Assembly (NCBI GenBank): GCA_964493715.1 | Contig: CAZBPC010000002.1 | Coordinates: 32,001 to 96,000 of the forward strand | Length of the DNA stretch: 64,000 nucleotides | Source: an uncultured archaeon | Lineage (GTDB): Archaea > Asgardarchaeota > Lokiarchaeia > Sigyniarchaeales > SOKP01 | Reading direction: 5' to 3' | Shown: positions 1-64,000 of the stretch, in pieces | How the letters are laid out: the number at the start of each line of letters is the position of its first letter | Position numbering within the stretch: position 1 is the stretch's first letter | Position numbers and translations under genes: made by a program | Notes under the pieces: generated by a model | What the model was told of the DNA's origin: nothing | The model's input: the letters and a program-made list of their open reading frames with translations, nothing else | Database searches by the model: none

Positions 1-1
1 T

Positions 2-103
2 GTCGAACGTCAAAATACTCTAGCAACTACGAGAGGATTCATATTAAAAGATGAAAGAAATGAGAAAAAATCTAATAGGGATAATAAACCTCCTGAAATT
101 TAA
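2..103 (+). CDS. 3' end of an unidentified CDS truncated by the window start
   Basis: Open frame VERQNTLATTRGFILKDERNEKKSNRDNKPPEI* ending at TAA 101-103. Confidence 0.5.
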   Translation, partial: VERQNTLATTRGFILKDERNEKKSNRDNKPPEI

Positions 104-142
104 TCCTTTAATATATGAATATGATAATAAAATTGATGAAAA

Positions 143-1183
143 ATGTCAAAAGATTACATTCTTGATTTAAGTAGAATAAAAAGTATCACACAACCTTTAT
201 TAACCCTCCAAAATGGATTAGGGTCCCTTTCCCCTTTATTAGAGCAAATAGAGCAATCGAAAAATGGTTTTCATAAAATCCTCTTTTTAAATATGGATAA
301 ACAACAATTTAATCAGATAATAACTCTAATTCAAGAATTACATAAGGAATTAACTCAAATAACACACAAAAATATCACTAATTTCCTTGCTTTTCAAGAT
401 AATTTGTTGAAAAAATATAGGGAGCAATATAGAGATCGTTTATTAAGATTGAAAATCGACCAGGAAAAAAGTAAAAACCTTGGCCTTTACTTAATTGGTC
501 AGAAAAAAATAAGCAAGGTAGATCATCAGATTTCCTACGTTAACTCTATTATTCTGGATGACTGGTTCAATCTTTTAGATTCTTTAAATCAAAACTCTAA
601 TTTTTTGAGTTTAATCCCTAAAATAAGAGATTATTACAAAAAAATCACTCACAATAGATTAAAAATGGAATTAGAAAAGATACCTGAGGAATTTGATGTA
701 ATGATCAAACGTGAATTCAAGAATGCTTTTAATGAAGATCCTGATTTATCTTTTGAACAATTTTTCAATGAAAATGAAAAGATGTTAACTGCTGCCGATT
801 TAAACACAAGAAGAGAAGTGTTACAAAGAGTCAAGGAAAAAGAAGAATTAGAAAAATTAAAATTAAAGCAAGAAGAGCAAAATCAAGGTTATAAAGATTA
901 CTTAAAATTATCTGCAAAAGAATTTGAAAGGCGAAGGAGAAAAAAATCAAGAGAAAAATTAAGTGAGATTGATATTTCTTCCAACCCAAAAGAAGAAATA
1001 GAAATTAGTAAAGAAGTATCTGAGAAAATAGAACAATTTAAATCACAATTCGAAAAAAAATTTCAAGATGATTATTTAACAGGATTAGATCAAGAACTAG
1101 ATCCACTAGATTTAATTAGAGAAAGGAAAAAACTGAAAGCTGAAGAGTTTAAGAAATTCAAAAAACATTTTGATCAGGAATGA
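143..1183 (+). CDS. Hypothetical charged coiled-coil protein
   Basis: 346-aa ORF with K/E-rich helical C-terminus; closely linked to the next two ORFs. Confidence 0.7.
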   Translation: MSKDYILDLSRIKSITQPLLTLQNGLGSLSPLLEQIEQSKNGFHKILFLNMDKQQFNQIITLIQELHKELTQITHKNITNFLAFQDNLLKKYREQYRDRLLRLKIDQEKSKNLGLYLIGQKKISKVDHQISYVNSIILDDWFNLLDSLNQNSNFLSLIPKIRDYYKKITHNRLKMELEKIPEEFDVMIKREFKNAFNEDPDLSFEQFFNENEKMLTAADLNTRREVLQRVKEKEELEKLKLKQEEQNQGYKDYLKLSAKEFERRRRKKSREKLSEIDISSNPKEEIEISKEVSEKIEQFKSQFEKKFQDDYLTGLDQELDPLDLIRERKKLKAEEFKKFKKHFDQE

Positions 1184-1187
1184 ATAA

Positions 1188-2804
1188 ATGACAGTTGAGG
1201 ATGAACATAAACAAATAACTATAGGAACGCAGAAATATAATATCCAAGATAAGTTAACATTGATATTAGGAAAGATTAAAGACGATGACTTAATCTCATT
1301 TAAGGATGAAAATTTAGTTGATTTAATCACAAATTTAGATCCTTTACCAGTAGAGAATATTATTAAAAATCTAAAATCAGTTTACCCCGTTATCACAAAA
1401 TCGATCAATCTCTTGAAATACTTAAAAGATTATATTAAAACTATCGAATTAAATACTGAAATTATATCAGATTATAATAAATTGGCTCAGAAAATCATTC
1501 TTTCATTTCAATTCGTATTTCTGAACAATGAAAAATCTCAACTCAATGACGAATTAGAGATCGCAAAATTATCCAAGCAATCAAGTGAAATAAAAGCAAT
1601 TTCAGATTTATTGGAGAAGTTAAATGAATCTTTAGCACATAATAAAACCAATTTGACTTATTTAGAGCAAGATTACCAAAAAAAGAAAAATCAAATTGAT
1701 AAAATAAACCAAGAAATCCAAAATGCAAATGATATTATACAAAGCTTGACAAATAAGAAAAAATTATGTTTTAGGTATATCAATAACATCACACGTAATA
1801 TGGATTTATCATCAAAATTAATAATTAATGAAGCAGAAATCAATTCAACATTAGATTTAGATCCTGATTTAACCAATGCTGAAAAAATCAGAAAACTGCA
1901 AATTAAAGCAAGAGAAATACAGCATGACATAAATCAGCATAAATTAAAAATAGACGAAACTAAACTTAAATATGACAATTTATCACCCCAATTTAAAATA
2001 ATTAGTGAGGATTATGAAAAACTTGTTCATTTGATTGAAGAAGATGAAAATAAAGTAAAAAAAAAAGAACATAAACTGAAAGATATGATATCAGGATTAG
2101 ATCCTAAAATGAATGAAAAATTACAAAAAATTGATTTTAGATCTATTCAAACCCCCTCCCAAATAGAATCAGAATTATCAAATATTGAATCGAGATTAAA
2201 TACAATTTTAACAAACGAAACCTTCATCCATGATAATTCTTTTATTAAAGTCGAGGAGGTAATAAAGGAGCTTAATAAATTAATTATTTATTCAAAGAAA
2301 AATAAAAACCAAATTACAATTTCTGATGCAAATCAAAAATTCACCGATATGTTTGAAGGCTACTTCACATTAGAGTCTATTGTTAGTAAATTAGAGGAAA
2401 TACTTAATTTACTATTAAGTGAGATAGATTTACGAGTAAACTTAGAAATATCAATTACCGAAGGATATACAAAATTATTAATTCATCCTCAATTTGCCAG
2501 AAATAAGGCACAAAATTTACAATATGATGACTTAACGACCCCCGAAAAGATATTTTTCGTAATTATAATGTACATATCAATAAAAATGCTCCAAAAATCA
2601 AAAACAATACTTTTTTCAAATGTTTTCATTCCCGAATCTTATAATAAGCGAGGATCGATATTTAGAACAATTAGAAGGTTAGTCCAAATTTTTGAGAGAA
2701 ATTCTTATTTCAATGATTATACTATCGTCTTTATAATTTCAAATTTAGAATTGAAAAAACAAATGGAAAATATAAAAATAATAAAAATTAAAGAAAGTGA
2801 TTAG
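1188..2804 (+). CDS. SMC/Rad50-like coiled-coil protein with degenerate C-terminal ABC head
   Basis: Long heptad coiled coils; C-terminal YDDLTTPEKIFF resembles the LSGGEK signature, followed by a degenerate Walker B region; no Walker A seen. Confidence 0.55.
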   Translation: MTVEDEHKQITIGTQKYNIQDKLTLILGKIKDDDLISFKDENLVDLITNLDPLPVENIIKNLKSVYPVITKSINLLKYLKDYIKTIELNTEIISDYNKLAQKIILSFQFVFLNNEKSQLNDELEIAKLSKQSSEIKAISDLLEKLNESLAHNKTNLTYLEQDYQKKKNQIDKINQEIQNANDIIQSLTNKKKLCFRYINNITRNMDLSSKLIINEAEINSTLDLDPDLTNAEKIRKLQIKAREIQHDINQHKLKIDETKLKYDNLSPQFKIISEDYEKLVHLIEEDENKVKKKEHKLKDMISGLDPKMNEKLQKIDFRSIQTPSQIESELSNIESRLNTILTNETFIHDNSFIKVEEVIKELNKLIIYSKKNKNQITISDANQKFTDMFEGYFTLESIVSKLEEILNLLLSEIDLRVNLEISITEGYTKLLIHPQFARNKAQNLQYDDLTTPEKIFFVIIMYISIKMLQKSKTILFSNVFIPESYNKRGSIFRTIRRLVQIFERNSYFNDYTIVFIISNLELKKQMENIKIIKIKESD

Positions 2805-2810
2805 AAATTT

Positions 2811-3308
2811 ATGGAAAATCAAGATATTGAAACTACTGTTAGAAAAATAACAAAGCTCATTTTAACAAATCCTCAAAAATTAATAAGAGAAGAAGACTTG
2901 AAAACTTTAAGTAGCGAGCAAGATTTTGAGGATCTTATAAGTAAAGTTTACATTAATTTACAAAATGTTGGATTTGAATTAATCAAAACAAAATTTTTTG
3001 ACCAAAGCTTCTATGTGTTAACCACCGATGGCATGGATGACACTATCTCACCCTCTCAATATGGAATATTAGCTTTAATAACTGCTCTTAGTAAAGAACT
3101 AGAAGAAAATTTACCAATAAAAGATATTAAAGAATTATTTGCCGAAGTATGGGATTCAGACGTTAAATTGTTAATAGATAATGATTACTTAAGAGAAAAT
3201 GAGGATTTAGCAATTATTAGAGTTTCTCCTCTTGGAAAAGCCATACTAAAGAATATAATTCAAGATCTAAGATTAAAAAACTTGTTAAATGTTTTTGAAG
3301 AAGAATAA
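2811..3308 (+). CDS. Tandem winged-helix KITE-like protein (Nse1/ScpB/MukE-like)
   Basis: 165 aa; LQNVGFELIKT..FYVL and LIDNDYL..RVSPLGK patterns typical of WH-WH KITE subunits; next to the SMC-like gene. Confidence 0.45.
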   Translation: MENQDIETTVRKITKLILTNPQKLIREEDLKTLSSEQDFEDLISKVYINLQNVGFELIKTKFFDQSFYVLTTDGMDDTISPSQYGILALITALSKELEENLPIKDIKELFAEVWDSDVKLLIDNDYLRENEDLAIIRVSPLGKAILKNIIQDLRLKNLLNVFEEE

Positions 3309-3341
3309 CCTTATTATAATAAAAAAAAATAGAAGATGCGA

Positions 3342-3755
3342 TTATTTCTCAAGATCCAATATAAATTGCTCATAAATTTTCTTTACTCGATCCGCTGATG
3401 GCCCCGTTCCTCTCACTCCGTTTTCATCAACGATAATTTTACCATTTAAAATTGAAATAATGTTTTGATCTTCTATGTAATTAACGTGTCCAGAGAAGAT
3501 TGTTCCGATTCTCTCTGATAAAGCTACCATGGGAAATGGTTCATCTTCTATACTCACAAAATTATAATACGAGCTACGCACTAATAACTTAGGAAAAGAT
3601 TTATTTTTATCATTTTTTGCGTTCACAAGTATAAGGTTTGAATCTTCGGATACTCCTTTTAATTGACCTACAAAAAATCCATCTCCCTCTAAGTAGACCT
3701 TAACGATCTTATCTATGAGTAAACCTAATTCTTGATTATATGATCTAAGCGACAT
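3342..3755 (-). CDS. Lsm/Sm-like protein with C-terminal extension (SmAP3-like)
   Basis: Sm fold motif (VKVYL..G..FVGQLKG...NLILVNA) plus LSM C-terminal domain ending GPSADRVKKIY. Confidence 0.75.
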   Translation of the reverse strand: MSLRSYNQELGLLIDKIVKVYLEGDGFFVGQLKGVSEDSNLILVNAKNDKNKSFPKLLVRSSYYNFVSIEDEPFPMVALSERIGTIFSGHVNYIEDQNIISILNGKIIVDENGVRGTGPSADRVKKIYEQFILDLEK

Positions 3756-3856
3756 GTTTATGATTAATTAAGATTATTTTCTATGTTATTAATATTAAAT
3801 ATGATCATTTGCTTTTATTCTTAATTCAGATCAGTATGCGATTTCTTATATTTATA

Positions 3857-4495
3857 TTAAGAAAGGAGTAAATTAATCAAATTAGATATATTCTCTCCAG
3901 TCTGTGCGCTTGTAGGAATTACTTCTAAATTAGGATTAATCTCTTTTGCATCTAAAATCATTTCGTCAATATCTACATCAATAACATCTAATAAATCGAT
4001 TTTATTAATTATTGCTATATCTGACATCTTGAATAGCAAAGGATGTTTTTTTATCACCCATTCTCCTTCTGTAATGGATACAACGACAATTCTTTTATCA
4101 GCACCTAAAATAAAATCAGATGGGCAAATCAAGTTTCCCACATTTTCAATAAAAACAATATCATAATTACTTAAATCGATATTTTTTAGCACTTGATTGA
4201 TATGATAAGAATTTAAAGCACATTCCCTTCCAGTATTTATTTGAATCGATTTTGCCCCATATTGTTCGATCCTGTCAGCATCAATTCTTGTTGCAACATC
4301 ACCATTAATAACAAGTACGTTGTTATCATTAGAAATTTTTTTAACGATTGCCTCTAGTAAGGCAGTTTTACCTGCTCCAATAGCACCTACAATATCAAAC
4401 GATTTTATATTATGTTTTCTAAATAGTTCACTATTTTTGGATGCTAATCTCTCATTATTATCGATTAAGTCTTCATTTAACTCAATAATTTTCAT
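3857..4495 (-). CDS. hypB: Hydrogenase nickel incorporation GTPase HypB
   Basis: GAIGAGKT, IENVGNLICP and NKIDL motifs. Confidence 0.93.
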   Translation of the reverse strand: MKIIELNEDLIDNNERLASKNSELFRKHNIKSFDIVGAIGAGKTALLEAIVKKISNDNNVLVINGDVATRIDADRIEQYGAKSIQINTGRECALNSYHINQVLKNIDLSNYDIVFIENVGNLICPSDFILGADKRIVVVSITEGEWVIKKHPLLFKMSDIAIINKIDLLDVIDVDIDEMILDAKEINPNLEVIPTSAQTGENISNLINLLLS

Positions 4496-4522
4496 GATAT
4501 TTGTTTTTAGTTTTTTTTGATT

Positions 4523-5449
4523 TTAGTATCTACTTCTTATTTGATATCGAAATACAACATAAGCTCCAATGATTCCACCTAAATCAGGGAGATAGTATAT
4601 GAAAGAGAGAGGGCTAAATAATACTGGGAAAATCCTCAGTAATATGATTATAATTAATAAGGTTTTTCCTTTCAACCTTACTGGAATGATCATCATTAGC
4701 GCTGTTATTTCTTGATTCATTACGGGGAATATTGAATATGAAATTAAACCTAAAATACCTCCCCATGCGAATCCTATAGGAATTGCCACTAAATTTATTG
4801 GTGCAATACTAATTAATGAAAATCTTAAAAGGATAAATAACAAAAGAGAAAAAAAACTTGATATCATAAAAAGTTTGAAAAGAAAGGATGATCCAAATCT
4901 TATTTCAATAGATCTGGAGAGCAAATACGTGAAAAATAACATTATCGCTAAAAAAAATATATCAATAAATGCATAGTAGCTAAATAAATTAATTTCTGTA
5001 ATGAATAGAGAAGTGAGAATCGTTTGAAATGCGTAATTATTTATTAATCCATTCAAACTAAAATAAATAAATAATTGAAGATTGTTTGCTGCAAAGAATG
5101 ATGCAACTATGGAAAAGACTAAAATAAAAATTAATAGTGTTTTTGTCCCTCTAAAATTCGTGCTCCAATTATTTGAGCGTTTTACTCTTGGTAAATAATT
5201 TTGGTCTTGCCGTTTTAAGTAATTATTCAATTGTTTTTGCTGCTTGGACTTAGATTTTATTTTTTTTGGTTTAATAAGTAAAGGATCCCCTCCAGTAGAA
5301 GTCTTCGGTACTAAGGGGATATGCTTTAATTCAAACGTACACTGATGATTCTCAGGTAATCTATGCTTCTTACAAAATTGTTTCCCGCAGTATTTGCACC
5401 GAAACGGTAAATATCCAATTTCTTCTCCACAAAATTTACATAAGGACAT
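4523..5449 (-). CDS. AN1 zinc finger fused to rhomboid-like (probably inactive) membrane domain
   Basis: N-terminal CKFC..CKYCGKQFCKKHRLPENHQC; IEIRFGS, GFAWGG and DLGGIIG rhomboid-like motifs. Confidence 0.75.
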   Translation of the reverse strand: MSLCKFCGEEIGYLPFRCKYCGKQFCKKHRLPENHQCTFELKHIPLVPKTSTGGDPLLIKPKKIKSKSKQQKQLNNYLKRQDQNYLPRVKRSNNWSTNFRGTKTLLIFILVFSIVASFFAANNLQLFIYFSLNGLINNYAFQTILTSLFITEINLFSYYAFIDIFFLAIMLFFTYLLSRSIEIRFGSSFLFKLFMISSFFSLLLFILLRFSLISIAPINLVAIPIGFAWGGILGLISYSIFPVMNQEITALMMIIPVRLKGKTLLIIIILLRIFPVLFSPLSFIYYLPDLGGIIGAYVVFRYQIRSRY

Positions 5450-5547
5450 TAGATAGCGATATTCAAATATATTAATTTAAAAATATCATGAAACTCATTG
5501 ATACTCTATAATTATGGTTTATAAAAAAATGATTCTGTTAAATTTTA

Positions 5548-6480
5548 TTATATCGGGATATATGGATTCGATCCAACTGGGGCATATATACTAATCAAGG
5601 TTATAACTAATAATACCGTTAAAGGTACTATGAGAGTGATATAAACTTTTTTGCTCCATTTCCAGATATTCTGACCATCTAAAATTCCAAAGGGGATCAT
5701 GTTAAATAAACCAAGCATGAAATTAAATTGAGCTCCATATCCAATAAAATAATTCAAGGGATATAATACAGGGGGTATTATGTAAGAAATTAATAATAGA
5801 ATAGAACCATAAATCAAATTAACAAGGGGTCCAGCAGCTTTACATAATCCTGTTTTCCTACTTACTTTATCTAACCCTAAAACGACTACCGCTCCGGGTA
5901 AAGCCATTCGTCCCAATGATATTAACGTCATGAGCATCCCGTAAGTAAGCAATCTGAATTTTGTTTGCAAGCCAAAATGAAGTGCTACCTGCCGGTGACC
6001 AAATTCATGGAAGAGAAAAGCGGTCACGTAAAATGCTGAAAGCATGAACCAAGCCCAAATTAAACCATATGATACCACGTCAAAAAACGACACAAGTCCA
6101 ATAATAAATATTAGAGTGCTTGCGATCAGAAAATGCACTAATTCCGATTTATGTGCTAATAGAATCCCTTTAAATTTTATCCCCGAATTCGGATCAAATG
6201 CATTATCAGGAATTTGTTTTTCTTGTTTATACCACGTATATGTACCGTCAGTGGTTCCTCGAATTATAGAACTTCCTGATTCATTTTCAACCATAGATGA
6301 TCGAATTGAGGAAGTGACTGATTGAGGGCTTGCTTGAAATATTTGAACAGTTGAAGATTCTTTAACTATATTACATTCATGGTCTATTGGATCTTTATGA
6401 AGAAAACAATAATTCTGTCCACATTGAATACAATTATGTATTTCTGGAACAACTTCTCCGCAATGGTAACATATTGGTAT
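5548..6480 (-). CDS. AN1-like zinc finger fused to site-2 protease (peptidase M50); probable ATA start
   Basis: HEFGH and NMIPFGILDG M50 motifs; frame is open 62 codons upstream of ATG 6294 and encodes CYHC..CIQCGQNYCFLH..HEC. Confidence 0.8.
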   Translation of the reverse strand: MPICYHCGEVVPEIHNCIQCGQNYCFLHKDPIDHECNIVKESSTVQIFQASPQSVTSSIRSSMVENESGSSIIRGTTDGTYTWYKQEKQIPDNAFDPNSGIKFKGILLAHKSELVHFLIASTLIFIIGLVSFFDVVSYGLIWAWFMLSAFYVTAFLFHEFGHRQVALHFGLQTKFRLLTYGMLMTLISLGRMALPGAVVVLGLDKVSRKTGLCKAAGPLVNLIYGSILLLISYIIPPVLYPLNYFIGYGAQFNFMLGLFNMIPFGILDGQNIWKWSKKVYITLIVPLTVLLVITLISIYAPVGSNPYIPI

Positions 6481-6651
6481 TATGAAAAACCTCTTTATGA
6501 TAATTTAATAAAAATATAATATATATTATGATATATAATTTGATATATAAAATTCCATGCTTTTAATTGTCATCAAAATAGATTTATTAGGTCGTAGTTG
6601 GATAAATTAATTATATTCAAAATTATTGATCTGGATAATAAGAAATTAATT

Positions 6652-6783
6652 ATGAGTGATGAAGAAAATAAACCGACTTCTGAGGATATAAAAAAAGAAC
6701 GAAAAAATTTAGAAGAGCTAGGAGTGACTAGCACATGGAATCTTTTATCTGATTTAGCAAAGAAAAAAAAAGATGATGATTAA
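6652..6783 (+). CDS. Small charged hypothetical protein (43 aa)
   Basis: MSDEENKPTSEDIKKERKNLEELGVTSTWNLLSDLAKKKKDDD; protein-like composition. Confidence 0.45.
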   Translation: MSDEENKPTSEDIKKERKNLEELGVTSTWNLLSDLAKKKKDDD

Positions 6784-6907
6784 AGATTCTTATCAAATCT
6801 TTTAAAATTCACAATTGCTTTTTTGGATTCAAAAAATAAATTAAAGAAGAATAATTTTAGAAAATAATAAAAACATCAACATTTGGTCGATTAATACGGG
6901 GAAAAAC

Positions 6908-7126
6908 GTGGTCTATTGTCCAGTGTGCGAAGCAAACGTAGAGCTAAGGCGTAAAAATTTTGAACATATCTACCACGAAGTATTATGTTTTTTGGTTACA
7001 CTTACCGCAGGCCTAGGATTCATCGTCTATCTTATTTTAAAATATAGTAAACCGAAAAATCGTTGCCCAAATTGTGAGTTACAATTTGATTTAAACAACC
7101 TACCCAATATATTGGAGAAAAATTAA
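6908..7126 (+). CDS. LITAF-like small zinc-binding membrane protein
   Basis: CPVC - hydrophobic helix - CPNC architecture. Confidence 0.6.
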   Translation: MVYCPVCEANVELRRKNFEHIYHEVLCFLVTLTAGLGFIVYLILKYSKPKNRCPNCELQFDLNNLPNILEKN

Positions 7127-7404
7127 ACATCAACTACTTTTACCTTCATTTCCTTCTTACATCGTGGGCAAATCTTATCGTTATCTTTAAGGTTTTTCTT
7201 TCTTAATATTTTTTTATACTTACACTTCGAATCTGAACAAGTTAATACAAATTTAGTTAATAAATGTGAGTCCTTATTAGTTTCTACAACTGGTGGTTGA
7301 AATTCGAATTCCTCAATTTTATCTTCTATTTTTCTTTTTTTTGGAGGTTTCTTTTGAACTTTTTTGTTATCTCCATTATCTTTTATCCATTTATCTAAGC
7401 TCAT
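7123..7404 (-). CDS. Small zinc-ribbon hypothetical protein
   Basis: CSDSKC...CPRC; N-terminal SLDKW. Confidence 0.65.
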   Translation of the reverse strand: MSLDKWIKDNGDNKKVQKKPPKKRKIEDKIEEFEFQPPVVETNKDSHLLTKFVLTCSDSKCKYKKILRKKNLKDNDKICPRCKKEMKVKVVDV

Positions 7405-7547
7405 AACATAACCACTGATTTTATAGCATTTATTCGATCATTGTAATATTACATCTAAATATTATTACTTCATCTTGCTACAAATAATATAATTCTGATC
7501 TATATATAAAAAAATAGTAAAAATAAAAATTAGGTTTGATTAGAGTT

Positions 7548-8789
7548 CTAAAAAACTTGTTCTTTCCCTTCTATTAAACGTTTTCTTAAAAGTATTAAGC
7601 TTTCTTTTCTCAACATTTCTTCACTTACTTCAGCCGCTATTTTTTCAATGCTTGTAAAGTTCACATTTTCAGCTGGGATCAATTCAATTGAATTTATCCA
7701 AGGGTCAGTTATGGGACGACCAATCTGAGATAGTAGTTTAACATGTGCCTCTATGATATCTCCTTCTCCTCGGTTTACAATCGCTCTGGCCATGTTTGTT
7801 GCTAAGATATTGTATATTTTTCCGACATGATTAATCGGGTTCTTTCCACAAACAGCTTCTAAACTCATTGTACGGCAAGGAGTGATCAAACCATTCGATC
7901 GATTTCCACGACCAACTTCACCATCATCACCAGCTTCTGCAGAAGTTCCTGTAATTGTAAGATATACTAATCCCTTTTCGAGGTTATCGCCTACATTTAC
8001 TTGACAAGTGACTTCTCTATCTGGAATTATTTTTGCTGCTAAATCCAAAACTGCATCTTTAATTTGGTTAGTGTAGCTTACATATTCATCAAGATCATTA
8101 ATGTATTTGCTAACCATTGCTGCTGCGATTGTAATTCCTACGTTATTCCCAATCCTTTCAGTCATTACCTTTATATCTTCTCCTGAACCTTTACACTTAT
8201 CTTTAAATTGTGGAGAATTTAGTAATCTTTCCGCTTCTAAAGTTATATTCTCAACATCAGAGAAGGGAGCAAAACCTACACCGAAACTTGTGTCATTTGC
8301 TAAAGGAACTTCATTAGAATGATGCGATGAGTCAAAAACTCCTGTCAAGTCAATTGATCCTGGACGAACAGCATAATCAAATTGTATATCTCGATTTAAA
8401 TCAAGGTTTCTAAAAATTTTTTCTAATTCAGTTCGTTGGGTTTCGATGCATATTGTCGCAACGGGAATATAATCTAACTTAGTTTCAGTTCCACACTCAG
8501 TAAGAATCTGATTGATAGCTCTCCCTACGATTAGAAAATATTGAGGTTGGATTATCATCCCTCCACCATAAGCAGGTTTCGCAGTTCCTCCAACTAAAGC
8601 TGCTTTATCGACATTATGATGGTATACGCGATCATAATGTTTTAAATAATATGCACATAACGCTCTTGAGCAAGCATCTGCGACAGCATCACATACAGTG
8701 TCTGGATGCCCTATTCCTTTCCTTTCAACTATTTCGGGATTTTGACTTTTTTCGATTGGTAAAAAATTTGCATTTGTTATTTTTAACAT
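7548..8789 (-). CDS. mat: Archaeal S-adenosylmethionine synthetase
   Basis: [27 protein letters not shown] and [13 protein letters not shown] motifs. Confidence 0.95.
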
Positions 8790-8963
8790 GTTGCTAAACC
8801 AAGTTCTTATACATATAACTATGTTTTTATTTTAACTATGTTTTTAAATTAATGAGCTTATTTAATAATTATTGAAATGAAAATATCTCTGCAGCATTTT
8901 TTATGCATTCAGATTATACTAAATAAATTTTATGGATAAGTAATTAGAAATAAAGAAAGAGTT

Positions 8964-9533
8964 ATGAAAATCTTACCAGAATTTAAGGAAATCAAAGCTT
9001 TGAGGAAGTCTTTGAATATCAGCCAGAAAGAACTTGGAAAAATCTTAGAAATTCCCCAATCTACAATTTCTCGAATTGAAAATGAAACCATGGATCCTCC
9101 ATATTCTAAATTTAAGAAAATTTACGAATTTTTAGAGATAGAGCGTAGAAAGAGAAAGCAAACAGAAAATATCGCTGGTGATATTATGACAAAAAAAATT
9201 TATAGCATTGACTCGCGCTCAACAATGAAAGATGCGATGGAAATAATGAATAAATATAGCATTTCCCAAATACCAATAATAGAGAATAATGGGCAGAATT
9301 TAGGGAGTATAACTTCTAAAAAAATCCAAAAACTCATCATTGATAACCCAGAACTTATTAATACCAATGTATTGAATTTTAAAGAATTACCGTTTCCAGA
9401 GGTAGAAAAAACTTGGAATGTTAAGGATATTTCAAATCTTTTGGTGAATTATTCAGCTGTTTTAGTAAAGGAGTTTGATGAATATTTGGGAATCATAACT
9501 GATTCGAATTTTCTTAAATTAACTTTAAGGTGA
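8964..9533 (+). CDS. HTH (Cro/C1) plus CBS-domain transcriptional regulator
   Basis: ISQKELG..QSTISRIENETMDP followed by a CBS pair. Confidence 0.9.
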   Translation: MKILPEFKEIKALRKSLNISQKELGKILEIPQSTISRIENETMDPPYSKFKKIYEFLEIERRKRKQTENIAGDIMTKKIYSIDSRSTMKDAMEIMNKYSISQIPIIENNGQNLGSITSKKIQKLIIDNPELINTNVLNFKELPFPEVEKTWNVKDISNLLVNYSAVLVKEFDEYLGIITDSNFLKLTLR

Positions 9534-9600
9534 TGTGAATCAATTTTAAATCAAAAAAAGAATTTTTTAAGTAATTCATATTTCTAGTAATGTAGATATT

Positions 9601-10605
9601 ATGGATGATATTCTTGAAAAAATAAATTTCATTTTGAAAAAAGCTAATTTTGAAACATTTTTACTTAATAATTTCTATGAAAAAAAGAATAAATTTTGTT
9701 TTGATCTGTTAGCAAAAAAGCAAGGAACTATTTTTAGTGTTAAAATATTTTCAAATATTGATAATCTTAATAAAGACTTAGTAAATGATATTAAATCACT
9801 GTCAATCTTGCTTAAATCAAAACCTTTACTGATAGGTCTTAGAAATAGATACCAAAACTTAGAGGATAATGCTCTATATATGCGATATGGATTGCCTTTT
9901 ATTTCGATTAATACATTTGAAAAAATTATAGAAAATGACGAATATCCATACATATTAGCTAGGAGAGGAGGTGGCATTATTTTCTTGGATGGGCAACTTA
10001 TGAAATTAAAAAGAGAATCTGAAGCAATCTCACGAAAGGAGCTTTCAGAGAAATTGGGTGTTACGAAAAGAACAGTTTGTGCCTATGAAAATGATAGTAT
10101 GCGGCCTTCAGAGAGTATTGCTTTAAAAATTCTTGAATTATTACATGATAATATGATCCTAAAGAGAATGAATCCATTTGGCTGGAAGATAAAATTTGAC
10201 TTTAAAGAAACCTCTATTAGTGAAGAAAAAGATTTAAACCCTTTTGAAACTCATATACATGACGTCATTGAGGATATTGGAATGTCAACATATTGGTATA
10301 GTAAAGGACCCATCCCTTTCAAATTTTCTATTTATTCCCCTTCTGAACCCCAGGTTAATGTTTATCCAATCTTTTCAGGGATCTCTGAAGAACAAAAAAA
10401 AATATCAGAAACTAATTTAAAATGCTTGAAAATATTCACAAATTTATTTCAGAAAAAAAGTCTATTAATTGTAACCAACGAAATTAAAGTAACCGATACT
10501 ATTAAGCAAAACTTTATTCCAATTGTAAAAATTAAAGACTTAGAAAAAGTAGATAACGAAGATGAATTTATTGAACTCGTCAAAGGAACGACAAACAACA
10601 TCTAA
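9601..10605 (+). CDS. Archaeal HTH transcriptional regulator (COG1395-like)
   Basis: CFDLLAKK..VKIFSNID, ARRGG, internal HTH SRKELSEKLGVTKRTVCAYE. Confidence 0.85.
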   Translation: MDDILEKINFILKKANFETFLLNNFYEKKNKFCFDLLAKKQGTIFSVKIFSNIDNLNKDLVNDIKSLSILLKSKPLLIGLRNRYQNLEDNALYMRYGLPFISINTFEKIIENDEYPYILARRGGGIIFLDGQLMKLKRESEAISRKELSEKLGVTKRTVCAYENDSMRPSESIALKILELLHDNMILKRMNPFGWKIKFDFKETSISEEKDLNPFETHIHDVIEDIGMSTYWYSKGPIPFKFSIYSPSEPQVNVYPIFSGISEEQKKISETNLKCLKIFTNLFQKKSLLIVTNEIKVTDTIKQNFIPIVKIKDLEKVDNEDEFIELVKGTTNNI

Positions 10606-10606
10606 A

Positions 10607-11296
10607 TTGATTTGTGGATTAGATGAGGCTGGCAGAATATAATTCGTATCGAATGATATGTTAACAGGACCTGTTCTAGGCCCAATGGTTATTTGTGGTG
10701 TTTGTTTCCTCGAAGAAAATATCCAATCTCTAGAAACTTTAGGAGTGAAAGATTCAAAAAAACTAACTATAAGAAAAAGAACCGAATTATCCGCAATATT
10801 AAAATCAATTTGCTTTTCTTATCAAAATGTTATAATTTCTCCTCAAGAAATTGATGAGAGGATTTCATTGAGAATTTCATTAAACCGACTTGAAGAATTA
10901 AAAATGGCCCAAATACTGAATCATCTAAAGCCAGAGTTAGTATATATAGATGCCGCTGATGTGAGAGAAGAGCGATTTGGACGGTCTATAGCTAAATTAT
11001 TAAATTATTCACCAAAAAAAATCATTTCCAAACATAAAGCTGATGATCTTTACCCAATAGTTTCAGCTAGCTCAATTATTGCTAAAGATATGAGAGATAG
11101 ACTCATTGAAGAACTAAAAAAAAATTATGGAGATTTTGGTTCAGGATATCCCTCAGACGAACGTAGTACGACATTTCTTCGAAAGTGGATAATAGATAAT
11201 AAGAAAGCTCCACCTATTGCAAGAAAATCATGGGAAACTACGAAAAAAATAATAAGAGAAGAAATATTTAATAAGAAGATTACTGATTATGTATAG
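10607..11296 (+). CDS. rnhB: Ribonuclease HII split by a 30-nt BHB intron (exon 1 to 10635, exon 2 10666-11296; alternative in-frame ATG at 10562)
   Basis: Spliced sequence reads ICGLDEAGR-GPVLGPM; DSKKL, KADD..VSASSIIAK and GSGYPSD motifs downstream. Confidence 0.93.
10636..10665 (+). other. Putative BHB (tRNA-type) intron in rnhB mRNA, 30 nt
   Basis: Central helix UGGC/GUUA, 3-nt bulges AGA and ACA, intron hairpin AUAU-A-AUUCG/CGAAU-G-AUAU; contains in-frame TAA; removal restores DEAGRGP. Confidence 0.85.
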
Positions 11297-11359
11297 ATAT
11301 ATTGTAAGATTAATTTAGTTTGAAGAAAAATAAAATTTCTTACAGAAGTATTATTTAAA

Positions 11360-12049
11360 TTATTTGTGGGCAACTAAAATGATGTGATTTGCTGCATATC
11401 TGTGAATATTTAAGTTTTCAATTATTTCATAACCTGCCTTTTCCAAAGTCTTTTTCTCTTGAAGATAAATTTTTTCAGGCTTTTGAACACTATCAATTGA
11501 TTGAGATTTGATTGCAAGAATTAGAAGTCCTTTATCCTTTAGATAATAATTGCAGTTCGCAATGGCAATTTGTGCTTGGTTTGGTTGAGCTATATCTTGA
11601 TAAACTAAATCAATTTTAGTAAAAACAGAATTAGCATATTTTTCGGGAAAATTAGCATCTCCTAAAATTGGAATAATATTTTTTCTTTTGTTAGTATTCT
11701 GAATCAACTGTCGCATGCTACGTTCAGCAAATTCTACTCCATAGATAATTCCATCACATACTATGTCTGAAAGGTGAGATATTGTTGTACCTGACGATGC
11801 TCCTAAATATAAGCATTTTAATTCACTTGATAAAAAATCCTCTAAAGGTTTTTCCAATATCATTGCAGCTAATTTACTTCTATAAGGATCCCATTCTCGA
11901 TACTCTTCTCCTTTAAATGTAACTAACTTCTCCCCGTACACTTTATTACCAGAAACTAAGTTTTTAGAATAAAGTTTTAGGTTATTTGGAGGACCAGATA
12001 TATAAACATTAGAATATTTTGGATGTGCTCTAATGCTTTCGTTGCTCAA
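11360..12049 (-). CDS. flpA: Fibrillarin-like rRNA/tRNA 2'-O-methyltransferase
   Basis: YREWDPYRSKLAA, LYLGASSGTTISH and YQDIAQPNQ motifs. Confidence 0.96.
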   Translation of the reverse strand: MSNESIRAHPKYSNVYISGPPNNLKLYSKNLVSGNKVYGEKLVTFKGEEYREWDPYRSKLAAMILEKPLEDFLSSELKCLYLGASSGTTISHLSDIVCDGIIYGVEFAERSMRQLIQNTNKRKNIIPILGDANFPEKYANSVFTKIDLVYQDIAQPNQAQIAIANCNYYLKDKGLLILAIKSQSIDSVQKPEKIYLQEKKTLEKAGYEIIENLNIHRYAANHIILVAHK

Positions 12050-12050
12050 A

Positions 12051-13274
12051 TTAATTTTCCCTCCTTCTTTTTTTATTTAATTGCTTTTTATTTGGTTTTA
12101 TTTTTGGCTCACTTTTTTTAAGTGGGGGTTTTGTATATTTTTTTTCAAGCTCTTTTATTTTTTCTTCAACTTCGTTTGCTAAAGTTTCTCCTATGAACTC
12201 ACCATTAAAAAAATCTACTTTAGTGGCAATTCCTATTTTCCCTGAAATAACTCTAGAAATCTTTCCACGGTTATATGCTTTACTTCCTCTAATCAAATTC
12301 CATTGAAAAATTAAACCGTGTTTGGGTCGTTTTTCACCAGTTTTAAGGAATCTATACAAGGCTTTTTCAGCTCCTAAAAGTTGAATCCTCGAAGCTGGCA
12401 TATAAGCTAAGTTTTTTAAACTTCCTGCTTTTGATATCAATTTTGCTCCTATCAAACTTCCAATAAGTTTAGTAAGATTAGGTGCCGCTTGAGTCATTAA
12501 ATCTTCAAGATATTCCTCCAATACTTCTCGAAAGGCATCTAAATCTAATATTTGTCGAGCGTATTTTTTAATTATAGAAAGATCTAAATCTGCTCCCATA
12601 GATCGGGCTGCTAAATCTTGTAGCATTTGAGTTCGTTTATCTGTAAAAGTAAAATATTCACTAATATTCTCAACAGTATAATTATCTCGATGACCTAATT
12701 TGTCAACCATTTTAGCCAAGATTACATTATCCTCAATTAATTTATCAGTTAATTCCGGAAAATGTAAACCATACCATTCCTTTAACCGGCTTGCAAATAA
12801 ACTTATTGATTTCTTTAAAATATCGAGGGATTCGATCACTTGAATTATTATTAAATCTTCTTTTCCCCCTGCTTCTTTTATATTAGTTTTGATTAATTTT
12901 TCTTGCACATGTTTAAAATGCAATGAGATTTCATTAAATTCAAGGTAATTTCCTATTTTTTTTAGCTGTTCTGTCAAATTAAATCGAAAATTTCTGAATT
13001 CCAAGTTTTCAATAGCATGAGTCGTTTTTAAATCTAATGTCTGGTTCGTAATAGTTGCTAATGCCTCGTTATCAAAAATTAAAACATCAAACCCAGCGGC
13101 ACTAATTTCTTGGACAAATTGTTCAAATTCTTTACTGATAATATTTTCCTTTAATCCATTGAAAAAATCAATAGCTTTATTTTCATTTTTACTAAAATCA
13201 ATAAAATTGATAATTGTTTCTCCTTCGTCCAAGGCATAGATTCCTAATAATGTATCAATTACAAAACACTTCAT
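12051..13274 (-). CDS. nop5: C/D box sRNP protein Nop5 (Nop56/58)
   Basis: EWYGLHFPEL, PASRIQLLGAEKAL and PKHGLIFQ motifs. Confidence 0.96.
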   Translation of the reverse strand: MKCFVIDTLLGIYALDEGETIINFIDFSKNENKAIDFFNGLKENIISKEFEQFVQEISAAGFDVLIFDNEALATITNQTLDLKTTHAIENLEFRNFRFNLTEQLKKIGNYLEFNEISLHFKHVQEKLIKTNIKEAGGKEDLIIIQVIESLDILKKSISLFASRLKEWYGLHFPELTDKLIEDNVILAKMVDKLGHRDNYTVENISEYFTFTDKRTQMLQDLAARSMGADLDLSIIKKYARQILDLDAFREVLEEYLEDLMTQAAPNLTKLIGSLIGAKLISKAGSLKNLAYMPASRIQLLGAEKALYRFLKTGEKRPKHGLIFQWNLIRGSKAYNRGKISRVISGKIGIATKVDFFNGEFIGETLANEVEEKIKELEKKYTKPPLKKSEPKIKPNKKQLNKKRRREN

Positions 13275-13343
13275 TTTTCATTAAACTTGTGATATGAATT
13301 ATCTCAAATAATAATAATAATACTTTCTTAAATTATAATAGTA

Positions 13344-14270
13344 ATGCTAGAGGTAAATATTTCTGGTTTAAATTTAAAATCACCATTCATTCTAGCTTCT
13401 GGTATCTTAGGAGTTTCTTTTTCTAGTATGAAGAAACTTATGGATGCGGGCTTTGGGGCTATAACAACTAAATCTATTGGTCCTAAACCCAGAAAAGGAT
13501 ATAAAAATCCTTCAATAATCGAAATTTTTCCCGGCACTTTCCTGAATAGTGTAGGATTAGGGAATCCCGGAATAGATTATTTCATTTCAGAAATTAAAGA
13601 GATTAAAGCGAACAATATTCCTTTAATTGTGAGTGTTTTTGGTGATACAAATGAATTATACTTAGAGGTAGCATTAAAAGCACAAGAAGCTGGAGCCGAT
13701 GCAATAGAAATTAACATTTCCTGTCCTCACGCTGAGGTTTCTTCTATAGGCATAAATAAAGATCTCACATTTGACCTAACAAAACTTCTTAAGGAAAAAT
13801 TATCGATTCCTTTATTTGTAAAATTAAACCCTAATGTCACTGATATATGTGAGATAGCTCTCGCTGCCCAAGAGGGTGGTGCAGATGCTGTTGTCGCGAT
13901 AAATACAATGAAAGCAATGAAAATCGATGTTAACACTATGAGACCTATTTTATCTCATGGAAGTGGAGGGCTTTCTGGAAAGGGAATTCACCCTATCGCA
14001 GTGAAAAAAGTTTACGATCTCTACAAAATTTTAAAAATTCCAATAATAGGATGTGGAGGAATATCTAAATGGCAAGATATTATAGAATTTTTCCTTGCTG
14101 GAGCAAGAGCTGTCCAAATCGGTACAGTTTTATATAAAGGCTTAGAAATTATTCCTGATATAATAAAAAATCTTAATACATTTTTAGAAGAACGGTCAAT
14201 TGATAATATTTCTAAACTGATAGGTAAAGCACATTATTTTAAAACTCAAGAGGTGCCAGATTTTGACTAA
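13344..14270 (+). CDS. pyrD: Dihydroorotate dehydrogenase catalytic subunit
   Basis: LASG, NSVGLGNPG, INISCPH and GGLSG motifs. Confidence 0.95.
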   Translation: MLEVNISGLNLKSPFILASGILGVSFSSMKKLMDAGFGAITTKSIGPKPRKGYKNPSIIEIFPGTFLNSVGLGNPGIDYFISEIKEIKANNIPLIVSVFGDTNELYLEVALKAQEAGADAIEINISCPHAEVSSIGINKDLTFDLTKLLKEKLSIPLFVKLNPNVTDICEIALAAQEGGADAVVAINTMKAMKIDVNTMRPILSHGSGGLSGKGIHPIAVKKVYDLYKILKIPIIGCGGISKWQDIIEFFLAGARAVQIGTVLYKGLEIIPDIIKNLNTFLEERSIDNISKLIGKAHYFKTQEVPDFD

Positions 14271-15117
14271 TTACTCTATAAAAATTGTACCTATTATTGA
14301 ATCTTATGAAGTATGTAAGGATATAAAGAATATCACCTTTAATATTAAAAATCTTAAGGACTATAAGTTTGAAAAGCCTAAACCTGGTCAATTTGTAATG
14401 GTGTGGGTACCTGGCATTGATGAGATTCCGATGTCAATATCAAGTTTCGATGATGATGGAAATTGCAGTATTCTTGTGAAAAATATTGGAGAATGCACCA
14501 ATGCCCTAAATAATCTAAAAACTGGAGATTATATAGGTGTGAGAGGACCTCTTGGGAATTGGTTTGAAATACCAACTGAAAGTTTTAAAAAGATTTTCTT
14601 AATCGCTGGGGGAGTGGGTATAGCACCATTGAAATTTTTAATTATTGAACTAAATAATCTGAAAAAAAATTATGTCTTGATCAAAGGTGCTAAAGCAAAA
14701 AATGAACTAATCTTTATCCATGAACATCAAAACTTTGATAAAGAAATCGCAGAAATTTTTTATTGCACTGATGATGGAAGCTATGGTACTGAAGGATTTG
14801 TTTCTGATGTTTTCAAAAACGTTATTAATGATTTTTCTGAAAAACAATTATCAAACGCACTTGTTTATACCTGCGGACCAGAAAAAATGATGTATGAAAT
14901 TTTTCAGATATGTGAACAAAATGGAATGGAATTACAAGCAAGTTTAGAGAGAATTATGCGCTGTGGTTGTGGATTATGTGGTTTATGTGCTTTAGATCCT
15001 CTTGGATTTCTTGTTTGTAAGGACGGTCCAATATTTAATTCCGAAAAGTTAAGGAAAATAGAAGATTTTGGTAAATATCGCCGAGATTTTACTGGAAAGA
15101 AAAATCAAATCGATTGA
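14263..15117 (+). CDS. pyrK: Dihydroorotate dehydrogenase electron transfer subunit
   Basis: PGQFVMVW, GGVGIAP and MRCGCGLCGLC motifs. Confidence 0.94.
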   Translation: MTNYSIKIVPIIESYEVCKDIKNITFNIKNLKDYKFEKPKPGQFVMVWVPGIDEIPMSISSFDDDGNCSILVKNIGECTNALNNLKTGDYIGVRGPLGNWFEIPTESFKKIFLIAGGVGIAPLKFLIIELNNLKKNYVLIKGAKAKNELIFIHEHQNFDKEIAEIFYCTDDGSYGTEGFVSDVFKNVINDFSEKQLSNALVYTCGPEKMMYEIFQICEQNGMELQASLERIMRCGCGLCGLCALDPLGFLVCKDGPIFNSEKLRKIEDFGKYRRDFTGKKNQID

Positions 15118-15222
15118 ATCATATAATTTATAATATTTATATAAAAGTTTATCTCGATTAATGATACGAAAAATTTGCTTTAGAACATAAAAATTGGGTT
15201 CCTATTTTTAACGTAAAATTCT

Positions 15223-17604
15223 CTATATCATTAATTCAAACTTTTTCAAGTAAAAAAACTTAATCTGATCGTTCAACAAAAGACATGTTACAAATGTATA
15301 ACCTATTATAAATAAAATTGTTATTATAGGTATAGGAGTAATTCCTGGCAGCCCTATTGAAGAAAGTAATAATATAATAATGGAATTAATAATAATCACA
15401 ATAGCTAAAGGTTTACTCGGTTTTGAATTCCAAAAGTGCTTTCTTTCTCTAACGGTGAGTACCGTAAAATATCCTGAATACACCAAAAACACAAGTACAA
15501 ATGTATGTAAGGCATTTACATTTCCCAGTATTCCAAACATTAAATCCCCAATAAAGACTAGAAATATCCCCTCAATAACCATTAGAACGCCTAAAATCGC
15601 TCCTATTTTTACCATTCCGTTAACATTCCAAGTTTCTGGTTTTTTAGAATAACGAACATTATCGGTAGAAAGAGATAAAGTGACATAATCACTTAAAAAC
15701 AAAAGAATGATAATATCTAAAGCAGAAACAATATAAATTCCAAAGATAACAAAAGCAAGAATTATAAATAGTACTCGTTTAAATGTTCTAATCATTTTAT
15801 TTATTATCCAGGTTGCAATCCTTTGATAAATCATTCTTCCTATTATTATTAAATCAATGATACCCTCTAACCCCTCAGTAGTAAGCACCGCACTTGAAGA
15901 TTTCTTTGCAACATCTGTAGCATTACTAACAGCTATTCCAACCTCTGATTGCTTTAGCGCAGGAGCGTCATTGACGCCATCTCCGGTCATACCAACGATA
16001 TGATTATAATTTTGTAAATCTTTTACAATTAAATATTTATCTTCAGGATAAATTTCAGCAAATCCTATGGCATTTTCAATAATATCGTTTTTATCTTTAT
16101 CTGTTAAACTTTTCTTTAATTCTGTTATTCTGATTACATTTTTACCTAAATCAAGCTCCGATGCAATCTCTTGTGCTATAGGTAAAGCATCTCCCGTTAA
16201 AATTTTTACAGAAATACCTAAATCATTAAGTTTCTTGATTAATTGGGAGGCATTTTCTCGAATTTTATCATATAGCATTACATATCCTACCAATCGTAAA
16301 TCTTGCTTTTGAATCCCATATGCAACAGCAAGAAATCTATATCCTTTTGCTATGTAAGAATTAATTTCTTGAGTTATATTATCAAGTTCAATAAAATCAT
16401 TTTGAACTAAATCTTGAATTTCCTTTACAGCACCTTTAAAAACGTAGAATTCAGCATTATTTTTTTTAATGAAAGCTTCTGTTTTTCTTGTTGATGGATC
16501 AAAAGGGATGAAATATTTTTGCTCACAGTCATTAATTTTTATGTTTTTATATTTTGTCATCGATATAAAAGCATAATCAATGGGATCTTGGTTTGCTTCT
16601 TGAGATGCCAAGGCTCCATAGAAGAGAACATCATTTTCTTCAAATCCAGGACGTGGTAAAATCTTTACAATAGAAAGTTTATTAATAGTGAGAGTTCCGG
16701 TCTTATCCACACAAACAATATCCATAGTTGAAGCATCTTCAGTTGCATCCAACCTTGTTATTAATACACCTTTTTTAGATAATTCCAAAGATCCTAAAGC
16801 CATACTTAATGTAAACATAGTAGGCAATGCAACGGGAATAGAAGCAACTAAAAGTATTGCAATTAAAGGGAGAATCTGGAACACAAATTCAATTCCTTTT
16901 AACAATGATATGCTTATTGCTATAAATATTGATATAAATACAATTGCAAGAAGCCACTTAACTACTTTTGATATAATTTCTTGAATATGGAGTTTAGGTT
17001 TAGCAATTTGAACAAGTTCAATAGTGCGTCCAAAAAAAGTTTTCGTTCCAGTTTTAGTAATGAATCCTGTAATTTCTCCACGTTTTACAATGGAGCCTGA
17101 ATACAACTCATCACCTTTTTTTTTCTTAATAGCCATGAATTCTCCCGTTAATGTAGATTGATCTATTTCCAAATTGCCCTCTAATATATTTAAATCGGCC
17201 GGAACGAAATCCCCGCCTCTTAATCTTACAATATCGCCCGGAACTAACTCTCTTGCAGGAATTAATGTCCAAACTCCATCCCGTTTAGTCCGTGCTTTAA
17301 TACTAAGCTTTTCCTTAAGAAGATCCACTGCGCTATTAGCTTTCTCTTCTTGATAATAACCGATTATAGCATTAAACAGGAGAAGCCCCATAATTATATA
17401 ACCTTCAATATATTTACCTAATAGGAATTCTAATATAATCGTAAATTCTAACATCCATGGAGTAATACCCCAGAATTTTTTTAAAAATTTTTGAAGTAAG
17501 TTTACTTTTTTTTCAGGAACCTCATTATAACCATATATATTTAATCTGGTCTTAATTTCCACTAAATCTAATCCCTTTTCTAAATCATTAGAAATTAAAT
17601 TCAA
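15223..17604 (-). CDS. P-type (IIIA) plasma-membrane proton-efflux ATPase
   Basis: DKTGTLT, IPVALP, FDPSTRKTEA and MTGDGVNDAPALK motifs. Confidence 0.92.
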   Translation of the reverse strand: MNLISNDLEKGLDLVEIKTRLNIYGYNEVPEKKVNLLQKFLKKFWGITPWMLEFTIILEFLLGKYIEGYIIMGLLLFNAIIGYYQEEKANSAVDLLKEKLSIKARTKRDGVWTLIPARELVPGDIVRLRGGDFVPADLNILEGNLEIDQSTLTGEFMAIKKKKGDELYSGSIVKRGEITGFITKTGTKTFFGRTIELVQIAKPKLHIQEIISKVVKWLLAIVFISIFIAISISLLKGIEFVFQILPLIAILLVASIPVALPTMFTLSMALGSLELSKKGVLITRLDATEDASTMDIVCVDKTGTLTINKLSIVKILPRPGFEENDVLFYGALASQEANQDPIDYAFISMTKYKNIKINDCEQKYFIPFDPSTRKTEAFIKKNNAEFYVFKGAVKEIQDLVQNDFIELDNITQEINSYIAKGYRFLAVAYGIQKQDLRLVGYVMLYDKIRENASQLIKKLNDLGISVKILTGDALPIAQEIASELDLGKNVIRITELKKSLTDKDKNDIIENAIGFAEIYPEDKYLIVKDLQNYNHIVGMTGDGVNDAPALKQSEVGIAVSNATDVAKKSSSAVLTTEGLEGIIDLIIIGRMIYQRIATWIINKMIRTFKRVLFIILAFVIFGIYIVSALDIIILLFLSDYVTLSLSTDNVRYSKKPETWNVNGMVKIGAILGVLMVIEGIFLVFIGDLMFGILGNVNALHTFVLVFLVYSGYFTVLTVRERKHFWNSKPSKPLAIVIIINSIIILLLSSIGLPGITPIPIITILFIIGYTFVTCLLLNDQIKFFYLKKFELMI

Positions 17605-17908
17605 AACTTATTTCTCCTTTACATAATGCTATAAGATCTTTCATTCTAAACATTTTAGAATAAATCTATTATAAATACCTTTTTCTTATAATATTTAAAC
17701 GATTTTTAAGTTAAAAGTTTTATAAACCAAAAAGAATCACAATAAATTTTTGATTAGATGGTATTTAATTAATTATGAAATGATCCTAATTACTCTAAAA
17801 CAATAATATGTTTATTCTCTAATGTTATCATTGATGTTTCTATAAATAATTAAAATATTGATTTCAAAATCATAAAATTTATCCTATTATAAAAACTATG
17901 TTTACTAA

Positions 17909-19534
17909 ATGGCTGAAGATCTTGATGATTCTGAAAAGTTGGAAAAGATATCTCGAGAAATAATAAATTATTTAATTAAAAATCCTAACATAGCACGTCA
18001 TAGAATTACAAATTTAAAGGGAAAAATTGGAAAAAAATATCATCTTGATAACGTCATAAAGAATGCAACTATTTTACAATTTGCCACAATTGAAGAAAGA
18101 AGAATCATTGTACCACTACTTAAAAGAAGAAAGACACGAACAATCTCAGGAGTATCAGTAATTGCAATTATGACCAAACCACTTCCGTGTCCCGGCACGT
18201 GCATTTTTTGTCCTGGTACAAGCTCTCAACCAGGTCAAAAAGTTGCTCAATCTTATACAGGACAAGAACCCGCTGCACTCCGTTCTATCCATAATCAATA
18301 TGATTCCTTTAAACAAGTCCAAAGCAGAATATCTGATCTAGAAGCAATTGGTCACGTTATAGACAAGATTGAACTTATTTGTATGGGTGGTACCTTTTTG
18401 TCAGCACCTTTAGATTATCAACAACAGTTCATTCAAGGAGCCTACGAGGGTATTCTAAATAAAAAAGTATCTGATTTAAATGAAGCGAAACTATTAGCCG
18501 AAAATTCAAAACGTCGGTTAATTGGATTAACTATCGAAACAAGACCCGATTATTGCAAAGAAGAACATGTTGATAGAATGTTATCGTATGGTGTAACAAG
18601 AGTAGAACTTGGTATTCAAACTGTATTTGATGATGTTTTTGAGTTGGTAAAACGAGGTCATACTACAAGGGACAATATAGAAGCAATCAGGATTGCTCGT
18701 GATGCTGGTCTCAAAATTAATGCCCATATCATGCCGAATTTGCCGGGTTCAGATTATAATCGAGATCTAAATCTATTTCGGACATTATTTTCTAATGCGG
18801 ACTATAGACCAGATATGCTAAAAATCTATCCATGTTTGGTAATAAAAGGTACGGAACTATATAAATGGTGGAAAAACGATTTATATCATCCATACTCAAC
18901 TGATCAATTAATTGATTTGATCGCTCAAATTAAAAAAGAGATCCCACCTTATGTTAGAATTCAGAGGATTATGCGAGATATACCAGCGCCATTAATCGAA
19001 GCAGGATGTAATAAAAGTAACCTAAGACAATTGGTAAAGGCGAGATTAGATGAAAATAAATCAAAATGCAATTGTATAAGATGTCGAGAGTATGGCATAG
19101 CTCTAAATAAAGAACAATACGCTGATAATAAATTTGAAGATTTTAAGCTAGAAAGACTAGATTATAAAGCATCCCAAGGAGAAGAAATTTTTCTTTCGTT
19201 TGAAAATGAAGATTTACTAATAGGTTATTTGAGGTTAAGAAAACCTTCTGAATTTTCTCATAGATCTGAGTTAAATGATGGAAATACCTTAATTGTTAGA
19301 GAAATTAGAATTGTTGGTGAGATTGTTCCAATAGAAACTGTTCCAAGTTATTTTAACCAAATTCAACATCGTGGCTTTGGAAAGATGCTTATGGAAGAAG
19401 CAGAAAAAATATCAAGAGAAGAGCATGATGCAAAAAAATTAGCAGTCATTAGTGGAGTTGGGGCGAGAAACTGGTTCTATAAATTAGGTTATGAATCAGA
19501 TGGACCATACGTTTCAAAAAATTTAGTTTTTTAA
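17909..19534 (+). CDS. elp3: tRNA U34 acetyltransferase Elp3 (radical SAM + GNAT)
   Basis: CIFCPG, QSYTGQEP, IETRPD and QHRGFG motifs. Confidence 0.95.
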   Translation: MAEDLDDSEKLEKISREIINYLIKNPNIARHRITNLKGKIGKKYHLDNVIKNATILQFATIEERRIIVPLLKRRKTRTISGVSVIAIMTKPLPCPGTCIFCPGTSSQPGQKVAQSYTGQEPAALRSIHNQYDSFKQVQSRISDLEAIGHVIDKIELICMGGTFLSAPLDYQQQFIQGAYEGILNKKVSDLNEAKLLAENSKRRLIGLTIETRPDYCKEEHVDRMLSYGVTRVELGIQTVFDDVFELVKRGHTTRDNIEAIRIARDAGLKINAHIMPNLPGSDYNRDLNLFRTLFSNADYRPDMLKIYPCLVIKGTELYKWWKNDLYHPYSTDQLIDLIAQIKKEIPPYVRIQRIMRDIPAPLIEAGCNKSNLRQLVKARLDENKSKCNCIRCREYGIALNKEQYADNKFEDFKLERLDYKASQGEEIFLSFENEDLLIGYLRLRKPSEFSHRSELNDGNTLIVREIRIVGEIVPIETVPSYFNQIQHRGFGKMLMEEAEKISREEHDAKKLAVISGVGARNWFYKLGYESDGPYVSKNLVF

Positions 19535-19605
19535 TAATAAATTTAAATTTTCCTACTTGATTAGTTATTGCATTATTATATTTAACATTAAAATGATGAT
19601 TTTTA

Positions 19606-21525
19606 ATGAAACAATTTAATTATAAAGATTTAGGGCTTAAATGTGGTCTTGAAATACATCAACAACTTGATACTGAAACTAAGCTGTTTTGCAGATGTCC
19701 AACTAATCTCCAAGGAACAAGAGAACCTGATTTCACTCTCAAAAGACTAATGCGACCCGTGTTAGGAGAAATGGGCACGTTTGATAAAGCAATGCTAACT
19801 GAATATGAAAAAGGTATGGAGGTTGTTTATGAGGGTTATAATGACGTGATCTGTACTTATGAAATGGATGATACCCCTCCGTTTTCATGCAATGAAGAAG
19901 CGAGAAAAATTGCTTTGGAATTGGCAATGCTATTAAACGCTAATATAATTGAAGAAATGCATGTTTGCAGGAAAAACTATTTAGATGGGAGCGTACCTTG
20001 CGGATTTCAAAGAACGATGATCTTAGGAACAGATGGATACGTGGAACTTAAAAATGGCAAAAAAATTGGAATTGACATTTTAAGCTTAGAGGAGGAAGCT
20101 GCTAGACGAATTAAAACTGAAAACAGAACAAATTATTTTAGGTTAGATAGATTAGGAATTCCCTTAGTTGAAATAACTACTAATCCTGATATAAATCATC
20201 CCGATGAATGTAGAGAATGTGCTGAACGATTGGGATTGCTTTTATGGTCAACAAAAGTAAAAAAAGTTCTCGGTTCAATACGTCAAGATATTAATGTTAG
20301 TATTAAGTTAGGAACTCGAATCGAGATAAAAGGAGTACAAAAATTAGGATGGATACCCGTTCTAATTAATCATGAAATCTCCCGGCAACTTGGATTGGTA
20401 CATATTAAAGAAGAGTTAAAAAAAAGAAATCTTAAACCAATTGATATTCCTTCTAATGGTCAAGATTTAACAAAGTTAATTAAAGCAAATACCAGTTTCA
20501 TAGGGGCGGGAATAAAAAAAGGTAAAACACTTTATGGTCTTAATTTGAAAGGTTTTAAGGGTATATTCGGTACCGAGCTGATGGAAGATTATAGATTTGG
20601 TACAGAAGTCAGTAGTAAAGTAAAAACTCTAGTAGGATTGAAAGGGTTGATTCATTCAGATGAAATTCTTAACAAGTATAAATTTTCAAATGAGGATCTT
20701 AAGAAAATTAGAAAATATTTACACTCTGACTCTCAGAATGATTGTTTCCTGTTGATTTTAGGTTCATTGAAAGATGTCGAAAAAGCCATTGATATCATTA
20801 TTCAACGGGTAAAATTATCATTCAAGGGGGTCCCTCCCGAAACTCGAAAAGCATTAGAAAATGGTAATACTGAATTTTTGAGAGAATTACATGGCGGAGC
20901 ACGATTATATCCTGATACCGATTCTAAAGCTATCTTTAATCCGCCTAAAGAAGCAGAACTTATAAGAAAAAATCTTCCAGAATATCCTTGGATAACGATA
21001 AAAGAATATTCAAAGAAATACTCTTTAGAAGAGAAACTGATTAAGAAATTGATCTTCAATGATAAACTTGAATTATTTGAAAAATTAATCAAGATATTTT
21101 CTGAAAATCCTGGTCTTATAATAAATGCAATATTAGAAATAACTACTGCCTTACGAAGAGATGGTAAAAATATGGAGAATATATCCGATTCAGATTTTGA
21201 AGATATATTTATGGAAATAAAAAGAAGAGAAATAAGTAAGGAAGCAATTGAGGAAATTTTGATAATGAAAGCAGATAACCCCGCTCTATCTATTGATGAT
21301 ATTAAAAAAAAATTAAAACTTGAGAAAATGACTGTAGATCAACTAAAAAAAATAATAGAAATGGTGGTTATCAACAACTTGGAAATTATAAAAAGTAAAG
21401 AAATGCGAGCAATAGGACCTTTAATGGGAGAAATTATGAAGGAAGTGCGAGGTAAAATTGATGGAGCAATTGTTTCTGAGGAATTAAAAACAGCAATTCA
21501 AAATAAATTGGAGGAATTAAAATAA
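19606..21525 (+). CDS. gatE: Glu-tRNA(Gln) amidotransferase subunit E
   Basis: GLKCGLEIHQQL, RLDRLGIPLVEI and GARLYPDTD motifs. Confidence 0.96.
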   Translation: MKQFNYKDLGLKCGLEIHQQLDTETKLFCRCPTNLQGTREPDFTLKRLMRPVLGEMGTFDKAMLTEYEKGMEVVYEGYNDVICTYEMDDTPPFSCNEEARKIALELAMLLNANIIEEMHVCRKNYLDGSVPCGFQRTMILGTDGYVELKNGKKIGIDILSLEEEAARRIKTENRTNYFRLDRLGIPLVEITTNPDINHPDECRECAERLGLLLWSTKVKKVLGSIRQDINVSIKLGTRIEIKGVQKLGWIPVLINHEISRQLGLVHIKEELKKRNLKPIDIPSNGQDLTKLIKANTSFIGAGIKKGKTLYGLNLKGFKGIFGTELMEDYRFGTEVSSKVKTLVGLKGLIHSDEILNKYKFSNEDLKKIRKYLHSDSQNDCFLLILGSLKDVEKAIDIIIQRVKLSFKGVPPETRKALENGNTEFLRELHGGARLYPDTDSKAIFNPPKEAELIRKNLPEYPWITIKEYSKKYSLEEKLIKKLIFNDKLELFEKLIKIFSENPGLIINAILEITTALRRDGKNMENISDSDFEDIFMEIKRREISKEAIEEILIMKADNPALSIDDIKKKLKLEKMTVDQLKKIIEMVVINNLEIIKSKEMRAIGPLMGEIMKEVRGKIDGAIVSEELKTAIQNKLEELK

Positions 21526-22887
21526 ATGTTCGATAAATTGCAAGGTTATAAGGGAAAAGTTAAAAAGTATTTGGAAGAAAACAAAATAGAAATCTGGGAT
21601 ATAGTTGAAATTGAAACCATCAAAACAACATTAAAAGGTATTCTTCTTCCTCGAAATGAATACGCAGATCCTAATTTTATTGAAATTAAACTTAAAAATA
21701 ATTACAATTTGGGAGTAAATCTCAACGAAGTTAATAAGATTACTAAAACTGGGAAAAAAGAGGCTATATACAAGATCCCTGAAAGAAAGTTCCCCATTAA
21801 TAAGGAACTCCTAAATGTTAGGCTCCTTGGAACAGGTGGGACGGTTGCTTCAAGGTTAGACTACACAACGGGAGCAGTAATTCCCTCATTTACTCCTGAG
21901 GAGTTATTTAGTTCTGTTCCAGAATTAGCTGAAATATGTAATCTTGATTGTGAAATTGTATTTGAAATATTATCCGAAAATATGAAACCCGAATTATGGC
22001 AACAGTTAGCTATTAAAATTAAAAAAGCAGCGGATGAGGGAATAGATGGGATTATCATTGGGCACGGAACAGATACGATGAGTTTTACTAGCGCAGCATT
22101 ATCTTTTATGTTAGAAAATTTATCAATTCCCATTGTATTGACCGGCAGTCAAAGAAGTTCAGATAGACCTTCCTCTGATGCTGCACTGAATCTTATCAAC
22201 TCGGCAACAGTTGCAACATCAGATATAGCAGAAGTCGTAGTAGTAATGCTTGGATCAACTTCTCATGATTATGGATTAATTCATAGGGGAACACTAGTCA
22301 GAAAAATGCATTCTTCTGTAAGAGATACGTTTCGCACAATCGATGATATTCCAATTGGAATGATCAAAAGGAATAGAAAAATAAAACTGTTTAAAGATGA
22401 TGTCCAGAAGCGAAATAATCGAGAAATAATTCTCAAAACAAATTTCGAAAACAAGATAGCTCTTATCTATTCATATCCTGGTATGGAAAATGAATTGATT
22501 GAATTTTATATAGATAATGGATATAAAGGGATAGTTTTTGCTGGCACGGGATTAGGTCACCTCAGTACCGATATATACAAGGCAATCAAAAGAGCGATAG
22601 AAGAAAACATCACAATTTTTATGACTACTCAAACTCTCCATGGTTTCGTGGGTATGGATGTCTATTCAACAGGAAGAGAACTCCAAAATCTTGGGGTAAT
22701 ACCTGGAAAAAATATTTTACCCGAAGTTGCTTATGTTAAACTTGGATGGGTTCTTGGACAAACCAAAGATCCTAAGAAGATTAAAGACTTATTATTAGCA
22801 AATATCGCAAGGGAATTTATTGAGCGAGAATTGCCCATTGCATTTAATTATAATATTGATGAATTGCTCAAAAATAATAAGCTCTAA
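21526..22887 (+). CDS. gatD: Glu-tRNA(Gln) amidotransferase subunit D
   Basis: TGGTVASRLDY, HGTDT and SQRSSDRPSSD motifs. Confidence 0.96.
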   Translation: MFDKLQGYKGKVKKYLEENKIEIWDIVEIETIKTTLKGILLPRNEYADPNFIEIKLKNNYNLGVNLNEVNKITKTGKKEAIYKIPERKFPINKELLNVRLLGTGGTVASRLDYTTGAVIPSFTPEELFSSVPELAEICNLDCEIVFEILSENMKPELWQQLAIKIKKAADEGIDGIIIGHGTDTMSFTSAALSFMLENLSIPIVLTGSQRSSDRPSSDAALNLINSATVATSDIAEVVVVMLGSTSHDYGLIHRGTLVRKMHSSVRDTFRTIDDIPIGMIKRNRKIKLFKDDVQKRNNREIILKTNFENKIALIYSYPGMENELIEFYIDNGYKGIVFAGTGLGHLSTDIYKAIKRAIEENITIFMTTQTLHGFVGMDVYSTGRELQNLGVIPGKNILPEVAYVKLGWVLGQTKDPKKIKDLLLANIAREFIERELPIAFNYNIDELLKNNKL

Positions 22888-22994
22888 GAATTTTTGCTTT
22901 ATTTATTTGAAATTTTATGAGATAACTCAAAATAATAAAAAATTTATACTTTATTTAATTAATAAAGATAATTCTACTTTGTCTAGTGATATAT

Positions 22995-23723
22995 ATGGGA
23001 AAACGAATACTTGTTCAGAGAAAAGGATACGGGCACTTGTGGGCACAATCTCCAAGTCATCGACATATGGGAGAAGTTAAATACCGATCGTTTGAGAAAG
23101 GGGAGAAAAAAATCACATTTAGTGTAACAGAATTAGTTCATTCCCCGGGAAGAGGAGCTCCATTAGCACGAATAAAATATGAAGACGGCAAGAAGGGATT
23201 GTGGTTACCCCCTGAAGGAATTTATGAAGGTCAAGAATTTATTCAATCTAAAAAAGGTTATGGCGTTCCTGTCGAAGTAGGAAATATTATCCCTCTTAAA
23301 AAAGCGCCTCTTGGAGCATTAGTGTTCAACATTGAAGGTACACCTGAAGATGGTGGAAAATTTGCTCGAGCTTCTGGAGTTTCTGCTATTGTTAGGGATA
23401 AATTAGACAATAAGGTACAATTATTATTTAGATCGAAAAAAATGCGTTGGTTTAATGATAGTTGTCTATGTACCATTGGAGTGGTAGCAGGAGGAGGAAG
23501 GACAGATAAACCATTTTTAAAAGCTGGAACCAAATTCTATGCCTATCGATCAAAGGCAAAAAAGTGGCCTATTGTGAGAGGAGTTACTATGAATGCATGT
23601 AGTCATCCTTACGGTGGAGGCGCAAAGCAATCTCCTCATAAACCAACAACAACTTCTCGTAATGCTCCTCCCGGTAGAAAGATTGGGCAGATAGCAGCAA
23701 GAAGAACAGGTCATCAAAACTAA
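22995..23723 (+). CDS. rpl2: 50S ribosomal protein uL2
   Basis: MGKRILVQRKG, HSPGRGAP, WPIVRG and HPYGGG motifs. Confidence 0.96.
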   Translation: MGKRILVQRKGYGHLWAQSPSHRHMGEVKYRSFEKGEKKITFSVTELVHSPGRGAPLARIKYEDGKKGLWLPPEGIYEGQEFIQSKKGYGVPVEVGNIIPLKKAPLGALVFNIEGTPEDGGKFARASGVSAIVRDKLDNKVQLLFRSKKMRWFNDSCLCTIGVVAGGGRTDKPFLKAGTKFYAYRSKAKKWPIVRGVTMNACSHPYGGGAKQSPHKPTTTSRNAPPGRKIGQIAARRTGHQN

Positions 23724-23852
23724 AAATTTAATTTTCTGATTTTCTCGATGTCTTTGAATCATAATAATAAATCAATTCTGGCAAAGTCTAAAGCTATCAT
23801 TAAAAAATCTAAAATTCCTGAATTTAGACCGTAAAAATATCAAAAAAATCCC

Positions 23853-23873
23853 CTAAGATTTTTTTAATCTTAG
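23853..23873. terminator. Hairpin between convergent rpl2 and tfb, possible terminator
   Basis: Perfect inverted repeat CTAAGATT-TTTTT-AATCTTAG. Confidence 0.3.
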
Positions 23874-23942
23874 AAAATATAAATTTAAAAATATAGCTTT
23901 AATAAAATTTAAAATTAAATAAGAAAAATTAAAAGAGAGAGT

Positions 23943-24824
23943 TTAAAAAGAAAATTCGACTGAAGTCAAAAGCTCCTTATATCTTGATCTTAGGGTAACT
24001 TCTGTCACTCCAATTATTCGTGAAATGTCTTTCTGACTAACTTTCACATTTCTTAGCTTGGAAATTAAATATATCGAACCAGCACATAGACCTTTTGGAT
24101 CCTTGCCCGAAATCGATGTTTTTCTAATAAAGTTCTGAAGCACTCGCATGGCTTCTTTCTCAACCTCAATTCCAAGACTTAAATCCGCACAATAACGAGG
24201 AATTAGTGAAACGGGGTTAATATGTGATATTTTTAAATTAAGTTCTCTTACTAAGATTTTATAACATTTTTTAACAATATTATCATTTATCGATGCTTCT
24301 TCTAATATTTCTTGAAGCGTAATAGGAACTTTCTCATCTTTACAAGCATAATAAGCGCAAGCAGCAATCATCCCATTAATTGAACGACCACGGAGTAATT
24401 GGCGTTTAAATACTTCTTTGTATAAACGTACTGCAGATTTCTTGACACGATCAGGAAAATTGAGATTTCCTCCAATTCTTTTTAGCTCAGTTATTGCCAT
24501 CAACATATTTCGTTTTTCCCATGATAAGTGAGTATTCCATTTTGCAGCTCGACGAAGATCAGGACTTTTAATTTTAGAACGATCAATTACAGTACTTAAT
24601 CCAATATCAGGCATTAAGATGGACATTGGAGAACCTGTACGTTCTTTTTTGTCTTTTTCTGATTTAGAATAAGCTCTGATCCCACTATGATTAATATCAA
24701 GACCCCTTTCAAAAATAACAAGCCCACATTGCATGCATACAGTCTCTCCTCGCTCTTCACTTGCAGTTGTGCTTCCACTACATTCTGGACATATGTTTGT
24801 TACGATATCAATCTCGACAACCAT
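23943..24824 (-). CDS. tfb: Transcription initiation factor IIB
   Basis: CPEC/CMQCG zinc ribbon, two cyclin repeats, GKDPKGL and VTEVTLRSRYKEL motifs. Confidence 0.95.
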   Translation of the reverse strand: MVVEIDIVTNICPECSGSTTASEERGETVCMQCGLVIFERGLDINHSGIRAYSKSEKDKKERTGSPMSILMPDIGLSTVIDRSKIKSPDLRRAAKWNTHLSWEKRNMLMAITELKRIGGNLNFPDRVKKSAVRLYKEVFKRQLLRGRSINGMIAACAYYACKDEKVPITLQEILEEASINDNIVKKCYKILVRELNLKISHINPVSLIPRYCADLSLGIEVEKEAMRVLQNFIRKTSISGKDPKGLCAGSIYLISKLRNVKVSQKDISRIIGVTEVTLRSRYKELLTSVEFSF

Positions 24825-25459
24825 TTTTTTTACCCTTTTATAATTCTTTTACAATAATATATTTAAAATTCTTGTTTGTCCCGTGTTAAATTGGGATAAC
24901 AAAAATTAAATGTTTACACACAACAATTTTTTTGTTATGATACAAATATTATGCTTTTGTATTTAAATCTTGTGATTTGAATTTGAAAATTGTGGCGATC
25001 TATATCCCATTGATAGGCAGTTATCTATATTTATTTACTTTTTTGATAATTTTTATTTTTATAACAAAATAAATATAATCACATATGTTTTTATAAAAAA
25101 TATAATTTTTAGTGTGCCATCCATACTAAAAAAATGATATATTATGTTAGTGATAATTTTCATAGGACCATAGGGCCTTCTATTCCACACGAAAAAAAAT
25201 TCTATTTTAATTGTGGGTTAAGAAGAAAAAAAGATACTAGAAAATAAAAAAACTTGACTTAAAAGAGACTAGTCGATTTGTATTAAAAAAAATAAATTAT
25301 CATTATAGGGAAACGAAAAATTAATTATTACAACTCTAACGTAGGAGAAGAGATAAAAATAAATTTAAATAATTTATCTCTTATCATCTTTTTGAACAAA
25401 AAAAAAAAATGTGGTAAAAAACCTTTGTTCGAATGACTCTCTTATCAGGTGAAATTTAA

Positions 25460-26497
25460 ATTATAAAAAAGGCTCCAAATTCCAAAGAAGAAGCAAATGA
25501 GCCCGAAAAAGGGGATGAAAAAGAGCAAAAGGTTTCTGATAAATCTTCAGAATCAAAAGATGAGGATTCAAATGATGACAATCGTCCTCATTTCACAGAA
25601 GAACAAATAGAAAATCTTGACTTGGAAAGTGAAATGCTAAAATTTTATATGCGTATGTATGAAGATGAGACTGATAGATATGCAATTTGGAGAAATACGA
25701 TAACGGAGGGTTTTAAAAGATGGCTAAAAGGAGAAAAGATCTACATGCGCGACAAAGAAAGAATCTCGCTATACGTGTCTGAAGAAACGAAATTAGAATG
25801 GCAAGATTTTCTCAATCAAAATAAAGATGATTATAGTTCATTTTCAAAACTCATTCGAGAAAGTGTTAAAACATTCATCGAAGATTCACTTAGAAATAGT
25901 GATGATATTTCAAGAATTGATACTAATACAATTGCAAACATATCTCATGCATTGAAAGAACCTTTAACATCAATAAAAGGATATTCTCAACTCCTTCTTG
26001 AAAGCAAGGAATATGAAGATAAACTCACTGATATCGTGAAAGATACTATCAAGAATATTTTTGATCAAAGTAATATCCTCGAAAACAAAATTAAAGACTT
26101 TTTGGATAATATAAAAGTCCAAGCTAATCATATTGATGTTCTTTTAATTGAAGATGATCTACCAACAATTCGATTAATAACTAAAATCATTGAAAGTAGG
26201 GGTTATGTATGCAAGGGAGTTATTAGCGGTTCAAAAGGATTAGAAGAATTAGGAAGAACTTCTCCAAAGGTAATCTTATTAGACATTATTTTGCCTGATC
26301 TTAGTGGATATGATATATGTAAAACAATCAAGTCTGATAACGAATGGAATCAAATTCCCGTATATTTCTTAACAGCTATTTCTGGATCTGAAGTCAGAAA
26401 ACACCTGAATGAAACAAAAGCAGATGGTTATGTTCTCAAACCTTTCAATTTTTCTGATTTTGAAGTCATTTTTGATATTTTAAATGGTGAAGCCTAA
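25460..26497 (+). CDS. Hybrid regulator: RHH-like + HisKA + receiver domain; probable ATT start
   Basis: RISLYVSEE..FSKLIRESV, ISHALKEPLTSIKG, LLIEDD..LLDIILPD..KPF; frame open from 25460 after GGTGA. Confidence 0.8.
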   Translation: MIKKAPNSKEEANEPEKGDEKEQKVSDKSSESKDEDSNDDNRPHFTEEQIENLDLESEMLKFYMRMYEDETDRYAIWRNTITEGFKRWLKGEKIYMRDKERISLYVSEETKLEWQDFLNQNKDDYSSFSKLIRESVKTFIEDSLRNSDDISRIDTNTIANISHALKEPLTSIKGYSQLLLESKEYEDKLTDIVKDTIKNIFDQSNILENKIKDFLDNIKVQANHIDVLLIEDDLPTIRLITKIIESRGYVCKGVISGSKGLEELGRTSPKVILLDIILPDLSGYDICKTIKSDNEWNQIPVYFLTAISGSEVRKHLNETKADGYVLKPFNFSDFEVIFDILNGEA

Positions 26498-26611
26498 CTT
26501 AAAATTTTTGTAAAAAATTTTATATAAAAAGCACAAATTTGTTGTTATAACAAGATCTAATTTTTTGCACAATAACACAATTACTTTTAAACATTATTAG
26601 GTGATTAGGCT

Positions 26612-27556
26612 ATTAAAAAAGGAGAGAAAGATGCTAAAGAGGAATTTTACGATTCTCCTCATTTGAGCGATGATGAGATTGAAAAATTAGATTTGAATAG
26701 CGATAAAGCGAAAGATTTAATGAGAAAGTATCAAAAATCTTTTGATAAATATGCAATTTGGAGAGATTCAATAACTGAAGGCTTTAAGAAATGGCTTAAA
26801 GGAGAAAAAATATATGATCGAGATAAAGAGCGAATTTCTCTTTATGTATCAGAAGAGATGAAAAATGATTGGCAAGATTTTATAAAAGAAAACAACTACA
26901 CTATCTCAAAATTAATAAGAGAGAGCGTAGATTTCTTTATAAATAAAAAATTAAGAAGATTCAATGGAGATGTTCTTAAAACGGAGAGTCAAGCAATTTC
27001 TAACATATCACATGCACTCAAAGAACCGTTAACTTCTATTAAAGGCTTTTCACAATTATTGATTGAAAATTATAAGGATGATTTAAATGAAGATGTTTTT
27101 AACACCATTCAAAACATATTTGAACAATCTCAACTCTTAGAGAATAAAATCGTAAATATCCTTGATAATATCAAAACCGAAAAAACTCAATATGATATTT
27201 TGTTGATTGAAGATGATCAAGCAACTATTCGACTCCTCACGAGTTATTTCGAGAGCAAGGGATTTAATTGCCAAGGTGTTGTTAGCGGTACTAAAGGGTT
27301 GGAAGAATTGAATAACAATATTCCCAAAGTTATCTTATTGGATATAATTCTTCCCGATTACAGTGGGTATGAAATTTGTAAGATAATAAAATCCAATAAC
27401 AAGCTAAAAGATATAAAGATTTTTTTATTGACCGCCATCCCTGGTTATGAAGTAAAAAAACACATGGAAGAAACTAAAGCTGATGGGTACATCCTAAAAC
27501 CCTTTGATTTCTCTGACTTCGAGATTCTTTTCGATTACCTCAAAAAGGATGAATAA
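26612..27556 (+). CDS. Paralogous RHH-like + HisKA + receiver regulator; probable ATT start
   Basis: Same motifs as the upstream paralog; GGTGA 7 nt before an in-frame ATT. Confidence 0.8.
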   Translation: MKKGEKDAKEEFYDSPHLSDDEIEKLDLNSDKAKDLMRKYQKSFDKYAIWRDSITEGFKKWLKGEKIYDRDKERISLYVSEEMKNDWQDFIKENNYTISKLIRESVDFFINKKLRRFNGDVLKTESQAISNISHALKEPLTSIKGFSQLLIENYKDDLNEDVFNTIQNIFEQSQLLENKIVNILDNIKTEKTQYDILLIEDDQATIRLLTSYFESKGFNCQGVVSGTKGLEELNNNIPKVILLDIILPDYSGYEICKIIKSNNKLKDIKIFLLTAIPGYEVKKHMEETKADGYILKPFDFSDFEILFDYLKKDE

Positions 27557-27588
27557 TTGAAAATATCACTGGGATTTATATAAGAGAA

Positions 27589-27695
27589 TGGCGGGCTATG
27601 AGGGAATTTCGCAATCATCCTATTCGGACGAATCTATCGAACCCCCGACCCCCCGGTTAAGAGCCGGATGCGCTACCTAGCTGCGCCAATAGCCC
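27589..27695 (-). tRNA. tRNA-Lys(CTT) with 30-nt non-canonical T-loop intron (27606-27635) and encoded CCA
   Basis: GGGCTAT/ATAGCCC acceptor stem, CT-CTT-AA anticodon loop; intron removal gives T-loop TTCGATT. Confidence 0.9.
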
Positions 27696-27733
27696 TGATT
27701 TTATATATTTTTTTACTACACCATTAATCAAAA

Positions 27734-27834
27734 CGCAGACGGAGGGATTCGAACCCCCGAGCGCTCACGCGCACCGGTTTACTCGAATATGAAAACACTC
27801 AAGACCGGCGTCTTACCAACTAGGCTACGTCTGC
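27734..27834 (-). tRNA. tRNA-Ser(TGA) with 18-nt canonical 37/38 intron (27780-27797)
   Basis: GCAGACG/CGTCTGC acceptor stem, long variable arm, GGTTCGAATCC T arm, CTTG/CGAG central helix. Confidence 0.9.
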
Positions 27835-28094
27835 GTGTTTGAGATAATAAATGGTGTTGATACTTAATCATGAATAATTAAGTTAAATTAGATTATATTC
27901 AATTAAATAAATTTTTTTTTATTTTATCTTCATTTTTTCCTCGAAAAAAATTAAGATGTAATTTCTCTGACCGAATGTGCATTACTTGCACCATTTATAT
28001 CAATAAGGCACAAGACTGAGAGAGATTTACGAATTTCATGAGTAGAACCAAATTTTTCGTAAAATATAAATTTTGTTGTATATTAGAATACTAC

Positions 28095-28577
28095 ATGAGT
28101 GCCGCTAAAGACTTTAGATATTTAATTCCTCAAAAAATATTTGATGAAATAACAAAAAAAGCCACAGAAGCATATCCTAATGTCGAACATTATTGGATAT
28201 TTGCAGATCGCAAGGAGAATTTTGGTATTGTGACTAAATTCATTCCGAACCCTGACTTGAAAAAATCTAGAACTCATATGAAGCCTAGAAGTTGGATGCG
28301 ATACAAAAAATCTAAAATCTATAACATGCGTAAATTTAAGCAAGAATTAGGTGTTGATATTGTTTGGCAAGCTCATACACATCCCTCTGGTAACGAAAAA
28401 CTCCACCAAATCGATAAAAGAATACTTAAATACCTTTCTAATGGAGTGATGATTGTGGTAATACCTGAAATCCCAGATCAGAATTTAAAAGGAAATCTAA
28501 TTGGCTGGTATTATGATAAGCGGTATACAAAAAAACCCATAATTGAGCGCATGACATTTGAGATCATATCCGAATAA
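28095..28577 (+). CDS. JAB/MPN (JAMM) domain metalloprotease-like protein
   Basis: AYPNVE...QAHTHPSGNEKLHQID JAMM-like motif. Confidence 0.75.
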   Translation: MSAAKDFRYLIPQKIFDEITKKATEAYPNVEHYWIFADRKENFGIVTKFIPNPDLKKSRTHMKPRSWMRYKKSKIYNMRKFKQELGVDIVWQAHTHPSGNEKLHQIDKRILKYLSNGVMIVVIPEIPDQNLKGNLIGWYYDKRYTKKPIIERMTFEIISE

Positions 28578-28784
28578 TTTGTGAATCAATTTTACTCTTT
28601 AAAATCTATCAAAAAATTATAATCAATTTCGACGTGTTTCAATTAACTCCAAATGATTATGAATGATATTTTCCCTATTTCTTATTTTTCTTTACCACTT
28701 AATTGGGAGACGTTTTAGTAGTTATTTATAAGTTTACGATAATTACTGTAAAAATAATTATTTTATTTATGAAAAGTAATAACA

Positions 28785-29987
28785 ATGGAACAATCTACAG
28801 AAATATTGAATGTAAATTCGAAACAAGAAAATAAAATTACCTCTTTTTTCCAAGTTGATGTTCTGAAAACAATAATGATTTTTCTTGTGATTTTTGATCA
28901 TACCATTCCGTGGGATATAAAAAATCACTTAGGAGTGGCTCTCTGGGAAAGGATCTCCATTCCCGTGTTTTTGGTCATAATGGGGTTTAACATGGGTCTT
29001 TCATTTCAAAAGAAAAAAAACCAGTCTTTAAAGCAGCTTTATTCCTGGAAATACTTTCGGCACAAAATTATACGCTATGTCTTACCATTTCTTCTCCTAT
29101 ATCTTATTTCTTCCATAATTGGAGGATTATTTTATGGACCAAGTCTTCATAATATAGCAACTGGACAGTGGGGTACAAGTTGGGATGATCGTCACTTGTT
29201 CATAGGAATATTGCCCTTTTGGGGACCGGGTAATTGGTTCATACCAGTGATTTTTGGAAGTATTATCATTATGCCTTTAATTTATAAAGGATTCTCAGGA
29301 TCGACATTCAGGGCAACTATTTCTTTAATTATATGTTTTTTAATTGAATTTAGCCTGCAATTATTTGTCTATTATGCATTGAAAAATCCTAACCCACCTC
29401 CAACATTTATTACGTGGGATGATTATTATAATTATCTTATCATAGCTTGTAGTATATTTTTTTATCTTTCAGCAATTGGTTTAGGAATGTGGTTTTCCCA
29501 GAACCATAATATTTTTAATGTTCATAACTGGTTTATGTGGGTGCTATTTCCCTTGAGTCTAGCCTATCTCATAGCATACCAATTTTTTGATTTTAGGTTT
29601 AGGAATGAAAATGGAGTTTCTTTTATATCTGGTGATTATAATTTCTTAGTCTTTCCTTATTCAGCTTTCTTGGTTTTAATCGCATTGAAGCTGTTACCTC
29701 ACGAATCTAAGAATTGGTTTTCAAAGGGGATAAAAATGATAAGCAGATCAACTTATCACATCTTATTAACACAAATATTGTATTTTGCTATTGTAGTAGC
29801 ATTGTATGGAGATCATTATAGAGCAAGTATCATTGGAATTAACCCTGATCAAGATATAGTTGCGTTTTTATATCTCATAATAAATTGGGTCATTTGTATT
29901 CCGATTGGAGTATTTTGGTGGTATGTAGAGACGAAATTAAAAAATATTATTAGCACAAAAATCATACTCAAAAGAAACCTAAAATAA
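28785..29987 (+). CDS. Acyltransferase family 3 membrane protein
   Basis: VDVLK..IFLVIFDH, IPVFLVIMGF and ISRSTYHILLTQ motifs; about 10 TM segments. Confidence 0.85.
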   Translation: MEQSTEILNVNSKQENKITSFFQVDVLKTIMIFLVIFDHTIPWDIKNHLGVALWERISIPVFLVIMGFNMGLSFQKKKNQSLKQLYSWKYFRHKIIRYVLPFLLLYLISSIIGGLFYGPSLHNIATGQWGTSWDDRHLFIGILPFWGPGNWFIPVIFGSIIIMPLIYKGFSGSTFRATISLIICFLIEFSLQLFVYYALKNPNPPPTFITWDDYYNYLIIACSIFFYLSAIGLGMWFSQNHNIFNVHNWFMWVLFPLSLAYLIAYQFFDFRFRNENGVSFISGDYNFLVFPYSAFLVLIALKLLPHESKNWFSKGIKMISRSTYHILLTQILYFAIVVALYGDHYRASIIGINPDQDIVAFLYLIINWVICIPIGVFWWYVETKLKNIISTKIILKRNLK

Positions 29988-30078
29988 ATTCTTTTTTTAT
30001 TTTTTTTTACATAAATTGGTCTACAATTCACAATAAAAAAGTATTAAAAATTTAAAACGTTATATAATTATATAAAAA

Positions 30079-30159
30079 GCAATCGTCGCCTAGTGGTATG
30101 GCGCTGGTCTGCTAAACCGGTGTCCGACGGACTCGTGGGTTCGATCCCCACCGATTGCG
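30079..30159 (+). tRNA. tRNA-Ser(GCT), intronless
   Basis: GCAATCG/CGATTGC acceptor stem, CT-GCT-AA loop, long variable arm, GGTTCGATCCC. Confidence 0.93.
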
Positions 30160-30178
30160 TTTATATGATAAAAACATC

Positions 30179-30281
30179 GGGCCAGTGGTCTAGTGGCTAT
30201 AAATCGTGAGATCTTCTTATAATTGATTAGGACGCCACGCTTACACCGTGGATATCGGGAGTTCGAACCTCTCCTGGCCCA
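30179..30281 (+). tRNA. tRNA-Val(TAC) with 30-nt non-canonical D-arm intron (about 30201-30230)
   Basis: GGGCCAG/CTGGCCC acceptor stem, CCACG-CTTACAC-CGTGG anticodon arm; removing 30 nt gives a 73-nt cloverleaf. Confidence 0.9.
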
Positions 30282-30293
30282 TTATTTTTATTC

Positions 30294-31088
30294 CTAATGG
30301 CATAATTCTCTAATTCTAGAAGGTCTAATCGCATTTAGTTTACAATTCCGTAAATATTTTCCTATATCAGCGATTATCCCAGGAGCTTCAGTATTATCTG
30401 AGAGAAGAACTACGTTATCTATAAAATTGTGCCTATAAATGGAAACGATATCTCTTAGATGTCCCGTTTTTATCAAAGCTTTTTTTAATTGACCTTTTGT
30501 TTCTCCGCTAACATAAACAGCCTCGAGATCTTCATCAAGAACTTTTTTAAAGAAATTTAAAGTTGGAATATCTAACTCACCTTGAGCATTTTGCTTTTCA
30601 AGATCTATTTTATTAATTTTTACGTGAACAGGAAATTCATTTATGAAATCATATGCTTTAATAATTTCAGGTAAAGATTTTTCTTTAAAATTACATAATT
30701 GATCCCTAAGCGTATGTAAAGAAATTAAAACATCCGTTTTAGGATTTAAGATCCCACAATCTACAAATAACCCAAATCCTACTTTTCCGACATCTACTAA
30801 ATTTCCTTTCAAACGCATTCCATTTTCTAAATTCTTGAATTCCTGGATCGTACCAATTTCTTTCTTTAACATGTTAACGATAAACACTTCCTCAGGACCT
30901 GATATCGTGATTTCCACTCGTTGGTCAAACTTTCTTACTTTATTGAAAATTATTTTTGTGTTAGGAAACCCTTGAGTTAATTCAAGGATGTATTTTTGAT
31001 ACCTTGAAACCAAATCTTTTGAATTTTGATCATTTCTACTATTATAAAGTCTATCGAATAAAACAATCTGCTTTACGATTAAAATCAC
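30294..31088 (-). CDS. DUF2110-family archaeal OB-fold protein
   Basis: KGNLVDVGKVGFGLFVDCG, GHLRDIV and TEAPGII..IG motifs. Confidence 0.7.
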   Translation of the reverse strand: MILIVKQIVLFDRLYNSRNDQNSKDLVSRYQKYILELTQGFPNTKIIFNKVRKFDQRVEITISGPEEVFIVNMLKKEIGTIQEFKNLENGMRLKGNLVDVGKVGFGLFVDCGILNPKTDVLISLHTLRDQLCNFKEKSLPEIIKAYDFINEFPVHVKINKIDLEKQNAQGELDIPTLNFFKKVLDEDLEAVYVSGETKGQLKKALIKTGHLRDIVSIYRHNFIDNVVLLSDNTEAPGIIADIGKYLRNCKLNAIRPSRIRELCH

Positions 31089-31246
31089 CAGAGGAAAAAA
31101 TTAGTATGATATAATTAATAATCTAAACGAAATAAAATACTTTCTCCTAAGCTCATTTTTCTCTTGTACATTCTATTCCAGTAAATTTAAATTACTTTTC
31201 TTTTATTGTAATGGATAGAAAAAAATATTAATGAGAAAGATTACCC

Positions 31247-31618
31247 ATGGAAGAACATAGGTTTTTTAATATCGTAGAAAAGCTAAAAGAATATGAAGGA
31301 ATGGATGAGATATTTCTATTAAATTCTGAAGGAGAAGTGATCTATAAATCGGAAGATTTTACTTTAACAAGCGATGAAGCAAAGACACTTTTAAAAGCGT
31401 GGAAAGAAAAAGAACCTGCTATTATTTTTCACGATCTGCGTTTTGCGATTCTTAAAAATGATGAAATTCAATTAGCTGCAAAAAATATAACAGGTGGAAA
31501 GGGAAATATAGTAGGATCCATAACTAAAGAAGGAGATTATCTTGTTGCGCATACAAGGGATGAAGGATTGATCCTACTAGAATGGTCAATTTTTATAAAT
31601 AAAGTGGCATGGAGTTAA
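31247..31618 (+). CDS. Profilin-like protein (Asgard type)
   Basis: 123 aa; IFLLNSEGEVIY..F.LTSDEAK.LL.AW, I.F.DLRFAILK.D..QLAAKN and GNIVGS pattern resembles the profilin fold. Confidence 0.65.
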   Translation: MEEHRFFNIVEKLKEYEGMDEIFLLNSEGEVIYKSEDFTLTSDEAKTLLKAWKEKEPAIIFHDLRFAILKNDEIQLAAKNITGGKGNIVGSITKEGDYLVAHTRDEGLILLEWSIFINKVAWS

Positions 31619-31690
31619 TTACCATTTTCTTTCTTAAGATAAAATAAAACTAATTCGAAAACACTATCTATTTATTTTAATGTAGAAAAA

Positions 31691-32506
31691 ATGAAAGTTG
31701 AAATCCGGGAAGCTAAAAGTATTATAACTAAAAGTAATATCCCTTCAATAGATTATGTGATAAATCCATATACAGGGTGCCAACATGGTTGTATTTACTG
31801 CTATGCGGAATTCATGATTAGGTTTACTGGTCATAAAGGAGAGAAATGGGGCGCTTTCTTAGATGTTAAAAATTATGACTTTGGAAAGATTAAACCTTCA
31901 AGATATGATGGTAAATCAATTCTGTTAAGTTCTGTGACAGATCCATATTTACCATTAGAAAAGAAATATCAAAATACCAAAAAGATTTTAGAAAGTCTTG
32001 TTGGAACTAGTGCTAATATTCAAATCCTTACAAAATCAAAATTAGTAACCAGAGATATAGAGTTATTCAAAAAATTTGAAAACATAAAAGTTGGAATTTC
32101 GATAAACACATCAAGCGATAATTTTGCCAGAATTATCGAACCCGCTGCGTCTAAACCTTCAGAAAGATTAAGTGCAATAGAGCAAATTTCTAGAGAAAAT
32201 ATAGAGACTTATGTATTTGTGTCCCCCTTTTTTCCAGAAATTACTGATTTTAAAGCTATATTAGAAAAAGCTGAGAATTATACTAAGAATTTTATTTTTG
32301 AAAATTTAAACTTTAGACCCCATAATGTTCCAAGAATTTATCAGATAATTGATAAGTATTATCCAACATTACTCCCTAAATATAAAAAAATTCGACAAGA
32401 TCAGAGTTATTGGGACTTTGTTGAATTAGAAATTAAAGAATTCTGTGAAAGTAAACAACTTAATTATGAAATTGAATTTCATCATGGTGGATTTTCAAAA
32501 AGCTGA
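31691..32506 (+). CDS. Radical SAM protein, spore photoproduct lyase-like (Rv2578c family)
   Basis: INPYTGCQHGCIYCYA, SSVTDPY.P.E and ILTKS motifs. Confidence 0.88.
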   Translation: MKVEIREAKSIITKSNIPSIDYVINPYTGCQHGCIYCYAEFMIRFTGHKGEKWGAFLDVKNYDFGKIKPSRYDGKSILLSSVTDPYLPLEKKYQNTKKILESLVGTSANIQILTKSKLVTRDIELFKKFENIKVGISINTSSDNFARIIEPAASKPSERLSAIEQISRENIETYVFVSPFFPEITDFKAILEKAENYTKNFIFENLNFRPHNVPRIYQIIDKYYPTLLPKYKKIRQDQSYWDFVELEIKEFCESKQLNYEIEFHHGGFSKS

Positions 32507-32858
32507 GTTAATGTATTAATGTCATTATGAAATAATAAGAAAGAGAATTATTATGAACAAGATTCTTTTTTAAGGACCTCCTTCATTCCTTTATTTTTTC
32601 AAATTAATAATTGTCACAATTTTTTGTACAAAAAGCAATGTATTGGAGAATTGAATCAAAATGTATGTATTATAAAAACAAAATATAAATTATTTGATTT
32701 ATTACTTCTTTTTAACAGAATTAAAATACAAGAAAAAATTAACGCAAATAAAAATCTGTATTCAGAAGTGTTTAGGTTCTGATTAGAGTTTTGCGGTTTA
32801 TACAATTCCATAATATTTGAGCTAACATCTGTTGTAATATAAAGAAGGTGCATGAGAA

Positions 32859-33575
32859 ATGTTCAGTCAACAAGGTCGTGGATATGATATGGCTATAACG
32901 CAATTTTCGCCTGAAGGAAGATTATTTCAGGTAGAATATGCTATTGAAGCCGTTAGACGCGGTACTACTGCTATAGTTTGTACCAACAAGCATTCTGTTG
33001 TATTTGCAGTAGAAAAGAAAAGTTTAGAACTTCAAGAGGTTCGCGGTTCAGAGAAAATTTTTAAGATTGATGACCATATTGGTGTAGCTATTGCTGGACT
33101 CACGGCAGATGCCCGCGTGTTGGTTGACCGTGCAAGAGTTCAAGCACAAGTTAATTTATTAAATTATGATGAAAAAATTTCAGTAAAAGATTCAACCTTG
33201 AACATATGTGAATATCTTCAAATGTTTACCCAGAATGCTGGGGTTAGACCTTTTGGAGTAAGTCTTCTGGTTGCTGGAATTGATTCAGATGGAAGCACTT
33301 CCTTATACTTAACAGATCCAAGTGGAGCAATGTGGGGATATAAAGCTTTTGCGATAGGGGCAGGTGCAAATGAAGCAAGAGCATACCTTGAAGAGAATTA
33401 TAAAGAAGATATGAGTGATGAAGAATTAAAATTATTACCATTACGAACTTTAAAAGAATTAATGGGTGAAAATTTAACATCACGCACATGTGATGTAACT
33501 TATATTTTGAAAGATGATGTGAAGTTTAAATTATTGAGCGTTGAAGAAAAAGAAGAATTATTAGGTATGCTATAA
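32859..33575 (+). CDS. psmA: Proteasome alpha subunit
   Basis: GYDMAITQFSPEGRLFQVEYA and RPFGVSLL motifs. Confidence 0.97.
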   Translation: MFSQQGRGYDMAITQFSPEGRLFQVEYAIEAVRRGTTAIVCTNKHSVVFAVEKKSLELQEVRGSEKIFKIDDHIGVAIAGLTADARVLVDRARVQAQVNLLNYDEKISVKDSTLNICEYLQMFTQNAGVRPFGVSLLVAGIDSDGSTSLYLTDPSGAMWGYKAFAIGAGANEARAYLEENYKEDMSDEELKLLPLRTLKELMGENLTSRTCDVTYILKDDVKFKLLSVEEKEELLGML

Positions 33576-33681
33576 TATAGAAACATCCTCAAGGTAACCC
33601 TTTATAATTATAATCAATAACATAGACAAAGAATAGACGAGATAAAAATTTATAATTAAAGAGCAATATTTGATAAAGCGT

Positions 33682-34473
33682 ATGATTGATAGAGCAAGAA
33701 TTGATTTAGGTGGATATATCATTGGACGCATCGAAAAAGAAGGAAGGACTTTTGAAATGTTATTAGACCAAGAAAAAGCATGGGATGCAAAAAAAATCAT
33801 ACGAGATGAAATAAGCAATAACCTAAAAAGTGGAAGTGATAAATCTCGTCTTTCCGTTCAAGATATATTAAACGACCCTAGAATTTCCGTAGATCTCATT
33901 TTTGAAAGTTTTTCGGTTTTTGAAGATCTTAAAAGAGGAAAAAAAGCTACTGATGGTGATATGGAGGCAGTTTTTAACTCTACTGAGGGCAGGACGATTG
34001 CTGCTCATATTTTATTAGATGGAGAGATTCATTGGACTAAGACACAGAGAGAAGAAGAAAGAGAGAAAAAACTAAAGCAAATAATTACGATTATAAGCAA
34101 GAATGCGATAAATCCACAGAATAAAAAACCCCATCCATATCAGAGAATTGAAAAAGCTATAGAAGAAGCAAAAGTTAAAATCTCTTTGATGAAAAATGCT
34201 GAGGAACAAGTTGAAGATGTTGTAAAAAGTCTACAATCTATTATCCCAATTCGAATGGAACAAGTAGAGATTGCACTTAAAATTCCATCATCATTTACCG
34301 CAAAAGGATATAATGTTGTTGCTCAAATGGCTCAAATTAAAAAAGAAGAATGGCAAGCTGACGGATCATGGGTATCTGTAATTAACATTCCTGCAGGTCT
34401 TCAAATGGAATTGATTGATAAACTGAATAAGCTCACACATGGAAGAGTTCAAACAAAACTCTTAAAATCCTAA
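33682..34473 (+). CDS. Ribosome maturation factor SBDS/Sdo1
   Basis: INPQNKKPHP.QRIEKA, IIPIRME and EEWQADGSW motifs; superoperon context. Confidence 0.93.
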   Translation: MIDRARIDLGGYIIGRIEKEGRTFEMLLDQEKAWDAKKIIRDEISNNLKSGSDKSRLSVQDILNDPRISVDLIFESFSVFEDLKRGKKATDGDMEAVFNSTEGRTIAAHILLDGEIHWTKTQREEEREKKLKQIITIISKNAINPQNKKPHPYQRIEKAIEEAKVKISLMKNAEEQVEDVVKSLQSIIPIRMEQVEIALKIPSSFTAKGYNVVAQMAQIKKEEWQADGSWVSVINIPAGLQMELIDKLNKLTHGRVQTKLLKS

Positions 34474-34558
34474 ACTTTCGTAGTTTAACTAATTTTTTTA
34501 GCGCTATATTTTTTCATTTAGACAAAAGAAAAAACGTAAAGAGTGTGAAATTATACAA

Positions 34559-35389
34559 ATGAGTTTTAAAGATGAAGAACAAAGACTTAAAGATGATAAT
34601 CAAGAAGAAGAGGCGGTAAATACTGAAGAAGATTCTGATCCTGATGAATTTGAGGATGAGGAAACCACTCGTAATTTAGTTGTACCAGGTGAAATCCTTA
34701 CTACAGATACAAAAACTTACTTACCCGGAAGAGGAACAATACTTAGTCAGGATCGCTCTAAAATAATATCACTTAATATTGGATTAAAACAAACAAAAAA
34801 GAATTACATCAACGTTATCCCTCTAAGAGGATTCTATACTCCACGTCCCGGAGATAAAGTATTAGCATTGGTAATTGATAAAAATCCTGTAAAATATAGG
34901 TGTGATATTAACGCTAAAGATGATGCTATTCTTAAACCTAAAAATACAATGAAACGGGGGAGAATATCCAGAGGAATGAGAGGAGGTCCTCCAGATCGTG
35001 ATAATTCAAATGCTGAAATGTATGATATTGGGGACATATTGATTGCCAAGATAGTCTCTGCAGATAGATTAAATGCCCCTGAATTAACTACCGTTGGTAA
35101 GTATTTAGGAAAAAAGAATAATGGGATTGTTATATCAATTGATCCCCCAAAAATTCCTCGTGTTATAGGAAGAGACGGATCTATGATTAAAAATTTAAAA
35201 AATTTAACTAAAAGCACAATTTTCGTAACACAAAATGGGCGTATCTGGTTAAAAGGTGAAGATATTGCTCACGAGCGATTATTAATTGATGCAATAAGAA
35301 AAATCGAACGAGAAGCCCATACAGTTGGATTAACAGATAGAATGGTAGATTATATTGAAAATGAAAAAAAAAAGAGAGGTTTGAAATAA
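34559..35389 (+). CDS. rrp4: Exosome RNA-binding subunit Rrp4
   Basis: VVPGE, S1 + KH domains (KIPRVIG), EAHTVGLTDR. Confidence 0.94.
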   Translation: MSFKDEEQRLKDDNQEEEAVNTEEDSDPDEFEDEETTRNLVVPGEILTTDTKTYLPGRGTILSQDRSKIISLNIGLKQTKKNYINVIPLRGFYTPRPGDKVLALVIDKNPVKYRCDINAKDDAILKPKNTMKRGRISRGMRGGPPDRDNSNAEMYDIGDILIAKIVSADRLNAPELTTVGKYLGKKNNGIVISIDPPKIPRVIGRDGSMIKNLKNLTKSTIFVTQNGRIWLKGEDIAHERLLIDAIRKIEREAHTVGLTDRMVDYIENEKKKRGLK

Positions 35390-36151
35390 ATGCCGTTAGT
35401 AATTAATGATGAATATCCTGAAAAGTTATTTCGTGATGATGGAAAAAGGTTAGATGGGCGAGATAAGACTGAATTAAGACCGATTAAAATGGAAGTAGGC
35501 GTTATAGAGAATGCAGATGGTTCTGCTTATTTGGAATGGGGAAATAATAAGATTTATGCAGCTGTATATGGTCCACGAGAAGTACACCCGCATCATTTAG
35601 CCAAACCTGATAGTGGAATTTTACGCGTCTTTTATAGAATGACAACATACTCCGTATTCGAGAGAAAGCGACCTGCTCCAGGTCGTAGAGAAAAAGAGAT
35701 TTCTATGGTGATAACTGATTGCTTGAAACCACTTTTATTTCTAGAATTATATCCCGGCACATCTTTCGAAGTTTTTATTGAAGTTATGGATGCTGACGGT
35801 GGAACAAGATGTGCAGCAACTACAGTAGCAGCTCTAGCTTTAGCAGATGCAGGAATTCCGATGAAAAGTTTGGTGACAGCAGTAGCTGTTGGAAAGATTG
35901 ATAACGAATTAGTCGTGGATCTATCAGGTATCGAAGATAAAGCAGGACAAGCGGATTTGCCATGTGCTATAACATGGTTTAATGAAGAATTATCTTTATT
36001 ACAGTTTGATGGAGATATGAATCTTGAAGAAATGGAAGAATTTCTGTCATTAGCAAAATCTGCCTTATCAGATATATACGAAATACAATTAGCCGCCTTG
36101 AAAAAGAAATACATTGACATTCAAGAAGAAGTTAGTGGAGGTAATAGTTAA
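35390..36151 (+). CDS. rrp41: Exosome subunit Rrp41
   Basis: RLDGR..ELRPI, AVYGPRE and ADGGTRCA motifs. Confidence 0.96.
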   Translation: MPLVINDEYPEKLFRDDGKRLDGRDKTELRPIKMEVGVIENADGSAYLEWGNNKIYAAVYGPREVHPHHLAKPDSGILRVFYRMTTYSVFERKRPAPGRREKEISMVITDCLKPLLFLELYPGTSFEVFIEVMDADGGTRCAATTVAALALADAGIPMKSLVTAVAVGKIDNELVVDLSGIEDKAGQADLPCAITWFNEELSLLQFDGDMNLEEMEEFLSLAKSALSDIYEIQLAALKKKYIDIQEEVSGGNS

Positions 36152-36152
36152 A

Positions 36153-36980
36153 ATGATGAATATAAAGCGCGTCATTTCTGCAATAGAAAAGAATTACATA
36201 ATTCAAAATCTTAGAAAAGAAGAACGGTTTGATGATCGAGGTCTATGGGATTACCGAAAAATTTCTATTAAGCACGATGTCATTGCTTCAGCTGAGGGAT
36301 CTGCTGATGTGTCTTTAGGTAAAACAAGAATAGTCACTGGATTAAAATATGAAGTCGGGGAACCCTTTCCAGATATGCCTAATGAGGGTGTATGTACAGT
36401 TATGGCGGAGTTGTTGCCTATAGCATCCCCACTCTTTGAAAGAGGTCCGCCTGATGAACAATCTATTGAATTAGCACGCGTAGTCGACCGAGGAATCAGA
36501 CATGCTGATTGTGTTCAAACTAAGAAATTATGCATAGAACCTAATAAAGCAGTTTACATTCTCTTTGTTGATATGTATGTGTTGAATTATGCGGGAAATT
36601 TAATTGATGCAGGAGGAATAAGTGCGTTAACCTCATTGATATCGAGCCATATTCCAGAAGGTAAAATGGAAGAGGGAAAACTCGTGTGGACTGGGAAATA
36701 TTTAGATGGAGAATATATTGTAAAGGAACTTCCTTTAGTTTTAACTTACGGTAAGATTGATAATATGATCTTTCTGGATCCTAGTTTACCCGAAGAATTA
36801 ATCTGCGACGGAAAAATCTCAATATCTGTAACAGAAGATAAAATCACTTCTATTCAAAAAAGTGGTGAAGCAACATTTTCCTTTGATGAAATAAAAATGT
36901 TAATCAAAAAGTCGATGGAAATAGGTAAAAAATTGCGGAAAGATTTGAACTTTTGGCAATACAAAGTAAATTATGAATAA
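36153..36980 (+). CDS. rrp42: Exosome subunit Rrp42
   Basis: AEGSADVSLG, PFPDMPNEG and IELARVVDRGIR motifs. Confidence 0.95.
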   Translation: MMNIKRVISAIEKNYIIQNLRKEERFDDRGLWDYRKISIKHDVIASAEGSADVSLGKTRIVTGLKYEVGEPFPDMPNEGVCTVMAELLPIASPLFERGPPDEQSIELARVVDRGIRHADCVQTKKLCIEPNKAVYILFVDMYVLNYAGNLIDAGGISALTSLISSHIPEGKMEEGKLVWTGKYLDGEYIVKELPLVLTYGKIDNMIFLDPSLPEELICDGKISISVTEDKITSIQKSGEATFSFDEIKMLIKKSMEIGKKLRKDLNFWQYKVNYE

Positions 36981-37008
36981 TTTTTTTTTCTGTTTTTTGA
37001 TCTTTTTT

Positions 37009-37980
37009 TTAATTTCTAACTTTCCTTAAAGTCTCAAAAGTTCCGTATCCTCCTTTAATTCCATCTAATTCAAATTTTCCAAATGCTTGGACTAATATTG
37101 ATTTATTTCCCTCTTCATCTTTAAATGGTACTGGAATTATAGGTCCGACCTGGGCTTTTAAGTTATGCTCTTCTCCCAGATTATCAATTATATGTAGTTC
37201 AGAACTAATGGGATAAACGCCTTGTTCATCATATTCTTGTTTTATGATGTTAATAGAACGTAATGGAATATTTTTACCATCCTTGAATAAAAATCCACCA
37301 ATAGATAATCTTTCATCATCAGTAACAATTGCAGCTGGATTAATCGTTAAGTTTTCATTAAACCATACAACATAATATAACCAATCCCCCACTCCTGTCC
37401 AATCACGCACTCCATAAGTATGATCCCTCTGACCTATTACTGAATTTACAATGTAATCCTCTTTTCCAATACTAATTTTACCTTTTACTCTTCCTATTTG
37501 TTCCCAATGCTTGTCTCCCGATTTCTTCCCAATTTCTAAAGATTCCGGTGTCATGTATTCACTATATTCGTAAATTTCATTTAGAGGGTTAAAAGTTAGG
37601 TCCATCAATACTTTATTTGATTTGAGAATTAATTTGGGATTCGCTCGGACTTTAGGTAAATTTAAAGGATCAGCAACAAATATCATTGTTCCTTTAAAGA
37701 GGTATTTCCAAGACTCATCATCTTGCCAATTATGGGACATCCCCCCTACGTGTAAATTTTCAGAAAAATTTTTTAGTTTAATCTCTTTATGATATCCTGC
37801 TGCAGATCCATCAGCTAAGAACAGAAAAAAAAAAGTCATTCCCTCACTCTTATTTGGCTTAAAACCAATTCTAGACATTCCTCCTATATTATTGGTTTTA
37901 TCGAAAAAAACAAAATAATAACTTTCATTCCATTCAGGATGATCAGTTAATTTACCTTTATGTATGATTTTTTCCATCAA
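37009..37980 (-). CDS. Hypothetical beta-rich protein (tocopherol cyclase/AttH-like)
   Basis: WNESYYFVF, HWEQIG and GQRDHTYGVRDW motifs. Confidence 0.6.
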   Translation of the reverse strand: MMEKIIHKGKLTDHPEWNESYYFVFFDKTNNIGGMSRIGFKPNKSEGMTFFFLFLADGSAAGYHKEIKLKNFSENLHVGGMSHNWQDDESWKYLFKGTMIFVADPLNLPKVRANPKLILKSNKVLMDLTFNPLNEIYEYSEYMTPESLEIGKKSGDKHWEQIGRVKGKISIGKEDYIVNSVIGQRDHTYGVRDWTGVGDWLYYVVWFNENLTINPAAIVTDDERLSIGGFLFKDGKNIPLRSINIIKQEYDEQGVYPISSELHIIDNLGEEHNLKAQVGPIIPVPFKDEEGNKSILVQAFGKFELDGIKGGYGTFETLRKVRN

Positions 37981-37993
37981 AATCTCTCAATTT

Positions 37994-40690
37994 TCAATTT
38001 AATATTACTTCTCCATTATATCCATTCAATGTAATTACTTGTCCATTTTTAATTAGCTTTCTGGCATTTGTGATATTAGTCACTGCAGGAATACCATATT
38101 CTCTTGACACGACAGCACCGTGTGAGAGAATTCCTCCAGTTTCAGTAATTAATCCTCCAATCTTTGAAAAGATAGGTGTCCAGCCTGGATCTGTTCTTGG
38201 AACTACGAGTATTTCCCCTGAATGAACACTTAAGATTTCATTGACATCATTCAATATGCGTACAGGAGCAGTTATTATTCCATGACTTGCTGGTATCCCC
38301 CTTAATATCTCACTATCTCCACTGAATGGGAATACATCATCATATTCTCTTGAACCTAAAAGGAATTTAGGAGGAATTAGATTTTCATACCTCTTGAATT
38401 CTTCCAATCTCATTTTGATCATTTTCTTTAGATTATTAATTTCGGAAAAATTGTATTTATTATTTATAAGAATCTCTAATTCGAGTCTATGAAAGAAAAA
38501 TATTTCCTTTTCTTCATTTAGTATTTCTTTATCAACTAATATTTTAGCGATCTCCAAAAAAACACTCCTATTTCGGGTAATCCACTTATCAAGGTTAAAT
38601 CGTTGATTTTCTCTAAATATGATATACTTGCGACTATTCTTCAAAATTGTAGAGAATAATTTCCATTTAATAAGACCAAATTTTTGATTTTTAACTTTAG
38701 TCTCAACCAGACTTTGAATTATCATTCTCTGTTTTTCATCATTTAATTCCGATTTATCAGAGAAGCTAAAATTATCTCTAACCAAAGATTTACAAATATC
38801 CAACACCAAATAAGGAGATTCTCTCCATCGAGGGTAATAAATCTCTCTAGTATAACCTCTATCACCATATTCCTCAAGAAAAATGTTCAATGTCTTCAAA
38901 AAATCTTGAGTGATTTTACTAGAATCAGATTTTAAAATGCTATAGATGTTTCGTGAATCATTATTTAAAAAAATATTTCTGAGATATTCAGATTCTTGAA
39001 TAATAGATGCCATTTTATATATGCTTTCATTTGTTAAAGTTAATTTATGTTCGAGGCCAGAAATTAAGATTGGGAAGGTCTTTTGGCACTCTTCTTTACC
39101 TAAGAATCGATTAAGGAGATATTGAGTCAATAAATTCATGCCGATATTATGTACTGGTATACCATACCTAACTAATCTAAAATGTGCAATCATTATTTCA
39201 TCCAATTCGTCTATTAAATGCAGCAGATTAAGTTCATCACTTGTTTTTATGATATTTTCCATTTTAATATCAAATAATTTTAAATAAGGATCAAATACTT
39301 CATTTGTCCAATTTTCATATACTTCTGCAGTTCGTGACATTGCTCCATCAGGATCATGAAATTTTACTCTTAATTGAGCAATTAAATAACTTTTAAGATG
39401 GAAGGGAAGCTTCTTAATGGTTTCCTTTCCAAATGGACCAGACCCATCGGGAAAATAATTCAAAACATCTTCAAATCGCATAAAAGTAGGGATTTCATAT
39501 TCTACTTTGCTTTTCAATACGTTCAAATTAAAGTACACATGACTCTTGAATAATTTGAGCAGTCGAAAATCCATCTTTCGATAACCCATAATGCTATTTA
39601 ATTCTACGTTTACTATGTTCGTAAGATGATTTCCTAATAGATCAAAAAATAAAGGAGAAGTATTATCATTCCAATAATCATCCGAATAACCTCTACTCCA
39701 TAAAATTTCTTCAGTATCAATTTTATGCCTCAAAGAAGTAATTGGTCTAGATTGCACAATATTTATTCTTGAATGATTGTCTATAACCCATTCTATATCT
39801 TGAGGATTCCCTCCAAACGCTTCTTCTAAATCAATTCCTATTCTTACTAATTTAATTATTGTTTGGTCTGAAAGAGAAACTCTATTCCTTTCAAAATCAG
39901 ATACTTCATTAAATTCTACACCTATTTCATTGGATTTTGGATTAGCCACAAGATTTTTGAAGCCAATTTTTTTGTTTAGAATTTTAAAACCTTTTATTTT
40001 ACCTAATCTCTTAATTAGGAATTGATCTGGACTAACTCGTCCAGAAACAATAGATTCTCCTAACCCAAAATTTGATTCAATAACTAATTCAGATTTTTCT
40101 GACGTTAGAGGATTAGCTGTAAATAAAATCCCAGAACTATTTGCTTGAACCATTTTTTGAATAATTACAGCGATCTCTGGTTCTTCATGAGTTAAATTAT
40201 TATTAAATCGATAATTGAGAGCACGTTCACTCCAAAGTGAAGCAAAACATTTTTTAATATGAAAAAAAATTTGTTCCATTCCTTTAATGTTAAGATATGT
40301 ATCATATTGACCCGCGAAAGAAGTATTCGGTAGATCTTCTAATGTTCCAGATGAACGGATAGCAAGAGGCTCATTATTAAAGAGATCTAAATTTGTTTTA
40401 ATTTGTTCTACTAAGCGATCTTGTAATTTACCATTCTCAATTGCAGCAATAATCTTGCTTGATAGATTTTTTATTGATTGGGAATTTTTTCCATCAAATG
40501 AATTCAAATTTTGATCAATCAATTCAGTTAGGTTATTAAATTCAATAAAATCTTTATAAGCTTTTATAGTCAAAACAAAACCATCTGGAATTGGAAAATC
40601 CTTTTGATTTAAAAAAATAAGATTAGCTGCTTTTGTTCCAACTATATTTGCTGATACTTTATCTTTCGATGATAAGCTTATCGTATACAT
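37994..40690 (-). CDS. PEP-utilising phosphotransferase (PEP synthase / rifampicin phosphotransferase-like architecture)
   Basis: N-terminal ATP-grasp (GTKAANL, RSSG..ED...SFAGQYDT, QSRPIT); C-terminal His domain TDPGWTP..GGILSHGAVVSREYGIPAV. Confidence 0.88.
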   Translation of the reverse strand: MYTISLSSKDKVSANIVGTKAANLIFLNQKDFPIPDGFVLTIKAYKDFIEFNNLTELIDQNLNSFDGKNSQSIKNLSSKIIAAIENGKLQDRLVEQIKTNLDLFNNEPLAIRSSGTLEDLPNTSFAGQYDTYLNIKGMEQIFFHIKKCFASLWSERALNYRFNNNLTHEEPEIAVIIQKMVQANSSGILFTANPLTSEKSELVIESNFGLGESIVSGRVSPDQFLIKRLGKIKGFKILNKKIGFKNLVANPKSNEIGVEFNEVSDFERNRVSLSDQTIIKLVRIGIDLEEAFGGNPQDIEWVIDNHSRINIVQSRPITSLRHKIDTEEILWSRGYSDDYWNDNTSPLFFDLLGNHLTNIVNVELNSIMGYRKMDFRLLKLFKSHVYFNLNVLKSKVEYEIPTFMRFEDVLNYFPDGSGPFGKETIKKLPFHLKSYLIAQLRVKFHDPDGAMSRTAEVYENWTNEVFDPYLKLFDIKMENIIKTSDELNLLHLIDELDEIMIAHFRLVRYGIPVHNIGMNLLTQYLLNRFLGKEECQKTFPILISGLEHKLTLTNESIYKMASIIQESEYLRNIFLNNDSRNIYSILKSDSSKITQDFLKTLNIFLEEYGDRGYTREIYYPRWRESPYLVLDICKSLVRDNFSFSDKSELNDEKQRMIIQSLVETKVKNQKFGLIKWKLFSTILKNSRKYIIFRENQRFNLDKWITRNRSVFLEIAKILVDKEILNEEKEIFFFHRLELEILINNKYNFSEINNLKKMIKMRLEEFKRYENLIPPKFLLGSREYDDVFPFSGDSEILRGIPASHGIITAPVRILNDVNEILSVHSGEILVVPRTDPGWTPIFSKIGGLITETGGILSHGAVVSREYGIPAVTNITNARKLIKNGQVITLNGYNGEVILN

Positions 40691-40914
40691 TTTTTACAAT
40701 CAACATTTTGTAGTTTAGGAAAACTCATTCTATTATCCCAATAAACAGTTTTAATCTCCCCTTCCTTAAAACTCTTTATATATTGACTTCAAGATGGTTA
40801 GGAATTGTCCAAATGAATATTGGTTAAAGAAATAGAAAAATTAATTTATCAATAAATATTTGAAGTATTAATATTGAATTTGTAATATTTTTAATTAAAA
40901 ACTAATGTGATTAT

Positions 40915-41202
40915 ATGCCAAAAAAGAAAGTAACTATAGACGGTCGTTTTGGACCTCGCTACGGTGCAAATGTTAGGAAAAAATGGCGCTTGGTGATGGA
41001 AAAAGAAAAAAGCGGCAAAATTTCTTGTCCTAAATGCGAAACTATTGGATCTATTAATAGAATTTCAACAGGAATTTGGCATTGTCGAAAGTGTGGAGCA
41101 AAATTCACAGGAGGCGCCTATTATACAGAAACCCCTCGTGGAGCCGAATCCTATAGGATTTCAAAACGTAAGCAACGAGAAATAGAAGCTATTGAGGAAT
41201 AA
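40915..41202 (+). CDS. rpl37ae: 50S ribosomal protein eL43 (L37Ae)
   Basis: GRFGPRYG, CPKC and TGIWHCRKCG.KFTGGAY motifs. Confidence 0.96.
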   Translation: MPKKKVTIDGRFGPRYGANVRKKWRLVMEKEKSGKISCPKCETIGSINRISTGIWHCRKCGAKFTGGAYYTETPRGAESYRISKRKQREIEAIEE

Positions 41203-41462
41203 TGGAAAATCAAAAAATTTTTTCCATTGAATCACAAGTAGTTTTAAAATTTTCTAATTCTGATTTATGCAATATAGCTTATCAATCGTTTTTACCAGAT
41301 TTCAACACAAAAGTATCCTCACGTTCAAAAATAACAATGGATAAAAAAAATTCCTCAATGATCTTTAAGATTAATAGTGTTGATATCACTGCTTTTAGAG
41401 CCTCAATTAATGAAATAATAAATTTGGGTCGGATTATTTTAGAAATTTATGATATAATGTAA
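41202..41462 (+). CDS. pcc1: KEOPS subunit Pcc1
   Basis: SRSKI and DITAFRASIN motifs; located after rpl37ae. Confidence 0.85.
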   Translation: MENQKIFSIESQVVLKFSNSDLCNIAYQSFLPDFNTKVSSRSKITMDKKNSSMIFKINSVDITAFRASINEIINLGRIILEIYDIM

Positions 41463-41536
41463 TACTTTTTAAAGTAGTAAATTTCATATTATTATTTACA
41501 TTTTTTCATTCATAATAACTATAAGTGATATCTTAC

Positions 41537-41893
41537 ATGACTATAAATTTAGACCAATTAGATGAGGCCACTAAGAAAAAAATACAAGATCTAAACAATC
41601 TCAGTCGGAATTTGGAAATTTTAACTCAACAAAATTTGCAGATCGAAAACTCGATGAGTGAAGCTTCCCTCGCAATTGAGGAGTTAGAAAAAGCAGACCC
41701 TAATACCATTGTATATAAAAATATTGGTGGAATTATGGTGAAAAGTGAAAGAAACAAGCTACTTGATGAAAAAAAATCACTAAAAATAACACTTGAAATG
41801 AGATCTAAAACGCTTGCTCAAAATATCAATAGAACCAAAAGTAATTTGGAAACTATGCAAAAATCTCTTCAAAACGATCTACAAATTAATTAA
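41537..41893 (+). CDS. pfdB: Prefoldin beta subunit
   Basis: EELEK...VYKNIGGIMVK hairpin between coiled coils. Confidence 0.92.
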   Translation: MTINLDQLDEATKKKIQDLNNLSRNLEILTQQNLQIENSMSEASLAIEELEKADPNTIVYKNIGGIMVKSERNKLLDEKKSLKITLEMRSKTLAQNINRTKSNLETMQKSLQNDLQIN

Positions 41894-41906
41894 CACTGTT
41901 TAGTAT

Positions 41907-42911
41907 ATGTATAATTCTAAAATTGACGAGCTAATTCAATTTTTAAAGGACAAGACGCCTTTAATCACTACTCATAATCTAGTCGATATTGATGCACTCG
42001 CCTCAACACATATTTTCAAGTATTTTCTTAATCAAATTTGGCCAAACAAGAATGTATTCTTAACCTATTCTAAATTCAAGAAATCAACAAAGAGTTTCAT
42101 TTTAAAATTCAATCAGAAATTTCCCAAAATTGATCTATATGGAGACAAAGATTACGATCTTTCTCAAATTGATGTAATAATAATTTTAGATTCAAATAAT
42201 TACAATCAAGTAATTATAAACGGAGTAGAAAATATTACAAAACTGGAAATCCCCTTCATTTTTATTGATCATCATTTAAATTTAAATCCAAATAGCTCTG
42301 CATTTAATTTAATAGATGATACACGATATTCTACTTCAGAAATAATTTATGAATTTTATGCCCAAAAATCTTTAAAATTGTCAACACCTTACATTTTTCT
42401 TCTTATAGCAGGCATTTTAACTGATACAGGTTTTTTTAAATATAGTGATAATGATTCAATAAAACTTATTTCAAGTTTACTAACACCAAAAATTGAGTTC
42501 CAAGAGGTAAAGAAGTTAATAGAAATTGAAAAAGACATCTCAGAGAAAATTGCTGAAATTAAAGGGCTGCAAAGAGTAAAATTAATTCGTGTAGAAGATT
42601 GGTTAATTGGTATAACCCAAGTGAGTAATTTTAGAGCTTCTGTTGCATCTACTTTATTAAACGTTGGATTTGATGTAAGTATTGTATATTCAATCGATAA
42701 AACGGGTATTAGAATAACTACGAGGGCAAAAAATGCTGTATGTCAGAAATCAAGATTGCATCTTGGTAAAATTTTAAATGAATTACATCAAGGTAGCGGG
42801 GGTGGGCATAATGGGGCTGCTAGCGTATATATTAAAGATAAGACTGATGAAATTCTTGATGAATTGATACAAGAAATAAAACAAACTTTAATTAACGACC
42901 TTTCGTTATAA
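41907..42911 (+). CDS. DHH family phosphoesterase
   Basis: THNLVDIDA, IDHH, GILTDTG and GGGHNGAA motifs. Confidence 0.92.
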   Translation: MYNSKIDELIQFLKDKTPLITTHNLVDIDALASTHIFKYFLNQIWPNKNVFLTYSKFKKSTKSFILKFNQKFPKIDLYGDKDYDLSQIDVIIILDSNNYNQVIINGVENITKLEIPFIFIDHHLNLNPNSSAFNLIDDTRYSTSEIIYEFYAQKSLKLSTPYIFLLIAGILTDTGFFKYSDNDSIKLISSLLTPKIEFQEVKKLIEIEKDISEKIAEIKGLQRVKLIRVEDWLIGITQVSNFRASVASTLLNVGFDVSIVYSIDKTGIRITTRAKNAVCQKSRLHLGKILNELHQGSGGGHNGAASVYIKDKTDEILDELIQEIKQTLINDLSL

Positions 42912-42939
42912 ATAAAAGAAAAGTAGACCCGTTAACACG

Positions 42940-43776
42940 ATGAGCTTAGTTAAGTTTCATAATTTTTATTTTCGGTATAAAGGAAATGAGATCTATGCTT
43001 TAAATGATATTAATTTATCAATTGAAAATGATAAATTTATATTATTGGCTGGAGAAACCGGTTCAGGAAAGACTTCCTTAATACGGTGTATGAATGGGTT
43101 AATTCCTCAATTTTATACAGGGTATTATAAAGGGTGTGTTGAAGTTCAAGGTAGAGAAACGACATCAACATCTATCGCAGCTCTCTCTTCTGAAGTAGGA
43201 GTTGTTTTTCAAAATCCTGAGAATCAGTTAATTACAATGAATGTAGAACATGAACTTGCCTTTGGATTGGAAAATATTGGAATTTCCCCTAAAATCATTA
43301 AAGATAAAATCCAAGAGGTTGTAGAATTAACTGAAATTAAGAATCTTTTATCTAAAGCTCCATTTGAATTAAGTGGTGGAGAACAGCAAAGAGTTGCAAT
43401 TGCTTCTATTTTAATATTAGAACCAAAACTCATCATTCTGGATGAACCGACTGCTAGTTTGGATCCCCTATATGCTCAAAAAATTATTAGCTTATTAAAA
43501 AAAATACAAGAAGAAAAAAAGGTGACCATTATAATTAGTGAACATAGATTAGATTTACTTATATCTTTAATTGATGAGATTATTTTAATGAAAGAAGGAA
43601 GGGTTCTTATTCATGACTCAACAGAAAAGGTATTAGAGAGTGAGGTTTTCGATAATTTGAATATAAATAAACCTATAATTTATTCGATCTTTAATCAATT
43701 AAATGTATACCAAAAATCAATCCCTTTTTCTCTTGATCAAGCATTAAAAAGGTGCGCTCTTAAAAATGGTAAATGA
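42940..43776 (+). CDS. ecfA1: ECF transporter ATPase A1
   Basis: GETGSGKT, FQNPENQ, LSGGEQQR and LDEPT motifs. Confidence 0.9.
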   Translation: MSLVKFHNFYFRYKGNEIYALNDINLSIENDKFILLAGETGSGKTSLIRCMNGLIPQFYTGYYKGCVEVQGRETTSTSIAALSSEVGVVFQNPENQLITMNVEHELAFGLENIGISPKIIKDKIQEVVELTEIKNLLSKAPFELSGGEQQRVAIASILILEPKLIILDEPTASLDPLYAQKIISLLKKIQEEKKVTIIISEHRLDLLISLIDEIILMKEGRVLIHDSTEKVLESEVFDNLNINKPIIYSIFNQLNVYQKSIPFSLDQALKRCALKNGK

Positions 43777-44620
43777 TATTAATTCATTAATACGCTTTCA
43801 AGATGTTAATTTTTCCTACCCCAATGGAACGATAGCATTAAAGGAGATAAATCTTAAAATTAGTAGAGGTGAAAAAATTGCAATTATGGGGCAAAATGGG
43901 GCAGGAAAAACAACTTTAATTCGAATGTTAAATGGATTACTTCGACCTACATCTGGTCGAGTTTTGATTGAAGGAATTGATATCATTAATTCTACAATAG
44001 GTTCATTATCAAAAAAAGTAGGTATTATATTTCAAAATCCTATGCACCAATTATTTTCAAATACTGTAGCAGAAGAAATTAAATTTTCCTTGAAGAGTTT
44101 GGATTTAGGTAAAGAAGAAGTAGAAGAGAAAACTAATACTATTTTAAGGGAGTATGGTTTTGAAAAATATGCGGATCATTCACCAATGAATTTGTCTGGC
44201 GGTGAATCAAAAAAATTAGCGAATGCTTCAATTATGTGCCGTGATCCGGATGTTTTGGTCTTTGATGAACCAACTCTCGGTCAAGATGCTAATGAAATTA
44301 AAATTTTTCTAGATATGCTTGAAAAAGAGGGTAGGAAGAAAAAAACAATAATAATGGTTACTCATAATGTAGAATTTGCATTTGAACATGTTCCACGAGT
44401 AGTTTTAATGACTAACGGAAGAATTCTCGCAGATGGACCTACAACCAGATTATTAACTAATGAAACTCTTGTTCATCGTTCCTCATTAATATTACCTCAA
44501 GTTTTTAGGTTAAAATTAGGGTTGAAAACCCTAGGATTGGAAGTACCCGATAATGTAATAAATCAAGCAGATATGGTAAAATTCCTCTCTAACTATTTTG
44601 AGACGGAAAGTAAGAGGTGA
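43766..44620 (+). CDS. ecfA2: ECF transporter ATPase A2
   Basis: GQNGAGKT, FQNP, LSGGE and DEPTLGQD motifs. Confidence 0.9.
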   Translation: MVNDINSLIRFQDVNFSYPNGTIALKEINLKISRGEKIAIMGQNGAGKTTLIRMLNGLLRPTSGRVLIEGIDIINSTIGSLSKKVGIIFQNPMHQLFSNTVAEEIKFSLKSLDLGKEEVEEKTNTILREYGFEKYADHSPMNLSGGESKKLANASIMCRDPDVLVFDEPTLGQDANEIKIFLDMLEKEGRKKKTIIMVTHNVEFAFEHVPRVVLMTNGRILADGPTTRLLTNETLVHRSSLILPQVFRLKLGLKTLGLEVPDNVINQADMVKFLSNYFETESKR

Positions 44621-44624
44621 AAAA

Positions 44625-45383
44625 TTGTCATTACAATTTTTGAATGCTTTTAGATTTTTAAAGAAGAATACTTTAATACACAACCTTGATCCACGCGCTA
44701 AACTCTTATTTGCTATTATTTATACTTTAAATGCTTTAATGTTTAATGAGATATTACCTTTAATGATATTGTTTATTAGTTTAATACCTCTCATCCTTCT
44801 TGGTAAATTATTCAAATCATGGTTTAAAAGCTTAAAAGGCATGTCCTTTCTCTTTATCATCATTATCCTGTTAAATACCTTATTTATTTCATTGAATTTT
44901 GCAATTGCAATGACCCTTAGAATATCGATAATGCTATCCGCATTCTCTGTTTTTTTTCTAACTGTCGATCCAAATGATTTAGCTTTATCTTTAATATCCA
45001 TGAAAGTTCCATACGAATTTGCCTTCTCATTTTCATTAGCATTTAGATTTGTTCCTACTATTGCAATAGAAGCCCAAAATATTATGGATGCACAACAAAG
45101 TAGGGGGTATGAAATGCAGCAGAAAGGTATAATTAACCAAGTGAAAAATCTATTTCCTCTCTTAGTCCCTCTAATAATAAGCTCTATAAAGAGAGCTTTC
45201 AATGTGGCAGAAGCGTTGGAATCAAGAGCTTTTGGAAGTGAAAAGAAGCGTACGTATTATTTTACGATTAAATACACAGCTAAAGATTGGTTATTCACGT
45301 TGTATTTATTAGCATTAATATCTATACTAATTATCATAAGGATTAATATGCCGATCTGGCTTTATTGGAGTATTCCAGTATGA
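44625..45383 (+). CDS. ecfT: ECF transporter transmembrane subunit T
   Basis: LDPRAK, AFRFVP, AQQSRG and ALESRAF motifs. Confidence 0.92.
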   Translation: MSLQFLNAFRFLKKNTLIHNLDPRAKLLFAIIYTLNALMFNEILPLMILFISLIPLILLGKLFKSWFKSLKGMSFLFIIIILLNTLFISLNFAIAMTLRISIMLSAFSVFFLTVDPNDLALSLISMKVPYEFAFSFSLAFRFVPTIAIEAQNIMDAQQSRGYEMQQKGIINQVKNLFPLLVPLIISSIKRAFNVAEALESRAFGSEKKRTYYFTIKYTAKDWLFTLYLLALISILIIIRINMPIWLYWSIPV

Positions 45384-46036
45384 TTACAAGAGCAATTATA
45401 ATTAGTGAATTCGATTTGAAATATAGTGTTGGTATCTCGAAAATCCAATTGGGATTAAGTTCCTTGAGTTTGGAGGGACTCGTTAAATTGATTGAGGATA
45501 TTCAAAAAGACAAGAAAGGATCTATGATACAATTTTTTAATGAGGAGTTCATTCTAAACTCAGAACACGTGTTTAACGCCGCTTATTTTACAATTAAAGC
45601 GTTTCATAATGGGATAAACATATCTAATCAAAAAAATTTAGAATTTATCCTTTATTTAGCATCAAAAAGACAAATAAAACAATGTTTACAAGATTTTGGA
45701 TTAAAACCTATACACATATCTAACAAAGAACTCACATATTGCATTATATCTTCTTCAACGGAGCTCTCTCTAATAGATGAAGTCATCCTTCAAAAATTAA
45801 ATGCTAAACATTTGCCTCTCGATTTGAATAAAATTAATTATGATAAATTTAAACGTGTTAAAGATTATTTCCAAATATCGGACAATCAAATTTCAGTTGT
45901 CTTAAAAACATATAGTTTGAAATTTCTATCGGAAACACCCTCTAAAGAAGATTTAATTAGTTTATACCAAGTAATAAATGACTTATTATGTGAAAAAATG
46001 GCACTGTTAAGTTTAGAGAAAATAAAGGTTAATTAA
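45380..46036 (+). CDS. cgi121: KEOPS subunit Cgi121
   Basis: IQFFN, LEFILYLASKRQI...FG and EKMALL motifs. Confidence 0.85.
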   Translation: MITRAIIISEFDLKYSVGISKIQLGLSSLSLEGLVKLIEDIQKDKKGSMIQFFNEEFILNSEHVFNAAYFTIKAFHNGINISNQKNLEFILYLASKRQIKQCLQDFGLKPIHISNKELTYCIISSSTELSLIDEVILQKLNAKHLPLDLNKINYDKFKRVKDYFQISDNQISVVLKTYSLKFLSETPSKEDLISLYQVINDLLCEKMALLSLEKIKVN

Positions 46037-46566
46037 ATCTTACAATTCTCTTTAGAAGCTTTAATGATATCATTTACTTGTAAAAATGATATTCCACAAA
46101 AATTTCCTAAAATTTCTATCCTTATTATCTTATCAGGATTGTCCAAATCCACTTTATTGTTAAAAATTTCTGCGATAACCTTAATTAACTGAGTTCTATT
46201 AATAATTTCATTATTCCGTCTTTTCAAATCTATCCGAAAGGACGCATTTTCCTTAAGATATTCTTTATGATGCTTTAGGATAATTTCTTTTATGACATCA
46301 ACATTAGTTTCACATACAAAATCAATTGGAACTATTTTTAAAATATATTGAAAAAAATTTGGATCTGTTTTCAATAATTCTTTAATTTTAGAAATTACCT
46401 CCTCTCTTCTAAGAGCTGTAAATACAGTTAATAAACCTTGAAATTCTAGACTGGAAATAATTGGATAGCGATCTCCACATATTAAAAAAGTAAACCATAA
46501 TTCTGCCTTAGCATTAATCTCATTAAAACGGGAAGTTGATACTAAAAAATTGAAATTATTCGTCAT
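46033..46566 (-). CDS. THUMP domain RNA-binding protein
   Basis: ILKIVPID, SFRIDLKRR and KVDLDNPDKIIRIEI motifs. Confidence 0.9.
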   Translation of the reverse strand: MTNNFNFLVSTSRFNEINAKAELWFTFLICGDRYPIISSLEFQGLLTVFTALRREEVISKIKELLKTDPNFFQYILKIVPIDFVCETNVDVIKEIILKHHKEYLKENASFRIDLKRRNNEIINRTQLIKVIAEIFNNKVDLDNPDKIIRIEILGNFCGISFLQVNDIIKASKENCKI

Positions 46567-46579
46567 GTTCTTTAGATCA

Positions 46580-47248
46580 TTAATATTCTGTTTTTTTCAA
46601 TACATCGAGAACCTCTTCTTCCGAAATTGCACCTATTCTTAGAAATTTCGGTTCTTGGGAAGTACAATCTACAATAGTGGTAGATATTTTAGATTTTGAT
46701 TTACCCCCATCAATAATAAAATCAATTGGACTTAAAAATTTATGGGCAACCTCATCTCCACTAATTGAAGGAGGTTCTCCTGAATAATTCGCTGAGGTTC
46801 CAATGATTCCTCCAAAACTTCCTCTGGCTTTTAACTTTTCCAGTATTTTCATAATTATGTTATTTTCTGGAACTCTAATACCAAGGGTGTTTTGAAATGC
46901 GGAGACCTCTTCTGGAATAATACATGATTCCCTCCTTTTTAATATCAATGTCAATTGTCCCGGCCAATAGTGTTTTACTAAAATTTTTGCCATTTTATTG
47001 AATTGAGCTATTTTAATTGCCTCTTCATAATTAGAAACTAATAATAATAACCCTTTTTTTCGATCTCGAAATTTTATTTCAAAAATCCTTTCAATTACAT
47101 CTTTATTGAGAGGATCACCTCCAATTCCATATACAGAATCAGTTGGAAAAGCGATCAATTTACCCTCAATGATGTTATCTACAGCAACCTCAAGGTATAA
47201 ATCAATTTCATTAAGTGTTTTTTTGTTAAGCTTTATTAGAAAACCCAT
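46580..47248 (-). CDS. sua5: Threonylcarbamoyl-AMP synthase (Sua5/TsaC)
   Basis: AFPTDSVYGI, IFEIKFR, WPGQLT and TSANYSG motifs. Confidence 0.93.
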   Translation of the reverse strand: MGFLIKLNKKTLNEIDLYLEVAVDNIIEGKLIAFPTDSVYGIGGDPLNKDVIERIFEIKFRDRKKGLLLLVSNYEEAIKIAQFNKMAKILVKHYWPGQLTLILKRRESCIIPEEVSAFQNTLGIRVPENNIIMKILEKLKARGSFGGIIGTSANYSGEPPSISGDEVAHKFLSPIDFIIDGGKSKSKISTTIVDCTSQEPKFLRIGAISEEEVLDVLKKTEY

Positions 47249-47306
47249 TAGAACTCTCTTTAATAATAATTTTGTAAAAAAATCTGAAATATAATAATAA
47301 AAAAAT

Positions 47307-48245
47307 TTAGGTAGAATTTTCTTGGCATTTTATTTCATTGGCGATTTTTACCCATTGAAGATCAAGTCTCTCTTGAAGTTCAATTAGAACTTTCTCTGAT
47401 ACTTTAGAAAATCTTTTTTGGCGGGACAAATAATCTATTAATGGCGCTCTTTTTGAAGGATCTAATAATGGTTTACTCTTTTTTGATAAGCTCATAACCC
47501 CATTTTCAATTTCATATAAAATCCAAGATCCTGTCTTAACTGCAAGACGAGGAATTTCTATAGAATCTTCAGAGGGTATTCCCCATCCTGGGGGACAAGA
47601 TGCTAACACATGGATATATTTACATCCTTCAATAGATTTCGCTTTCTTAAATTTCTCGAAAAGATCTAAAGGTTCACTGACAGAACAAGTAGCAACATAG
47701 GGAATTTCATGTGCTGCCATTATTTGCGGAAGATTTTTTTTGTATTGTTCCTTTCCCAAAGTGGTAGTTGTTGTAATTGCACCATGGGGTGTACTTGATG
47801 AACGCTGAATTCCCGTGTTCATATATGCTTCATTATCATAACAACAATATATGATATTTGAATTTCTCTCAGCAGCACCACTTAATCCTTGAATTCCTAT
47901 ATCAGTTGTTCCTCCATCACCTGCAAAAACTAAAGTTGTCATTTTTTCCCACACTTTACCAGGAAACCTATAAGCTTTTGCTTTAAAGGCTGCAGAAACA
48001 CCCGTTGCTGCAGCAGCGCCTGCTGCAAATGCCATATTAATAAATGGGAAGTTTGGAGCTGCTTTAGGCCATAATCCTACAACTACATTTAAACAACTTG
48101 CAGGTGTGACTAAAGATGTATTTGGTCCAAGAGCTTTCATTGCCCATCTTAAAGCAATTTCAAGTCCACAACCAGCACAAGTAGAGTTCCCTGGTAGAAA
48201 AAATTCCTCTTTATAGTTCTCTAAAGCTTCTTTTATTGAAACCAT
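47307..48245 (-). CDS. porB: Pyruvate/2-oxoacid:ferredoxin oxidoreductase beta subunit
   Basis: CAGCG, GDGGT.DIG and DNEAYMNTGIQRS motifs. Confidence 0.9.
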   Translation of the reverse strand: MVSIKEALENYKEEFFLPGNSTCAGCGLEIALRWAMKALGPNTSLVTPASCLNVVVGLWPKAAPNFPFINMAFAAGAAAATGVSAAFKAKAYRFPGKVWEKMTTLVFAGDGGTTDIGIQGLSGAAERNSNIIYCCYDNEAYMNTGIQRSSSTPHGAITTTTTLGKEQYKKNLPQIMAAHEIPYVATCSVSEPLDLFEKFKKAKSIEGCKYIHVLASCPPGWGIPSEDSIEIPRLAVKTGSWILYEIENGVMSLSKKSKPLLDPSKRAPLIDYLSRQKRFSKVSEKVLIELQERLDLQWVKIANEIKCQENST

Positions 48246-48247
48246 TT

Positions 48248-49504
48248 TTATTCTACCTCCAATAAGCCATCCCAGAAAGTTCCATCAATCATCTCCCTTG
48301 GGAGTTCCCCAGTTTCATTCAACTTTATCAACATTTTAAGCTGGTTCTTTTGCTGTTCTAAGCTTACTTCTCTTCCTCCCAAACCCATAATGATTGGCAA
48401 AACTTGTGTAGAGACACCTGAATTATATAATGCCGATTTCACTTCACTACTTAAAGGTCCACCAGTAGGAGAACCAAATGCTGTAGCTCTATCCGCTACC
48501 CCAAGAACTTTGACTTTCCTCGCAATATTTATAACATCTTCTACAGGAAAAGGTCTAAAATAACGTAATTTAACACAACCCACTTTATATCCTTCTTCTC
48601 TTAAATCATCAACTGCTTGTTCCATTTGCATGGCTAATTCTCCATAATTTATTATTGCTACATCAGCATCATTCATTCTATACTCTTGAATCAATCCATT
48701 CCCGTACTGTCTTCCAAAAGTGGTTCCAAATTCGTCCGTAACTTCTTTTATTTTTTCTTTAGCTAATAGCATTGTATGGTGAATTTTCAATCTAAACTCA
48801 TTATAAAAACCAGAAGGCATTATTAAATTTCCATGCATCATTGGTCTTTCTGGATCAAGAAATATATGTGGCCAACCTCTTTCATCTGGAAGTGGTGGTA
48901 AAAATTTATCGACTGCGTCTTGATCTTCTATGGTTACTGGTTTAGATGTGTGAGATAGCGTAAATCCACCATATGCGACGAATTTTGGTAATAAAATATC
49001 GTAATCTTCACTGATCTTATAAGACATTAAAATATCATCATAAATTTCTTGATGATTTGCTGCAAATGAAATCATCCATCCAGTATCTCTGCAACTCATT
49101 ATATCTGTAAAATCTGCCCAAATATTCCAAGGTGGTGCTGGTCCTCGTGAAGCTATTGTTGTTACAATGGGTAAACGAGCACCTGCGGCCCAATGAACCA
49201 TCTCATACATATAAAATAATCCTTGTCCCGAAGTAGCTGTGAAAGTGCGAGTTCCTGCAGTACTTGCACCAATAATTGAAGCCATCACTGAGTGTTCTGA
49301 TTCTACTTTAATATATTCTGTTCCAGGCATCTCACCATTATCCACAAACTCGGATAGTTTTTCTACCACAGTAGTTTGTGGAGTAATTGGATAAGCACTT
49401 ATCACTTGAACACGCGCGGACTTTGCAGCGTATGCTGCTGCCACGTTCCCCTTTATTATTTTGGTTTCTCTTTCTTGCACAAAATCTTCTTGTGTTTCCA
49501 CCAT
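48248..49504 (-). CDS. porA: Pyruvate/2-oxoacid:ferredoxin oxidoreductase alpha subunit
   Basis: AYPITPQT, VESEHS and TATSGQGL motifs. Confidence 0.92.
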   Translation of the reverse strand: MVETQEDFVQERETKIIKGNVAAAYAAKSARVQVISAYPITPQTTVVEKLSEFVDNGEMPGTEYIKVESEHSVMASIIGASTAGTRTFTATSGQGLFYMYEMVHWAAGARLPIVTTIASRGPAPPWNIWADFTDIMSCRDTGWMISFAANHQEIYDDILMSYKISEDYDILLPKFVAYGGFTLSHTSKPVTIEDQDAVDKFLPPLPDERGWPHIFLDPERPMMHGNLIMPSGFYNEFRLKIHHTMLLAKEKIKEVTDEFGTTFGRQYGNGLIQEYRMNDADVAIINYGELAMQMEQAVDDLREEGYKVGCVKLRYFRPFPVEDVINIARKVKVLGVADRATAFGSPTGGPLSSEVKSALYNSGVSTQVLPIIMGLGGREVSLEQQKNQLKMLIKLNETGELPREMIDGTFWDGLLEVE

Positions 49505-49505
49505 A

Positions 49506-49844
49506 TTAATCTTCACTCTCCCTTACCATTTCTATACTTTTAGTTGGGCATTCTTTAGCACATATTCCACATCCCTTACAATATACATAATCGACTTCAA
49601 ATTCTCCTTCTTCATTTCTGATTATAGTAGCTTCGGGGCAATACATCCAGCAAATCCCACATTTTGTACAAGTATCTCTATTAACGACTGGTTTAAACGT
49701 TCTCCAATCTCCTGTCGTACCTATACTGCCTTTAATAGGAAATGATATAGGAATTGGAGGTAATTCTTTCCAGTTATGATATTCTTGTACTTCTGGTCTT
49801 TTATCTTTATCTTCACATATATTTTTCCATTTCACTTTGATCAT
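49506..49844 (-). CDS. porD: Pyruvate/2-oxoacid:ferredoxin oxidoreductase delta subunit
   Basis: TGDWRT.KP and two CxxCxxCxxxCP motifs. Confidence 0.92.
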   Translation of the reverse strand: MIKVKWKNICEDKDKRPEVQEYHNWKELPPIPISFPIKGSIGTTGDWRTFKPVVNRDTCTKCGICWMYCPEATIIRNEEGEFEVDYVYCKGCGICAKECPTKSIEMVRESED

Positions 49845-50419
49845 TCATACTCAACCTCCTTAACACTATTGTATGCTTCAATAGCAACATCCATATTTTT
49901 CTTGCCTCGACTCTCTCCAAATTCTTTATATATAACTTTTTTCATTGTATCGATGTCATAATAACCCGTCATTTTACCAAATGCTCCTAACATGGGAATA
50001 TTTAGTATGGGTCCACTGGAATGCATGAAATTTTGTTTAATACATATACCAGTAGCATCTACTATGAAATATTTGACATTTTCAGGAAAATCACAGGTAT
50101 CAATTGGATTTTTGCTGTTAATAAGTAAAGTAACTCCACTTTTTATAGTGGCCATAATAGCAGGAATATCTAATAATGATGTATCAAAAATTATCATATA
50201 ATCGGGAGTTTTCACGCTATCAAAGGTCTTTATTTGTTTATTCCTCGATAACTTAGAAAATGCTTGAATGGGGGCCCCTCTCCGTTCTGCACCTATTATA
50301 GGGATTGCTATAGCGTCTTTAAATCCTTTTTCATAGGCAAGTTGTGCTAATAATTGGCTCGCGGTAATTGCTGTTTGCCCACCGCGACCATGGAAAGTTA
50401 CCTCTACAATTTTTTCCAT
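49841..50419 (-). CDS. porG: Pyruvate/2-oxoacid:ferredoxin oxidoreductase gamma subunit
   Basis: HGRGGQ, GAERRGAP and NIPMLGA motifs. Confidence 0.92.
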   Translation of the reverse strand: MEKIVEVTFHGRGGQTAITASQLLAQLAYEKGFKDAIAIPIIGAERRGAPIQAFSKLSRNKQIKTFDSVKTPDYMIIFDTSLLDIPAIMATIKSGVTLLINSKNPIDTCDFPENVKYFIVDATGICIKQNFMHSSGPILNIPMLGAFGKMTGYYDIDTMKKVIYKEFGESRGKKNMDVAIEAYNSVKEVEYE

Positions 50420-50638
50420 ATTCGTATCATTCCTCATATTAATCAACACATTTAGAAGAAAAATAATTAACATTCCATTAAAAATTTCTGGAAAAGAATC
50501 ATAAGTATACGTTTTAATAAGAATAAATCATTTGAAATATCTTAGTTGACAATAAATAGTAAATCTCTTCATATTTTAAAGAATTATACATGAGATACAA
50601 TAGAAAAAATCAAGAAATAAACGTTAAAATGTGAGCCA

Positions 50639-51214
50639 ATGTCTGAAAAAGCCAAAGAAATGGAAGAAGAATTTTCATTCAAATGTCCTATTTGTAATAG
50701 TGGAACGATCGAAATAACTAAAACAGTTTATGATATGACTGACGGAGACAAGATGCTAATTGTTAAATTTGAATGCAATAAATGCACGTTTATAAAAAAT
50801 GACGTGGTTCCATTAACAACTAGAATTGAACCCGGAATTATATCATTACAGGTGATGAATGAAAATGATCTCAAATCTAAAGTTTATCGTTCACCAGTTG
50901 GCATATTAGAGATTCCTGAATTAGAAGTGTCAGTGGAACCGGGTCCACGTGCAGACTTTTATTATACAAATATAGAAGGAATCTTGGAGCGATTTCAGAA
51001 AGCAGTGCAAATTTATCGAAATGATCTTGATGAAAATGAAGAAAAACAAGCAGAAATCGATGAAATATTAAATAATATTGATAAAGCTATGAAGGGTGAT
51101 TTTAATTTCACCTTAAAGATAACTGATACGGGTGGAGGTAGCTATATAATTCCTCAAGATGAATCAAAATATTCCTTTCAAAAAATAGATCTTCCTTTAA
51201 CCATGGATGAGTAA
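50639..51214 (+). CDS. ZPR1-type zinc finger protein
   Basis: CPIC..CNKC, LEIPEL, VEPGP, TNIEGILER and D.GG.SYI motifs. Confidence 0.9.
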   Translation: MSEKAKEMEEEFSFKCPICNSGTIEITKTVYDMTDGDKMLIVKFECNKCTFIKNDVVPLTTRIEPGIISLQVMNENDLKSKVYRSPVGILEIPELEVSVEPGPRADFYYTNIEGILERFQKAVQIYRNDLDENEEKQAEIDEILNNIDKAMKGDFNFTLKITDTGGGSYIIPQDESKYSFQKIDLPLTMDE

Positions 51215-51394
51215 AAAAGGAACATCATAATTTATTTGAATAGTTAATACTACTATGAGCTTTATTTTTCTTAAAAAATAAATTGAGATTTATAAAGATA
51301 TAAAGATAAAAAATATTGAATAAATTTAATTTAAAATTAAGATGGTGAATTAACAGAGAAGATTTGAAGGAAATAAAAAAAATAGGAATAGATC

Positions 51395-52609
51395 ATTATA
51401 ACAGATAAAAGTGAATTTAATTGTTCAGATCCTAATCGATCCAAAAGACAAGAAATTAATCCCGGGTTATGTTATTTTGAATATCCTTTAAATAAATCTA
51501 GAAAGGATTTTCTTGACAAAGATGTTAATTTTTTAGAGATAATAGAATCAAAACATTATAATAGATGTTTAACTGACAATATTCAGACTTATCTAAAAAG
51601 TCTTGAGGGTGAAATCAGAATTTTATTCGAACCTTTCATAGAATTTAAGAATATGGGTGCACTTTTTGGGCTTCATAATAATTACATGCCAAATAATAGG
51701 ATGTATAAAAATTGTAAAAAAATTATAGCTAAAAGTACTTTAGATGAAATGCGAGTTAATTTCAAAAAAAATATTGAAAATTACACAAAGAAATTTCCAC
51801 ATTTGGTAGAGTTATTATTATTGTTTCATTCTGAAATTTTGAAATTTATTAATGAATATGAGATAATTCTTCAACCAAAACCTACTCCAGATTATCAAAT
51901 GTTCAATCACCATCCTAATCTTAAAAGAGATTATTTTGAAATAATTGATACATATGAAAAAGCGTACTGGCTTGGATTTCTATTTGCTGATGGATGGATA
52001 GCAATAGAACATAAAAAATCTGGAGATTATTATCGAATGGGGCTCCAATTATCATATAAAGACAAGGATGTGCTTCAGAGGTTTTGTAAAAGTATTGGAT
52101 TAAATCCTAAATATATAAAAAATCGTCTTGTTGGAAGTGATTTTAGCACAAAATTATATCATATAGGTGAAATTAGATGGGGAGATCAAAAAATAGCTCA
52201 AGATCTTGTAAAATTAGGGATAATATATGGATACAGTGAACAAAAAGGAAGGCGCGTTAAAACCCCTAGACTTCCAATACTACAGAACCGAAAACTGATG
52301 TTGGCATTTTTATCAGGTTTCTATGATGGTGATGGCACTCTTGGATTTGATAAGAAGACAGGCAAAATTCGTCCAAGAATTGCCTCTTCTGAAATAGACT
52401 TTTTACATCAAATAAAGCAATATTTCGGAATAAAGTATCAAATTTCTACAACAGAAATGGTTAAATTTAATATAAGAACAGAGAAAATGGTTAATATAAT
52501 AGGTAGTAGACTAGATGTTGATAAAGAAATATTTAAAGAAATGTTAAGTATATTTAAGAATAGTCTTGAAAGAAAGAGAGTTCCAATAGATTTCTTTAAT
52601 GAAAAATAG
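51395..52609 (+). CDS. Free-standing double-motif LAGLIDADG homing endonuclease-like protein (first ATG 51653; frame open from 51392)
   Basis: AYWLGFLFADGWI and AFLSGFYDGDGTL motifs; no intein or host gene around it. Confidence 0.82.
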   Translation: MITDKSEFNCSDPNRSKRQEINPGLCYFEYPLNKSRKDFLDKDVNFLEIIESKHYNRCLTDNIQTYLKSLEGEIRILFEPFIEFKNMGALFGLHNNYMPNNRMYKNCKKIIAKSTLDEMRVNFKKNIENYTKKFPHLVELLLLFHSEILKFINEYEIILQPKPTPDYQMFNHHPNLKRDYFEIIDTYEKAYWLGFLFADGWIAIEHKKSGDYYRMGLQLSYKDKDVLQRFCKSIGLNPKYIKNRLVGSDFSTKLYHIGEIRWGDQKIAQDLVKLGIIYGYSEQKGRRVKTPRLPILQNRKLMLAFLSGFYDGDGTLGFDKKTGKIRPRIASSEIDFLHQIKQYFGIKYQISTTEMVKFNIRTEKMVNIIGSRLDVDKEIFKEMLSIFKNSLERKRVPIDFFNEK

Positions 52610-52693
52610 CAAGTTTTTTTTATAGATTGCTTTCTTATTAAAATTGTAAGTATTTAGGAGAAAAATTTGAATAGAATTAAAAAGGTAGATTTA

Positions 52694-53880
52694 ATGGCTA
52701 AAAATGTAAAGCGAATAGGAATTTTAACGGGTGGTGGAGTTTCATTTAAGATACATCTTTTTGAACCACAGACTGTCCCGGATTAAATTCAGTGATTTAT
52801 GGGATAATGCTGAAAGCTTACGATGCGGATGTAGAATGCGTAGGAATTCTAAAAGGATGGAAAGGTTTTGTTGAAAATTTAACGATTCCCTTAAACATTG
52901 CAGAACATGACGATCTTCATACCAAGGGAGGGACAATATTGTATACAAGTCGTACTAATCCATTTAAAGGAGTTGAGGCTAAAGAGGAAAAAGCAAAGCA
53001 ATTAACTAATCAATTCAATGTGTTAGGTATAGATGCATTAATTGCTATCGGTGGAGATGATACTCTTGGAGTAGCAGATACCATGTATAAAATTGCTAAT
53101 GCAAATGTAGTAGGGGTTCCAAAAACGATAGATAATGACTTGAAGGGTACTCATTACACTTTTGGGTTCTGGAGCGCTGTACAATTAGCTTCTAATGCGA
53201 TGGATAATCTCACAACAACCGCACGTTCACACCAGCGTGTTTTTGTAGTTGAGATTATGGGAAGAGATGCTGGTTTTTTAACCATGTATAGTGGAATTTC
53301 AGCAGGAGCTGATATAATATTGGTTCCTGAAACCCCCTTTAGTTTAGAAAAAGATATTGTTGACGTACTCAAAAAAAGAGCTAATGCTGGGTATAAATAT
53401 CACATCATTGCCACATCTGAAGGAGCTCATCCTCATATCGATTCATTAAATCGAGATTTCAAGACAATTTCAAAGGAAACAATTGATAAATTACCTAAAG
53501 ATACATTTGGGAATCCTTTATTAGCAAAGTTAAACATTTCACAAATTATCGTTGATGAATTAAATTTAAGAGACGATCTAAAAGAAGTATTTCTCCAAAA
53601 TGACGTCGAATTCGAATGCAGGAGCGTAGTTTTGGGACATACAATGCGAGCTGGAACACCTAATTCGTTCGATAGAATTTTGGGATTGAGATTTGGATTA
53701 GCAGCCATGAATATGGTTTTAGAGTCTAAATTTGGGAACATGGTTTCGCTTCAAGGTAATAAAATTAAAACCATGCCGCTTTCGGAAGGGGTAAAAAAGA
53801 AATATATTACCTCAGATAGTGATAAAATGGAATTAAGAGATTTACTTGTAAAAGTGCGGTATCTATCGAAACAAAAATAG
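52694..53880 (+). CDS. pfkA: 6-phosphofructokinase (GGDD/PKTIDND, likely PPi-dependent) split by a 32-nt BHB intron (exon 1 52694-52739, exon 2 52772-53880)
   Basis: Spliced sequence reads MAKNVKRIGILTGGG-DCPGLNSVI; GGTIL.TSR, GGDDT, PKTIDND and EIMGR motifs; 384 aa after splicing. Confidence 0.93.
52740..52771 (+). other. Putative BHB (tRNA-type) intron in pfk mRNA, 32 nt
   Basis: Central helix GUGG/CCAC, bulges AGU and AGA, intron stem UUCA/UGAA, exon pairing CGGG/CCCG; frameshifts the gene unless removed. Confidence 0.88.
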
Positions 53881-53902
53881 AATTTTACGTCATTTTTTAT
53901 AT

Positions 53903-53971
53903 TTATCCGAACTGCTTTTCTTCTTCCACATCGCTATCAAGAGTATTTTTCTCTAAATATCTGTCAAGCCC
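53903..53971 (-). pseudogene. Remnant 3' end of an acyl-CoA dehydrogenase homolog
   Basis: Translates GLDRYLEKNTLDSDVEEEKQFG*, compared with [22 protein letters not shown] at the end of 55345-56589. Confidence 0.65.
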
Positions 53972-53996
53972 ATTTTACGTTAGAATACCACTTCCA

Positions 53997-54067
53997 GAAG
54001 GGGTAAAAAAGAAATATATTACCTCGGATAGTGATAAAATGGAATTAAAAGATTTGCTGGTAAAAGT
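53997..54067 (+). repeat. Diverged second copy of the pfk 3' end (direct repeat of 53785-53855)
   Basis: 71-nt match with 4 substitutions, 3 of them synonymous in the pfk frame. Confidence 0.9.
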
Positions 54068-54086
54068 TAGAGATTCATCTAAAAAA

Positions 54087-55307
54087 TTAAAATATTAAAT
54101 CCTTAGGCCTAACATCAGGAGCTTTAAGAAGAATTAACCCTGATATAACCGTTATACAAGCTGCTACTGCAAAAGGAGTCCATCCTATTATTTCTATTAG
54201 TGATCCTCCTCTCATTATTGTAATACTTGATAAATCTACAATATATCCCATAAATATCGGACCAAACACAAAACCTATATCTCCAATCGTACGATACACG
54301 CCCATATAAATTTCAAGTTTATCCTGAGGCGCAATATCAGTCACATAAGCAGCTATTGGCCCTGAAAGCCCAATCAAAGCTCCATAAATAAACATAACAA
54401 AAGAAATGTAAATCAGATTTGAAGTAAAAGGAATCCAAAGGGTTACTGGTGCAGAAACGACAAGTGATAATAAAAGAGGAGTTCGTCGCCCAATTTTGTC
54501 TGAAATCAAGCCAATAGGTAACATGGTAATTGTAGTTGCAATAGCCGCTATGGTTAATAATATACCAATATCAAATTCATTTAAACCAAGGTTATTACCC
54601 GAAAAAAGTGGTACAAGAGTGTTTCGCACTCCCGTCCGTATAAAGAATAACGAAAAAATTGAGGGAAGAACTGGAATGAATGATGGATCTCTTAAACTGA
54701 ACCTTACTTGATGATAGAGATCTTGAATCTTAATAGGTTCCTTTTCATTCGAATTATTCACTCTTGGCAACGTAAGAGTGGGAACGATCCCTATAGCAGA
54801 TATAATAGCATAAGCAAAAAATGGAGCGTTTATACCATATAAATCTGCAATAAAACCACCAAAACTTGGCCCAAAAATGGATCCCAATAATAAAAAACCA
54901 GAATAAATGCTCATTAAAAAACCTCGTCTTTCTGGGCTAGCAACTAATGCAATAAAAATGGTTGCAATTGTTACATAAATTGCAGAACCAAAACCTTCAA
55001 TAAATCGAGCTAAAAGTAAAATCCAATAATATTGAGCTGATCCCGCCAAAATTGAGGATCCCGATATGAGTATTAATCCCAAAAGCATCAAATTCTTTTT
55101 ATTATATCTTTGAGATAAGAAACCAGCTGGTAAATCAATGAACATGCGAGCAATTCCAAATGCAGACACCACAAGTCCAATAAGCGTATAATTAACATTA
55201 AAAGATTCGGCATAAAAAGGTAAAATTGGAGCAATTATGCTTAATCCCAATAATACGAGAAAGGTGACAACCGCAAGGTTTAATGTGATTATAAGGTCTC
55301 TTTTTAT
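54087..55307 (-). CDS. MFS transporter; probable ATA start
   Basis: About 12 TM segments, ISDKIGRR motif; the first TM helix extends upstream of TTG 55250. Confidence 0.85.
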   Translation of the reverse strand: MKRDLIITLNLAVVTFLVLLGLSIIAPILPFYAESFNVNYTLIGLVVSAFGIARMFIDLPAGFLSQRYNKKNLMLLGLILISGSSILAGSAQYYWILLLARFIEGFGSAIYVTIATIFIALVASPERRGFLMSIYSGFLLLGSIFGPSFGGFIADLYGINAPFFAYAIISAIGIVPTLTLPRVNNSNEKEPIKIQDLYHQVRFSLRDPSFIPVLPSIFSLFFIRTGVRNTLVPLFSGNNLGLNEFDIGILLTIAAIATTITMLPIGLISDKIGRRTPLLLSLVVSAPVTLWIPFTSNLIYISFVMFIYGALIGLSGPIAAYVTDIAPQDKLEIYMGVYRTIGDIGFVFGPIFMGYIVDLSSITIMRGGSLIEIIGWTPFAVAACITVISGLILLKAPDVRPKDLIF

Positions 55308-55344
55308 ATCACATCTCCCCTTGTTATGATTTTAGCATAACTAA

Positions 55345-56589
55345 TTAACCAAAATGTTTTTCTTCTTGATGATCTGAATCAATTGCGTCTTTCTCAACAT
55401 CACGATCAACCCATTTTTCGCTTAGTAATTCTTTATAGTATTCATGTTGTATTATCATGTTCATGATCTCTGTGGTTCCCGTCCACAATTCACCTATCCT
55501 TGAATCGCGTAAAATTTTTTCGATGGGATAGACTGTGGTATAACCAATACCCCCCATGATCTGCATCGCATTGTTTATGACTTTCCAACAAGATTTAGTT
55601 GAAAATTTTTTCGATTCTGAGACTAACCTTCTTTGTAAAGCAGGTGGTGCTCCTGCATCAATCGTTCTAGCAGTATTAAGAACAATTGCTCTTGCAGCGT
55701 CTAAAAGTGTAATACTATCTGCAACTTTAAAATTTATTGCTTGGAAGTTTTTTATTGTTTGTCCAAAAGCTTTTCTTTTAGTTGAATATTTGGTAGCAAT
55801 ATGAAGACAAGTTCTTGCTGATCCTAATGAACCCGCTGCCGTTGTGAGACGTTCAGGAACCATCATTTGATAAAAAATTCTTCCTCCTTGTCCTTCTCCC
55901 ATAATGATATTCTCTTTCGGTACTTGAACATTTGTAAATTTGAGTCTTCCAGCACCCCCACCTCTAGTTCCTAATAAACCATAAATGTACTCCGTTTCTA
56001 CACCTTCGCTACGATCCACGATAAATAGACTAAGAGATGATCGAGAATCCGATTTCGGATCCAAGTTAGTTTTAGCATAAACTAAAAAAAAGTCAGCTCC
56101 CTCAGCTCCCACAACAAAACGTTTTTCCCCATTCAGGATATAATAATCCCCTTCTTTAACAGCGGTGCAAGTTGCTCCAAAAAAATCAGATCCTCCTCTT
56201 GGTTCTGTTAGAGCTTCTGCAGTATACTTTTTACCCTCACACATTGGCTTCAAGTAATTTAATTTTTGACCTTCAGAGCCAAATAAATTCATGGCTTCTC
56301 CAGTAATAATAGGAAGAGAATATAAGCATGGTAATGAGCTCCCAAGTACGCCTACTTCTTCAAGAGCAACAACTTCACATTCCCAATTTAAGCCTCGACC
56401 ACCAAATTCCTTGGGAAACCTTAATCCTATAAGATTTTTTTTGCCAAGATTCTGCAGGAATTCAGTTGGATAATTGATTTCTTCTTTATCCATTTTTTTA
56501 ATTAAGGTGTGAGGAACATCGTCTCTTACAAATGAACGTACTTCTTCTTTTATTTTTTTAGCATCTTCACTTATTATATAATCAAACAT
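55345..56589 (-). CDS. Acyl-CoA dehydrogenase
   Basis: [29 protein letters not shown] and QIMGGIGY motifs. Confidence 0.94.
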
Positions 56590-56811
56590 TCAAGATTCAC
56601 TTGATTAATTGTATTGTTCTATGATAATATATTCAAGATTATAATTATTTTTTATTATTTATTATATGTATCAAAATTAATTCATGAATTCATTCATACT
56701 TCACTTAAAGAATCTATTTTAAGTAGAAGTCGTTTTTATTCTAGGGTATAAATATCTGAATATATATAACTATATAAAAAAGTCATAAGAAAAATTATAA
56801 GTTAACCAATT

Positions 56812-58058
56812 ATGTTTACAAAAATAAAAAAAAATTATAAGAAATACCCAAATCCATTTAAAGTTCTGATTCTCGCCACATTCATCGATAGATTTGGAGG
56901 TTTTTTATTATTTCCCTTTTTTTCAGTGTCTCTTATAGAACATTTTAAAGTAACAATAATTGAGGTAGGATTTTTATTTTCTATATTTGCTGGTGGAAGC
57001 ATAATTGGTAGTACGATAGGAGGAGCATTAACTGATAAATATGGCCGTCGTTCGATGCTGTTATTAGGTTTAATTTCAAGTGGAATTGGTAGTATCTTAA
57101 TGGGTATAGTTAACGATTTATATCTTTTTTTATACTAGCAGCAGTTTTAGGCACATTAGGAGACTTGGGAGGTCCAGCCCGGCAAGCAATGGTTGTGGAT
57201 TTACTTCCAGAAGATAGACGAGCAGATGGATTTGGATTATTACGAGTGGCTGTAAATCTCGCAGCAGTAATGGGACCAATTCTTGGTGGAATGTTGCTAA
57301 ATAGTTCATATCTGTTCTTATTTATATTAGACGCAGTATGTCGCTTAATTACTGCCTTAATTGTATTCATAGTCATTCCAGAAACAAAACCTGAAAAACC
57401 AGAAGGCAAACTGGAAGAATCTGTAATGAAAACTATAGCTGGATATGAGGAGGTCCTTAAAGATGGATTGTATATATCATTTCTTTCCATTTCTGCTTTG
57501 ACGGTACTAGTTTACATGCAAATGAGCAGTACGTTATCGGTATTTTTGTGGGACGTGTACGAGTTTCCATTAAGCTTGTTTGGTGTGTTGTTGAGTATGA
57601 ATGCGCTGATGGTGGTATTCTTTCAGTTCTTGATAACTAGAATGACCGCAAAGTATGCACCCATGAAAATGATGGCTTTCGGCACACTTCTTTATATGAT
57701 TGGTTTTGGGATGTATGGTTTTGTCTCCTTACCATACTTGTTTTTCGTGGCTATGGCAATTCTAACAGTTGGAGAAATGATTGTAATACCCGTATCACAA
57801 GCTACAGTAGCTCATTTTGCTTCTGAAGATAAACGAGGGCGATATATGGCAGTGTTTGGTTTTCACTGGTCGATTCCAACCTTATTTGGAGTCTCAGCTG
57901 CTAGTTTTGTCTATATTTCGCTTGGTCCGAATTGGGTATGATATTTAGCTGGAATTTTATGCCTGATTGCTATCATCGGTTTTTTAATACTCAATGGTAT
58001 CGCAAAAGATCGTTTTTCGAATCCGACAGAAATTTTGGTTGAAAAATTTAGTGAATAA
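56812..58058 (+). pseudogene. MFS transporter pseudogene (frameshift in a T run at about 57125-57131, premature TGA at 57939-57941)
   Basis: LTDKYGRR half and second half lie in different frames; frame continues past the TGA as YLAGILCLIAIIGFLIL..* to 58058. Confidence 0.8.
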
Positions 58059-58199
58059 CAAATATTCCATTGATTTTTTTACTTTTTTTAGAGATTATTA
58101 AGGTAATATAGAGATCTATCTTAAAGTATTACGAAGGTATATATTAAAGTGCGTGAAAGTTTAGTTTCACGAATTCATTAATGTAAAAAATCTTGAATT

Positions 58200-58496
58200 T
58201 TAAATCTCGAATATTTCTTTAGCTTTTTCTTCTATAATTTTGTTATTTACTAGATCCCATATTTCAGAGTAATAAAACTCATCATCATTTTTTACTATTA
58301 AAGGAATACTTTCTACACATGCACTCATATCGCAATATAGACTGTTAAAGGTCGGATTTTTCATCAAAGGATCATTAAAATCATTTGGATCTTGGTAATC
58401 AAGAATCTTATAATCAATGTTCTTATCTTTTAGCCATTCTTTCAAGATTTCACAGAAAACACAATGCTTCTTAATAACAATTTTAAATTTAGCCAT
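58200..58496 (-). CDS. Glutaredoxin-like protein
   Basis: CVFC near N-terminus, SIP cis-Pro-like motif. Confidence 0.7.
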   Translation of the reverse strand: MAKFKIVIKKHCVFCEILKEWLKDKNIDYKILDYQDPNDFNDPLMKNPTFNSLYCDMSACVESIPLIVKNDDEFYYSEIWDLVNNKIIEEKAKEIFEI

Positions 58497-58547
58497 AATA
58501 AAATATATTTTAGTAATAATTTAAATTTTTATTTAAAAAAACCAATG

Positions 58548-59699
58548 CTAATCTTCAATTTCAAAAATAATCTTTAAGTATTCATATTTAGAATTGAGTA
58601 ATTTTAATATTTTACGAGAAAAATCTCTCAAATTTTTTGCGTGAATGGGTTTTTCTTCTGCTTGTTCATGGTAAAAATCATGCAGCATCTTTCTAGTTTC
58701 ATCTGGACCATTATCTTCTAAAAATTTAACCCAATGGGTCGATATTCTACAATATATCTTCAAATTCTCATCTGGATGTTTGGATTTATCAAAAATGGAA
58801 TCATTATATTTATTCAATTCACTACTCACTTTTTCAAGATGACTAGCGATTGCTAAAGAACTGCGACATAAACTGATTAAATTGGAGGTGGTTCTTGAAT
58901 TTCTAGTATTTACTGCTTCTTCGAATGCACTCCAACTTTCTAACCATTCATCTTTATGTATTCCTTCTTTTCCATCATTGATCATTGCTACATTTATAAT
59001 ATCGCTTAAATCAACATCATGACCTCTTTTGATTTTTTTATCAAAAATCTGTTTTAGATGTGAGCCTTCGAGAAAAGCACCTGCTCCAAAATCAAGCAAT
59101 TGATTAAGATTATTTGCAGCAAATAATAATTCATTTTTTTTTTCTTCTGAGTTAAGTTTTACCCAATTAACTTTCTTTTCCCATTCTCCAGTTTTTTTAT
59201 TTCTTATGAAATTACATTCCTTTAATTTCGAGTCTAAAAGACTAGTTTGGAACATCCAAAAATCAATATCATCAGTAAATCTTTTCCTTCTCCAATCTCT
59301 AGTGGTATATTTCCCAAGATATAACTTTAAAGTACCCCTAATTACGTTTAATTTCCCATTTTTCAAAGCATTACGCGCCTCTTTACAGTAATAGTGATTT
59401 GGATCATTTGAGCACAATTCTATTTTATTTAATACTTTTCTAGCTTCATTTGCAACAATATCACAAGGAATACTCCCATCAGATGGATAAGCTCTAGACC
59501 CCCCTCTTATAAAATCTTCAAATAAATCATATTCATCATCAGGAATCGAGTACCAAGGATTATTAAAAAAAAATTTTGTAAAGACATAATGAGTGAATTG
59601 ATTTTCATCTTTCCAAGTTTTTTCTACAATGGGAGAAACATCTCTAAGATTATCACCTTTTGCTCTAACATCAGCTTTTATATCCCAAATTCCATTCAT
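58548..59699 (-). CDS. Hypothetical protein with nucleotidyltransferase-like motif
   Basis: IRGTLKLYL...RFTDDIDFW and KIKRGHDVDLSDI motifs. Confidence 0.55.
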   Translation of the reverse strand: MNGIWDIKADVRAKGDNLRDVSPIVEKTWKDENQFTHYVFTKFFFNNPWYSIPDDEYDLFEDFIRGGSRAYPSDGSIPCDIVANEARKVLNKIELCSNDPNHYYCKEARNALKNGKLNVIRGTLKLYLGKYTTRDWRRKRFTDDIDFWMFQTSLLDSKLKECNFIRNKKTGEWEKKVNWVKLNSEEKKNELLFAANNLNQLLDFGAGAFLEGSHLKQIFDKKIKRGHDVDLSDIINVAMINDGKEGIHKDEWLESWSAFEEAVNTRNSRTTSNLISLCRSSLAIASHLEKVSSELNKYNDSIFDKSKHPDENLKIYCRISTHWVKFLEDNGPDETRKMLHDFYHEQAEEKPIHAKNLRDFSRKILKLLNSKYEYLKIIFEIED

Positions 59700-59827
59700 T
59701 TGAAATTCTTTTTAGTTTAATATTACTAATAAAATTAAATGAACAAACCAAACTTAAATCTTTTTTCTATAAAATAAAGAAGTAATCAAGCATATAGTAT
59801 AAATAGAATATCTATTTCTTTCTCAAT

Positions 59828-60511
59828 ATGAAAGAACTCTTTTCAGTTTTTGTATATGCACCTTGGGATAAGCTCAAAACAAAGAAGCTAACAGAAATTA
59901 GATTATTATCTCTCAAAAGCATATTTGAAAAATATCCCGTAATTGAACGGAAATTTTTTGATGATCTATCAGAAAACATTAGCAAAAACATCCATTATTC
60001 TTGGTTCGAATGTATTAAAAGAATTGTAGGCCCTGACAAAGAAGATTATGAAATTCAAAGTTGGAATATTATTTGGGCAATGGATACGGATAATAGAATC
60101 TACCAATTCTTATTCCAAAAACTAGAGGATTCTGATGAATCTCAAGCAATTATGGTTGGTTTGGCTCCTCCAGAGCTTGGGAAGTTATTTTCAGAATATA
60201 GAGATGATGCAATTCTTAGGATTTTATCCGTATTGAATAATCCAACAAAATTAAAATTCTTGATGGGATTAGCTCCAAAAGGCATATCAATAGCTCAAGA
60301 ACAACAACTTATACAGGCTAATAAAAATAATCTGGACAAGATCAACTTCGTAAACTCACTAAAAGAACTACCAAACATCCAAGGGCAATGGTTTTTTCCT
60401 CGTAATCCAATGTGTCCATTTTGTAAAGGATTGCTGGTTGAGAAAATGGATTATGATATTAGTTGTCAAAAGCTAGTGTGTCCTCAATGCAACTATGAAA
60501 GAAAGAAATAG
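59828..60511 (+). CDS. Hypothetical protein with C-terminal zinc ribbon
   Basis: CPFC...CPQC at the C-terminus. Confidence 0.65.
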   Translation: MKELFSVFVYAPWDKLKTKKLTEIRLLSLKSIFEKYPVIERKFFDDLSENISKNIHYSWFECIKRIVGPDKEDYEIQSWNIIWAMDTDNRIYQFLFQKLEDSDESQAIMVGLAPPELGKLFSEYRDDAILRILSVLNNPTKLKFLMGLAPKGISIAQEQQLIQANKNNLDKINFVNSLKELPNIQGQWFFPRNPMCPFCKGLLVEKMDYDISCQKLVCPQCNYERKK

Positions 60512-60592
60512 GATATTAACAATAACAATTTTATTAAATATTAGAATATATAATTTATAACGAAAAATATATTATTTTGGTAGATAATTAAC

Positions 60593-62122
60593 ATGCCATA
60601 TATTGTAGCACTCGATTTAGGCACCACAGGTTGTCGCACTTTTATATTTGACTTATCTGGAAGTATATTAGCAAGTGATTATCAAGAATGGGAGAGTATT
60701 TATCCTGCTCCATCACATGTAGAGCAAGATGCAAATGTTTGGTGGGACTCAATTAAAAGAACAATTGAGAGAGCTATTAAGAAGAGTGGTATTGATAAAA
60801 CTGAAATTGTCAGTTTATCCATAACAAATCAGAGAGAAACTATTGTTCCTGTAGATAAAATGGGAAATCCTTTACACAATGCGCTAGTTTGGCAAGATAG
60901 AAGAACAACGGAACAAGTTGAATATATCAAGAAAAAAATTGGCGTTGAAAAGATATATAAAACAACTGGTTTAACCATAGATCCATATTTTTCCGCTACT
61001 AAAATACTTTGGTTTAAAAATAATAAACCTGAAATCTATAACCAAACTCACAAATTTTTATTGGTCTCAGATTTCATAATACATAAACTCACGGGACAGT
61101 TTGTAACTGATCATTCAAATGCTTCACGAACCATGCTTTTCGATATAAACAATTTGAAATATTCTGAAGAAATTGCTTCTGAATTGGAAATTGACCTTGA
61201 TAAAATGCCAGAATCAATGGAAAGTGGAGTTGATGTTGGAGAAATCGTGTCCAACGAGACTGATTTTGATAAGAAGACGTTAGTTATCACTGGAGCTGGA
61301 GATCAACAATCAGCAGCATTAGGAGTGGGTGTGGTATCACCAGGGGAGATTAAATGCACAACTGGGACGGGTAGTTTTATCCTCGCCTTCCTAGAAGAAC
61401 CTAAATTTGATCCTGAGAGAAGAGTCTTATGTAGTTGTCATGCTGTACCAGGAAAATGGGTTCAAGAGGCAAGCATTTTTACTTCAGGAGCTGTATTAAG
61501 ATGGTTTAGAGACCAAATTGCTGTTGATGAATGTCAAAAAGCTGAAGAATTGGGTCAAGATCCTTATGAAATAATGACATCGGAAGCTGAAAAATCCCCC
61601 ATAGGGTCTAATGGGCTGCTTTTTATACCTCATTTAGTAGGAGCAGGAGCACCTCATTGGAATCCTTATGCAAAGGGAATTTTATTCGGTTTATCACTAG
61701 GTCATCAAAGAAAAGATCTTTATAGAGCAGTTTTAGAAGGAGTAGCTTATGAAGTAAAAAAAAATATTCTTGTTTTTAAATCTCTAGGAATAGATCCGAA
61801 AGAATTAAAAATTACTGGAGGAGGTTCTCGTTCTGATTTATGGAATCAAATATATGCTGATACCTTAGGAATATCTTGTGTAAGAAATGTTAATGAAGAA
61901 GCTACATCTTTGGGGGCAGCAATATTAGCCGCATATGGAGCAGGGTTATTTCCAAATATATCTAAAGCTGCAGAAAATATTTGTAAAGTTGATAAACGAT
62001 GGTCTCCAAATGAAAATCACGCTGAGATTTATGATAAAATATTCCGTTTTTCAAACAGATTGTATTCAATTCTGAGTGAAAATGAGGTTTATAAGAACTT
62101 TAATGATATATTTCAAATTTGA
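60593..62122 (+). CDS. FGGY carbohydrate kinase (glycerol kinase/xylulokinase-like)
   Basis: DLGTTG, TNQRET, WQDRRT, SNASRT and GDQQSA motifs. Confidence 0.92.
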   Translation: MPYIVALDLGTTGCRTFIFDLSGSILASDYQEWESIYPAPSHVEQDANVWWDSIKRTIERAIKKSGIDKTEIVSLSITNQRETIVPVDKMGNPLHNALVWQDRRTTEQVEYIKKKIGVEKIYKTTGLTIDPYFSATKILWFKNNKPEIYNQTHKFLLVSDFIIHKLTGQFVTDHSNASRTMLFDINNLKYSEEIASELEIDLDKMPESMESGVDVGEIVSNETDFDKKTLVITGAGDQQSAALGVGVVSPGEIKCTTGTGSFILAFLEEPKFDPERRVLCSCHAVPGKWVQEASIFTSGAVLRWFRDQIAVDECQKAEELGQDPYEIMTSEAEKSPIGSNGLLFIPHLVGAGAPHWNPYAKGILFGLSLGHQRKDLYRAVLEGVAYEVKKNILVFKSLGIDPKELKITGGGSRSDLWNQIYADTLGISCVRNVNEEATSLGAAILAAYGAGLFPNISKAAENICKVDKRWSPNENHAEIYDKIFRFSNRLYSILSENEVYKNFNDIFQI

Positions 62123-62235
62123 AATCCAAATCATTATTTATTTCTTTTGTCTAATTACTTGATTCTGGGGTTAATGAACAATTTTATATAGTTAAATTGT
62201 TATTCATTCTATACATAACAGATCAAGTGAAATTT

Positions 62236-62823
62236 ATGGAAACTCTTAAAGAAATAGATTATAGTTCTAACCAAAAAGCTGTAGGTGAATTATTTTATAT
62301 CTTTATGGTGATAGCATGCATTGGAATTGTGATCGGGGTTGTATGGTCTATTTTAGATTTTGTTATGCCTTTAGGGAAATTTGACATATTCCTTGCATTA
62401 AATCTAGGATACCAGATTGCGATAATAGCTGGATTTTTAGCCGCATTATTTTTGCTTTTGATCTTTTTCTTTGGTTTATTCAAAAAAGGAGCAAAAGGAG
62501 TATTAAGATTTATTTTTAGAGAAAGAGAACTAGAAGAAAGGTATAAAAATCGTCTTGATGTTAAGATTGCAGCAGGAGGATTATTACTTAGCATCATGGC
62601 AGTAATAGTCGGCATAATAATTGCTATCATACAAGATGTCGTAGCAGGATCCGGTTCTTCACCTTTAGCAAGCTTATTTACTGAATTTTCTGCTGGTAAT
62701 TGGGTATTATTTGGAGGTATAGCATTCTTAGCGTTAGTAGGATTGTCATTATTTTTGATATTTTTCTGGAAAAATGGAAATTATGCCATCATGAAAATCG
62801 TGGGAATTCTCGAAAAAGAATAA
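62236..62823 (+). CDS. Hypothetical membrane protein with internal two-fold repeat
   Basis: Two similar TM-pair units ending FFGLFKKG and LIFFWKNG. Confidence 0.65.
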   Translation: METLKEIDYSSNQKAVGELFYIFMVIACIGIVIGVVWSILDFVMPLGKFDIFLALNLGYQIAIIAGFLAALFLLLIFFFGLFKKGAKGVLRFIFRERELEERYKNRLDVKIAAGGLLLSIMAVIVGIIIAIIQDVVAGSGSSPLASLFTEFSAGNWVLFGGIAFLALVGLSLFLIFFWKNGNYAIMKIVGILEKE

Positions 62824-62912
62824 TCTCTCTTTTCTTTCTATTTTATGGTTTGAAATTAGAAAATTAAAGCAGTTATTTCATTTTTATTTCATACTTATCC
62901 TTTTTTAACTCA

Positions 62913-64000
62913 ATGAGTGTTAAAGTGGGTACAGTTTTTAATTTCCTTCAATTACCAGATGTACATCAATTTCCATTTGTTATTGACAAATTAAATAATG
63001 AAAATATGGTTAAAAAAGGACAATTTGTTTACACTATCTCAATTGAAGGATTTTTAATTGGAATGATTGAAAAAATCATTCTCTTAAACGAATATTTTTC
63101 AGATGCACTCACGATCAAGGCATATAATAGTAGTAGTAATCCTAATATCCTTAAAGGGTTATTCCCAAGCGATGAATTTGAATATGCCATTGCTATAGTG
63201 AAAAATTTAGGAATTATCGAATTTAAAGACGAAGACAAGACGGAGATTAAATTAATAAAAAGAATGACATATCCCGCAAGTCCTGGAAAGAAAGTCTTCT
63301 TAGTCGAAGTAAATATCCTTAAAAAATTCATAGGACTTGATAATGAAAATGGTTTAAATATTGGGAATTTAAAAATTGCGAAGATTGAAGCAAAAATTAA
63401 CATTAACAGGTTACTCAATAAACACTTTTCAATTCTTTCTATTTCGGGAGGAGGAAAAAGTTATTTAACTTCAATTCTCTTAGAGGAATTACTCTCGCGT
63501 CCTAATTCAATAGGTACACCAGCAATAGTTCTCATAGACGTGCATGGAGAATATGCATACCTTAAATCAATTCCAGAACTTCAAGATAAGATTAAATTAT
63601 TCGATGCTTTGTATCTTCAAATTTCTGTCCCCCAGATGAATGCTTATAACTTTCGAAAATATCAAACGCAAATTTCCAGCGTCCAAGTTAGAGAACTCAA
63701 TAATTTTATTAAAAAATTAAAGCAAGATAAATCTAATAATGGTAATTATTCCCTAAAAGATATCATTACTCTTATTGATGATGAGAATGAAGGGAATAAA
63801 AGTACTCGTCAAGCTTTAGTCGGGTGGTTAGCAGAATTAGAAAGATTAAATGTATTTGGGATCCAAGAAAATCCCATAATAAAAAACTCCATTAAACCTG
63901 GAGAATTAACAATTTTTAATTTTCAAAATGAGATTTCAATCAGAAAAAAACAAATTTTGGTAGACTATCTATGCAATCGACTCTTTTATATGCGACGGAT
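62913..64000 (+). CDS. herA: HerA/FtsK-like ATPase (HAS barrel + P-loop), truncated by the window end
   Basis: Open frame from ATG 62913: VKKGQFV, NKHFSILSISGGGKSY and IVLIDVHGEY motifs. Confidence 0.8.
   Translation, partial: MSVKVGTVFNFLQLPDVHQFPFVIDKLNNENMVKKGQFVYTISIEGFLIGMIEKIILLNEYFSDALTIKAYNSSSNPNILKGLFPSDEFEYAIAIVKNLGIIEFKDEDKTEIKLIKRMTYPASPGKKVFLVEVNILKKFIGLDNENGLNIGNLKIAKIEAKININRLLNKHFSILSISGGGKSYLTSILLEELLSRPNSIGTPAIVLIDVHGEYAYLKSIPELQDKIKLFDALYLQISVPQMNAYNFRKYQTQISSVQVRELNNFIKKLKQDKSNNGNYSLKDIITLIDDENEGNKSTRQALVGWLAELERLNVFGIQENPIIKNSIKPGELTIFNFQNEISIRKKQILVDYLCNRLFYMRR

What the first reader, a model, noticed from the sequence alone, without database searches (positions are those of the whole stretch)
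10600..10690. Second BHB mini-intron inside the RNase HII DEAGR-GP catalytic motif
Seen in sequence: ICGLDEAGR is separated from GPVLGPM by 30 nt (10636-10665, AATATAATTCGTATCGAATGATATGTTAAC) carrying an in-frame TAA. The structure is helix UGGC/GUUA (two G-U pairs), bulges AGA and ACA, and a hairpin AUAU-A-AUUCG/CGAAU-G-AUAU, with exon pairing AGG/CCU. Canonical cuts give GGC-AGA-GGA-CCT. The ORF caller's 10658 start omits the catalytic D and E residues, so an active enzyme needs splicing (inference).
Basis: partly seen in the sequence, partly recalled or inferred. Interest (0 to 1): 0.93.

Follow-up and report, generated by a model that had tools for sequence, protein, structure and literature searches.

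The report
Spliced mini-intron in archaeal RNase HII gene
The only RNase HII gene of this Asgard (Lokiarchaeia-type) archaeon is interrupted inside its catalytic motif by a 30-base insert that looks like the tRNA-type introns of the same genome, so the cell most likely cuts it out of the messenger RNA, which is very rare in archaea.

Summary
Bases 10636-10665 (30 nt, in-frame TAA at 10640-10642) split DEAGR|GP in the genome's only RNase HII gene. The same-site insert occurs in 9 of 24 congeneric genomes that have the gene, 9 of 34 genome-collection loci and 9 of 36 metagenome contigs examined. It is missing without a scar from the rest.

All 17 carrier loci from genomes keep exon 2 intact, and dN/dS is 0.10-0.27, as in intron-less relatives. 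One variant, seen in two independent contigs, is 29 nt, so the insert cannot be translated through. The central helix pairs in 96% of cells across 19 variants.

The genome has an (alpha-beta)2-type splicing endonuclease and RtcB. It also holds further inserts of the same design (4-bp helix, 3-nt bulge, 22-25-nt hairpin, helix, bulge; 29-32 nt). These lie in rtcB, pfk, nadE, leuS, a thiolase gene, aEF-2 and others, and in bona fide tRNA introns.

The best reading, at about 0.85, is a bulge-helix-bulge pre-mRNA intron. No RNA data could be obtained. The motif is relaxed, with a weak exon helix and G-U pairs. In the library searched, only crenarchaeal cbf5 and one haloarchaeal 5' UTR are described as mRNA cases. 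This is therefore a new member of a known kind in a new lineage, and one of many in this genome.

The parts
10562..10635 (+). rnhB exon 1 (MNLLNSSKERQTTSKLICGLDEAG plus the first two bases of the Arg codon). It overlaps the end of the upstream HTH gene (stop at 10603-10605).
   Evidence: translation; ATG at 10562; the choice of start codon is inferred; among the carriers only third codon positions vary in GAY GAR GCN GGY.
10630..10633 (+). 5' strand of the central 4-bp helix H (UGGC; exon sequence from the Ala-Gly codons)
   Evidence: helix 9-12/39-42 is paired in 96.1% of cells across 19 variants.
10634..10636 (+). Bulge 1 (AGA); predicted 5' cut between 10635 and 10636
   Evidence: The NN|N rule is checked on the tRNA-Gly(GCC) intron of the same genome, where it gives the canonical 37/38 cut.
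10636..10665 (+). 30-nt intron (in-frame TAA at 10640-10642)
10637..10659 (+). 23-nt intron hairpin (helix h': AUAU/AUAU, A-G mismatch, AUUCG/CGAAU, loop UAU)
   Evidence: the centroid fold contains this hairpin; helix 16-25/29-38 paired in 82% of cells; 3 pairs changed on both sides
10660..10663 (+). 3' strand of the central helix H (GUUA; intron sequence)
   Evidence: GUUA, GCUG, GCUA, ACCA and AUUA variants all pair with UGGY/CGGU
10664..10666 (+). Bulge 2 (ACA); predicted 3' cut between 10665 and 10666
10666..11296 (+). rnhB exon 2 (last base of the Arg codon, then GPVLGPM... to the stop)
   Evidence: PF01351, E 2.8e-40, profile 8-199; 209 codons, intact; dN/dS 0.10-0.27
52740..52771 (+). 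Companion 32-nt mini-intron in the phosphofructokinase gene (H GUGG 52734-37 / CCAC 52766-69; bulges AGU and AGA). It separates ...RIGILTGGG from (D)CPGLNSVIYG.
   Evidence: exon 2 starts at PFK profile position 11; 31-nt versions in G016, G020 and G013 with H changed to GCGG/CCGU; absent from 8 other congeners

Best explanation
Bases 10636-10665 are an archaeal bulge-helix-bulge (BHB) intron inside the coding sequence of rnhB.

Proposed mechanism. In the pre-mRNA, the last bases of exon 1 (UGGC) pair with the 3' end of the intron (GUUA) to form the 4-bp central helix. The 23-nt intron hairpin stacks on one side. The 3-nt bulges AGA and ACA lie on opposite strands, each 3' of its helix strand. 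The (alpha-beta)2 splicing endonuclease encoded in this genome cuts after the second base of each bulge (10635|10636 and 10665|10666), and RtcB joins the exons. The mature mRNA then reads ...DEAG-R-GPVLGP..., the intact catalytic motif. Unspliced mRNA ends at TAA after 26 codons.

Shown here: the anatomy; conservation, covariation and purifying selection; the presence of the enzymes; and the same design in other genes and in tRNA introns of this genome.

Inferred: cleavage, ligation, and any regulatory role. The intron most likely entered once at the base of this genus-level clade and was later lost precisely at least four times.
For: (1) Anatomy and register. In-register motifs are rare, 6.4e-4 per position.

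(2) Single copy: 1 PF01351 match in a 100%-complete genome.

(3) Distribution. An insert with an in-frame stop is present at the same site in 9 of 24 same-genus genomes that have a match, and in 0 of 15 genomes of other families. It is present in 9 of 34 genome-collection loci and in 9 of 36 metagenome contigs examined out of 40 found. Intron-less relatives read DEAGRGP with no scar.

(4) The gene is alive. All 17 carrier loci from the genome collections have an open exon 2 of 209-210 codons. dN/dS is 0.10-0.27 in 16 carrier pairs against 0.13-0.20 in 4 intron-less pairs. Exon 1 varies only at third codon positions.

(5) The insert is not translated. L055 and the independent contig L107 carry a 29-nt version; one unpaired base of the internal loop is missing, so the exons lie in different frames. 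All 17 inserts stop the exon-1 frame.

(6) Structure. 86% of cells are paired against 29-42% when the partner is slid. H is 96.1% paired. Four pairs change on both sides, and the covariation score is reached by 5 of 500 shuffles.

(7) Enzymes. There are two EndA paralogues. One is closest to the A. pernix catalytic subunit (3p1z_B, E 1e-36) and keeps Y, H and K. In the other the His is replaced by Ser. RtcB is present. Passages of PMC5829648 say Asgard archaea have (alpha-beta)2 EndA with the L1 loop that gives broad specificity.

(8) Same design elsewhere in the genome. rtcB was found through a split Pfam match before any structure search: a 29-nt insert, profile 1-47 | 48-426, H UUGG/CCAA. 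Others are nadE (PF02540 143|144), leuS (PF09334 46|48), a thiolase gene (PF22691 49|52), pfk and aEF-2. The tRNA-Gly(GCC) 37/38 intron (30 nt) and the tRNA-Thr and tRNA-Ala introns (29 nt) have it too.

(9) Tree. The intron label needs 5 changes and at least 4 are forced by well-supported branches. Carriers form the basal grade of the clade, which fits one gain followed by precise losses.
Against: - No transcript evidence: no RNA run was listed for this stretch.
- The local fold is not more stable than shuffled sequence (z -0.80).
- In the window's copy the central helix has two G-U pairs out of four. In 3 of 19 variants (L050, L052, L108) its first pair is a G-A mismatch.
- The exon-exon helix h is nearly absent: one C:G, then GG/CC offset by 2 nt, and its A:U pair holds in only 7 of 16 sequences. 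So only a relaxed HBh'-type motif is present.
- Covariation is modest (4 cells changed on both sides; 18 and 36 of 500 shuffles reach the two counts). The sequences are related, which inflates such tests.
- The other introns, apart from rtcB, were found with a scan that required the motif, so they are not an independent test of the structure. They are an independent test only of frame restoration.
Confidence: 0.85

Rival explanations
1. Programmed translational bypassing or read-through: the ribosome hops over or reads through the 30 nt, as in T4 gene 60 or the mitochondrial 'byp' elements (both recalled from memory, not seen in any call), and no RNA splicing occurs.
For: The insert is short, contains a hairpin and carries a stop soon after the take-off position. 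A hop from the Arg codon to the triplet just before GGA would give the same protein.
Against: The take-off triplet (AGA or AAA) and the landing triplet (ACA, ACG, AAA or AAG) match in only 1 of 19 variants, G003 with AAA/AAA (columns 13-15 against 43-45). The rtcB, pfk and other inserts split codons and show no matching triplets. What is conserved is BHB geometry with 3-nt bulges, a feature bypassing does not need. The same design is found in tRNA genes, which are not translated. Read-through is impossible for the 29-, 31- and 32-nt versions.
Confidence: 0.03
2. The gene is dead or truncated: either the insert inactivated rnhB, or only the C-terminal 212-residue ORF from ATG 10658 is made, as a non-catalytic protein.
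For: An in-frame TAA lies inside the catalytic motif, and an ATG at 10658 opens a 212-codon ORF.
Against: No other lesion is found in any of 17 carrier loci. dN/dS equals that of intron-less orthologues. Exon 1, with the catalytic D and E, is kept by synonymous-only change. No ATG, GTG or TTG stands at the corresponding place in 4 of 19 variants (G007, L058, L059, L109). There is no second RNase HII in the genome. Frame-breaking inserts of the same design sit in single-copy rtcB and in nadE and leuS.
Confidence: 0.04
3. The insert is removed from the RNA, but by something other than EndA and RtcB, for example another structure-specific nuclease or an unknown self-processing element. Alternatively EndA cuts without productive ligation, as a decay switch.
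For: The exon helix is missing and H is G-U rich, so the motif departs from the canonical substrate. No enzymology was possible.
Against: Thirty nucleotides is far too small for a known self-splicing intron. The geometry matches the tRNA introns of the same genome. Passages of PMC2738675 and PMC5829648 say heterotetrameric EndA with the extra loop accepts relaxed motifs, also outside tRNA. Cleavage without ligation cannot explain selection on exon 1.
Confidence: 0.06
4. Assembly or sequencing artefact, or a changed genetic code in which TAA is read as an amino acid.
For: The genome is a 160-contig draft.
Against: The insert recurs in independent assemblies and metagenome contigs, including a 99%-identical contig whose one base change keeps pairing (U:A to U:G). 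The upstream gene ends at a TAA. The 29-nt variant and the 29-, 31- and 32-nt inserts in other genes cannot be rescued by any stop-codon reassignment.
Confidence: 0.01

Closest known systems
BHB intron in the cbf5 (pseudouridine synthase) pre-mRNA of Crenarchaeota (Watanabe 2002; Yoshinari 2006; Yokobori 2009). PMC2738675 was seen as listing abstract and passages; the two earlier papers only as references.
   Same: A short intron inside a protein-coding gene. The motif is a relaxed BHB, linked to a hetero-oligomeric splicing endonuclease. Distribution among close relatives is patchy and read as gain followed by precise loss. The intron must be removed for a functional protein.
   Different: A different gene (rnhB, within the catalytic motif) and a different lineage (an Asgard, Promethearchaeota/Lokiarchaeia-type genus, against Desulfurococcales and Sulfolobales). 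Here it is one of about a dozen similar introns in one genome, all 29-32 nt and of uniform build. cbf5 splicing was shown experimentally; this one was not. The cbf5 intron sizes are in a supplementary file that I could not open.
Archaeal tRNA BHB introns, including those of this genome and the heavily interrupted tRNA genes of Asgard archaea (PMC11291895 and bioRxiv 10.64898/2026.10.13.758758, passages seen)
   Same: The same geometry: a 4-bp helix, two 3-nt bulges and an intron hairpin. The same length, as tRNA-Gly(GCC) has a 30-nt intron and tRNA-Thr and tRNA-Ala have 29-nt ones. The same presumed enzymes.
   Different: The host RNA is an mRNA, so there is no tRNA body to help recognition. 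The exon half of the motif is made of codons (GCU GGC) and is constrained by the protein.
BHB intron in the 5' UTR of HVO_1309 mRNA of Haloferax volcanii (PMC7714728, passages seen)
   Same: An mRNA substrate of the splicing endonuclease, confirmed there in vivo and in vitro.
   Different: It lies in the untranslated leader, not in the reading frame. The host is a euryarchaeon with a homodimeric enzyme.
Unconventional splicing of XBP1/HAC1 mRNA in eukaryotes (IRE1 cleavage, RtcB or Trl1 ligation). Recalled from memory; only the listing abstract of PMC5435141 mentions XBP1.
   Same: A short non-spliceosomal intron in a coding sequence. A protein endonuclease cuts at RNA structures and a tRNA ligase joins the exons. 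Splicing changes the protein that is made.
   Different: The nuclease is different (IRE1, stem-loops with 7-nt loops). It is a regulated stress response. Homology of the intron or the nuclease is not implied.

Membership tests
Archaeal BHB intron (splicing-endonuclease substrate) | Two 3-nt bulges on opposite strands, each 3' of its strand of a 4-bp central helix | tested here: met
   UGGC-AGA ... GUUA-ACA. H is paired in 96.1% of cells in 19 variants, but with 2 G-U pairs in the window copy and a G-A mismatch in 3 variants.
Archaeal BHB intron (splicing-endonuclease substrate) | Outer helix h' (intron side) next to bulge 1 | tested here: met
   AUAU/AUAU continues into a 23-nt hairpin, 82% of cells paired, with 3 pairs changed on both sides.
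Archaeal BHB intron (splicing-endonuclease substrate) | Outer helix h (exon-exon) next to bulge 2, required for the strict hBHBh' form | tested here: not met
   Only one C:G lies adjacent. GG/CC is offset by 2 nt, and the A:U pair holds in 7 of 16 sequences. The motif is therefore the relaxed HBh' type, as PMC2738675 describes for cbf5 introns. It can be filed as a relaxed BHB intron, not as a canonical one.
Archaeal BHB intron (splicing-endonuclease substrate) | Canonical cuts give a functional mature RNA | tested here: met
   Cuts after the second bulge base remove 30 nt (29 in L055 and L107) and restore DEAG(R/K)GP in all variants.
Archaeal BHB intron (splicing-endonuclease substrate) | The host encodes a splicing endonuclease of a type that accepts relaxed motifs, and an RtcB ligase | tested here: met
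   EndA alpha-like and beta-like paralogues and RtcB. [quoted passage not shown]
Archaeal BHB intron (splicing-endonuclease substrate) | Excision and exon ligation seen in RNA | not testable with these tools
   No RNA run was listed, so read laying could not be used.
Programmed translational bypass element | Matching take-off and landing codons flanking the skipped stretch | tested here: not met
   They match in 1 of 19 variants. There are no matching triplets at the rtcB and pfk inserts.
Pseudogene | Relaxed selection and further lesions | tested here: not met
   17 of 17 carriers have an intact exon 2. dN/dS is 0.10-0.27.

The most novel reading that the evidence does not exclude
This Asgard genus carries a still-active population of uniform 29-32-nt endonuclease-dependent introns that colonise protein-coding genes as well as tRNA genes. 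In this genome at least 7, and probably 12 or more, protein genes carry one: rnhB, pfk, rtcB, nadE, leuS, a thiolase gene and aEF-2, and probably mvk, a second thiolase gene, an alpha/beta hydrolase, a 2-oxoacid oxidoreductase beta subunit and a small GTPase. Individual introns are present or absent between near-identical genomes. One lies in rtcB itself, so the RNA ligase would be needed to mature its own mRNA. That would be a prokaryotic case of introns spreading through mRNAs in the closest archaeal relatives of eukaryotes, and possibly a splicing-gated layer of gene control.
Probability: 0.5. Interest if true: 0.92.

Novelty: new member of a known kind. Interest (0 to 1): 0.82.

Why it matters
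In the library searched, introns inside archaeal protein-coding genes are treated as near-unique. Passages of PMC7714728 (2020) name cbf5 as the only other reported case besides the 5' UTR intron described in that paper. A 2025 paper (PMC12397907, reference list seen) still cites only the three cbf5 papers.

Here an essential-type housekeeping enzyme of an Asgard archaeon can only be made after removal of a 30-nt tRNA-type intron, and the same genome holds about a dozen more. Three consequences follow.

- Gene callers truncate or split such genes. They call a 212-residue RNase HII without its catalytic D and E, and a split RtcB, which distorts metabolic and completeness inferences for Asgard genomes.
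- It gives a tractable system for asking how endonuclease-dependent introns arrive in and leave coding sequence.
- It extends mRNA splicing by tRNA-splicing enzymes, with a relaxed motif and a heterotetrameric EndA, to the lineage closest to eukaryotes.

Tried and rejected
RNA evidence: the look-up of sequencing runs listed no RNA holder for 10300-11300, so none was listed and read laying was not used. The metagenome scan was also searched for a near-identical contig lacking the insert, which could have been cDNA. None was found: the 99%-identical contig L085 carries the intron.

Sequence copies: no other copy of the 30-nt intron exists in the genome (best other matches have 8-9 mismatches of 30). 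It is not a repeat family by sequence.

Rfam: only two tRNAs reached the gathering score in the window, and nothing at 10600-10700.

Thermodynamics alone: not significant.

Genome-wide scan by structure plus ORF joining. The background from ordinary gene boundaries dominated. The scan kept 93,892 raw candidates, cut to 1,382 by the strict filter and to 135 loci in the last filter, most of them chance. The length histogram showed no clear peak at 30. The census is therefore a hand-picked lower bound, not a count. Recognised false positives:
- an HdrA-like gene at C39:~17384(-), where the break is an in-frame TGA, possibly selenocysteine;
- an actin-like gene at C29:30669 and an FAD-protein at C52:6987, where the frame is simply continuous;
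- a second 'intron' inside pfk at window 52777.

Pfam on separate exons was inconclusive for mvk, the hydrolase, korB and the N-terminal thiolase candidate. For these the junction motifs are recognised from memory only.

Literature searches found nothing on BHB introns in Asgard protein-coding genes. Subscription journals and supplementary files were not searchable, so prior description cannot be excluded.

Rejected readings: bypassing, read-through, pseudogene, split gene, artefact and an altered code (see rival explanations).
Full report
WHAT IS THERE. The window is G000:C2:32001-96000 of a 3.68-Mb, 31% G+C, 160-contig genome scored 100% complete. Its relatives in the genome collection are labelled Promethearchaeota or Promethearchaeia, with some labelled Hermod- or Hodarchaeota, so it is an Asgard archaeon of the Lokiarchaeia type.

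At 10562-11296 on the + strand lies the only RNase HII gene of the genome (PF01351: one match, profile 1-199, '1 TAA' inside). Read in one frame it gives ...SKLICGLDEAGR-I*FVSNDMLT-GPVLGPMVICG.... The mechanical ORF starts at ATG 10658 and lacks the catalytic Asp-Glu.

THE MOTIF. From 5' to 3' the elements are:
- UGGC (10630-33; exon, from the codons GCU GGC);
- AGA;
- a 23-nt hairpin (AUAU-A-AUUCG, loop UAU, CGAAU-G-AUAU);
- GUUA (10660-63);
- ACA;
- then GGACCU.

UGGC pairs with GUUA (U:A, G:U, G:U, C:G). Each 3-nt bulge lies 3' of its helix strand, on opposite strands. This is the arrangement of a bulge-helix-bulge motif in which the central helix is made of 5'-exon and 3'-intron sequence, as at the canonical tRNA position.

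I checked the cutting rule (after the second bulge base) on the genome's own tRNA-Gly(GCC). There the layout is UUGC-CA|U, a 23-nt hairpin, then GUAA-UG|A. This puts the cut at 37/38 and the intron at 30 nt. Applied to rnhB, the rule removes 10636-10665 and makes the codon AG+A (Arg) followed by GGA CCU, that is DEAG-R-GP.

The exon-exon helix is poor: one C:G, then GG/CC with a 2-nt offset. The local fold is not unusually stable (z -0.80). So it is a relaxed (HBh'-type) motif. An in-register 4-bp H plus 4-bp h' at length 30 occurs at 6.4e-4 of genome positions, while here the register is dictated by protein homology.

COMPARATIVE EVIDENCE. In 41 related genomes, 39 have RNase HII. In the same genus, 9 of the 24 genomes with a match (G000, G001, G003, G006, G007, G013, G018, G021, G022) show a match 30 nt longer with one in-frame stop (TAA in 8, TAG in G007). 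The other 15 of 24, and 0 of 15 genomes of other families, read DEAGRGP without interruption.

The genome-collection scan added 8 further carriers (L049-L053, L055, L058, L059) plus L040, which is the G006 locus again: 9 of 34 loci. The metagenome scan gave 9 carriers among 36 contigs that could be examined, of 40 found.

All 17 carrier loci from genomes have an intact exon 2 of 209-210 codons. Nei-Gojobori dN/dS for exon 2 is 0.10-0.27 in 16 carrier pairs, 0.13-0.20 in 4 intron-less pairs and 0.11-0.21 in 2 mixed pairs. In exon 1 only third codon positions vary.

The insert of L055 is 29 nt. The base missing is the unpaired one of the internal loop, so exons 1 and 2 lie in different frames, yet exon 2 is intact. 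The same 29-nt version is in an independent metagenome contig, L107. This rules out translation through the insert.

On a 19-sequence alignment, the central helix and hairpin are paired in 86% of cells, against 29-42% when the 3' partners are slid by 1-3 columns. H is paired in 96.1% of cells, with variants UGGC/GUUA, UGGU/GCUG, CGGU/GCUG, UGGU/GCUA, UGGU/ACCA and UGGU/AUUA. Four pairs change on both sides, and the covariation score is reached by 5 of 500 shuffles. The exceptions are a G-A first pair in L050, L052 and L108, and several mismatches inside the hairpin.

On a maximum-likelihood tree of exon-2 proteins (59 rows after 8 identical ones were dropped), carriers form the basal grade of the genus-level clade and intron-less groups are nested within it. 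The label needs 5 changes, at least 4 of them forced by well-supported branches. One gain followed by at least 4 scar-free losses is the simplest history, as proposed for cbf5 (PMC2738675, passages).

THE MACHINERY. The genome has two EndA-family genes, each with the N- and C-terminal endonuclease domains.
- The first (207 aa) is closest to the catalytic subunit of the Aeropyrum pernix heterotetramer (3p1z_B, E 1e-36, aligned end to end). It keeps the Tyr, His and Lys that I recall as the catalytic triad.
- The second (205 aa) has Ser in place of that His. It therefore looks like a structural beta subunit.

This fits the statement that Asgard archaea have (alpha-beta)2 EndA with the L1 insert that confers broad substrate range (PMC5829648, passages). 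It also fits the report of two paralogues in 44 of 60 Asgard genomes (bioRxiv 10.64898/2026.10.13.758758, passages). RtcB is present.

NOT ALONE. RtcB itself came back as two pieces, profile 1-47 and 48-426, in different frames. Between ...SPGGVGY and DINCGVRLL lie 29 nt with a near-perfect motif: H UUGG/CCAA, bulges AUA and AGA, helix CAUA/UAUG and two exon pairs. The canonical cuts restore the frame. This case was found through homology before any structure search. Among 39 relatives with RtcB, only G000 and G001 have it. G022, whose rnhB is almost identical to that of G001, lacks it.

In the window, pfk has a 32-nt insert at 52740-52771 (H GUGG/CCAC, bulges AGU and AGA) between ...RIGILTGGG and (D)CPGLNSVIYG. 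Versions of 31 nt with a compensated helix (GCGG/CCGU) occur in G016, G020 and G013, and 8 other congeners lack it.

A scan of my own followed by Pfam searches of the separate exons showed exact continuity of profile coordinates across 30-nt inserts in three more genes:
- nadE (143|144);
- leuS (46|48);
- a thiolase gene (49|52).

It showed near-continuity in aEF-2 and pfk. Candidates supported only by recalled motifs are mvk, a second thiolase gene, an alpha/beta hydrolase, a 2-oxoacid oxidoreductase beta subunit and a small GTPase.

All share one build: a 4-bp helix, a 3-nt bulge (first base A in 10 of 11), a 22-25-nt hairpin, the 4-bp helix strand and a 3-nt bulge, with mostly weak exon helices. 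The genome's tRNA introns of 29-30 nt have the same build. ARAGORN finds only 27 tRNA genes, 12 of them with an intron, in this complete genome. That is in line with the heavily interrupted Asgard tRNA genes described in PMC11291895 and in the 2026 preprint (passages).

RIVALS.
- Translational bypassing would need matching take-off and landing triplets. They match in 1 of 19 variants and not at rtcB or pfk.
- Read-through or a changed code fails on the 29-, 31- and 32-nt versions.
- A pseudogene or a C-terminal-only protein is contradicted by selection on both exons, by the absence of other lesions, and by the lack of a start codon at the corresponding place in 4 of 19 variants.
- An artefact is excluded by recurrence in independent assemblies.
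- A different nuclease cannot be excluded without enzymology.

WHAT IS KNOWN. In the library searched, the only BHB intron inside an archaeal coding sequence is that of crenarchaeal cbf5, and one more mRNA case lies in the 5' UTR of Haloferax HVO_1309 (PMC7714728 and PMC2738675, passages). Eight searches found no report of such introns in Asgard protein-coding genes.

The rnhB intron works like the cbf5 intron and meets the defining features of a relaxed BHB intron, except for the exon helix (not met) and RNA-level proof (not testable here). I file it as a new member of a known kind. The wider pattern, about a dozen uniform mini-introns in one Asgard genome including one in the ligase gene, is the more novel part and needs RNA data.

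VERDICT. Confidence that this is an endonuclease-spliced pre-mRNA intron is about 0.85. Interest is 0.82.

Noticed in passing
window 52740-52771 (pfk, + strand; gene about 52694-53880): A 32-nt BHB mini-intron splits the phosphofructokinase N-terminal motif TGGG|DCPGLN. Versions of 31 nt with a compensated central helix occur in G016, G020 and G013, and 8 other congeners lack it.
   Followed up: yes
G000:C2:12136-12164, minus strand (about 20 kb upstream of the window; loci L074-L076): The only RtcB gene is split into two frames by a 29-nt insert with a near-perfect BHB motif, so the RNA ligase would be needed to mature its own mRNA. Among 39 relatives with RtcB it is shared only with G001. 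G022, almost identical to G001 in rnhB, lacks it. This points to a very recent gain, loss or exchange, or to a chimeric bin.
   Followed up: partly
G000: C39:8748-8777 (nadE), C44:26027-26056 (leuS), C28:23007-23036 (thiolase C-terminal domain), C76:5211-5240 minus strand (aEF-2): 30-nt inserts of the same build. Pfam profile coordinates run on across the junction (143|144, 46|48, 49|52, and about 44|48).
   Followed up: partly
G000: C21:19953-19982(-), C145:299-328(-), C2:119236-119265(+), C53:2033-2062(-), C6:80447-80476(+): Further 30-nt candidates in genes that look like mevalonate kinase, a thiolase, an alpha/beta hydrolase, a 2-oxoacid:ferredoxin oxidoreductase beta subunit and a small GTPase. 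The junction motifs were recognised from memory only, and the Pfam test was inconclusive or not done.
   Followed up: partly
whole genome G000; window 27733-27835 (- strand): ARAGORN finds only 27 tRNA genes (12 with introns of 11-39 nt) in a genome scored 100% complete, so many tRNA genes are probably interrupted beyond its reach. In the window, a tRNA-Thr(UGU) with an 18-nt intron is called by Rfam (27734-27834) and by ARAGORN only in intron mode.
   Followed up: partly
window 51653-52609 (+): A free-standing 318-residue ORF with a LAGLIDADG endonuclease domain (PF14528, E 2.3e-8) lies directly upstream of the intron-bearing pfk gene.
   Followed up: partly
G000:C39 about 17384 (- strand): An HdrA-like gene is interrupted by an in-frame TGA next to the FPTDD motif, possibly a selenocysteine codon. 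It surfaced as a false positive of the intron scan.
   Followed up: no
window 10562-10605: The inferred rnhB start (ATG 10562) overlaps the end of the upstream HTH-domain gene (9601-10605) by 44 nt in another frame.
   Followed up: no
G007:C1:1537-2061: One congener has a second, partial RNase HII-like domain (profile 1-165) inside a 558-codon open frame, in addition to its intron-bearing rnhB.
   Followed up: no

What the first reader, a model, noticed from the sequence alone, without database searches (positions are those of the whole stretch)
10636..52771. Candidate genome-wide system of tRNA-type mRNA splicing in an Asgard-like archaeon
Two independent BHB introns occur in unrelated protein genes within 64 kb. 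Both are 30-32 nt, both lie in the first ~15-25 codons, both sit in glycine-rich invariant active-site motifs, and exon 1 ends in AG in both. Two non-canonical tRNA introns in the same window are also 30 nt. This density suggests many more such introns across the genome, and that EndA-dependent mRNA splicing may be routine or regulatory here. If the lineage is Asgard, it bears on the ancestry of eukaryotic non-spliceosomal splicing (HAC1/XBP1, RtcB). The extrapolation is inference.
Basis: partly seen in the sequence, partly recalled or inferred. Interest (0 to 1): 0.9.

Follow-up and report, generated by a model that had tools for sequence, protein, structure and literature searches.

The report
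tRNA-type mini-introns in Asgard protein genes
An Asgard (Loki-type) archaeon carries many 29-33-base introns of the kind normally found in tRNAs inside ordinary protein genes, which, if they are spliced as predicted, makes enzyme-driven mRNA splicing a routine feature of a close relative of eukaryotes.

Summary
Both inserts are real. A 30-nt insert (10636-10665) splits RNase HII and a 32-nt insert (52740-52771) splits phosphofructokinase. [quoted passage not shown]

In related genomes the same genes occur with and without the inserts. The 4-bp central helix stays paired in all 8 and all 15 sequences, with compensatory changes.

I compared about 60% of one same-genus relative against the whole genome. 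This found 14 such inserts (29-33 nt) in 12 genes, 12 of them with a perfect central helix. Hosts include RtcB (the splicing ligase itself), an EF-2-like GTPase (two inserts), an aldolase (two), a histone and a Ras-family GTPase. The relative has six inserts of its own.

The genome encodes an alpha-beta EndA with the broad-specificity loop, and RtcB.

No RNA data could be obtained, so splicing itself is inferred.

The 5'-end position is not typical, and only one 30-nt non-canonical tRNA intron is present.

A free-standing LAGLIDADG endonuclease gene lies just upstream of the PFK intron, and its relatives lie near inserts in the relative. This suggests homing.

Verdict: a new variant of a known kind, of high interest.

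The parts
10607..10635 (+). RNase HII exon 1. The start is TTG at 10607; an in-frame ATG at 10562 is the alternative. It encodes ..ICGLDEAG plus the first 2 nt of the Arg codon.
   Evidence: The sequence is conserved upstream of the insert in 9 of 30 relatives' loci and is contiguous with exon 2 in the other 21.
10636..10665 (+). 30-nt BHB intron in RNase HII. Central helix is 10630-10633 (UGGC) with 10660-10663 (GUUA). Bulges are AG|A and AC|A. Inner helix is AUAU/AUAU plus a hairpin. There is an in-frame TAA.
   Evidence: The central helix is paired in 8 of 8 distinct sequences, with one double change and several one-sided changes.
10666..11296 (+). RNase HII exon 2, to the stop codon.
   Evidence: Pfam RNase_HII, E 6.5e-40, profile positions 9-199 of 199.
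52694..52739 (+). Phosphofructokinase exon 1 (MAKNVKRIGILTGGG plus the first nt of the Asp codon).
52740..52771 (+). 32-nt BHB intron in PFK. Central helix is 52734-52737 (GUGG) with 52766-52769 (CCAC). Bulges are AG|U and AG|A. Inner helix is UUCA/UGAA.
   Evidence: The central helix is paired in 15 of 15 sequences, including a U:A to C:G compensatory change.
52772..53880 (+). Phosphofructokinase exon 2, to the stop codon.
   Evidence: Pfam PFK, E 1.4e-82, profile positions 11-276 of 277.
27589..27695 (-). tRNA-Lys(CUU) with a 30-nt non-canonical intron at 27606-27635 in the T-loop. Central helix is UUCG/CGAA, and the outer helix is the T-stem.
   Evidence: ARAGORN ends the gene wrongly inside the intron. 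The cut placement was read by hand from the sequence printed.
27734..27834 (-). Class-II tRNA with anticodon UGA by my reading (ARAGORN labels it Thr-tgt). It has an 18-nt intron at the canonical 37/38 position, about 27782-27799.
51653..52609 (+). Free-standing LAGLIDADG-family endonuclease ORF. It ends 84 nt before the PFK start codon and 131 nt before the PFK intron.
   Evidence: PF14528, E 2.3e-8; it is the only clear such locus in the genome, and its relatives lie near insert-bearing genes in the relative G017.

Best explanation
These are archaeal bulge-helix-bulge introns sitting inside protein-coding genes.

Proposed mechanism:
- The gene is transcribed with the 29-33-nt insert.
- The last six nucleotides of exon 1 and the insert fold into a 4-bp helix flanked by two 3-nt bulges, backed by a hairpin inside the insert.
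- The two-subunit splicing endonuclease EndA cuts once in each bulge.
- RtcB joins the exons, giving an mRNA that encodes the intact catalytic motif.

Without splicing, translation stops or shifts frame inside the motif.

This is not a curiosity of two genes. The genome holds at least 14 such inserts in 12 genes. Sister species hold different sets, so inserts are being gained and lost within one genus of Promethearchaeota (Asgard).

Shown here: the inserts, their exact boundaries, the motif, its covariation, presence/absence among species, and the enzymes' genes.

Inferred: cleavage and ligation in the cell.
For: 1. Boundaries. Removing the insert at BHB-predicted cuts restores the sequence seen uninterrupted in relatives for all 14 inserts. 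12 have 4 of 4 central pairs and 2 have 3 of 4. The strict motif occurs at 0.17% of random cuts.

2. Presence or absence at identical sites.
- RNase HII insert: in 9 of 30 loci read, all of them in the window's own genus. It is absent in 15 same-genus and 6 other-genus loci.
- PFK N-terminal insert: in 6 of 30 loci and in 16 of 77 scorable named MAG loci.

3. Covariation. The central helix is 100% paired in 8 of 8 (RNase HII) and 15 of 15 (PFK) distinct sequences. For PFK, 0 of 500 shuffles reach the observed covariation score. For RNase HII, 2 of 500 do. Slid controls pair in only 25-54% of cells.

4. Natural negative control. Ten ordinary 21-30-nt coding indels in PFK of relatives have no stop codon and no flanking helices. 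The 15 inserts at IAIGG|DDT have stop codons, a 5-bp outer helix and a 4-10-bp inner helix.

5. Stop codons. 7 of the 8 inserts whose length is a multiple of 3 carry an in-frame stop.

6. Machinery.
- There are two EndA paralogues. One carries the catalytic Tyr/His/Lys; the other lacks the His.
- The alpha subunit aligns end to end with the A. pernix catalytic subunit and keeps K-P-R of the specificity loop.
- RtcB is present.

7. tRNA context. tRNA genes of the same genome are intron-rich: 12 of 27 ARAGORN calls have an intron, several of them 29-30 nt.
Against: - No RNA evidence: no RNA run was listed for this sequence.
- Single-sequence folds are not more stable than shuffles (z -0.19 and -1.53).
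- Two of the 14 inserts have an imperfect central helix. The PFK internal insert in relatives has only 2-3 of 4 central pairs.
- One 30-nt stop-containing insert (contig C75:15018-15047) shows no BHB at all.
- A genome-wide BHB-plus-reading-frame scan without homology shows no excess over shifted-cut controls: 27,240 against 26,631-27,754, and 214 against 199-229 for strong hairpins. The total is therefore tens at most.
- The census rests on one relative, of which about 60% was held.
- The genome is a 160-contig MAG with 3.85% estimated contamination.
Confidence: 0.85

Rival explanations
1. Translational bypassing. Ribosomes hop over the 29-33-nt gaps, as in phage T4 gene 60 or the 'byp' elements of a yeast mitochondrion (both recalled), with no RNA splicing.
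For: The inserts are short. Many have a stop codon just after the 5' boundary, and each contains a hairpin.
Against: Bypassing needs matching take-off and landing codons. At 10 of the 11 inserts examined, the direct repeat at the two boundaries is only 0-2 nt. The one longer repeat (4 nt, in the EF-2-like gene) gives a product that disagrees with the relative. Bypassing also does not explain why the 4-bp helix between exon 1 and the 3' end of the insert is kept by compensatory change. Nor does it explain why the geometry is that of tRNA introns in the same genome.
Confidence: 0.04
2. EndA cuts these sites but the cut is mainly destructive or regulatory. That is, it drives mRNA decay or gates expression, and productive ligation is minor or conditional.
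For: The inserts sit in essential catalytic motifs, so unspliced mRNA is useless. RtcB's own gene is interrupted. A Haloferax mRNA is an EndA substrate without being a coding intron (PMC7714728, passages read).
Against: Hosts include single-copy core genes: PFK, RNase HII and RtcB each gave 1 locus in the genome, and there is also an EF-2-like gene. These must yield full-length protein. Exon 1 stays conserved and in register in all insert-bearing species.
Confidence: 0.06
3. The genes are broken (pseudogenes, assembly or binning artefacts), or they are expressed from internal starts or as proteins with a 10-residue insertion.
For: An in-frame ATG lies inside the RNase HII insert. One aldolase insert has no stop codon and could be translated through.
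Against: The same inserts recur in independent MAGs from many projects. Flanking coding sequence is 56-88% identical to the relative with no other defects. Internal starts would delete catalytic residues, and in G007 no start codon follows the stop. 6 of the 14 inserts are not multiples of 3.
Confidence: 0.03

Closest known systems
cbf5 pre-mRNA introns of Crenarchaeota (Watanabe 2002, seen only as a cited reference; Yokobori 2009, PMC2738675, abstract seen in search listing)
   Same: A BHB-type intron inside a protein-coding gene, thought to be cut by a hetero-oligomeric EndA, and gained and lost among related species.
   Different: That case is one gene family. A 2020 paper still counts 'one mRNA' (PMC7714728). 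Here there are at least 14 inserts in 12 unrelated genes of one genome, up to two per gene, all 29-33 nt, in an Asgard lineage, and including the ligase gene itself. Whether cbf5 is interrupted here was not tested.
Non-canonical tRNA introns of Asgard archaea (PMC11291895; bioRxiv 10.64898/2026.10.13.758758; passages read)
   Same: The same motif and enzymes, the same lineage-level intron richness, and repeated recent gains. The window's tRNA-Lys intron is also 30 nt.
   Different: Those reports concern tRNA genes only. The term 'mRNA' occurs 0 times in the preprint. In PMC11291895 all 6 'intron' passages concern tRNA, general genome features or methods. Their supplements could not be read.
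HAC1/XBP1 unconventional mRNA splicing in eukaryotes (recalled)
   Same: Protein-only cleavage at RNA stem-loops, followed by a tRNA ligase (RtcB in animals). It removes a short intron and changes the reading frame.
   Different: The endonuclease there is Ire1, not the tRNA endonuclease. It acts on one regulated substrate. No homology of the introns is implied.
Collaborative homing of an intron with a free-standing homing endonuclease in phages (Zeng/Bonocora/Shub 2009, recalled, not read)
   Same: An endonuclease gene lies next to, not inside, an intron that interrupts a conserved coding site.
   Different: Those are group I introns in phage genes. Here the inserts are 30-nt BHB introns in cellular genes, and no cleavage specificity is known.
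Inteins in RtcB
   Same: An intervening element at almost the same conserved site. Open frames of 973-1015 aa start at RtcB profile positions 44-49 in 8 genomes of the phylum, against the BHB insert at 47/48.
   Different: Inteins are removed at protein level and are about 500 residues long. That these long frames are inteins is my inference from their length.

Membership tests
Archaeal BHB introns (EndA/RtcB-dependent) | [quoted passage not shown] | tested here: met
   12 of 14 inserts have 4 of 4 central pairs at a cut that gives the relative's protein sequence; 2 have 3 of 4. The random rate is 0.17% per cut.
Archaeal BHB introns (EndA/RtcB-dependent) | The structure is maintained in evolution (covariation). 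| tested here: met
   The central helix is 100% paired in 8 and 15 sequences, and each alignment has 3 pairs with changes on both sides. 0 of 500 and 2 of 500 shuffles reach the covariation score.
Archaeal BHB introns (EndA/RtcB-dependent) | The genome encodes a splicing endonuclease able to cut non-canonical sites, and an RtcB ligase. | tested here: met
   Two PF01974 paralogues. The alpha subunit has Tyr/His/Lys and the K-P-R of the A. pernix specificity loop; the beta subunit lacks the His. RtcB scores 484 bits.
Archaeal BHB introns (EndA/RtcB-dependent) | Excision and exon ligation are observed in RNA. | not testable with these tools
   No RNA run was listed.
cbf5-type archaeal pre-mRNA intron | The host gene is cbf5 (pseudouridine synthase). 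| not tested
   cbf5 of this genome was not examined. None of the 12 host genes found is cbf5.
Translational bypass elements | Identical take-off and landing codons at the two ends of the gap. | tested here: not met
   Boundary repeats are 0-2 nt at 10 of 11 inserts examined (number of equivalent cuts).
Group I / group II self-splicing introns | A ribozyme core of hundreds of nucleotides. | tested here: not met
   The inserts are 29-33 nt. The Rfam gathering scan of the window returns only 2 tRNA matches.
Inteins | An in-frame open insertion of more than 100 codons, removed from the protein. | tested here: not met
   The inserts are 29-33 nt. 6 of 14 are out of frame, and 7 of the 8 in-frame ones carry stop codons.

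The most novel reading that the evidence does not exclude
The mini-introns are not passive debris. They are the protected half of a homing system.

In this reading, free-standing LAGLIDADG endonucleases cut the uninterrupted, highly conserved motif-coding DNA of intron-less alleles. A 30-nt BHB intron placed in that site makes the carrier immune, and it is copied along with the endonuclease gene during repair. This is collaborative homing, but with tRNA-type introns in cellular protein genes.

This would explain three things:
- why the inserts sit in P-loops and other invariant motifs, and at the RtcB site that inteins also use;
- why they are patchy within a genus;
- why endonuclease genes or their wrecks lie beside some of them.

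One consequence is that expression of core enzymes, and of RtcB itself, becomes dependent on EndA/RtcB. That would form a self-referential splicing loop in the closest archaeal relatives of eukaryotes.

Basis:
- The only clear LAGLIDADG locus in G000 lies 131 nt from the PFK intron.
- Both related loci in the held part of G017 lie within 2 kb of an insert. One is directly upstream of the interrupted EF-1alpha-like gene.
- LAGLIDADG hits lie upstream of 4 of 22 intron-bearing PFK loci and 0 of 84 intron-less ones.

The association was noticed after the fact. The relatives are not independent, and 11 of the 12 host genes in G000 have no such neighbour.
Probability: 0.25. Interest if true: 0.92.

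Novelty: new variant of a known kind. Interest (0 to 1): 0.85.

Why it matters
In the searchable literature, protein-gene BHB introns amount to one gene family (cbf5) in Crenarchaeota, plus one non-coding mRNA site in Haloferax. This is based on searches, and passages.

Here a single Asgard genome has at least 14. The hosts include a translation GTPase, a glycolytic enzyme, a histone, a Ras-family GTPase and the splicing ligase itself. Sister species carry different sets.

If the inserts are spliced, several things follow:
- Interrupted protein genes and routine enzymatic mRNA splicing exist in the archaeal group nearest to eukaryotes. This bears on how intron tolerance and tRNA-ligase-dependent mRNA splicing (HAC1/XBP1 type) arose.
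- Gene callers will truncate or split these genes, which distorts metabolic reconstructions of Asgard MAGs.
- The RtcB insert creates a testable self-dependence loop.
- The siting in invariant motifs and the LAGLIDADG neighbours offer a way to study how archaeal introns arrive. The recent tRNA-intron work calls that question open.

Tried and rejected
1. Homology-free genome scan. I scanned for a BHB descriptor (4-bp central helix, inner helix of at least 3 bp, length 14-150 nt; 1,551,327 candidates) and required that the cut restore a reading frame. Counts equal those of eight shifted-cut controls at every stringency. Background from adjacent genes swamps the signal, so the method was dropped in favour of comparison with a relative.

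2. RNA evidence. No RNA holder was listed.

4. Intron sequence families. All-against-all local alignment of 14 mRNA inserts and 6 tRNA introns gave a best score of 22. Maxima in 20 shuffled sets were 16-23. So there is no evidence of shared sequence.

5. Unresolved candidates, not counted:
- C75:15018-15047, 30 nt with a stop but no BHB, in an AAA/VWA protein.
- C89 around 3326-3371.
- C67:13268-13302.
- C2:63205, which is window 31205. It is a difference upstream of a start codon, and its BHB hit is taken as chance.

6. N-terminal exon scan. 20 segments implied inserts of 10-150 nt, against 11 with reversed queries. Only the four with a query gap of 0 and an insert of 29-32 nt were kept.

7. 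My first placement of the histone insert was wrong. It was corrected by reading the three frames.

8. In one search I entered the PFK start 2 nt off, so that row of the call is invalid.

9. RtcB in relatives. Distribution there rests on open-frame lengths only: 428 aa in G000 and 410 aa in G001, against 490-545 aa in other full-length matches.

10. Literature. PMC3064391 (Tocchini-Valentini 2011) is not held, so whether it lists further archaeal mRNA introns is unknown to me. Supplements of all papers were closed and may hold relevant lists.

Full report
WHAT IS IN THE WINDOW

The window is G000:C2:32001-96000 of a 3.68-Mb, 160-contig genome with about 30% G+C.

At 10607-11296 lies an RNase HII gene. 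Its first 29 nt encode ..ICGLDEAG plus two bases of an Arg codon. These are separated from the rest (GPVLGPMV..) by 30 nt (10636-10665) that carry an in-frame TAA.

At 52694-53880 lies a phosphofructokinase gene. Its first 46 nt (..IGILTGGG plus one base) are separated from ..CPGLNSV.. by 32 nt (52740-52771).

The downstream parts alone match Pfam RNase_HII from profile position 9 of 199 and PFK from position 11 of 277. So exactly the N-terminal motif is missing from each.

THE MOTIF

I used the canonical geometry: the 4-bp helix H is formed by exon-1 positions -6 to -3 and insert positions -6 to -3. Each strand then has two bulge bases, the cut, and one more bulge base.

With this geometry both inserts fit at the very cut that restores the protein:
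- RNase HII: H UGGC/GUUA, bulges AG|A and AC|A, inner helix 4 bp plus a hairpin.
- PFK: H GUGG/CCAC, bulges AG|U and AG|A, inner helix UUCA/UGAA.

Random cuts in this genome meet 'H = 4 pairs and inner helix of at least 3 bp' at a rate of 0.00166.

Thermodynamic folding of single sequences is only weak support. The PFK minimum-energy fold contains the BHB but is no more stable than shuffles (z -0.19). The RNase HII minimum-energy fold prefers another internal loop (z -1.53).

RELATIVES

RNase HII. Its exon-2 protein was found in 39 of 41 genomes searched, G000 included, and 30 loci were read. The 30-nt insert is at the identical codon in 9 of them, all in the window's genus. The gene is uninterrupted (..GIDEAGR GPV..) in 15 same-genus and 6 other-genus loci. 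All 9 inserts carry a stop codon. In one (G007) no start codon follows the stop, so re-initiation cannot rescue the gene.

PFK, N-terminal site. The insert (31-32 nt) is in 6 of 30 loci. It is also in 16 of 77 scorable loci from named public MAGs, and all 16 have 4 of 4 H pairs.

PFK, second site. A second, 30-nt insert is absent from the window's genome. It sits at IAIGG|DDT in 6 of those 30 loci and in 15 of 80 named loci. Its exon context is again GGNGGAG|AC. Its H is weak (2-3 pairs), but its outer helix (5 bp) and inner helix (4-10 bp) are strong.

Negative control. In the same 80 loci, ten ordinary Lys/Glu-rich coding indels of 21-30 nt have neither stop codons nor flanking helices.

Covariation. 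I counted pairs on alignments of the two window inserts with my BHB structure. H is paired in every cell (8 and 15 distinct sequences), with changes such as U:A to C:G and C:G to U:G. The covariation score is reached by 2 of 500 (RNase HII) and 0 of 500 (PFK) shuffles. Sliding the partner by 1-3 columns drops pairing from 90-99% to 25-54%.

IS IT GENOME-WIDE?

A homology-free scan had no power, so I did a motif-free comparison instead.

Method:
- I fetched 2,305,014 nt of G017, a same-genus genome of about 3.8 Mb that lacks the inserts in RNase HII, PFK and RtcB. That is about 60% of it.
- I searched its 5,597 open frames of at least 60 aa against G000 with tblastn; 3,590 had hits.
- I looked for split alignments, in-alignment insertions with stops, and displaced N-terminal pieces.
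- Boundaries were then fixed by alignment, and only afterwards scored for BHB.

Result: 14 inserts in 12 genes. Coordinates are G000 contigs; triplets give pairs in H, the inner helix and the outer helix.

| Host gene | Location (strand) | Length (nt) | H, inner, outer |
|---|---|---|---|
| RtcB | C2:12136-12164 (-) | 29 | 4,9,2 |
| RNase HII | C2:42636-42665 (+) | 30 | 4,4,1 |
| PFK | C2:84740-84771 (+) | 32 | 4,4,1 |
| Thiolase | C120:4198-4228 (+) | 31 | 4,1,5 |
| DeoC/LacD-family aldolase, first insert (no stop codon inside) | C65:15793-15822 (+) | 30 | 4,9,0 |
| DeoC/LacD-family aldolase, second insert | C65:15891-15922 (+) | 32 | 3,2,1 |
| EF-2-like GTPase, in AHID|HGKTT | C76:5334-5364 (-) | 31 | 3,4,0 |
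| EF-2-like GTPase, just before ..RGITI | C76:5211-5240 (-) | 30 | 4,9,1 |
| Second thiolase-like gene | C145:299-328 (-) | 30 | 4,9,2 |
| Ras-family GTPase, in WDVAGQ| | C6:80447-80476 (+) | 30 | 4,3,0 |
| Alpha/beta hydrolase, in HPHPQY|GG | C2:119236-119265 (+) | 30 | 4,5,1 |
| VWA_CoxE-like protein | C28:34412-34441 (+) | 30 | 4,9,2 |
| Archaeal histone | C18:23314-23342 (+) | 29 | 4,3,3 |
| 90-aa ORF | C46:25402-25434 (+) | 33 | 4,3,1 |

Family names are from Pfam on the larger exon. Splicing all of them by coordinates gives open frames that align with G017 across every junction.

Stop codons and strict motifs. Of the 10 in-alignment inserts of 6-16 aa with a stop codon, 7 have a strict BHB within the search range. 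Of the 75 without a stop codon, 5 do. About 9 of those 75 are expected by chance, given 75 cut combinations per site.

Reverse comparison. G000 frames against G017 (5,536 frames, 3,203 with hits) gives six inserts specific to G017, all with 4 H pairs. They lie in an EF-1alpha-like GHIDHGK|ST site, a purA-like SWGD|EGKGK site, a CSGN|TARSP phosphatase-type loop and three others.

Scale. 1,218,044 nt of G000 lay under alignments of at least 50% identity. Simple scaling therefore suggests a few tens of inserts per genome. The homology-free controls agree that there are not hundreds.

WHERE THE INSERTS SIT

Junctions range from about codon 8 in the histone to codon 324 of 422 in a thiolase.

What does generalise is siting in conserved motifs:
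- The 16-residue window around the junction is above the gene's median conservation in 12 of 14 cases.
- The mean percentile is 0.71 (one-sided Wilcoxon p about 0.001).
- This carries a caveat: detection by alignment may favour conserved flanks.

The first bulge base is A in 13 of the 14 5' bulges and in 13 of the 14 3' bulges.

The inserts share no sequence with one another or with tRNA introns.

MACHINERY AND LINEAGE

- Two EndA paralogues of 205-207 aa each carry both tRNA_int_endo domains.
- One has the catalytic Tyr/His/Lys and aligns end to end with the A. pernix catalytic subunit (E 1e-36). This includes an ungapped K-P-R at the positions of K44/R46 in the loop shown to confer broad specificity (PMC3241643 abstract and passages).
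- The other paralogue lacks the His. This is the alpha-beta architecture reported for Asgard and TACK archaea (PMC5829648 passages).
- RtcB is present, but its own gene is split at profile position 47/48 by the 29-nt insert.
- Among relatives, only G000 and G001 have open frames too short to be continuous. A genome of another genus, G155, looks the same. These sequences could not be read.
- Close PFK relatives are titled Promethearchaeota/Promethearchaeia, the Loki-type phylum within NCBI's 'Asgard group'.

tRNA GENES

ARAGORN finds 27 tRNA genes in the genome, 12 with introns. In the window:
- tRNA-Lys(CUU) has a 30-nt T-loop intron with H UUCG/CGAA.
- The neighbouring class-II tRNA has an 18-nt canonical intron.

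LITERATURE

Six full-text searches found no report of BHB introns in Asgard protein genes.
- A 2020 paper states that the motif was known 'in one mRNA' and adds one Haloferax mRNA site (PMC7714728, passages).
- The Asgard tRNA-intron papers do not mention mRNA.
- Supplements were closed, and one possibly relevant paper is not held.

A LEAD ON ORIGIN

The ORF at window 51653-52609 ends 84 nt before the PFK start codon. It is a LAGLIDADG-family endonuclease and the only clear one in the genome.

Its only relatives in the held part of G017 are:
- a broken pair of ORFs directly upstream, on the same strand, of the interrupted EF-1alpha-like gene;
- a 91-aa fragment about 1.7 kb from another insert.

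Upstream of PFK, such sequences occur in 4 of 22 intron-bearing loci and in 0 of 84 intron-less loci. The flanks were only 600-1500 nt and the genomes are related.

In 8 genomes of the phylum, RtcB has open frames of about 1000 aa starting at profile positions 44-49. These are probably inteins at almost the same site.

Together these observations suggest that the inserts mark endonuclease target sites. This is a hypothesis formed after seeing the data.

VERDICT

The thing works like, and meets every testable criterion of, archaeal BHB introns. What is new is their number, their hosts and the lineage. RNA-level proof is still missing.

Noticed in passing
window 51653-52609 (+): A free-standing LAGLIDADG-family endonuclease ORF (PF14528, E 2.3e-8) lies immediately upstream of the interrupted PFK gene. 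Relatives or remnants lie within 2 kb of two of the six inserts in the relative G017.
   Followed up: partly
G000 C2:10967-12498 (-), outside the window: The RtcB ligase gene is itself split by a 29-nt canonical BHB insert between ..PGGVGY and DINCGVR. By open-frame length, only G000 and G001 among the relatives drawn share it.
   Followed up: partly
G083, G091, G075, G131, G066, G108, G167, G043: RtcB matches begin at profile positions 44-49 inside open frames of 973-1015 aa. These are probably inteins at nearly the same site as the BHB insert.
   Followed up: no
G099, G105, G086, G115 (one genus of another family): RtcB matches are 24 nt longer than usual and contain one in-frame stop codon. 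These may be in-frame mini-introns in another Asgard family. The sequences could not be fetched.
   Followed up: no
G000 C75:15018-15047 (-): A 30-nt in-frame insert with a stop codon, in an AAA/Mg-chelatase-like plus VWA protein, relative to G017. I could find no BHB in it.
   Followed up: partly
L254-L265 and others (PFK loci, reference residues 84-90): Lys/Glu-rich coding indels of 21-30 nt in PFK of more distant relatives have no stop codons and no helices. They served as a natural negative control.
   Followed up: yes
G000 C26:15797-15889 (+): ARAGORN calls a tRNA-Sec gene, so the organism probably uses selenocysteine.
   Followed up: no
window 10562-10605: An in-frame ATG for RNase HII lies 44 nt inside the 3' end of the upstream HTH-domain gene (9601-10605). 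The true start (ATG 10562 or TTG 10607) is undecided.
   Followed up: no

What the first reader, a model, noticed from the sequence alone, without database searches (positions are those of the whole stretch)
51392..52771. Free-standing LAGLIDADG endonuclease directly upstream of the intron-containing pfk: possible collaborative homing
Seen: a two-motif LAGLIDADG ORF ends 84 nt before the pfk start and about 130 nt from the intron site, on the same strand and not inside any intron or intein. Established: archaeal rRNA BHB introns often encode LAGLIDADG nucleases, and in phages free-standing nucleases can partner with ORF-less introns that disrupt their target. Inference: this nuclease cuts intronless pfk at the GGGD codons, the mini-intron confers immunity, and both spread together.
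Basis: inference. Interest (0 to 1): 0.75.

Follow-up and report, generated by a model that had tools for sequence, protein, structure and literature searches.

The report
Homing nuclease paired with pfk mini-intron
In an Asgard archaeon, a gene for a predicted DNA-cutting enzyme sits just upstream of a glycolysis gene (pfk) that is split by a 32-base insert shaped like a tRNA-type intron; in the relatives examined the enzyme gene stands there only when the insert is present, so it likely cuts insert-free copies and helps such tiny introns spread.

Summary
Observation confirmed. A two-motif LAGLIDADG gene (stop 52609) ends 84 nt before pfk and 130 nt before a 32-nt insert (52740-52771). Removing the insert at strict bulge-helix-bulge (BHB) cut sites restores GGG^D; across 23 alleles 160 of 161 pair cells hold, 14 by double changes. 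Homologs are named Promethearchaeota. Near-identical relatives lack both nuclease and intron; 51250-52769 is a swapped-in block. In dereplicated pfk loci, the nuclease or a remnant lies upstream of 6 of 19 intron alleles and 0 of 66 intronless ones. Related nucleases form clades beside other BHB-split genes (EF-1a, eIF2g, mannosidase, argG and others), but 46 of 61 family loci showed no such neighbour. Best reading: collaborative homing by a free-standing nuclease and a host-spliced mRNA mini-intron (about 0.62). Cleavage, immunity and splicing are untested. The scan noted the same cassette type before on other DNA (carB, metK, porA, aldolase, kae1). My paper searches found no description of it.

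The parts
51250..52769 (+). Swapped-in block (nuclease gene, new pfk upstream region, pfk exon 1, intron), absent or replaced in near-identical relatives
   Evidence: blastn against L062/L063: 94% over 47847-51249, resumes at 52770
51398..52609 (+). Free-standing two-motif LAGLIDADG endonuclease gene with an N-terminal helical domain; probable ATA start at 51398 (open frame from 51392, first ATG 51653)
   Evidence: AlphaFold mean pLDDT 84; Foldseek top hits are LAGLIDADG homing endonucleases/maturases; dN/dS 0.21-0.27
51968..51994 (+). LAGLIDADG motif 1 (WLGFLFADG; catalytic-position D200 at 51989-51991)
   Evidence: invariant in alignment A1
52310..52336 (+). LAGLIDADG motif 2 (LSGFYDGDG; catalytic-position D314 at 52331-52333)
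   Evidence: invariant in alignment A1
52694..52739 (+). pfk exon 1 (15 codons plus one base, ending in TGGG); foreign relative to the sister allele
   Evidence: 24 of the last 40 nt identical to L062/L063, up to 35 of 40 to intron-bearing alleles of distant hosts
52740..52771 (+). 32-nt ORF-less BHB mini-intron (central helix 52734-37 with 52766-69; bulges 52738-40 and 52770-72)
52772..53880 (+). pfk exon 2 (PfkA-type phosphofructokinase; single full copy in the genome)
52772..52991 (+). Probable co-conversion tract in exon 2 (more diverged from the sister allele than the rest of the gene)
   Evidence: 27 of 220 mismatches vs 38 of 880 against L063, Fisher p 4e-5; no such step against L064
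50639..51214 (+). ZPR1 zinc-finger gene, left flank; directly adjacent to pfk in empty alleles
   Evidence: 62 of 66 intronless loci

Best explanation
A free-standing LAGLIDADG gene sits 130 nt upstream of a 32-nt BHB insert in pfk; the insert is likely a host-spliced mRNA intron, and the nuclease likely cuts intronless pfk at or next to the GGG^D codons while the intron would protect its own allele, so that repair likely copies the intron, and sometimes the whole cassette, into the cut copy (collaborative homing). Shown: the anatomy, the covarying BHB, the block replacement relative to a sister genome, the one-way co-occurrence, purifying selection on the nuclease, and two tRNA-splicing-endonuclease genes in the genome. 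Inferred: splicing by EndA plus a ligase; DNA cleavage and its site; immunity through the intron. Also inferred: long repair tracts (crossover near the end of zpr1) bring in nuclease, new upstream region, exon 1 and intron, as here; short tracts (crossover inside exon 1) bring in the intron alone; the nuclease later decays (frameshifted, remnant or deleted) while the intron, which can be lost only precisely, stays.
For: (1) BHB: 160 of 161 cells paired, 14 double changes, 0 of 500 shuffles as high, slid partners 22-51% paired; two EndA genes in G000. (2) Sisters L062/L063 (pfk protein 96% identical) and L064 have neither part, and the own locus nests among them with 100/100 support. (3) Nuclease or coding remnant upstream of 6 of 19 intron alleles and 0 of 66 intronless ones, own locus and two nuclease-ascertained loci left out. 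None of 7 alleles with only the second pfk insert has it. (4) All 4 nucleases at least 55% identical in 152 genomes of the order lie directly upstream of intron-bearing pfk; the next two (52%, 49%) lie directly upstream of argG and of an oxoacid-oxidoreductase gamma-type gene, each with its own BHB insert. (5) Family members beside other BHB-split genes: 11 of 228 ORFs near nucleases vs at most 2 of 634 background ORFs by the same method. They form clades by neighbour; the EF-1a and eIF2g clades, whose inserts sit in the homologous P-loop (HxDHG^K), are sisters. (6) Nuclease dN/dS 0.21-0.27; synonymous difference to L142 is 0.40 vs 0.76 for the flanking zpr1, which points to horizontal movement. 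(7) Decay series: frameshifted (L024), remnants (L025, L081, L105), cassette-type upstream region only (L011, L075, L087, L092, L097, L103). (8) Exon 1 plus intron is 96-98% identical between hosts whose distal pfk is 76-80% identical.
Against: The intron is usually without the nuclease: 13 of 19, 23 of 29, and 7 of the 13 show no trace of the cassette upstream. Phylogenetically independent pairs number only 4 on supported branches: never opposite, but median p 0.25. 46 of 61 other family loci show no adjacent intron-split protein gene; one (L154) sits beside an intronless fwdA. Exon 1 was replaced together with the intron, so immunity could come from its recoding. The nucleases closest to this one (L142, L143) go with the other intron sequence type, so nuclease and intron reassort. 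The raised divergence of the first 220 nt of exon 2 is seen against L062/L063 but not L064. The gene has no ATG near its probable start. One intronless locus (L136) has a 57-nt nuclease-like DNA fragment upstream.
Confidence: 0.62

Rival explanations
1. Intronless homing with a passenger intron: the nuclease cuts elsewhere in the pfk head or the zpr1-pfk spacer, protection comes from the replaced, recoded exon 1 or upstream region, and the intron only hitchhikes by co-conversion.
For: The whole head of pfk is replaced. Other family members sit beside intact genes, some with duplicated stumps of the neighbour (L040, L147; L337), and L154 sits beside an intronless fwdA with a Gly-to-Ser change at the site where its sister's neighbour has an intron. 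Free-standing phage enzymes can cut far from their own gene (PMC2988022, passages).
Against: No nuclease-bearing pfk locus lacks the intron. Alleles with a native spacer switch to cassette-type sequence only about 20 nt before the intron (L004, L028 vs L006, L018), which centres the conversion on the intron site. Sister nuclease clades go with inserts at homologous P-loop codons.
Confidence: 0.22
2. No causal link: the zpr1-pfk spacer is a hotspot for foreign DNA, and nuclease and intron are two independent arrivals that move together only through ordinary recombination.
For: Several intron alleles carry unrelated genes in the spacer (L075/L077, L081, L103, L104). G000 has other candidate mRNA introns (dnaG, aldolase) with no family nuclease beside them.
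Against: 0 of 66 intronless alleles carry the nuclease. The foreign cargo also sits almost only in intron alleles, and often with cassette-type upstream sequence or nuclease remnants. Enrichment of split genes beside nucleases is about 16-fold.
Confidence: 0.08
3. The protein is a domesticated LAGLIDADG protein (splicing helper or WhiA-like regulator of pfk), not a mobile nuclease.
For: The top Foldseek hits include maturases (bI3, I-AniI); one homolog is labelled WhiA by its source; purifying selection.
Against: The intron persists without it in most alleles; the gene is patchy, often decayed and horizontally moved; both catalytic Asp are kept. BHB introns are cut by EndA (PMC7714728, passages).
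Confidence: 0.04
4. The 32-nt insert is not spliced: pfk is broken here or read by frameshifting, and the nuclease is incidental.
For: No transcript evidence was obtained; folding energy of the region is unremarkable.
Against: Inserts of 30-32 nt at the same site in 29 of 133 genomes, with compensatory changes; pfk is single-copy here; BHB cut sites restore the frame exactly.
Confidence: 0.04

Closest known systems
Collaborative homing: free-standing F-CphI beside the ORF-less group I intron of psbA in cyanophage S-PM2 (PMC6083498, PMC3984707, PMC10448857; passages seen)
   Same: Free-standing nuclease gene next to a conserved gene that carries an ORF-less intron in a conserved motif; intron proposed to block self-cleavage.
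   Different: Here a LAGLIDADG enzyme (F-CphI is Endo VII-like), a 32-nt protein-spliced BHB intron rather than a self-splicing ribozyme, an archaeal chromosome rather than a phage; cleavage not shown.
Pyrobaculum oguniense 16S rRNA introns Pog.S1213 / Pog.S1205 (as described in PMC4496867, passage; original paper not read)
   Same: An archaeal homing endonuclease cuts at the intronless site of a neighbouring short ORF-less hairpin intron and co-converts it.
   Different: That nuclease is encoded inside a second intron eight bases away, in an rRNA gene; here it is free-standing, 130 nt away, and the host is a protein gene.
BHB intron of crenarchaeal cbf5 pre-mRNA (PMC2738675, passages; PMC7714728, passages)
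   Same: Short (16-44 nt) BHB intron at a conserved spot of an archaeal mRNA, patchily distributed.
   Different: Different gene and phylum; the passages seen name no partner nuclease for cbf5 and suggest the intron may be a deletion derivative of a nuclease-coding intron.
Monomeric LAGLIDADG homing endonucleases (I-AniI, bI3, I-OnuI, I-SceI, I-DmoI)
   Same: Two motifs in one chain, helix-strand-strand-helix-strand-strand domains, catalytic Asp in both motifs.
   Different: Only 10-18% identity, TM-score 0.25-0.35 over the query; an extra N-terminal helical domain of about 130 residues; not inside an intron or intein.

Membership tests
Monomeric LAGLIDADG homing endonuclease | Two LAGLIDADG motifs with the catalytic acidic residue | tested here: met
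   D200 and D314 invariant in 22 sequences; Pfam over cut-off
Monomeric LAGLIDADG homing endonuclease | LAGLIDADG fold | tested here: met
   Model pLDDT 84; 136 PDB chains at E<=0.001, the listed top hits all LAGLIDADG enzymes
Monomeric LAGLIDADG homing endonuclease | Site-specific double-strand cleavage of the empty allele | not testable with these tools
   needs an assay
Monomeric LAGLIDADG homing endonuclease | Optional, horizontally moving gene between conserved genes | tested here: met
   Absent in sister alleles; 6 changes on an 87-row tree; pS 0.40 vs 0.76 for zpr1
Archaeal BHB intron | 4-bp central helix between two 3-nt bulges, flanking helices, cuts after the second bulge base | tested here: met
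Archaeal BHB intron | Removal restores the host product | tested here: met
   384-aa PfkA frame with TGGGDCPG; same as intronless alleles
Archaeal BHB intron | Splicing endonuclease present | tested here: met
   two PF01974 genes in G000
Archaeal BHB intron | Spliced RNA observed | not testable with these tools
   no RNA run was listed to lay on the locus
Collaborative homing system | Nuclease gene outside the intron, adjacent to the host gene; intron has no ORF | tested here: met
   none of 110 scored alleles has a long intron at this site
Collaborative homing system | Nuclease not found beside the unprotected allele | tested here: met
   0 of 66; a 57-nt fragment in L136 is the only trace
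Collaborative homing system | Intron and nuclease inherited together | tested here: inconclusive
   One block in this genome, but the intron is alone in 13 of 19 and 23 of 29; 4 independent pairs, p 0.25
Collaborative homing system | [quoted passage not shown] | not testable with these tools
   indirect only: clade-to-site correspondence
Collaborative homing system (phage type) | Intron is a self-splicing group I ribozyme | tested here: not met
   32 nt; no Rfam match at E<=1 in 51150-54200

The most novel reading that the evidence does not exclude
Promethearchaeota carry a radiation of free-standing LAGLIDADG nucleases, each clade aimed at a conserved motif of a different housekeeping gene (pfk, EF-1a, eIF2g, EF-2, argG, aldolase, fwdA, mannosidase, a small GTPase, perhaps tRNAs), and this is a general engine that seeds and spreads host-spliced mini-introns in mRNAs of the closest prokaryotic relatives of eukaryotes, leaving orphan introns behind once the nuclease decays.
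Probability: 0.45. Interest if true: 0.88.

Novelty: new variant of a known kind. Interest (0 to 1): 0.72.

Why it matters
In the papers read, confirmed archaeal mRNA introns are limited to cbf5 and one 5' UTR (PMC7714728, PMC2738675), and a recent census of Asgard tRNA introns found no general route of arrival ('how they arrive remains open', 10.64898/2026.10.13.758758, abstract and passages; the word 'homing' does not occur in its main text). This locus offers a concrete route that one cleavage assay can test, with a natural empty allele in hand (L062/L063). It also means that conserved Asgard genes (pfk in 29 of 133 genomes of this family, also EF-1a, eIF2g, EF-2) are split by short inserts that gene callers will truncate, which matters for phylogenomics and metabolic reconstruction. 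The nuclease clades would be a set of new meganucleases with predictable targets.

Tried and rejected
Folding energy against shuffles was uninformative. A first BHB scan without homology check gave mostly false candidates and was replaced by a homology-checked scan, whose hits I curated by eye; it misses introns that the reference also carries. L094's 897-aa protein downstream of an intronless pfk looked like a counter-example but has no LAGLIDADG domain. The second, 30-nt insert in some pfk alleles (IGG^DD) was considered as the partner and rejected: absent here and in L142, never with the nuclease when alone (0 of 7), and no strict BHB found in 6 alleles tried. A possible stump of the old pfk start before the nuclease (about 51339-51390) is only weakly similar to the sister allele and is not claimed. 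Viral contigs gave only distant relatives (at most 37% over the core, best 80 shown), so no viral carrier was found. No intron at this site in 16 pfk copies scored from other families of the order (2 of 18 regions gave no pattern match). The sigma-70 promoter scan was at chance level and does not cover archaeal promoters. One dN/dS row (distal pfk, own vs L142) had wrong offsets and was discarded. The search of 50%-identity representatives never returned. Ten paper searches found no report of pfk introns or of free-standing nuclease plus mRNA mini-intron pairs in archaea; subscription journals are largely missing, no supplements were read, and PMC2738675 cites earlier predictions of introns in other archaeal protein genes that I did not see.

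Full report
OBSERVATION. The window is C2:32001-96000 of a 3.68-Mb genome. Named homologs of the nuclease come mostly from Promethearchaeota, so the host is most likely an Asgard archaeon of that group. The frame 51392-52609 is open for 405 codons; its first ATG is at 51653. Homology runs upstream of that ATG, and the 83% identical P0001 starts MTDKSEF, matching the ATA at 51398; ATA/ATT also appear to start pfk in several related alleles. Both LAGLIDADG motifs keep the catalytic-position Asp (D200, D314; invariant in 22 sequences). The AlphaFold model (pLDDT 84) matches monomeric LAGLIDADG homing endonucleases and maturases at 10-18% identity. It is the only member of its family found in this genome.

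THE INTRON. pfk is single-copy and breaks after TGGG. Three placements of a 32-nt deletion restore TGGGDCPG; 52740-52771 is the one given by strict BHB cuts (central helix GUGG/CCAC, bulges at 52738-40 and 52770-72). An insert of 30-32 nt at the same site is found in 8 of the 30 best pfk loci of the genus and in 29 of 133 genomes of the family, in 5 of 13 genera; none was found in 16 pfk copies scored from other families. Over 23 distinct alleles the seven BHB pairs hold in 160 of 161 cells, with 14 double changes, including a synonymous Gly codon change in the exon matched in the intron; slid partners pair at 22-51%. Relatedness inflates such counts, and the structure was drawn from these sequences. 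The genome has two tRNA-splicing-endonuclease genes. Splicing itself is inferred.

THE SISTER ALLELE. Contigs L062/L063 are 94% identical over window 47847-51249 and again from 52770, and L063 is 97% identical over 54027-56370, but they have neither nuclease nor intron: zpr1 abuts pfk. So 51250-52769 (nuclease, new upstream region, exon 1, intron) replaces about 100 nt of the empty allele. Exon 1 matches the sister at 24 of 40 nt but distant intron-bearing alleles at up to 35 of 40. The first 220 nt of exon 2 differ at 27 sites against 38 in the next 880 (p 4e-5), as a co-conversion tract would; against the more distant empty allele L064 no such step is seen, and the donor of the tract is not in my sample. 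On a tree of distal pfk (87 rows; L143 too short, left out) the own locus nests with L062 and L064 at 100/100, so a recent gain is the simplest reading; the tree is not rooted.

CO-OCCURRENCE. 112 pfk loci were examined (30, 80, 2 found through the nuclease); 2 end before the site. Dereplicated at 97% and leaving out the own locus and the two nuclease-ascertained ones, the nuclease or a coding remnant lies upstream of 6 of 19 intron alleles and 0 of 66 intronless ones (Fisher p 6e-5, kin not independent); in 62 of the 66, zpr1 ends within 130 nt. Independent contrasts give only 4 supported pairs, never opposite, median p 0.25. Of the 13 intron alleles without nuclease, 6 keep an upstream region of the type found in nuclease loci and 7 have a native spacer. 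In some of the latter, exon 1 turns cassette-like only about 20 nt before the intron. In the GTDB family, 6 of 29 intron alleles have the nuclease or a remnant. The intron needs 15 changes on the tree (shuffled mean 19), and exon 1 plus intron is 96-98% identical between hosts whose distal pfk is 76-80% identical. The nuclease is under purifying selection (dN/dS 0.21-0.27) and closer to its homolog in L142 than the flanking zpr1 is (pS 0.40 vs 0.76). Against my reading: the intron is mostly alone; the own intron type goes with more distant nucleases (L100, G129) while the closest nucleases go with the other type; intronless L136 has a 57-nt nuclease-like fragment upstream.

THE WIDER FAMILY. 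Of 13 non-self matches at E<=1e-40 in 152 genomes of the order, the four at 55-81% identity lie directly upstream of intron-bearing pfk, the 52% one upstream of an argG-like gene with a strict 30-nt BHB insert (gene name from its motif, recalled), the 49% one upstream of an oxoacid-oxidoreductase gamma-like gene with a 29-nt insert, two identical copies lie about 2 kb from an insert, and five showed none. Among more distant members, a homology-checked scan found plausible BHB inserts in 11 of 228 ORFs near nucleases against at most 2 of 634 ORFs in 800 kb of background (hand-curated; p 2e-5). With all references, 15 of 61 distinct loci have an adjacent split protein gene: mannosidase 4, small GTPase 2, EF-1a 2, eIF2g 2, aldolase 2, EF-2, fwdA, pfk (the GTPase, eIF2g and EF-2 names rest on recalled motifs). 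About 13 lie by tRNA genes and the rest show nothing that I could detect. In a FastTree tree the nucleases group by neighbour (mannosidase 99, EF-1a 100, eIF2g 100, GTPase 99), and the EF-1a and eIF2g clades, whose inserts fall at the same P-loop codon, are sisters (98). L154, sister of the fwdA-linked nuclease, sits by an intronless fwdA with WAWS for WAWG at the intron site: either a counter-example or protection by substitution; one case.

MECHANISM. Most likely collaborative homing (0.62). Inferred steps: the nuclease cuts intronless pfk at or next to GGG^D; the intron interrupts the site in the donor; EndA splicing keeps pfk functional; repair copies a long tract (whole cassette) or a short one (intron only); the nuclease decays once targets run out while the intron stays. 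Main rival (0.22): the enzyme cuts elsewhere in the head of pfk, the recoded exon 1 protects, and the intron rides along.

KNOWN SYSTEMS. It would work like F-CphI with the psbA group I intron (PMC6083498, PMC3984707, PMC10448857, PMC2988022; passages) but fails the group I criterion. The nearest archaeal case is the intron-encoded Pog.S1213 enzyme that co-converts an ORF-less hairpin intron in 16S rRNA (PMC4496867, passage). The nearest mRNA intron is that of cbf5 (PMC2738675, PMC7714728; passages). The Asgard tRNA-intron census leaves the route of arrival open (10.64898/2026.10.13.758758; abstract and passages). Also opened, passages only, without bearing: PMC12397907, PMC6125680, PMC3082918. 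Ten searches found no report of this arrangement in archaea; supplements were not read. Earlier notes of this scan describe the same cassette type at carB, metK, porA, aldolase, kae1 and a ribosomal protein gene in other genomes; they are unchecked AI notes and are not counted as evidence.

VERDICT. Real feature; new variant of a known kind; interest 0.72. The comparative case is strong and one-directional; the biochemical steps are open and cheap to test.

Noticed in passing
window 53985-54086: 84% identical second copy of the last 102 nt of pfk, 212 nt downstream; a shorter stump is also in L063, behind an intervening region, and L064 has an RNA methyltransferase gene there. Looks like an older 3'-end replacement event.
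   Followed up: partly
L016, L018, L024, L025, L027-L030 and others, pfk codons IGG^DD: A second, 30-nt insert with in-frame stops in pfk of many relatives (8 of 30 genus loci), absent here; no strict BHB found in 6 alleles tried.
   Followed up: partly
G000 C17:13937-13974; C65:15793-15822 and about 15891-15922: Further candidate mRNA mini-introns in this genome: a DnaG-like primase gene and two in an aldolase gene, with no family nuclease beside them.
   Followed up: partly
L075, L087, L092, L097, L100, L103-L105 (pfk starts): Cassette-type pfk alleles seem to start at ATA or ATT behind a clear AGGTGA element, as the nuclease here may.
   Followed up: no
L036, L039, L042, L047, L048, L050, L051, L053, L149, L175, L176: Several clades of the same nuclease family lie directly beside tRNA genes (Ser, Val, Leu, Phe, Thr), some with introns.
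   Followed up: no
L040:917-1051, L147:5176-5313, L164:5205-5369, L337:2703-2915: Family nucleases flanked by a duplicated head or tail stump of the neighbouring gene, as from head or tail replacement.
   Followed up: no
L075/L077, L081, L103, L104, L143 (zpr1-pfk interval): Intron-bearing alleles often carry unrelated cargo genes upstream, including a Panacea-like antitoxin module in L104.
   Followed up: partly
L327, L330, L146, L165, L166, L178: Some family members sit in very long frames (950-1350 aa) with unrelated N-terminal parts, a zinc-ribbon type shared with non-nuclease proteins (L092, L094).
   Followed up: no
window 56812-57941: An MFS-type transporter reading frame appears split into two ORFs (108 and 258 aa) near 57138-57165; frameshift or another insert not examined.
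   Followed up: no

What the first reader, a model, noticed from the sequence alone, without database searches (positions are those of the whole stretch)
52694..52800. BHB mini-intron inside the phosphofructokinase GGGD active-site motif
Seen in sequence: MAKNVKRIGILTGGG is followed by 32 extra nt (52740-52771, TTTCATTTAAGATACATCTTTTTGAACCACAG) before DCPGLNSV; the unspliced frame stops at TAA 52784. The junction folds as a textbook bulge-helix-bulge: helix GUGG/CCAC, bulges AGU and AGA, intron stem UUCA/UGAA, exon stem CGGG/CCCG. Cutting after the second nt of each bulge (the EndA rule) gives exactly GGA-GAC-TGT. Established: archaeal EndA/RtcB splice BHB introns in tRNA and rRNA, and the best-known mRNA case is crenarchaeal cbf5. 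Inference: this is a spliced mRNA intron in a central metabolic gene, which gene callers would report as a truncated Pfk.
Basis: partly seen in the sequence, partly recalled or inferred. Interest (0 to 1): 0.95.

Follow-up and report, generated by a model that had tools for sequence, protein, structure and literature searches.

The report
Spliced mini-intron in Asgard phosphofructokinase gene
A 32-base insert that breaks the phosphofructokinase gene of an Asgard archaeon has the shape of an archaeal tRNA-type intron, is one of at least seven such inserts in this genome's protein genes, and sits beside a homing endonuclease gene that may spread it.

Summary
Window 52740-52771 is a 32-nt insert in pfk; removing it restores GGGDCPG. 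The genome is an Asgard archaeon (relatives are titled Promethearchaeota) with two EndA paralogues and RtcB.

Of 82 distinct related pfk alleles, 65 lack an insert at this site and 17 carry one of 31-32 nt. In the 16 distinct carrier sequences the 4-bp central helix is paired in every case, with pair-preserving and compensatory changes, while the bulge bases vary freely. Carrier genes are under the same purifying selection as intronless ones. In the commoner intron type the Asp codon exists only after RNA joining, which argues against ribosomal bypass.

The intron is not unique. nadE, leuS, cdhD, a thiolase, an EF-2-like GTPase and rtcB in the same genome carry 29-32-nt inserts of the same geometry, with Pfam matches continuous or near-continuous across five of the six junctions.

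A LAGLIDADG gene sits directly upstream of pfk. Its homologues lie upstream only of intron-bearing pfk, argG and EF-2-like genes, apart from one remnant. This suggests collaborative homing.

No RNA data were available, so splicing itself is inferred. My literature searches found no earlier report.

The parts
52694..52739 (+). pfk exon 1: 15 codons MAKNVKRIGILTGGG plus the first base (G) of the Asp codon
   Evidence: The peptide (V/I)GI(L/M)TGGG is kept in frame up to the 5' splice site in 17 of 17 carriers.
52740..52771 (+). 32-nt bulge-helix-bulge mini-intron (type A)
   Evidence: Absent at exactly this junction in 65 of 82 distinct related alleles.
52772..53880 (+). pfk exon 2: AC of the Asp codon, then CPGLNS... 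through the stop codon
   Evidence: PF00365 E 1.4e-82, profile 11-276 of 277. It is the only PF00365 match in the genome.
52734..52737 (+). 5' strand of central helix H (GUGG), in exon 1
   Evidence: Pairs with 52766-52769. Helix H is 100% paired in 16 distinct carrier sequences, with one U-A/C-G double change.
52738..52740 (+). Bulge 1 (AGU); predicted cut after 52739
   Evidence: a 3-nt bulge in the MFE fold.
52741..52765 (+). Intron hairpin h': UUCA/UGAA plus inner AAGA/UCUU stem
   Evidence: MFE folds. The first two pairs are 100% kept, with double changes in 2 of 16 distinct sequences.
52766..52769 (+). 3' strand of central helix H (CCAC), in the intron
   Evidence: these columns vary only in ways that keep the pairs (C/U opposite G; A opposite U where the exon has U).
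52770..52772 (+). Bulge 2 (AGA); predicted cut after 52771
   Evidence: The two intron bases of this bulge vary freely among carriers (AG, AC, AU, UU).
52728..52733 (+). 5' strand of outer exon helix h (CGGGUG); pairs with 52773-52781 across an internal loop or one bulged U
   Evidence: helix 1 is 97.5% paired in the alignment.
51653..52609 (+). Free-standing LAGLIDADG homing-endonuclease gene (318 aa from ATG; open frame 405 aa), ending 85 nt before the pfk ATG
   Evidence: PF14528 E 2.3e-8, PF00961 E 1.8e-5. It is inserted between the ZPR1-like gene and pfk relative to the synteny of relatives. Its closest homologues all lie upstream of intron-bearing pfk.
53985..54095 (+). Duplicated fragment of the pfk 3' end (last ~35 codons), possibly a scar of cassette replacement
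   Evidence: 80% aa identity to residues 333-367. (71 nt at 94% identity to 53784-53854, followed by its own stop).

Best explanation
[quoted passage not shown] The transcript folds so that exon bases GUGG pair with intron bases CCAC. This 4-bp helix is flanked by two 3-nt bulges, an intron hairpin and an exon-exon helix. The two-subunit splicing endonuclease EndA cuts after the second base of each bulge. RtcB then joins G(52739) to A(52772), creating the Asp codon of GGGDCPG and restoring a 384-codon pfk reading frame (15 + 1 split + 368 codons). What is shown: the insert; its exact absence in most relatives; conservation of the BHB geometry with compensatory changes; purifying selection on interrupted genes; presence of EndA and RtcB; and the same insert architecture in at least six other genes of this genome. 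What is inferred: the cleavage and ligation themselves. The intron belongs to a family-wide class of 29-32-nt mRNA introns placed in conserved nucleotide-binding or active-site motifs.
For: (1) Archaeal host with the machinery. An archaeal SSU rRNA is present. There are two PF01974 EndA paralogues at 102 and 68 bits, consistent with the (alpha-beta)2 type that PMC5829648 assigns to Asgard archaea (passages read). RtcB is present. Relatives' records are titled Promethearchaeota/Promethearchaeia.
(2) Precise presence or absence. Of 82 distinct pfk alleles, 65 read GGN GGN GGN GAY TGY with no insert and 17 carry 31 nt (16 alleles) or 32 nt (own) at the same junction. Two more carriers were found later (L118, L120).
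(3) Structure conservation. Across 16 distinct sequences, 97.3% of cells are paired against 31.7-55.4% when the partners are slid. Helix H is 100% paired. Three pairs show double-sided changes (0.6 expected from shuffles; 4 of 500 shuffles reach the observed value). Bulge bases vary freely.
(4) Function retained. There are no internal stops in exon 2 of 17 of 17 carriers; the single stop scored in each of L083 and L095 is read as the terminal stop of a gene one codon shorter, not checked further. Median pN/pS is 0.138 over 136 carrier pairs against 0.145 over 150 sampled non-carrier pairs, with pS about 0.71. The exon-1 peptide is kept in 17 of 17 carriers. This is the only PFK-family gene in the genome.
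(5) Bypass is excluded for most alleles. In the 31-nt type the intron ends in AC, AU or UU, so GAC exists only after G and AC are joined.
(6) Same architecture elsewhere in this genome, with Pfam profile positions running on across the gap: nadE 3-143|144-242; leuS PF09334 4-46|48-135; thiolase C domain 14-49|52-143; cdhD 7-178|181-227 (32 nt); rtcB 1-47|48-426 (29 nt); and an EF-2-like GTPase with an in-frame TAA.
(7) Among 30-nt candidates carrying an in-frame stop, the true geometry gives 15 hits against 4, 9, 8 and 3 with slid geometry.
Against: There is no RNA evidence: no RNA run was listed. Folding energies are not significantly better than shuffles (z -0.28 to -2.17 for ten introns). 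The outer helix h of the pfk intron is interrupted. In L118 the outermost H pair is G.A. The second pfk intron site in relatives has a weak central helix (67.9% paired, no double-sided change). The first genome-wide scan showed no overall excess of BHB-joined ORFs over slid controls (5842+5629 against about 5800+5600). Five of 17 carriers, against 1 of 65 non-carriers, lack an in-frame ATG/GTG/TTG for exon 1 and would need an ATA or ATT start behind an AGGTGA motif. The only rtcB gene is itself interrupted, so ligase synthesis would depend on pre-existing ligase. The structure was derived from these sequences, which favours it over the slid controls.
Confidence: 0.85

Rival explanations
1. Translational bypass (ribosome hopping over the insert, as in T4 gene 60 or yeast mitochondrial byps), or some other recoding event, bridges the gap. 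There is no RNA splicing.
For: The inserts are short (29-32 nt), carry a hairpin, and often hold an in-frame stop just after the take-off point. These are features also recalled for byp elements.
Against: No matching take-off and landing codons exist at pfk, nadE, leuS, EF-2-like or rtcB (read). In the 31-nt pfk type and in rtcB the codon spanning the junction (GAC, UAC) can be made only by joining non-adjacent bases. Insert lengths of 29, 30, 31 and 32 nt would need different recoding events. The conserved feature is a 4-bp helix with two 3-nt bulges at fixed distances from both ends, which bypassing does not require.
Confidence: 0.04
2. The interrupted pfk is a pseudogene, or produces only an N-terminally truncated, inactive protein from GTG 52792. 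The insert is a neutral insertion scar.
For: The frame is broken and a 362-aa ORF restarts downstream. Five of 17 carriers lack a canonical start for exon 1.
Against: Seventeen independently assembled carriers keep an intact exon 2 with pN/pS 0.138, equal to intronless alleles, although synonymous sites are saturated. Exon 1 is conserved at the protein level in 17 of 17. The intron and about 25 nt of the 5' exon are more conserved than neighbouring synonymous sites (identity 0.79-0.97 against 0.78). It is the sole PFK gene. The same kind of insert sits in leuS and rtcB, genes expected to be essential; for rtcB one search found a single copy.
Confidence: 0.03
3. The insert is removed from the RNA, but by something other than the EndA/RtcB pathway, such as an unknown nuclease or ligase, or RNA-guided processing.
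For: Splicing enzymes were not tested. The central helix is weak at pfk site 2. rtcB is itself interrupted.
Against: The geometry is exactly that of the EndA substrate in ten introns of unrelated sequence. In all ten, h' starts at the second intron base and ends 6 nt before the intron end. In the MFE fold, six of the ten show H followed by the exact 3-nt bulge and the hairpin, and the pfk intron shows the same arrangement. Both EndA subunits are encoded.
Confidence: 0.05
4. Assembly or sequencing artefact.
For: The genome is a draft of 160 contigs.
Against: Inserts at the same site occur in 19 distinct alleles, whose record titles carry many different isolate and assembly names, and their sequences diverge in a structured way.
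Confidence: 0.01

Closest known systems
cbf5 pre-mRNA intron of Crenarchaeota (Desulfurococcales, Sulfolobales)
   Same: A BHB intron inside a protein-coding ORF, gained and lost among relatives, in organisms with a heteromeric EndA (PMC2738675, passages read).
   Different: A different phylum (Asgard) and different genes. Here there are several genes per genome (at least 7) rather than one, the introns have a uniform 29-32 nt size, they sit in nucleotide-binding or active-site motifs, and they are linked to a LAGLIDADG gene. PMC7714728 (2020, passages read) states that cbf5 was the only earlier mRNA case, to which it adds a 5'-UTR intron in Haloferax HVO_1309.
Asgard tRNA introns (heavily interrupted tRNA genes)
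   Same: Same clade, same BHB motif, repeated lineage-specific gains and patchy distribution (PMC11291895; preprint 10.64898/2026.10.13.758758; passages read).
   Different: Those are in tRNA genes. In the passages found, the preprint does not mention mRNA, cbf5, homing or LAGLIDADG, and it says the route of arrival 'remains open'.
Collaborative homing: free-standing endonuclease F-CphI plus an ORF-less group I intron in cyanophage psbA
   Same: An optional free-standing homing-endonuclease gene lies next to a gene whose ORF-less intron interrupts a conserved site, with a patchy distribution (definition read in PMC6083498, which cites Zeng et al. 2009).
   Different: There the intron is a self-splicing group I ribozyme and the enzyme is Endo VII-like. 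Here the intron is a 31-32-nt BHB intron spliced by host enzymes and the enzyme is a LAGLIDADG protein. Cleavage of the intronless site and immunity of the intron allele are untested here.
Archaeal rRNA BHB introns that encode LAGLIDADG endonucleases (e.g. I-DmoI; recalled, not read here)
   Same: BHB splicing combined with LAGLIDADG-driven mobility.
   Different: In those cases the endonuclease ORF lies inside a long intron in rRNA. Here the intron has no ORF and the endonuclease gene lies outside the interrupted gene, 130-480 nt upstream of the intron.
Translational bypass elements (T4 gene 60; byps of Magnusiomyces mitochondria; recalled)
   Same: Short hairpin-bearing inserts in coding sequence that do not appear in the protein.
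   Different: No matched take-off and landing codons are present. Junction codons are split. The conserved feature is BHB geometry.

Membership tests
Archaeal BHB intron (EndA substrate) | [quoted passage not shown] | tested here: met
   GUGG/CCAC with bulges AGU and AGA. Helix H is 100% paired in 16 distinct carrier sequences. One later carrier (L118) has a G.A at the outermost pair.
Archaeal BHB intron (EndA substrate) | Flanking helices h (exon-exon) and h' (intron) | tested here: inconclusive
   h' is present (4 bp plus an inner 4-bp stem). h is interrupted: one G-C pair, then an internal loop or one bulged U, then 4-5 bp. This is a relaxed motif. PMC5829648 reports that the Asgard-type EndA carries the loop insert associated with broad specificity.
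Archaeal BHB intron (EndA substrate) | Cuts at the symmetric bulge positions give a functional junction | tested here: met
   The junction gives GGA GAC TGT = GGGDC, identical to the 65 intronless alleles.
Archaeal BHB intron (EndA substrate) | Host encodes the splicing endonuclease and RtcB ligase | tested here: met
   Two PF01974 matches. PF01139 RtcB is present, though in two pieces separated by a 29-nt BHB insert.
Archaeal BHB intron (EndA substrate) | Spliced RNA and excised (circular) intron exist in vivo | not testable with these tools
   No RNA holder was listed, so read laying could not be used.
Collaborative homing (free-standing HEG plus ORF-less intron) | An optional homing-endonuclease gene lies adjacent to the intron-bearing gene, and the two are associated | tested here: met
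   pfk: LAGLIDADG gene or remnant upstream in 4 of 17 carriers against 1 remnant in 65 non-carriers, plus 2 further carriers found through the HEG. EF-2-like: 2 of 4 carriers against 0 of 27 non-carriers. argG: 1 locus with both.
Collaborative homing (free-standing HEG plus ORF-less intron) | The endonuclease cuts the intronless allele at the intron insertion site, and the intron allele is immune | not testable with these tools
   Needs enzyme assays. The only hint is that related HEGs (52% identity) accompany introns inserted in similar DNA: GGTGGTGGAG|AC in pfk and GGTGGATTAG|AC in argG.
Collaborative homing (free-standing HEG plus ORF-less intron) | Co-conversion of exon flanks with the intron | tested here: inconclusive
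   Raised identity among carriers is confined to about 30 nt 5' of the intron (0.85-0.97 against 0.77-0.78), which the BHB itself could explain. No long tract is seen. The own locus does show a duplicated pfk 3' fragment, consistent with cassette replacement.
Translational bypass elements | Matching take-off and landing codons flanking the insert | tested here: not met
   None at pfk, nadE, leuS, EF-2-like or rtcB. Junction codons are split in pfk, rtcB, cdhD and the thiolase.
LAGLIDADG homing endonuclease | LAGLIDADG domain(s) | tested here: met
   PF14528 E 2.3e-8 (34.6 bits, cut-off 22.5) and PF00961 E 1.8e-5 (26 bits, cut-off 23.1). Two LAGLIDADG-like motifs are visible in the translation.
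Phosphofructokinase, PF00365 | PFK domain including the N-terminal GGxDxPG loop | tested here: met
   Exon 2 matches profile positions 11-276 of 277. The first ~10 positions are supplied by exon 1 only after removal of the insert.

The most novel reading that the evidence does not exclude
In this Asgard family, BHB mini-introns in protein-coding genes are mobile by collaborative homing. Free-standing LAGLIDADG endonucleases inserted just upstream of a gene cut the intronless form of a conserved 5' motif (GGGD of pfk, SGGLD of argG, the switch-I region of an EF-2-like GTPase). The 30-32-nt host-spliced intron interrupts that site and protects its carrier. The endonuclease gene then decays and the intron stays or is lost precisely. 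This would give a concrete route for BHB intron gain in the closest archaeal relatives of eukaryotes. Because the only rtcB gene itself carries such an intron in its DINCG active-site motif, it would also create a self-dependent loop in the splicing machinery.
Probability: 0.45. Interest if true: 0.95.

Novelty: new variant of a known kind. Interest (0 to 1): 0.9.

Why it matters
Protein-coding BHB introns have so far been curiosities: cbf5 in some Crenarchaeota and one 5'-UTR case in Haloferax (PMC7714728). This window shows them in an Asgard archaeon, in central metabolism (pfk, nadE, cdhD, a thiolase), in translation (leuS, an EF-2 paralogue) and in the RNA ligase gene itself.

Three practical consequences follow:
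- Gene callers will report these genes as truncated or split, which distorts metabolic reconstructions and completeness estimates for Asgard genomes.
- It shows that host-spliced introns can live in mRNAs of the archaeal lineage nearest to eukaryotes.
- A 2026 preprint on Asgard tRNA introns calls the question of how BHB introns arrive 'open'. The link to free-standing LAGLIDADG genes, seen in three different host genes, makes that question testable.

The rtcB intron suggests an autoregulatory or self-dependent circuit.

Tried and rejected
RNA evidence: the look-up of sequencing runs listed no RNA holder for window 52300-54000, so read laying was never used. This says nothing about expression.

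Genome-wide scan for BHB-joined ORFs (H 4/4, h' at least 3, L 14-120) against controls with the 3' partner slid by 1-2 nt: no overall excess (5842+5629 against 5824+5554, 5821+5679, 5798+5665, 5894+5606). No excess appeared under 13 stricter filters either, because junctions between neighbouring genes swamp the signal. Filtered lists were read by eye. Only candidates whose flanks continued a conserved motif were taken to Pfam. Of 8 own-genome candidates sent:
- 4 gave contiguous profile halves (nadE, leuS, thiolase C domain, cdhD).
- EF-2-like gave exon 2 only.
- The hydrolase gave exon 2 only.
- Thiolase N gave exon 1 only.
- C28:34411 was rejected (VWA domain on one side, nothing on the other).
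A korB-like candidate (C53:2063) was not checked. A scan restricted to the LAGLIDADG loci was too noisy and was dropped.

Only the 30-nt class with an in-frame stop shows an excess (15 against 4, 9, 8, 3). Frame-shifting lengths do not, at about 40-55 hits per length in both true and slid geometry.

Other copies of the pfk introns in the genome: blastn-short found none. The best hit (19 nt, C55:21143) is an intergenic hairpin between convergent genes.

ORFs filling the enlarged ZPR1-pfk spacer in L045 (133 aa), L027 (197 aa) and L095 (222 aa) have no Pfam family at E below 0.1.

tRNA genes next to more distant LAGLIDADG genes (L132, L135, L136) are 74-84 nt long and showed no large intron, so the link was not extended to tRNAs.

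Programmed frameshifting was considered and rejected. Inserts of 29, 30 (with stops), 31 and 32 nt would each need a different event.

Literature: eight searches found no report of BHB introns in Asgard protein-coding genes, nor of a LAGLIDADG link. This covers only the held library. Supplements are closed, and Tocchini-Valentini et al. 2011 (PNAS) is not held, so either may bear on prior predictions of mRNA BHB motifs.
Full report
OBSERVATION. ATG lies at 52694 and is followed by 15 codons ending GGT GGT GGA. Then comes a lone G (52739), 32 extra bases (52740-52771), and AC TGT CCC GGA. Unspliced, the frame runs into TAA at 52784-52786. A 362-aa ORF restarts at GTG 52792. The downstream part is a phosphofructokinase (PF00365, E 1.4e-82) that matches the profile only from position 11. 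The named pairings exist and the minimum-free-energy fold reproduces them: GUGG/CCAC, bulges AGU and AGA, UUCA/UGAA, and CGGG/CCCG. Cutting after the second base of each bulge joins G to AC. There are two reservations. The exon-exon helix is separated from the second bulge by an internal loop. The fold is also no more stable than shuffled sequence (z -0.66; 49 of 200 shuffles fold at least as well).

ORGANISM AND MACHINERY. The window is C2:32001-96000 of a 3.68-Mb, 160-contig archaeal genome. Records of relatives are titled Promethearchaeota or Promethearchaeia, i.e. Asgard archaea. The genome encodes two EndA paralogues. This fits the (alpha-beta)2 enzyme with the specificity-broadening loop that PMC5829648 reports for Asgard archaea (passages read). 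It also encodes RtcB. pfk is the only PF00365 gene in the genome.

COMPARATIVE TEST AT THE pfk SITE. I collected pfk loci from 41 related genomes and 80 further species genomes. After removing identical sequences, one N-masked locus and the distant order-level loci, 82 distinct alleles remained.
- 65 alleles read GGN GGN GGN GAY TGY with nothing inserted.
- 17 alleles carry an insert at exactly this junction: 31 nt in 16 and 32 nt in the window's own allele.
- Two further carriers were found later (L118 with 31 nt; L120 with 32 nt, resembling the window's intron).
Both lengths break the frame. Two sequence types occur, the window's type and a commoner 31-nt type.

On an alignment of the 17 carriers (16 distinct rows) the BHB structure is 97.3% paired, against 31.7-55.4% when the 3' partners are slid by 1-3 columns. 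The central helix is 100% paired. Where the window has U-A the others have C-G, and the remaining variation is G-C/G-U. Three pairs show double-sided changes against 0.6 expected, and 4 of 500 shuffles reach that value. The two intron bases of bulge 2 vary freely: AG, AC, AU, UU. Two caveats apply: the structure was derived from these sequences, and the carriers are related. In L118 the outermost H pair is G.A.

THE INTERRUPTED GENES ARE ALIVE.
- Exon 2 has no internal stop in 17 of 17 carriers. The single stop scored in each of L083 and L095 is read as the terminal stop of a gene one codon shorter, and was not checked further.
- Median pN/pS is 0.138 over 136 carrier pairs and 0.145 over 150 sampled non-carrier pairs, with synonymous sites near saturation (pS 0.71).
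- Exon 1 still encodes (V/I)GI(L/M)TGGG in frame up to the 5' splice site in 17 of 17 carriers.
- Five of the 17 carriers, and 1 of 65 non-carriers, have no ATG/GTG/TTG in that frame. They would have to start at ATA or ATT, 6 nt behind an AGGTGA motif.
- Among the 31-nt carriers, the intron and about 30 nt of 5' exon are more alike (identity 0.79-0.97) than the same exon region in non-carriers (0.77-0.78). Further out the two groups do not differ.

WHY NOT BYPASS, FRAMESHIFT OR DECAY. In the 31-nt type the Asp codon GAC does not exist in the DNA next to the 3' junction; it is formed only by joining G and AC. The same holds for UAC in rtcB. None of the introns has matching take-off and landing codons. 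Lengths of 29, 30 (with in-frame stops), 31 and 32 nt cannot be bridged by one recoding rule. Pseudogenes would not keep pN/pS at 0.14.

A SECOND SITE IN pfk. Fifteen of the 82 alleles carry a 30-nt insert with in-frame stops in the IGGD|DT motif, again after GGYGGAG and before AC. Nine alleles carry both introns. The geometry fits a BHB: an outer helix of 5 invariant pairs, 3-nt bulges, and an intron hairpin of 7-10 bp. The central helix is weak, however (67.9% paired, outermost pair never formed), and there is no double-sided change. This site is absent from the window's own gene.

PATCHY DISTRIBUTION. On a pfk tree built without the intron columns, site 1 needs at least 14 changes of state for its 17 carriers, and site 2 needs at least 12 for its 15. 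The tree is a FastTree gene tree with 16 of 79 inner branches unresolved.

THE LAGLIDADG NEIGHBOUR. ORF 51653-52609 is a two-motif LAGLIDADG protein. In relatives, the ZPR1-like gene (window 50639-51214) is followed by pfk after 118-170 nt. In the window the spacer is about 1.5 kb and holds this ORF.

In the pfk-based sample, homologues or remnants lie upstream of pfk in 4 of 17 site-1 carriers: the window's own allele; L066, intact, 72% identity; L084, frameshifted; and L023, a C-terminal fragment. Among the 65 non-carriers, only L105 holds a remnant.

Enlarged spacers of 249 to more than 1500 nt occur in 9 carriers (10 counting L084, whose neighbourhood is rearranged). Apart from these, they occur only in L027 and L105.

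Searching the family with the protein found matches in 78 of 133 genomes. The five closest matches (100, 80, 72, 56 and 56% identity) all sit directly upstream of pfk, and all five of those pfk genes carry the site-1 intron.

Downstream of the window's pfk lies a duplicated copy of its last ~35 codons (71 nt at 94% identity), at the position where relatives have the end of pfk. This would fit replacement of most of the resident gene by an incoming cassette.

THE SAME ARCHITECTURE IN OTHER GENES.
- L121: a LAGLIDADG gene 52% identical to the window's lies upstream of argG. That argG has a 30-nt insert after GGTGGATTAG, with a complete BHB (outer helix 5 bp, H 4/4, both bulges AGA, hairpin 9 bp), and removal restores SGGLD|TS. 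Exon 2 matches PF00764 from position 12.
- L129: a more distant LAGLIDADG gene (35-38% identity) lies upstream of an EF-2-like GTPase with a 30-nt insert holding TAA. The GTP_EFTU profile is matched at 3-37 and 49-187 on the two sides.
- The window's own genome has the same EF-2-like intron without a neighbouring LAGLIDADG gene.
- Across the genus, 4 of 31 EF-2-like loci examined carry this intron. Two of those 4, and 0 of the 27 without it, have a LAGLIDADG gene or remnant directly upstream. One of the 31 loci, L129, had been found through the LAGLIDADG search, but the same locus is also a hit.

MORE INTRONS IN THIS GENOME. Candidates were read from the BHB scans and checked against Pfam.
- nadE: 30 nt; PF02540 3-143 | 144-242.
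- leuS: 30 nt; PF09334 4-46 | 48-135.
- A thiolase C domain: 30 nt; PF22691 14-49 | 52-143.
- cdhD: 32 nt; PF03599 7-178 | 181-227.
- The EF-2-like gene: 30 nt.
- rtcB: 29 nt; PF01139 1-47 | 48-426, splitting GVGY|DINCG, with H 4/4 and a 9-bp hairpin.
- Probable: an alpha/beta hydrolase (C2:119235) and a thiolase N domain (C145:329).
- Rejected: one candidate (C28:34411).
In all ten introns folded, the intron hairpin begins at the second intron base and ends 6 nt before the intron end. The MFE shows H, an exact 3-nt bulge and the hairpin in six of the ten, and the pfk intron shows the same arrangement. z-scores are modest, -0.28 to -2.17.

Statistically, only the 30-nt class with an in-frame stop stands out (15 against 4, 9, 8 and 3 with slid geometry). 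The broad scans show no excess, so the census is incomplete and was partly made by eye.

MECHANISM. The best-supported reading is EndA cleavage at the two bulges followed by RtcB ligation. I put this at about 85%; every step at the RNA level is inferred.

The HEG association, seen in three host genes, suggests collaborative homing as defined for cyanophage psbA (PMC6083498, passages read): the endonuclease would cut the intronless conserved motif, and the intron would protect its carrier. Several observations support this:
- the strict co-occurrence of the two elements;
- a series of endonuclease-gene states from intact through frameshifted and remnant to absent;
- the patchy distribution of the intron;
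- the placement of introns in conserved motifs 45-190 nt into the gene, just downstream of the endonuclease gene;
- similar insertion sequences for related endonucleases (GGTGGTGGAG|AC and GGTGGATTAG|AC).
Against it, or untested: there is no long co-conversion tract; most carriers have no endonuclease gene; introns deep inside nadE, leuS and cdhD have no such neighbour in this genome; and no enzyme data exist. I put this reading at about 45%.

WHAT IS KNOWN. PMC2738675 and PMC7714728 describe cbf5 as the only coding-region BHB intron, plus a 5'-UTR intron in Haloferax. PMC11291895 and a 2026 preprint describe very intron-rich Asgard tRNA genes. The preprint states that the route of intron arrival remains open and, in the passages found, mentions neither mRNA nor homing. 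Eight full-text searches found nothing on Asgard protein-coding BHB introns or on a LAGLIDADG link. For every paper cited I read passages only. Supplements were closed, and one relevant PNAS paper is not held.

VERDICT. The finding is real and its interpretation is supported. It is a new variant of a known kind (mRNA BHB introns). It is notable for its lineage, for the number and nature of the genes affected (including rtcB), and for the endonuclease link.

Noticed in passing
G000:C2:12136-12164 (- strand), outside the window; L156:1474-1502: The only rtcB gene of the genome is split by a 29-nt BHB insert (H 4/4, 9-bp hairpin) between Pfam positions 47 and 48, inside the GVGY|DINCG motif. Making the RNA ligase would therefore need RNA ligation.
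   Followed up: partly
G000: C39:8748-8777 (+), C44:26027-26056 (+), C28:23007-23036 (+), C8:45566-45597 (+), C76:5211-5240 (-); loci L147, L148, L150, L154, L153: nadE, leuS, a thiolase C domain, cdhD and an EF-2-like GTPase each carry a 30-32-nt BHB-type insert. Pfam matches run on, with gaps of 0-2 profile positions, across four of the five junctions; the short exon 1 of the EF-2-like gene gave no Pfam match. Probable further cases are an alpha/beta hydrolase at C2:119235, a thiolase N domain at C145:329, and an unchecked korB-like candidate at C53:2063.
   Followed up: partly
Relatives L016, L018, L023, L025-L027, L045, L052, L073, L075, L079, L083, L084, L095, L096 (alignment A2): A second 30-nt insert with in-frame stops lies in the IGGD|DT motif of pfk, again after GGYGGAG and before AC. 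It has BHB spacing but a weak central helix. The window's own gene lacks it.
   Followed up: yes
window 53985-54095 (+): A duplicated copy of the last ~35 codons of pfk (71 nt at 94% identity to 53784-53854) lies 100 nt after the pfk stop and abuts the end of the MFS-type gene 54087-55250 (-). It is possibly a recombination scar.
   Followed up: partly
L121:2845-2874 and L129:3062-3091: argG and an EF-2-like gene of two relatives carry 30-nt BHB inserts 70-190 nt after their start codons, each directly downstream of a LAGLIDADG gene.
   Followed up: yes
L125:1062-3689: A LAGLIDADG gene is flanked upstream by a 5' fragment and downstream by a full copy of the same gene (both read ...SRRTD...). 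No intron was seen there. This looks like another partial duplication next to such a gene.
   Followed up: no
L122, L123 (and other rows with open frames above 900 aa): Homologues of the LAGLIDADG protein at 47-49% identity lie inside very long open frames, probably as inteins. The free-standing pfk-linked genes may therefore be related to intein endonuclease domains.
   Followed up: no
window 27734-27834 (-) and 27609-27694 (-): Rfam calls a 101-nt tRNA and ARAGORN an 86-nt tRNA-Lys close by. Both are longer than a plain tRNA and probably contain introns. I did not analyse them.
   Followed up: no
L045, L079, L083, L095, L110 (carriers) and L109 (non-carrier), pfk 5' ends: There is no ATG/GTG/TTG in the exon-1 frame. 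An ATA, ATT or ACG codon sits about 6 nt behind an AGGTGA motif, suggesting non-canonical start codons.
   Followed up: partly
L045:892-1293 and L027:788-1381: ORFs of 133 and 197 aa with no Pfam family fill the enlarged spacer between the ZPR1-like gene and pfk in two relatives that carry pfk introns. They might be other mobile or nuclease genes.
   Followed up: partly
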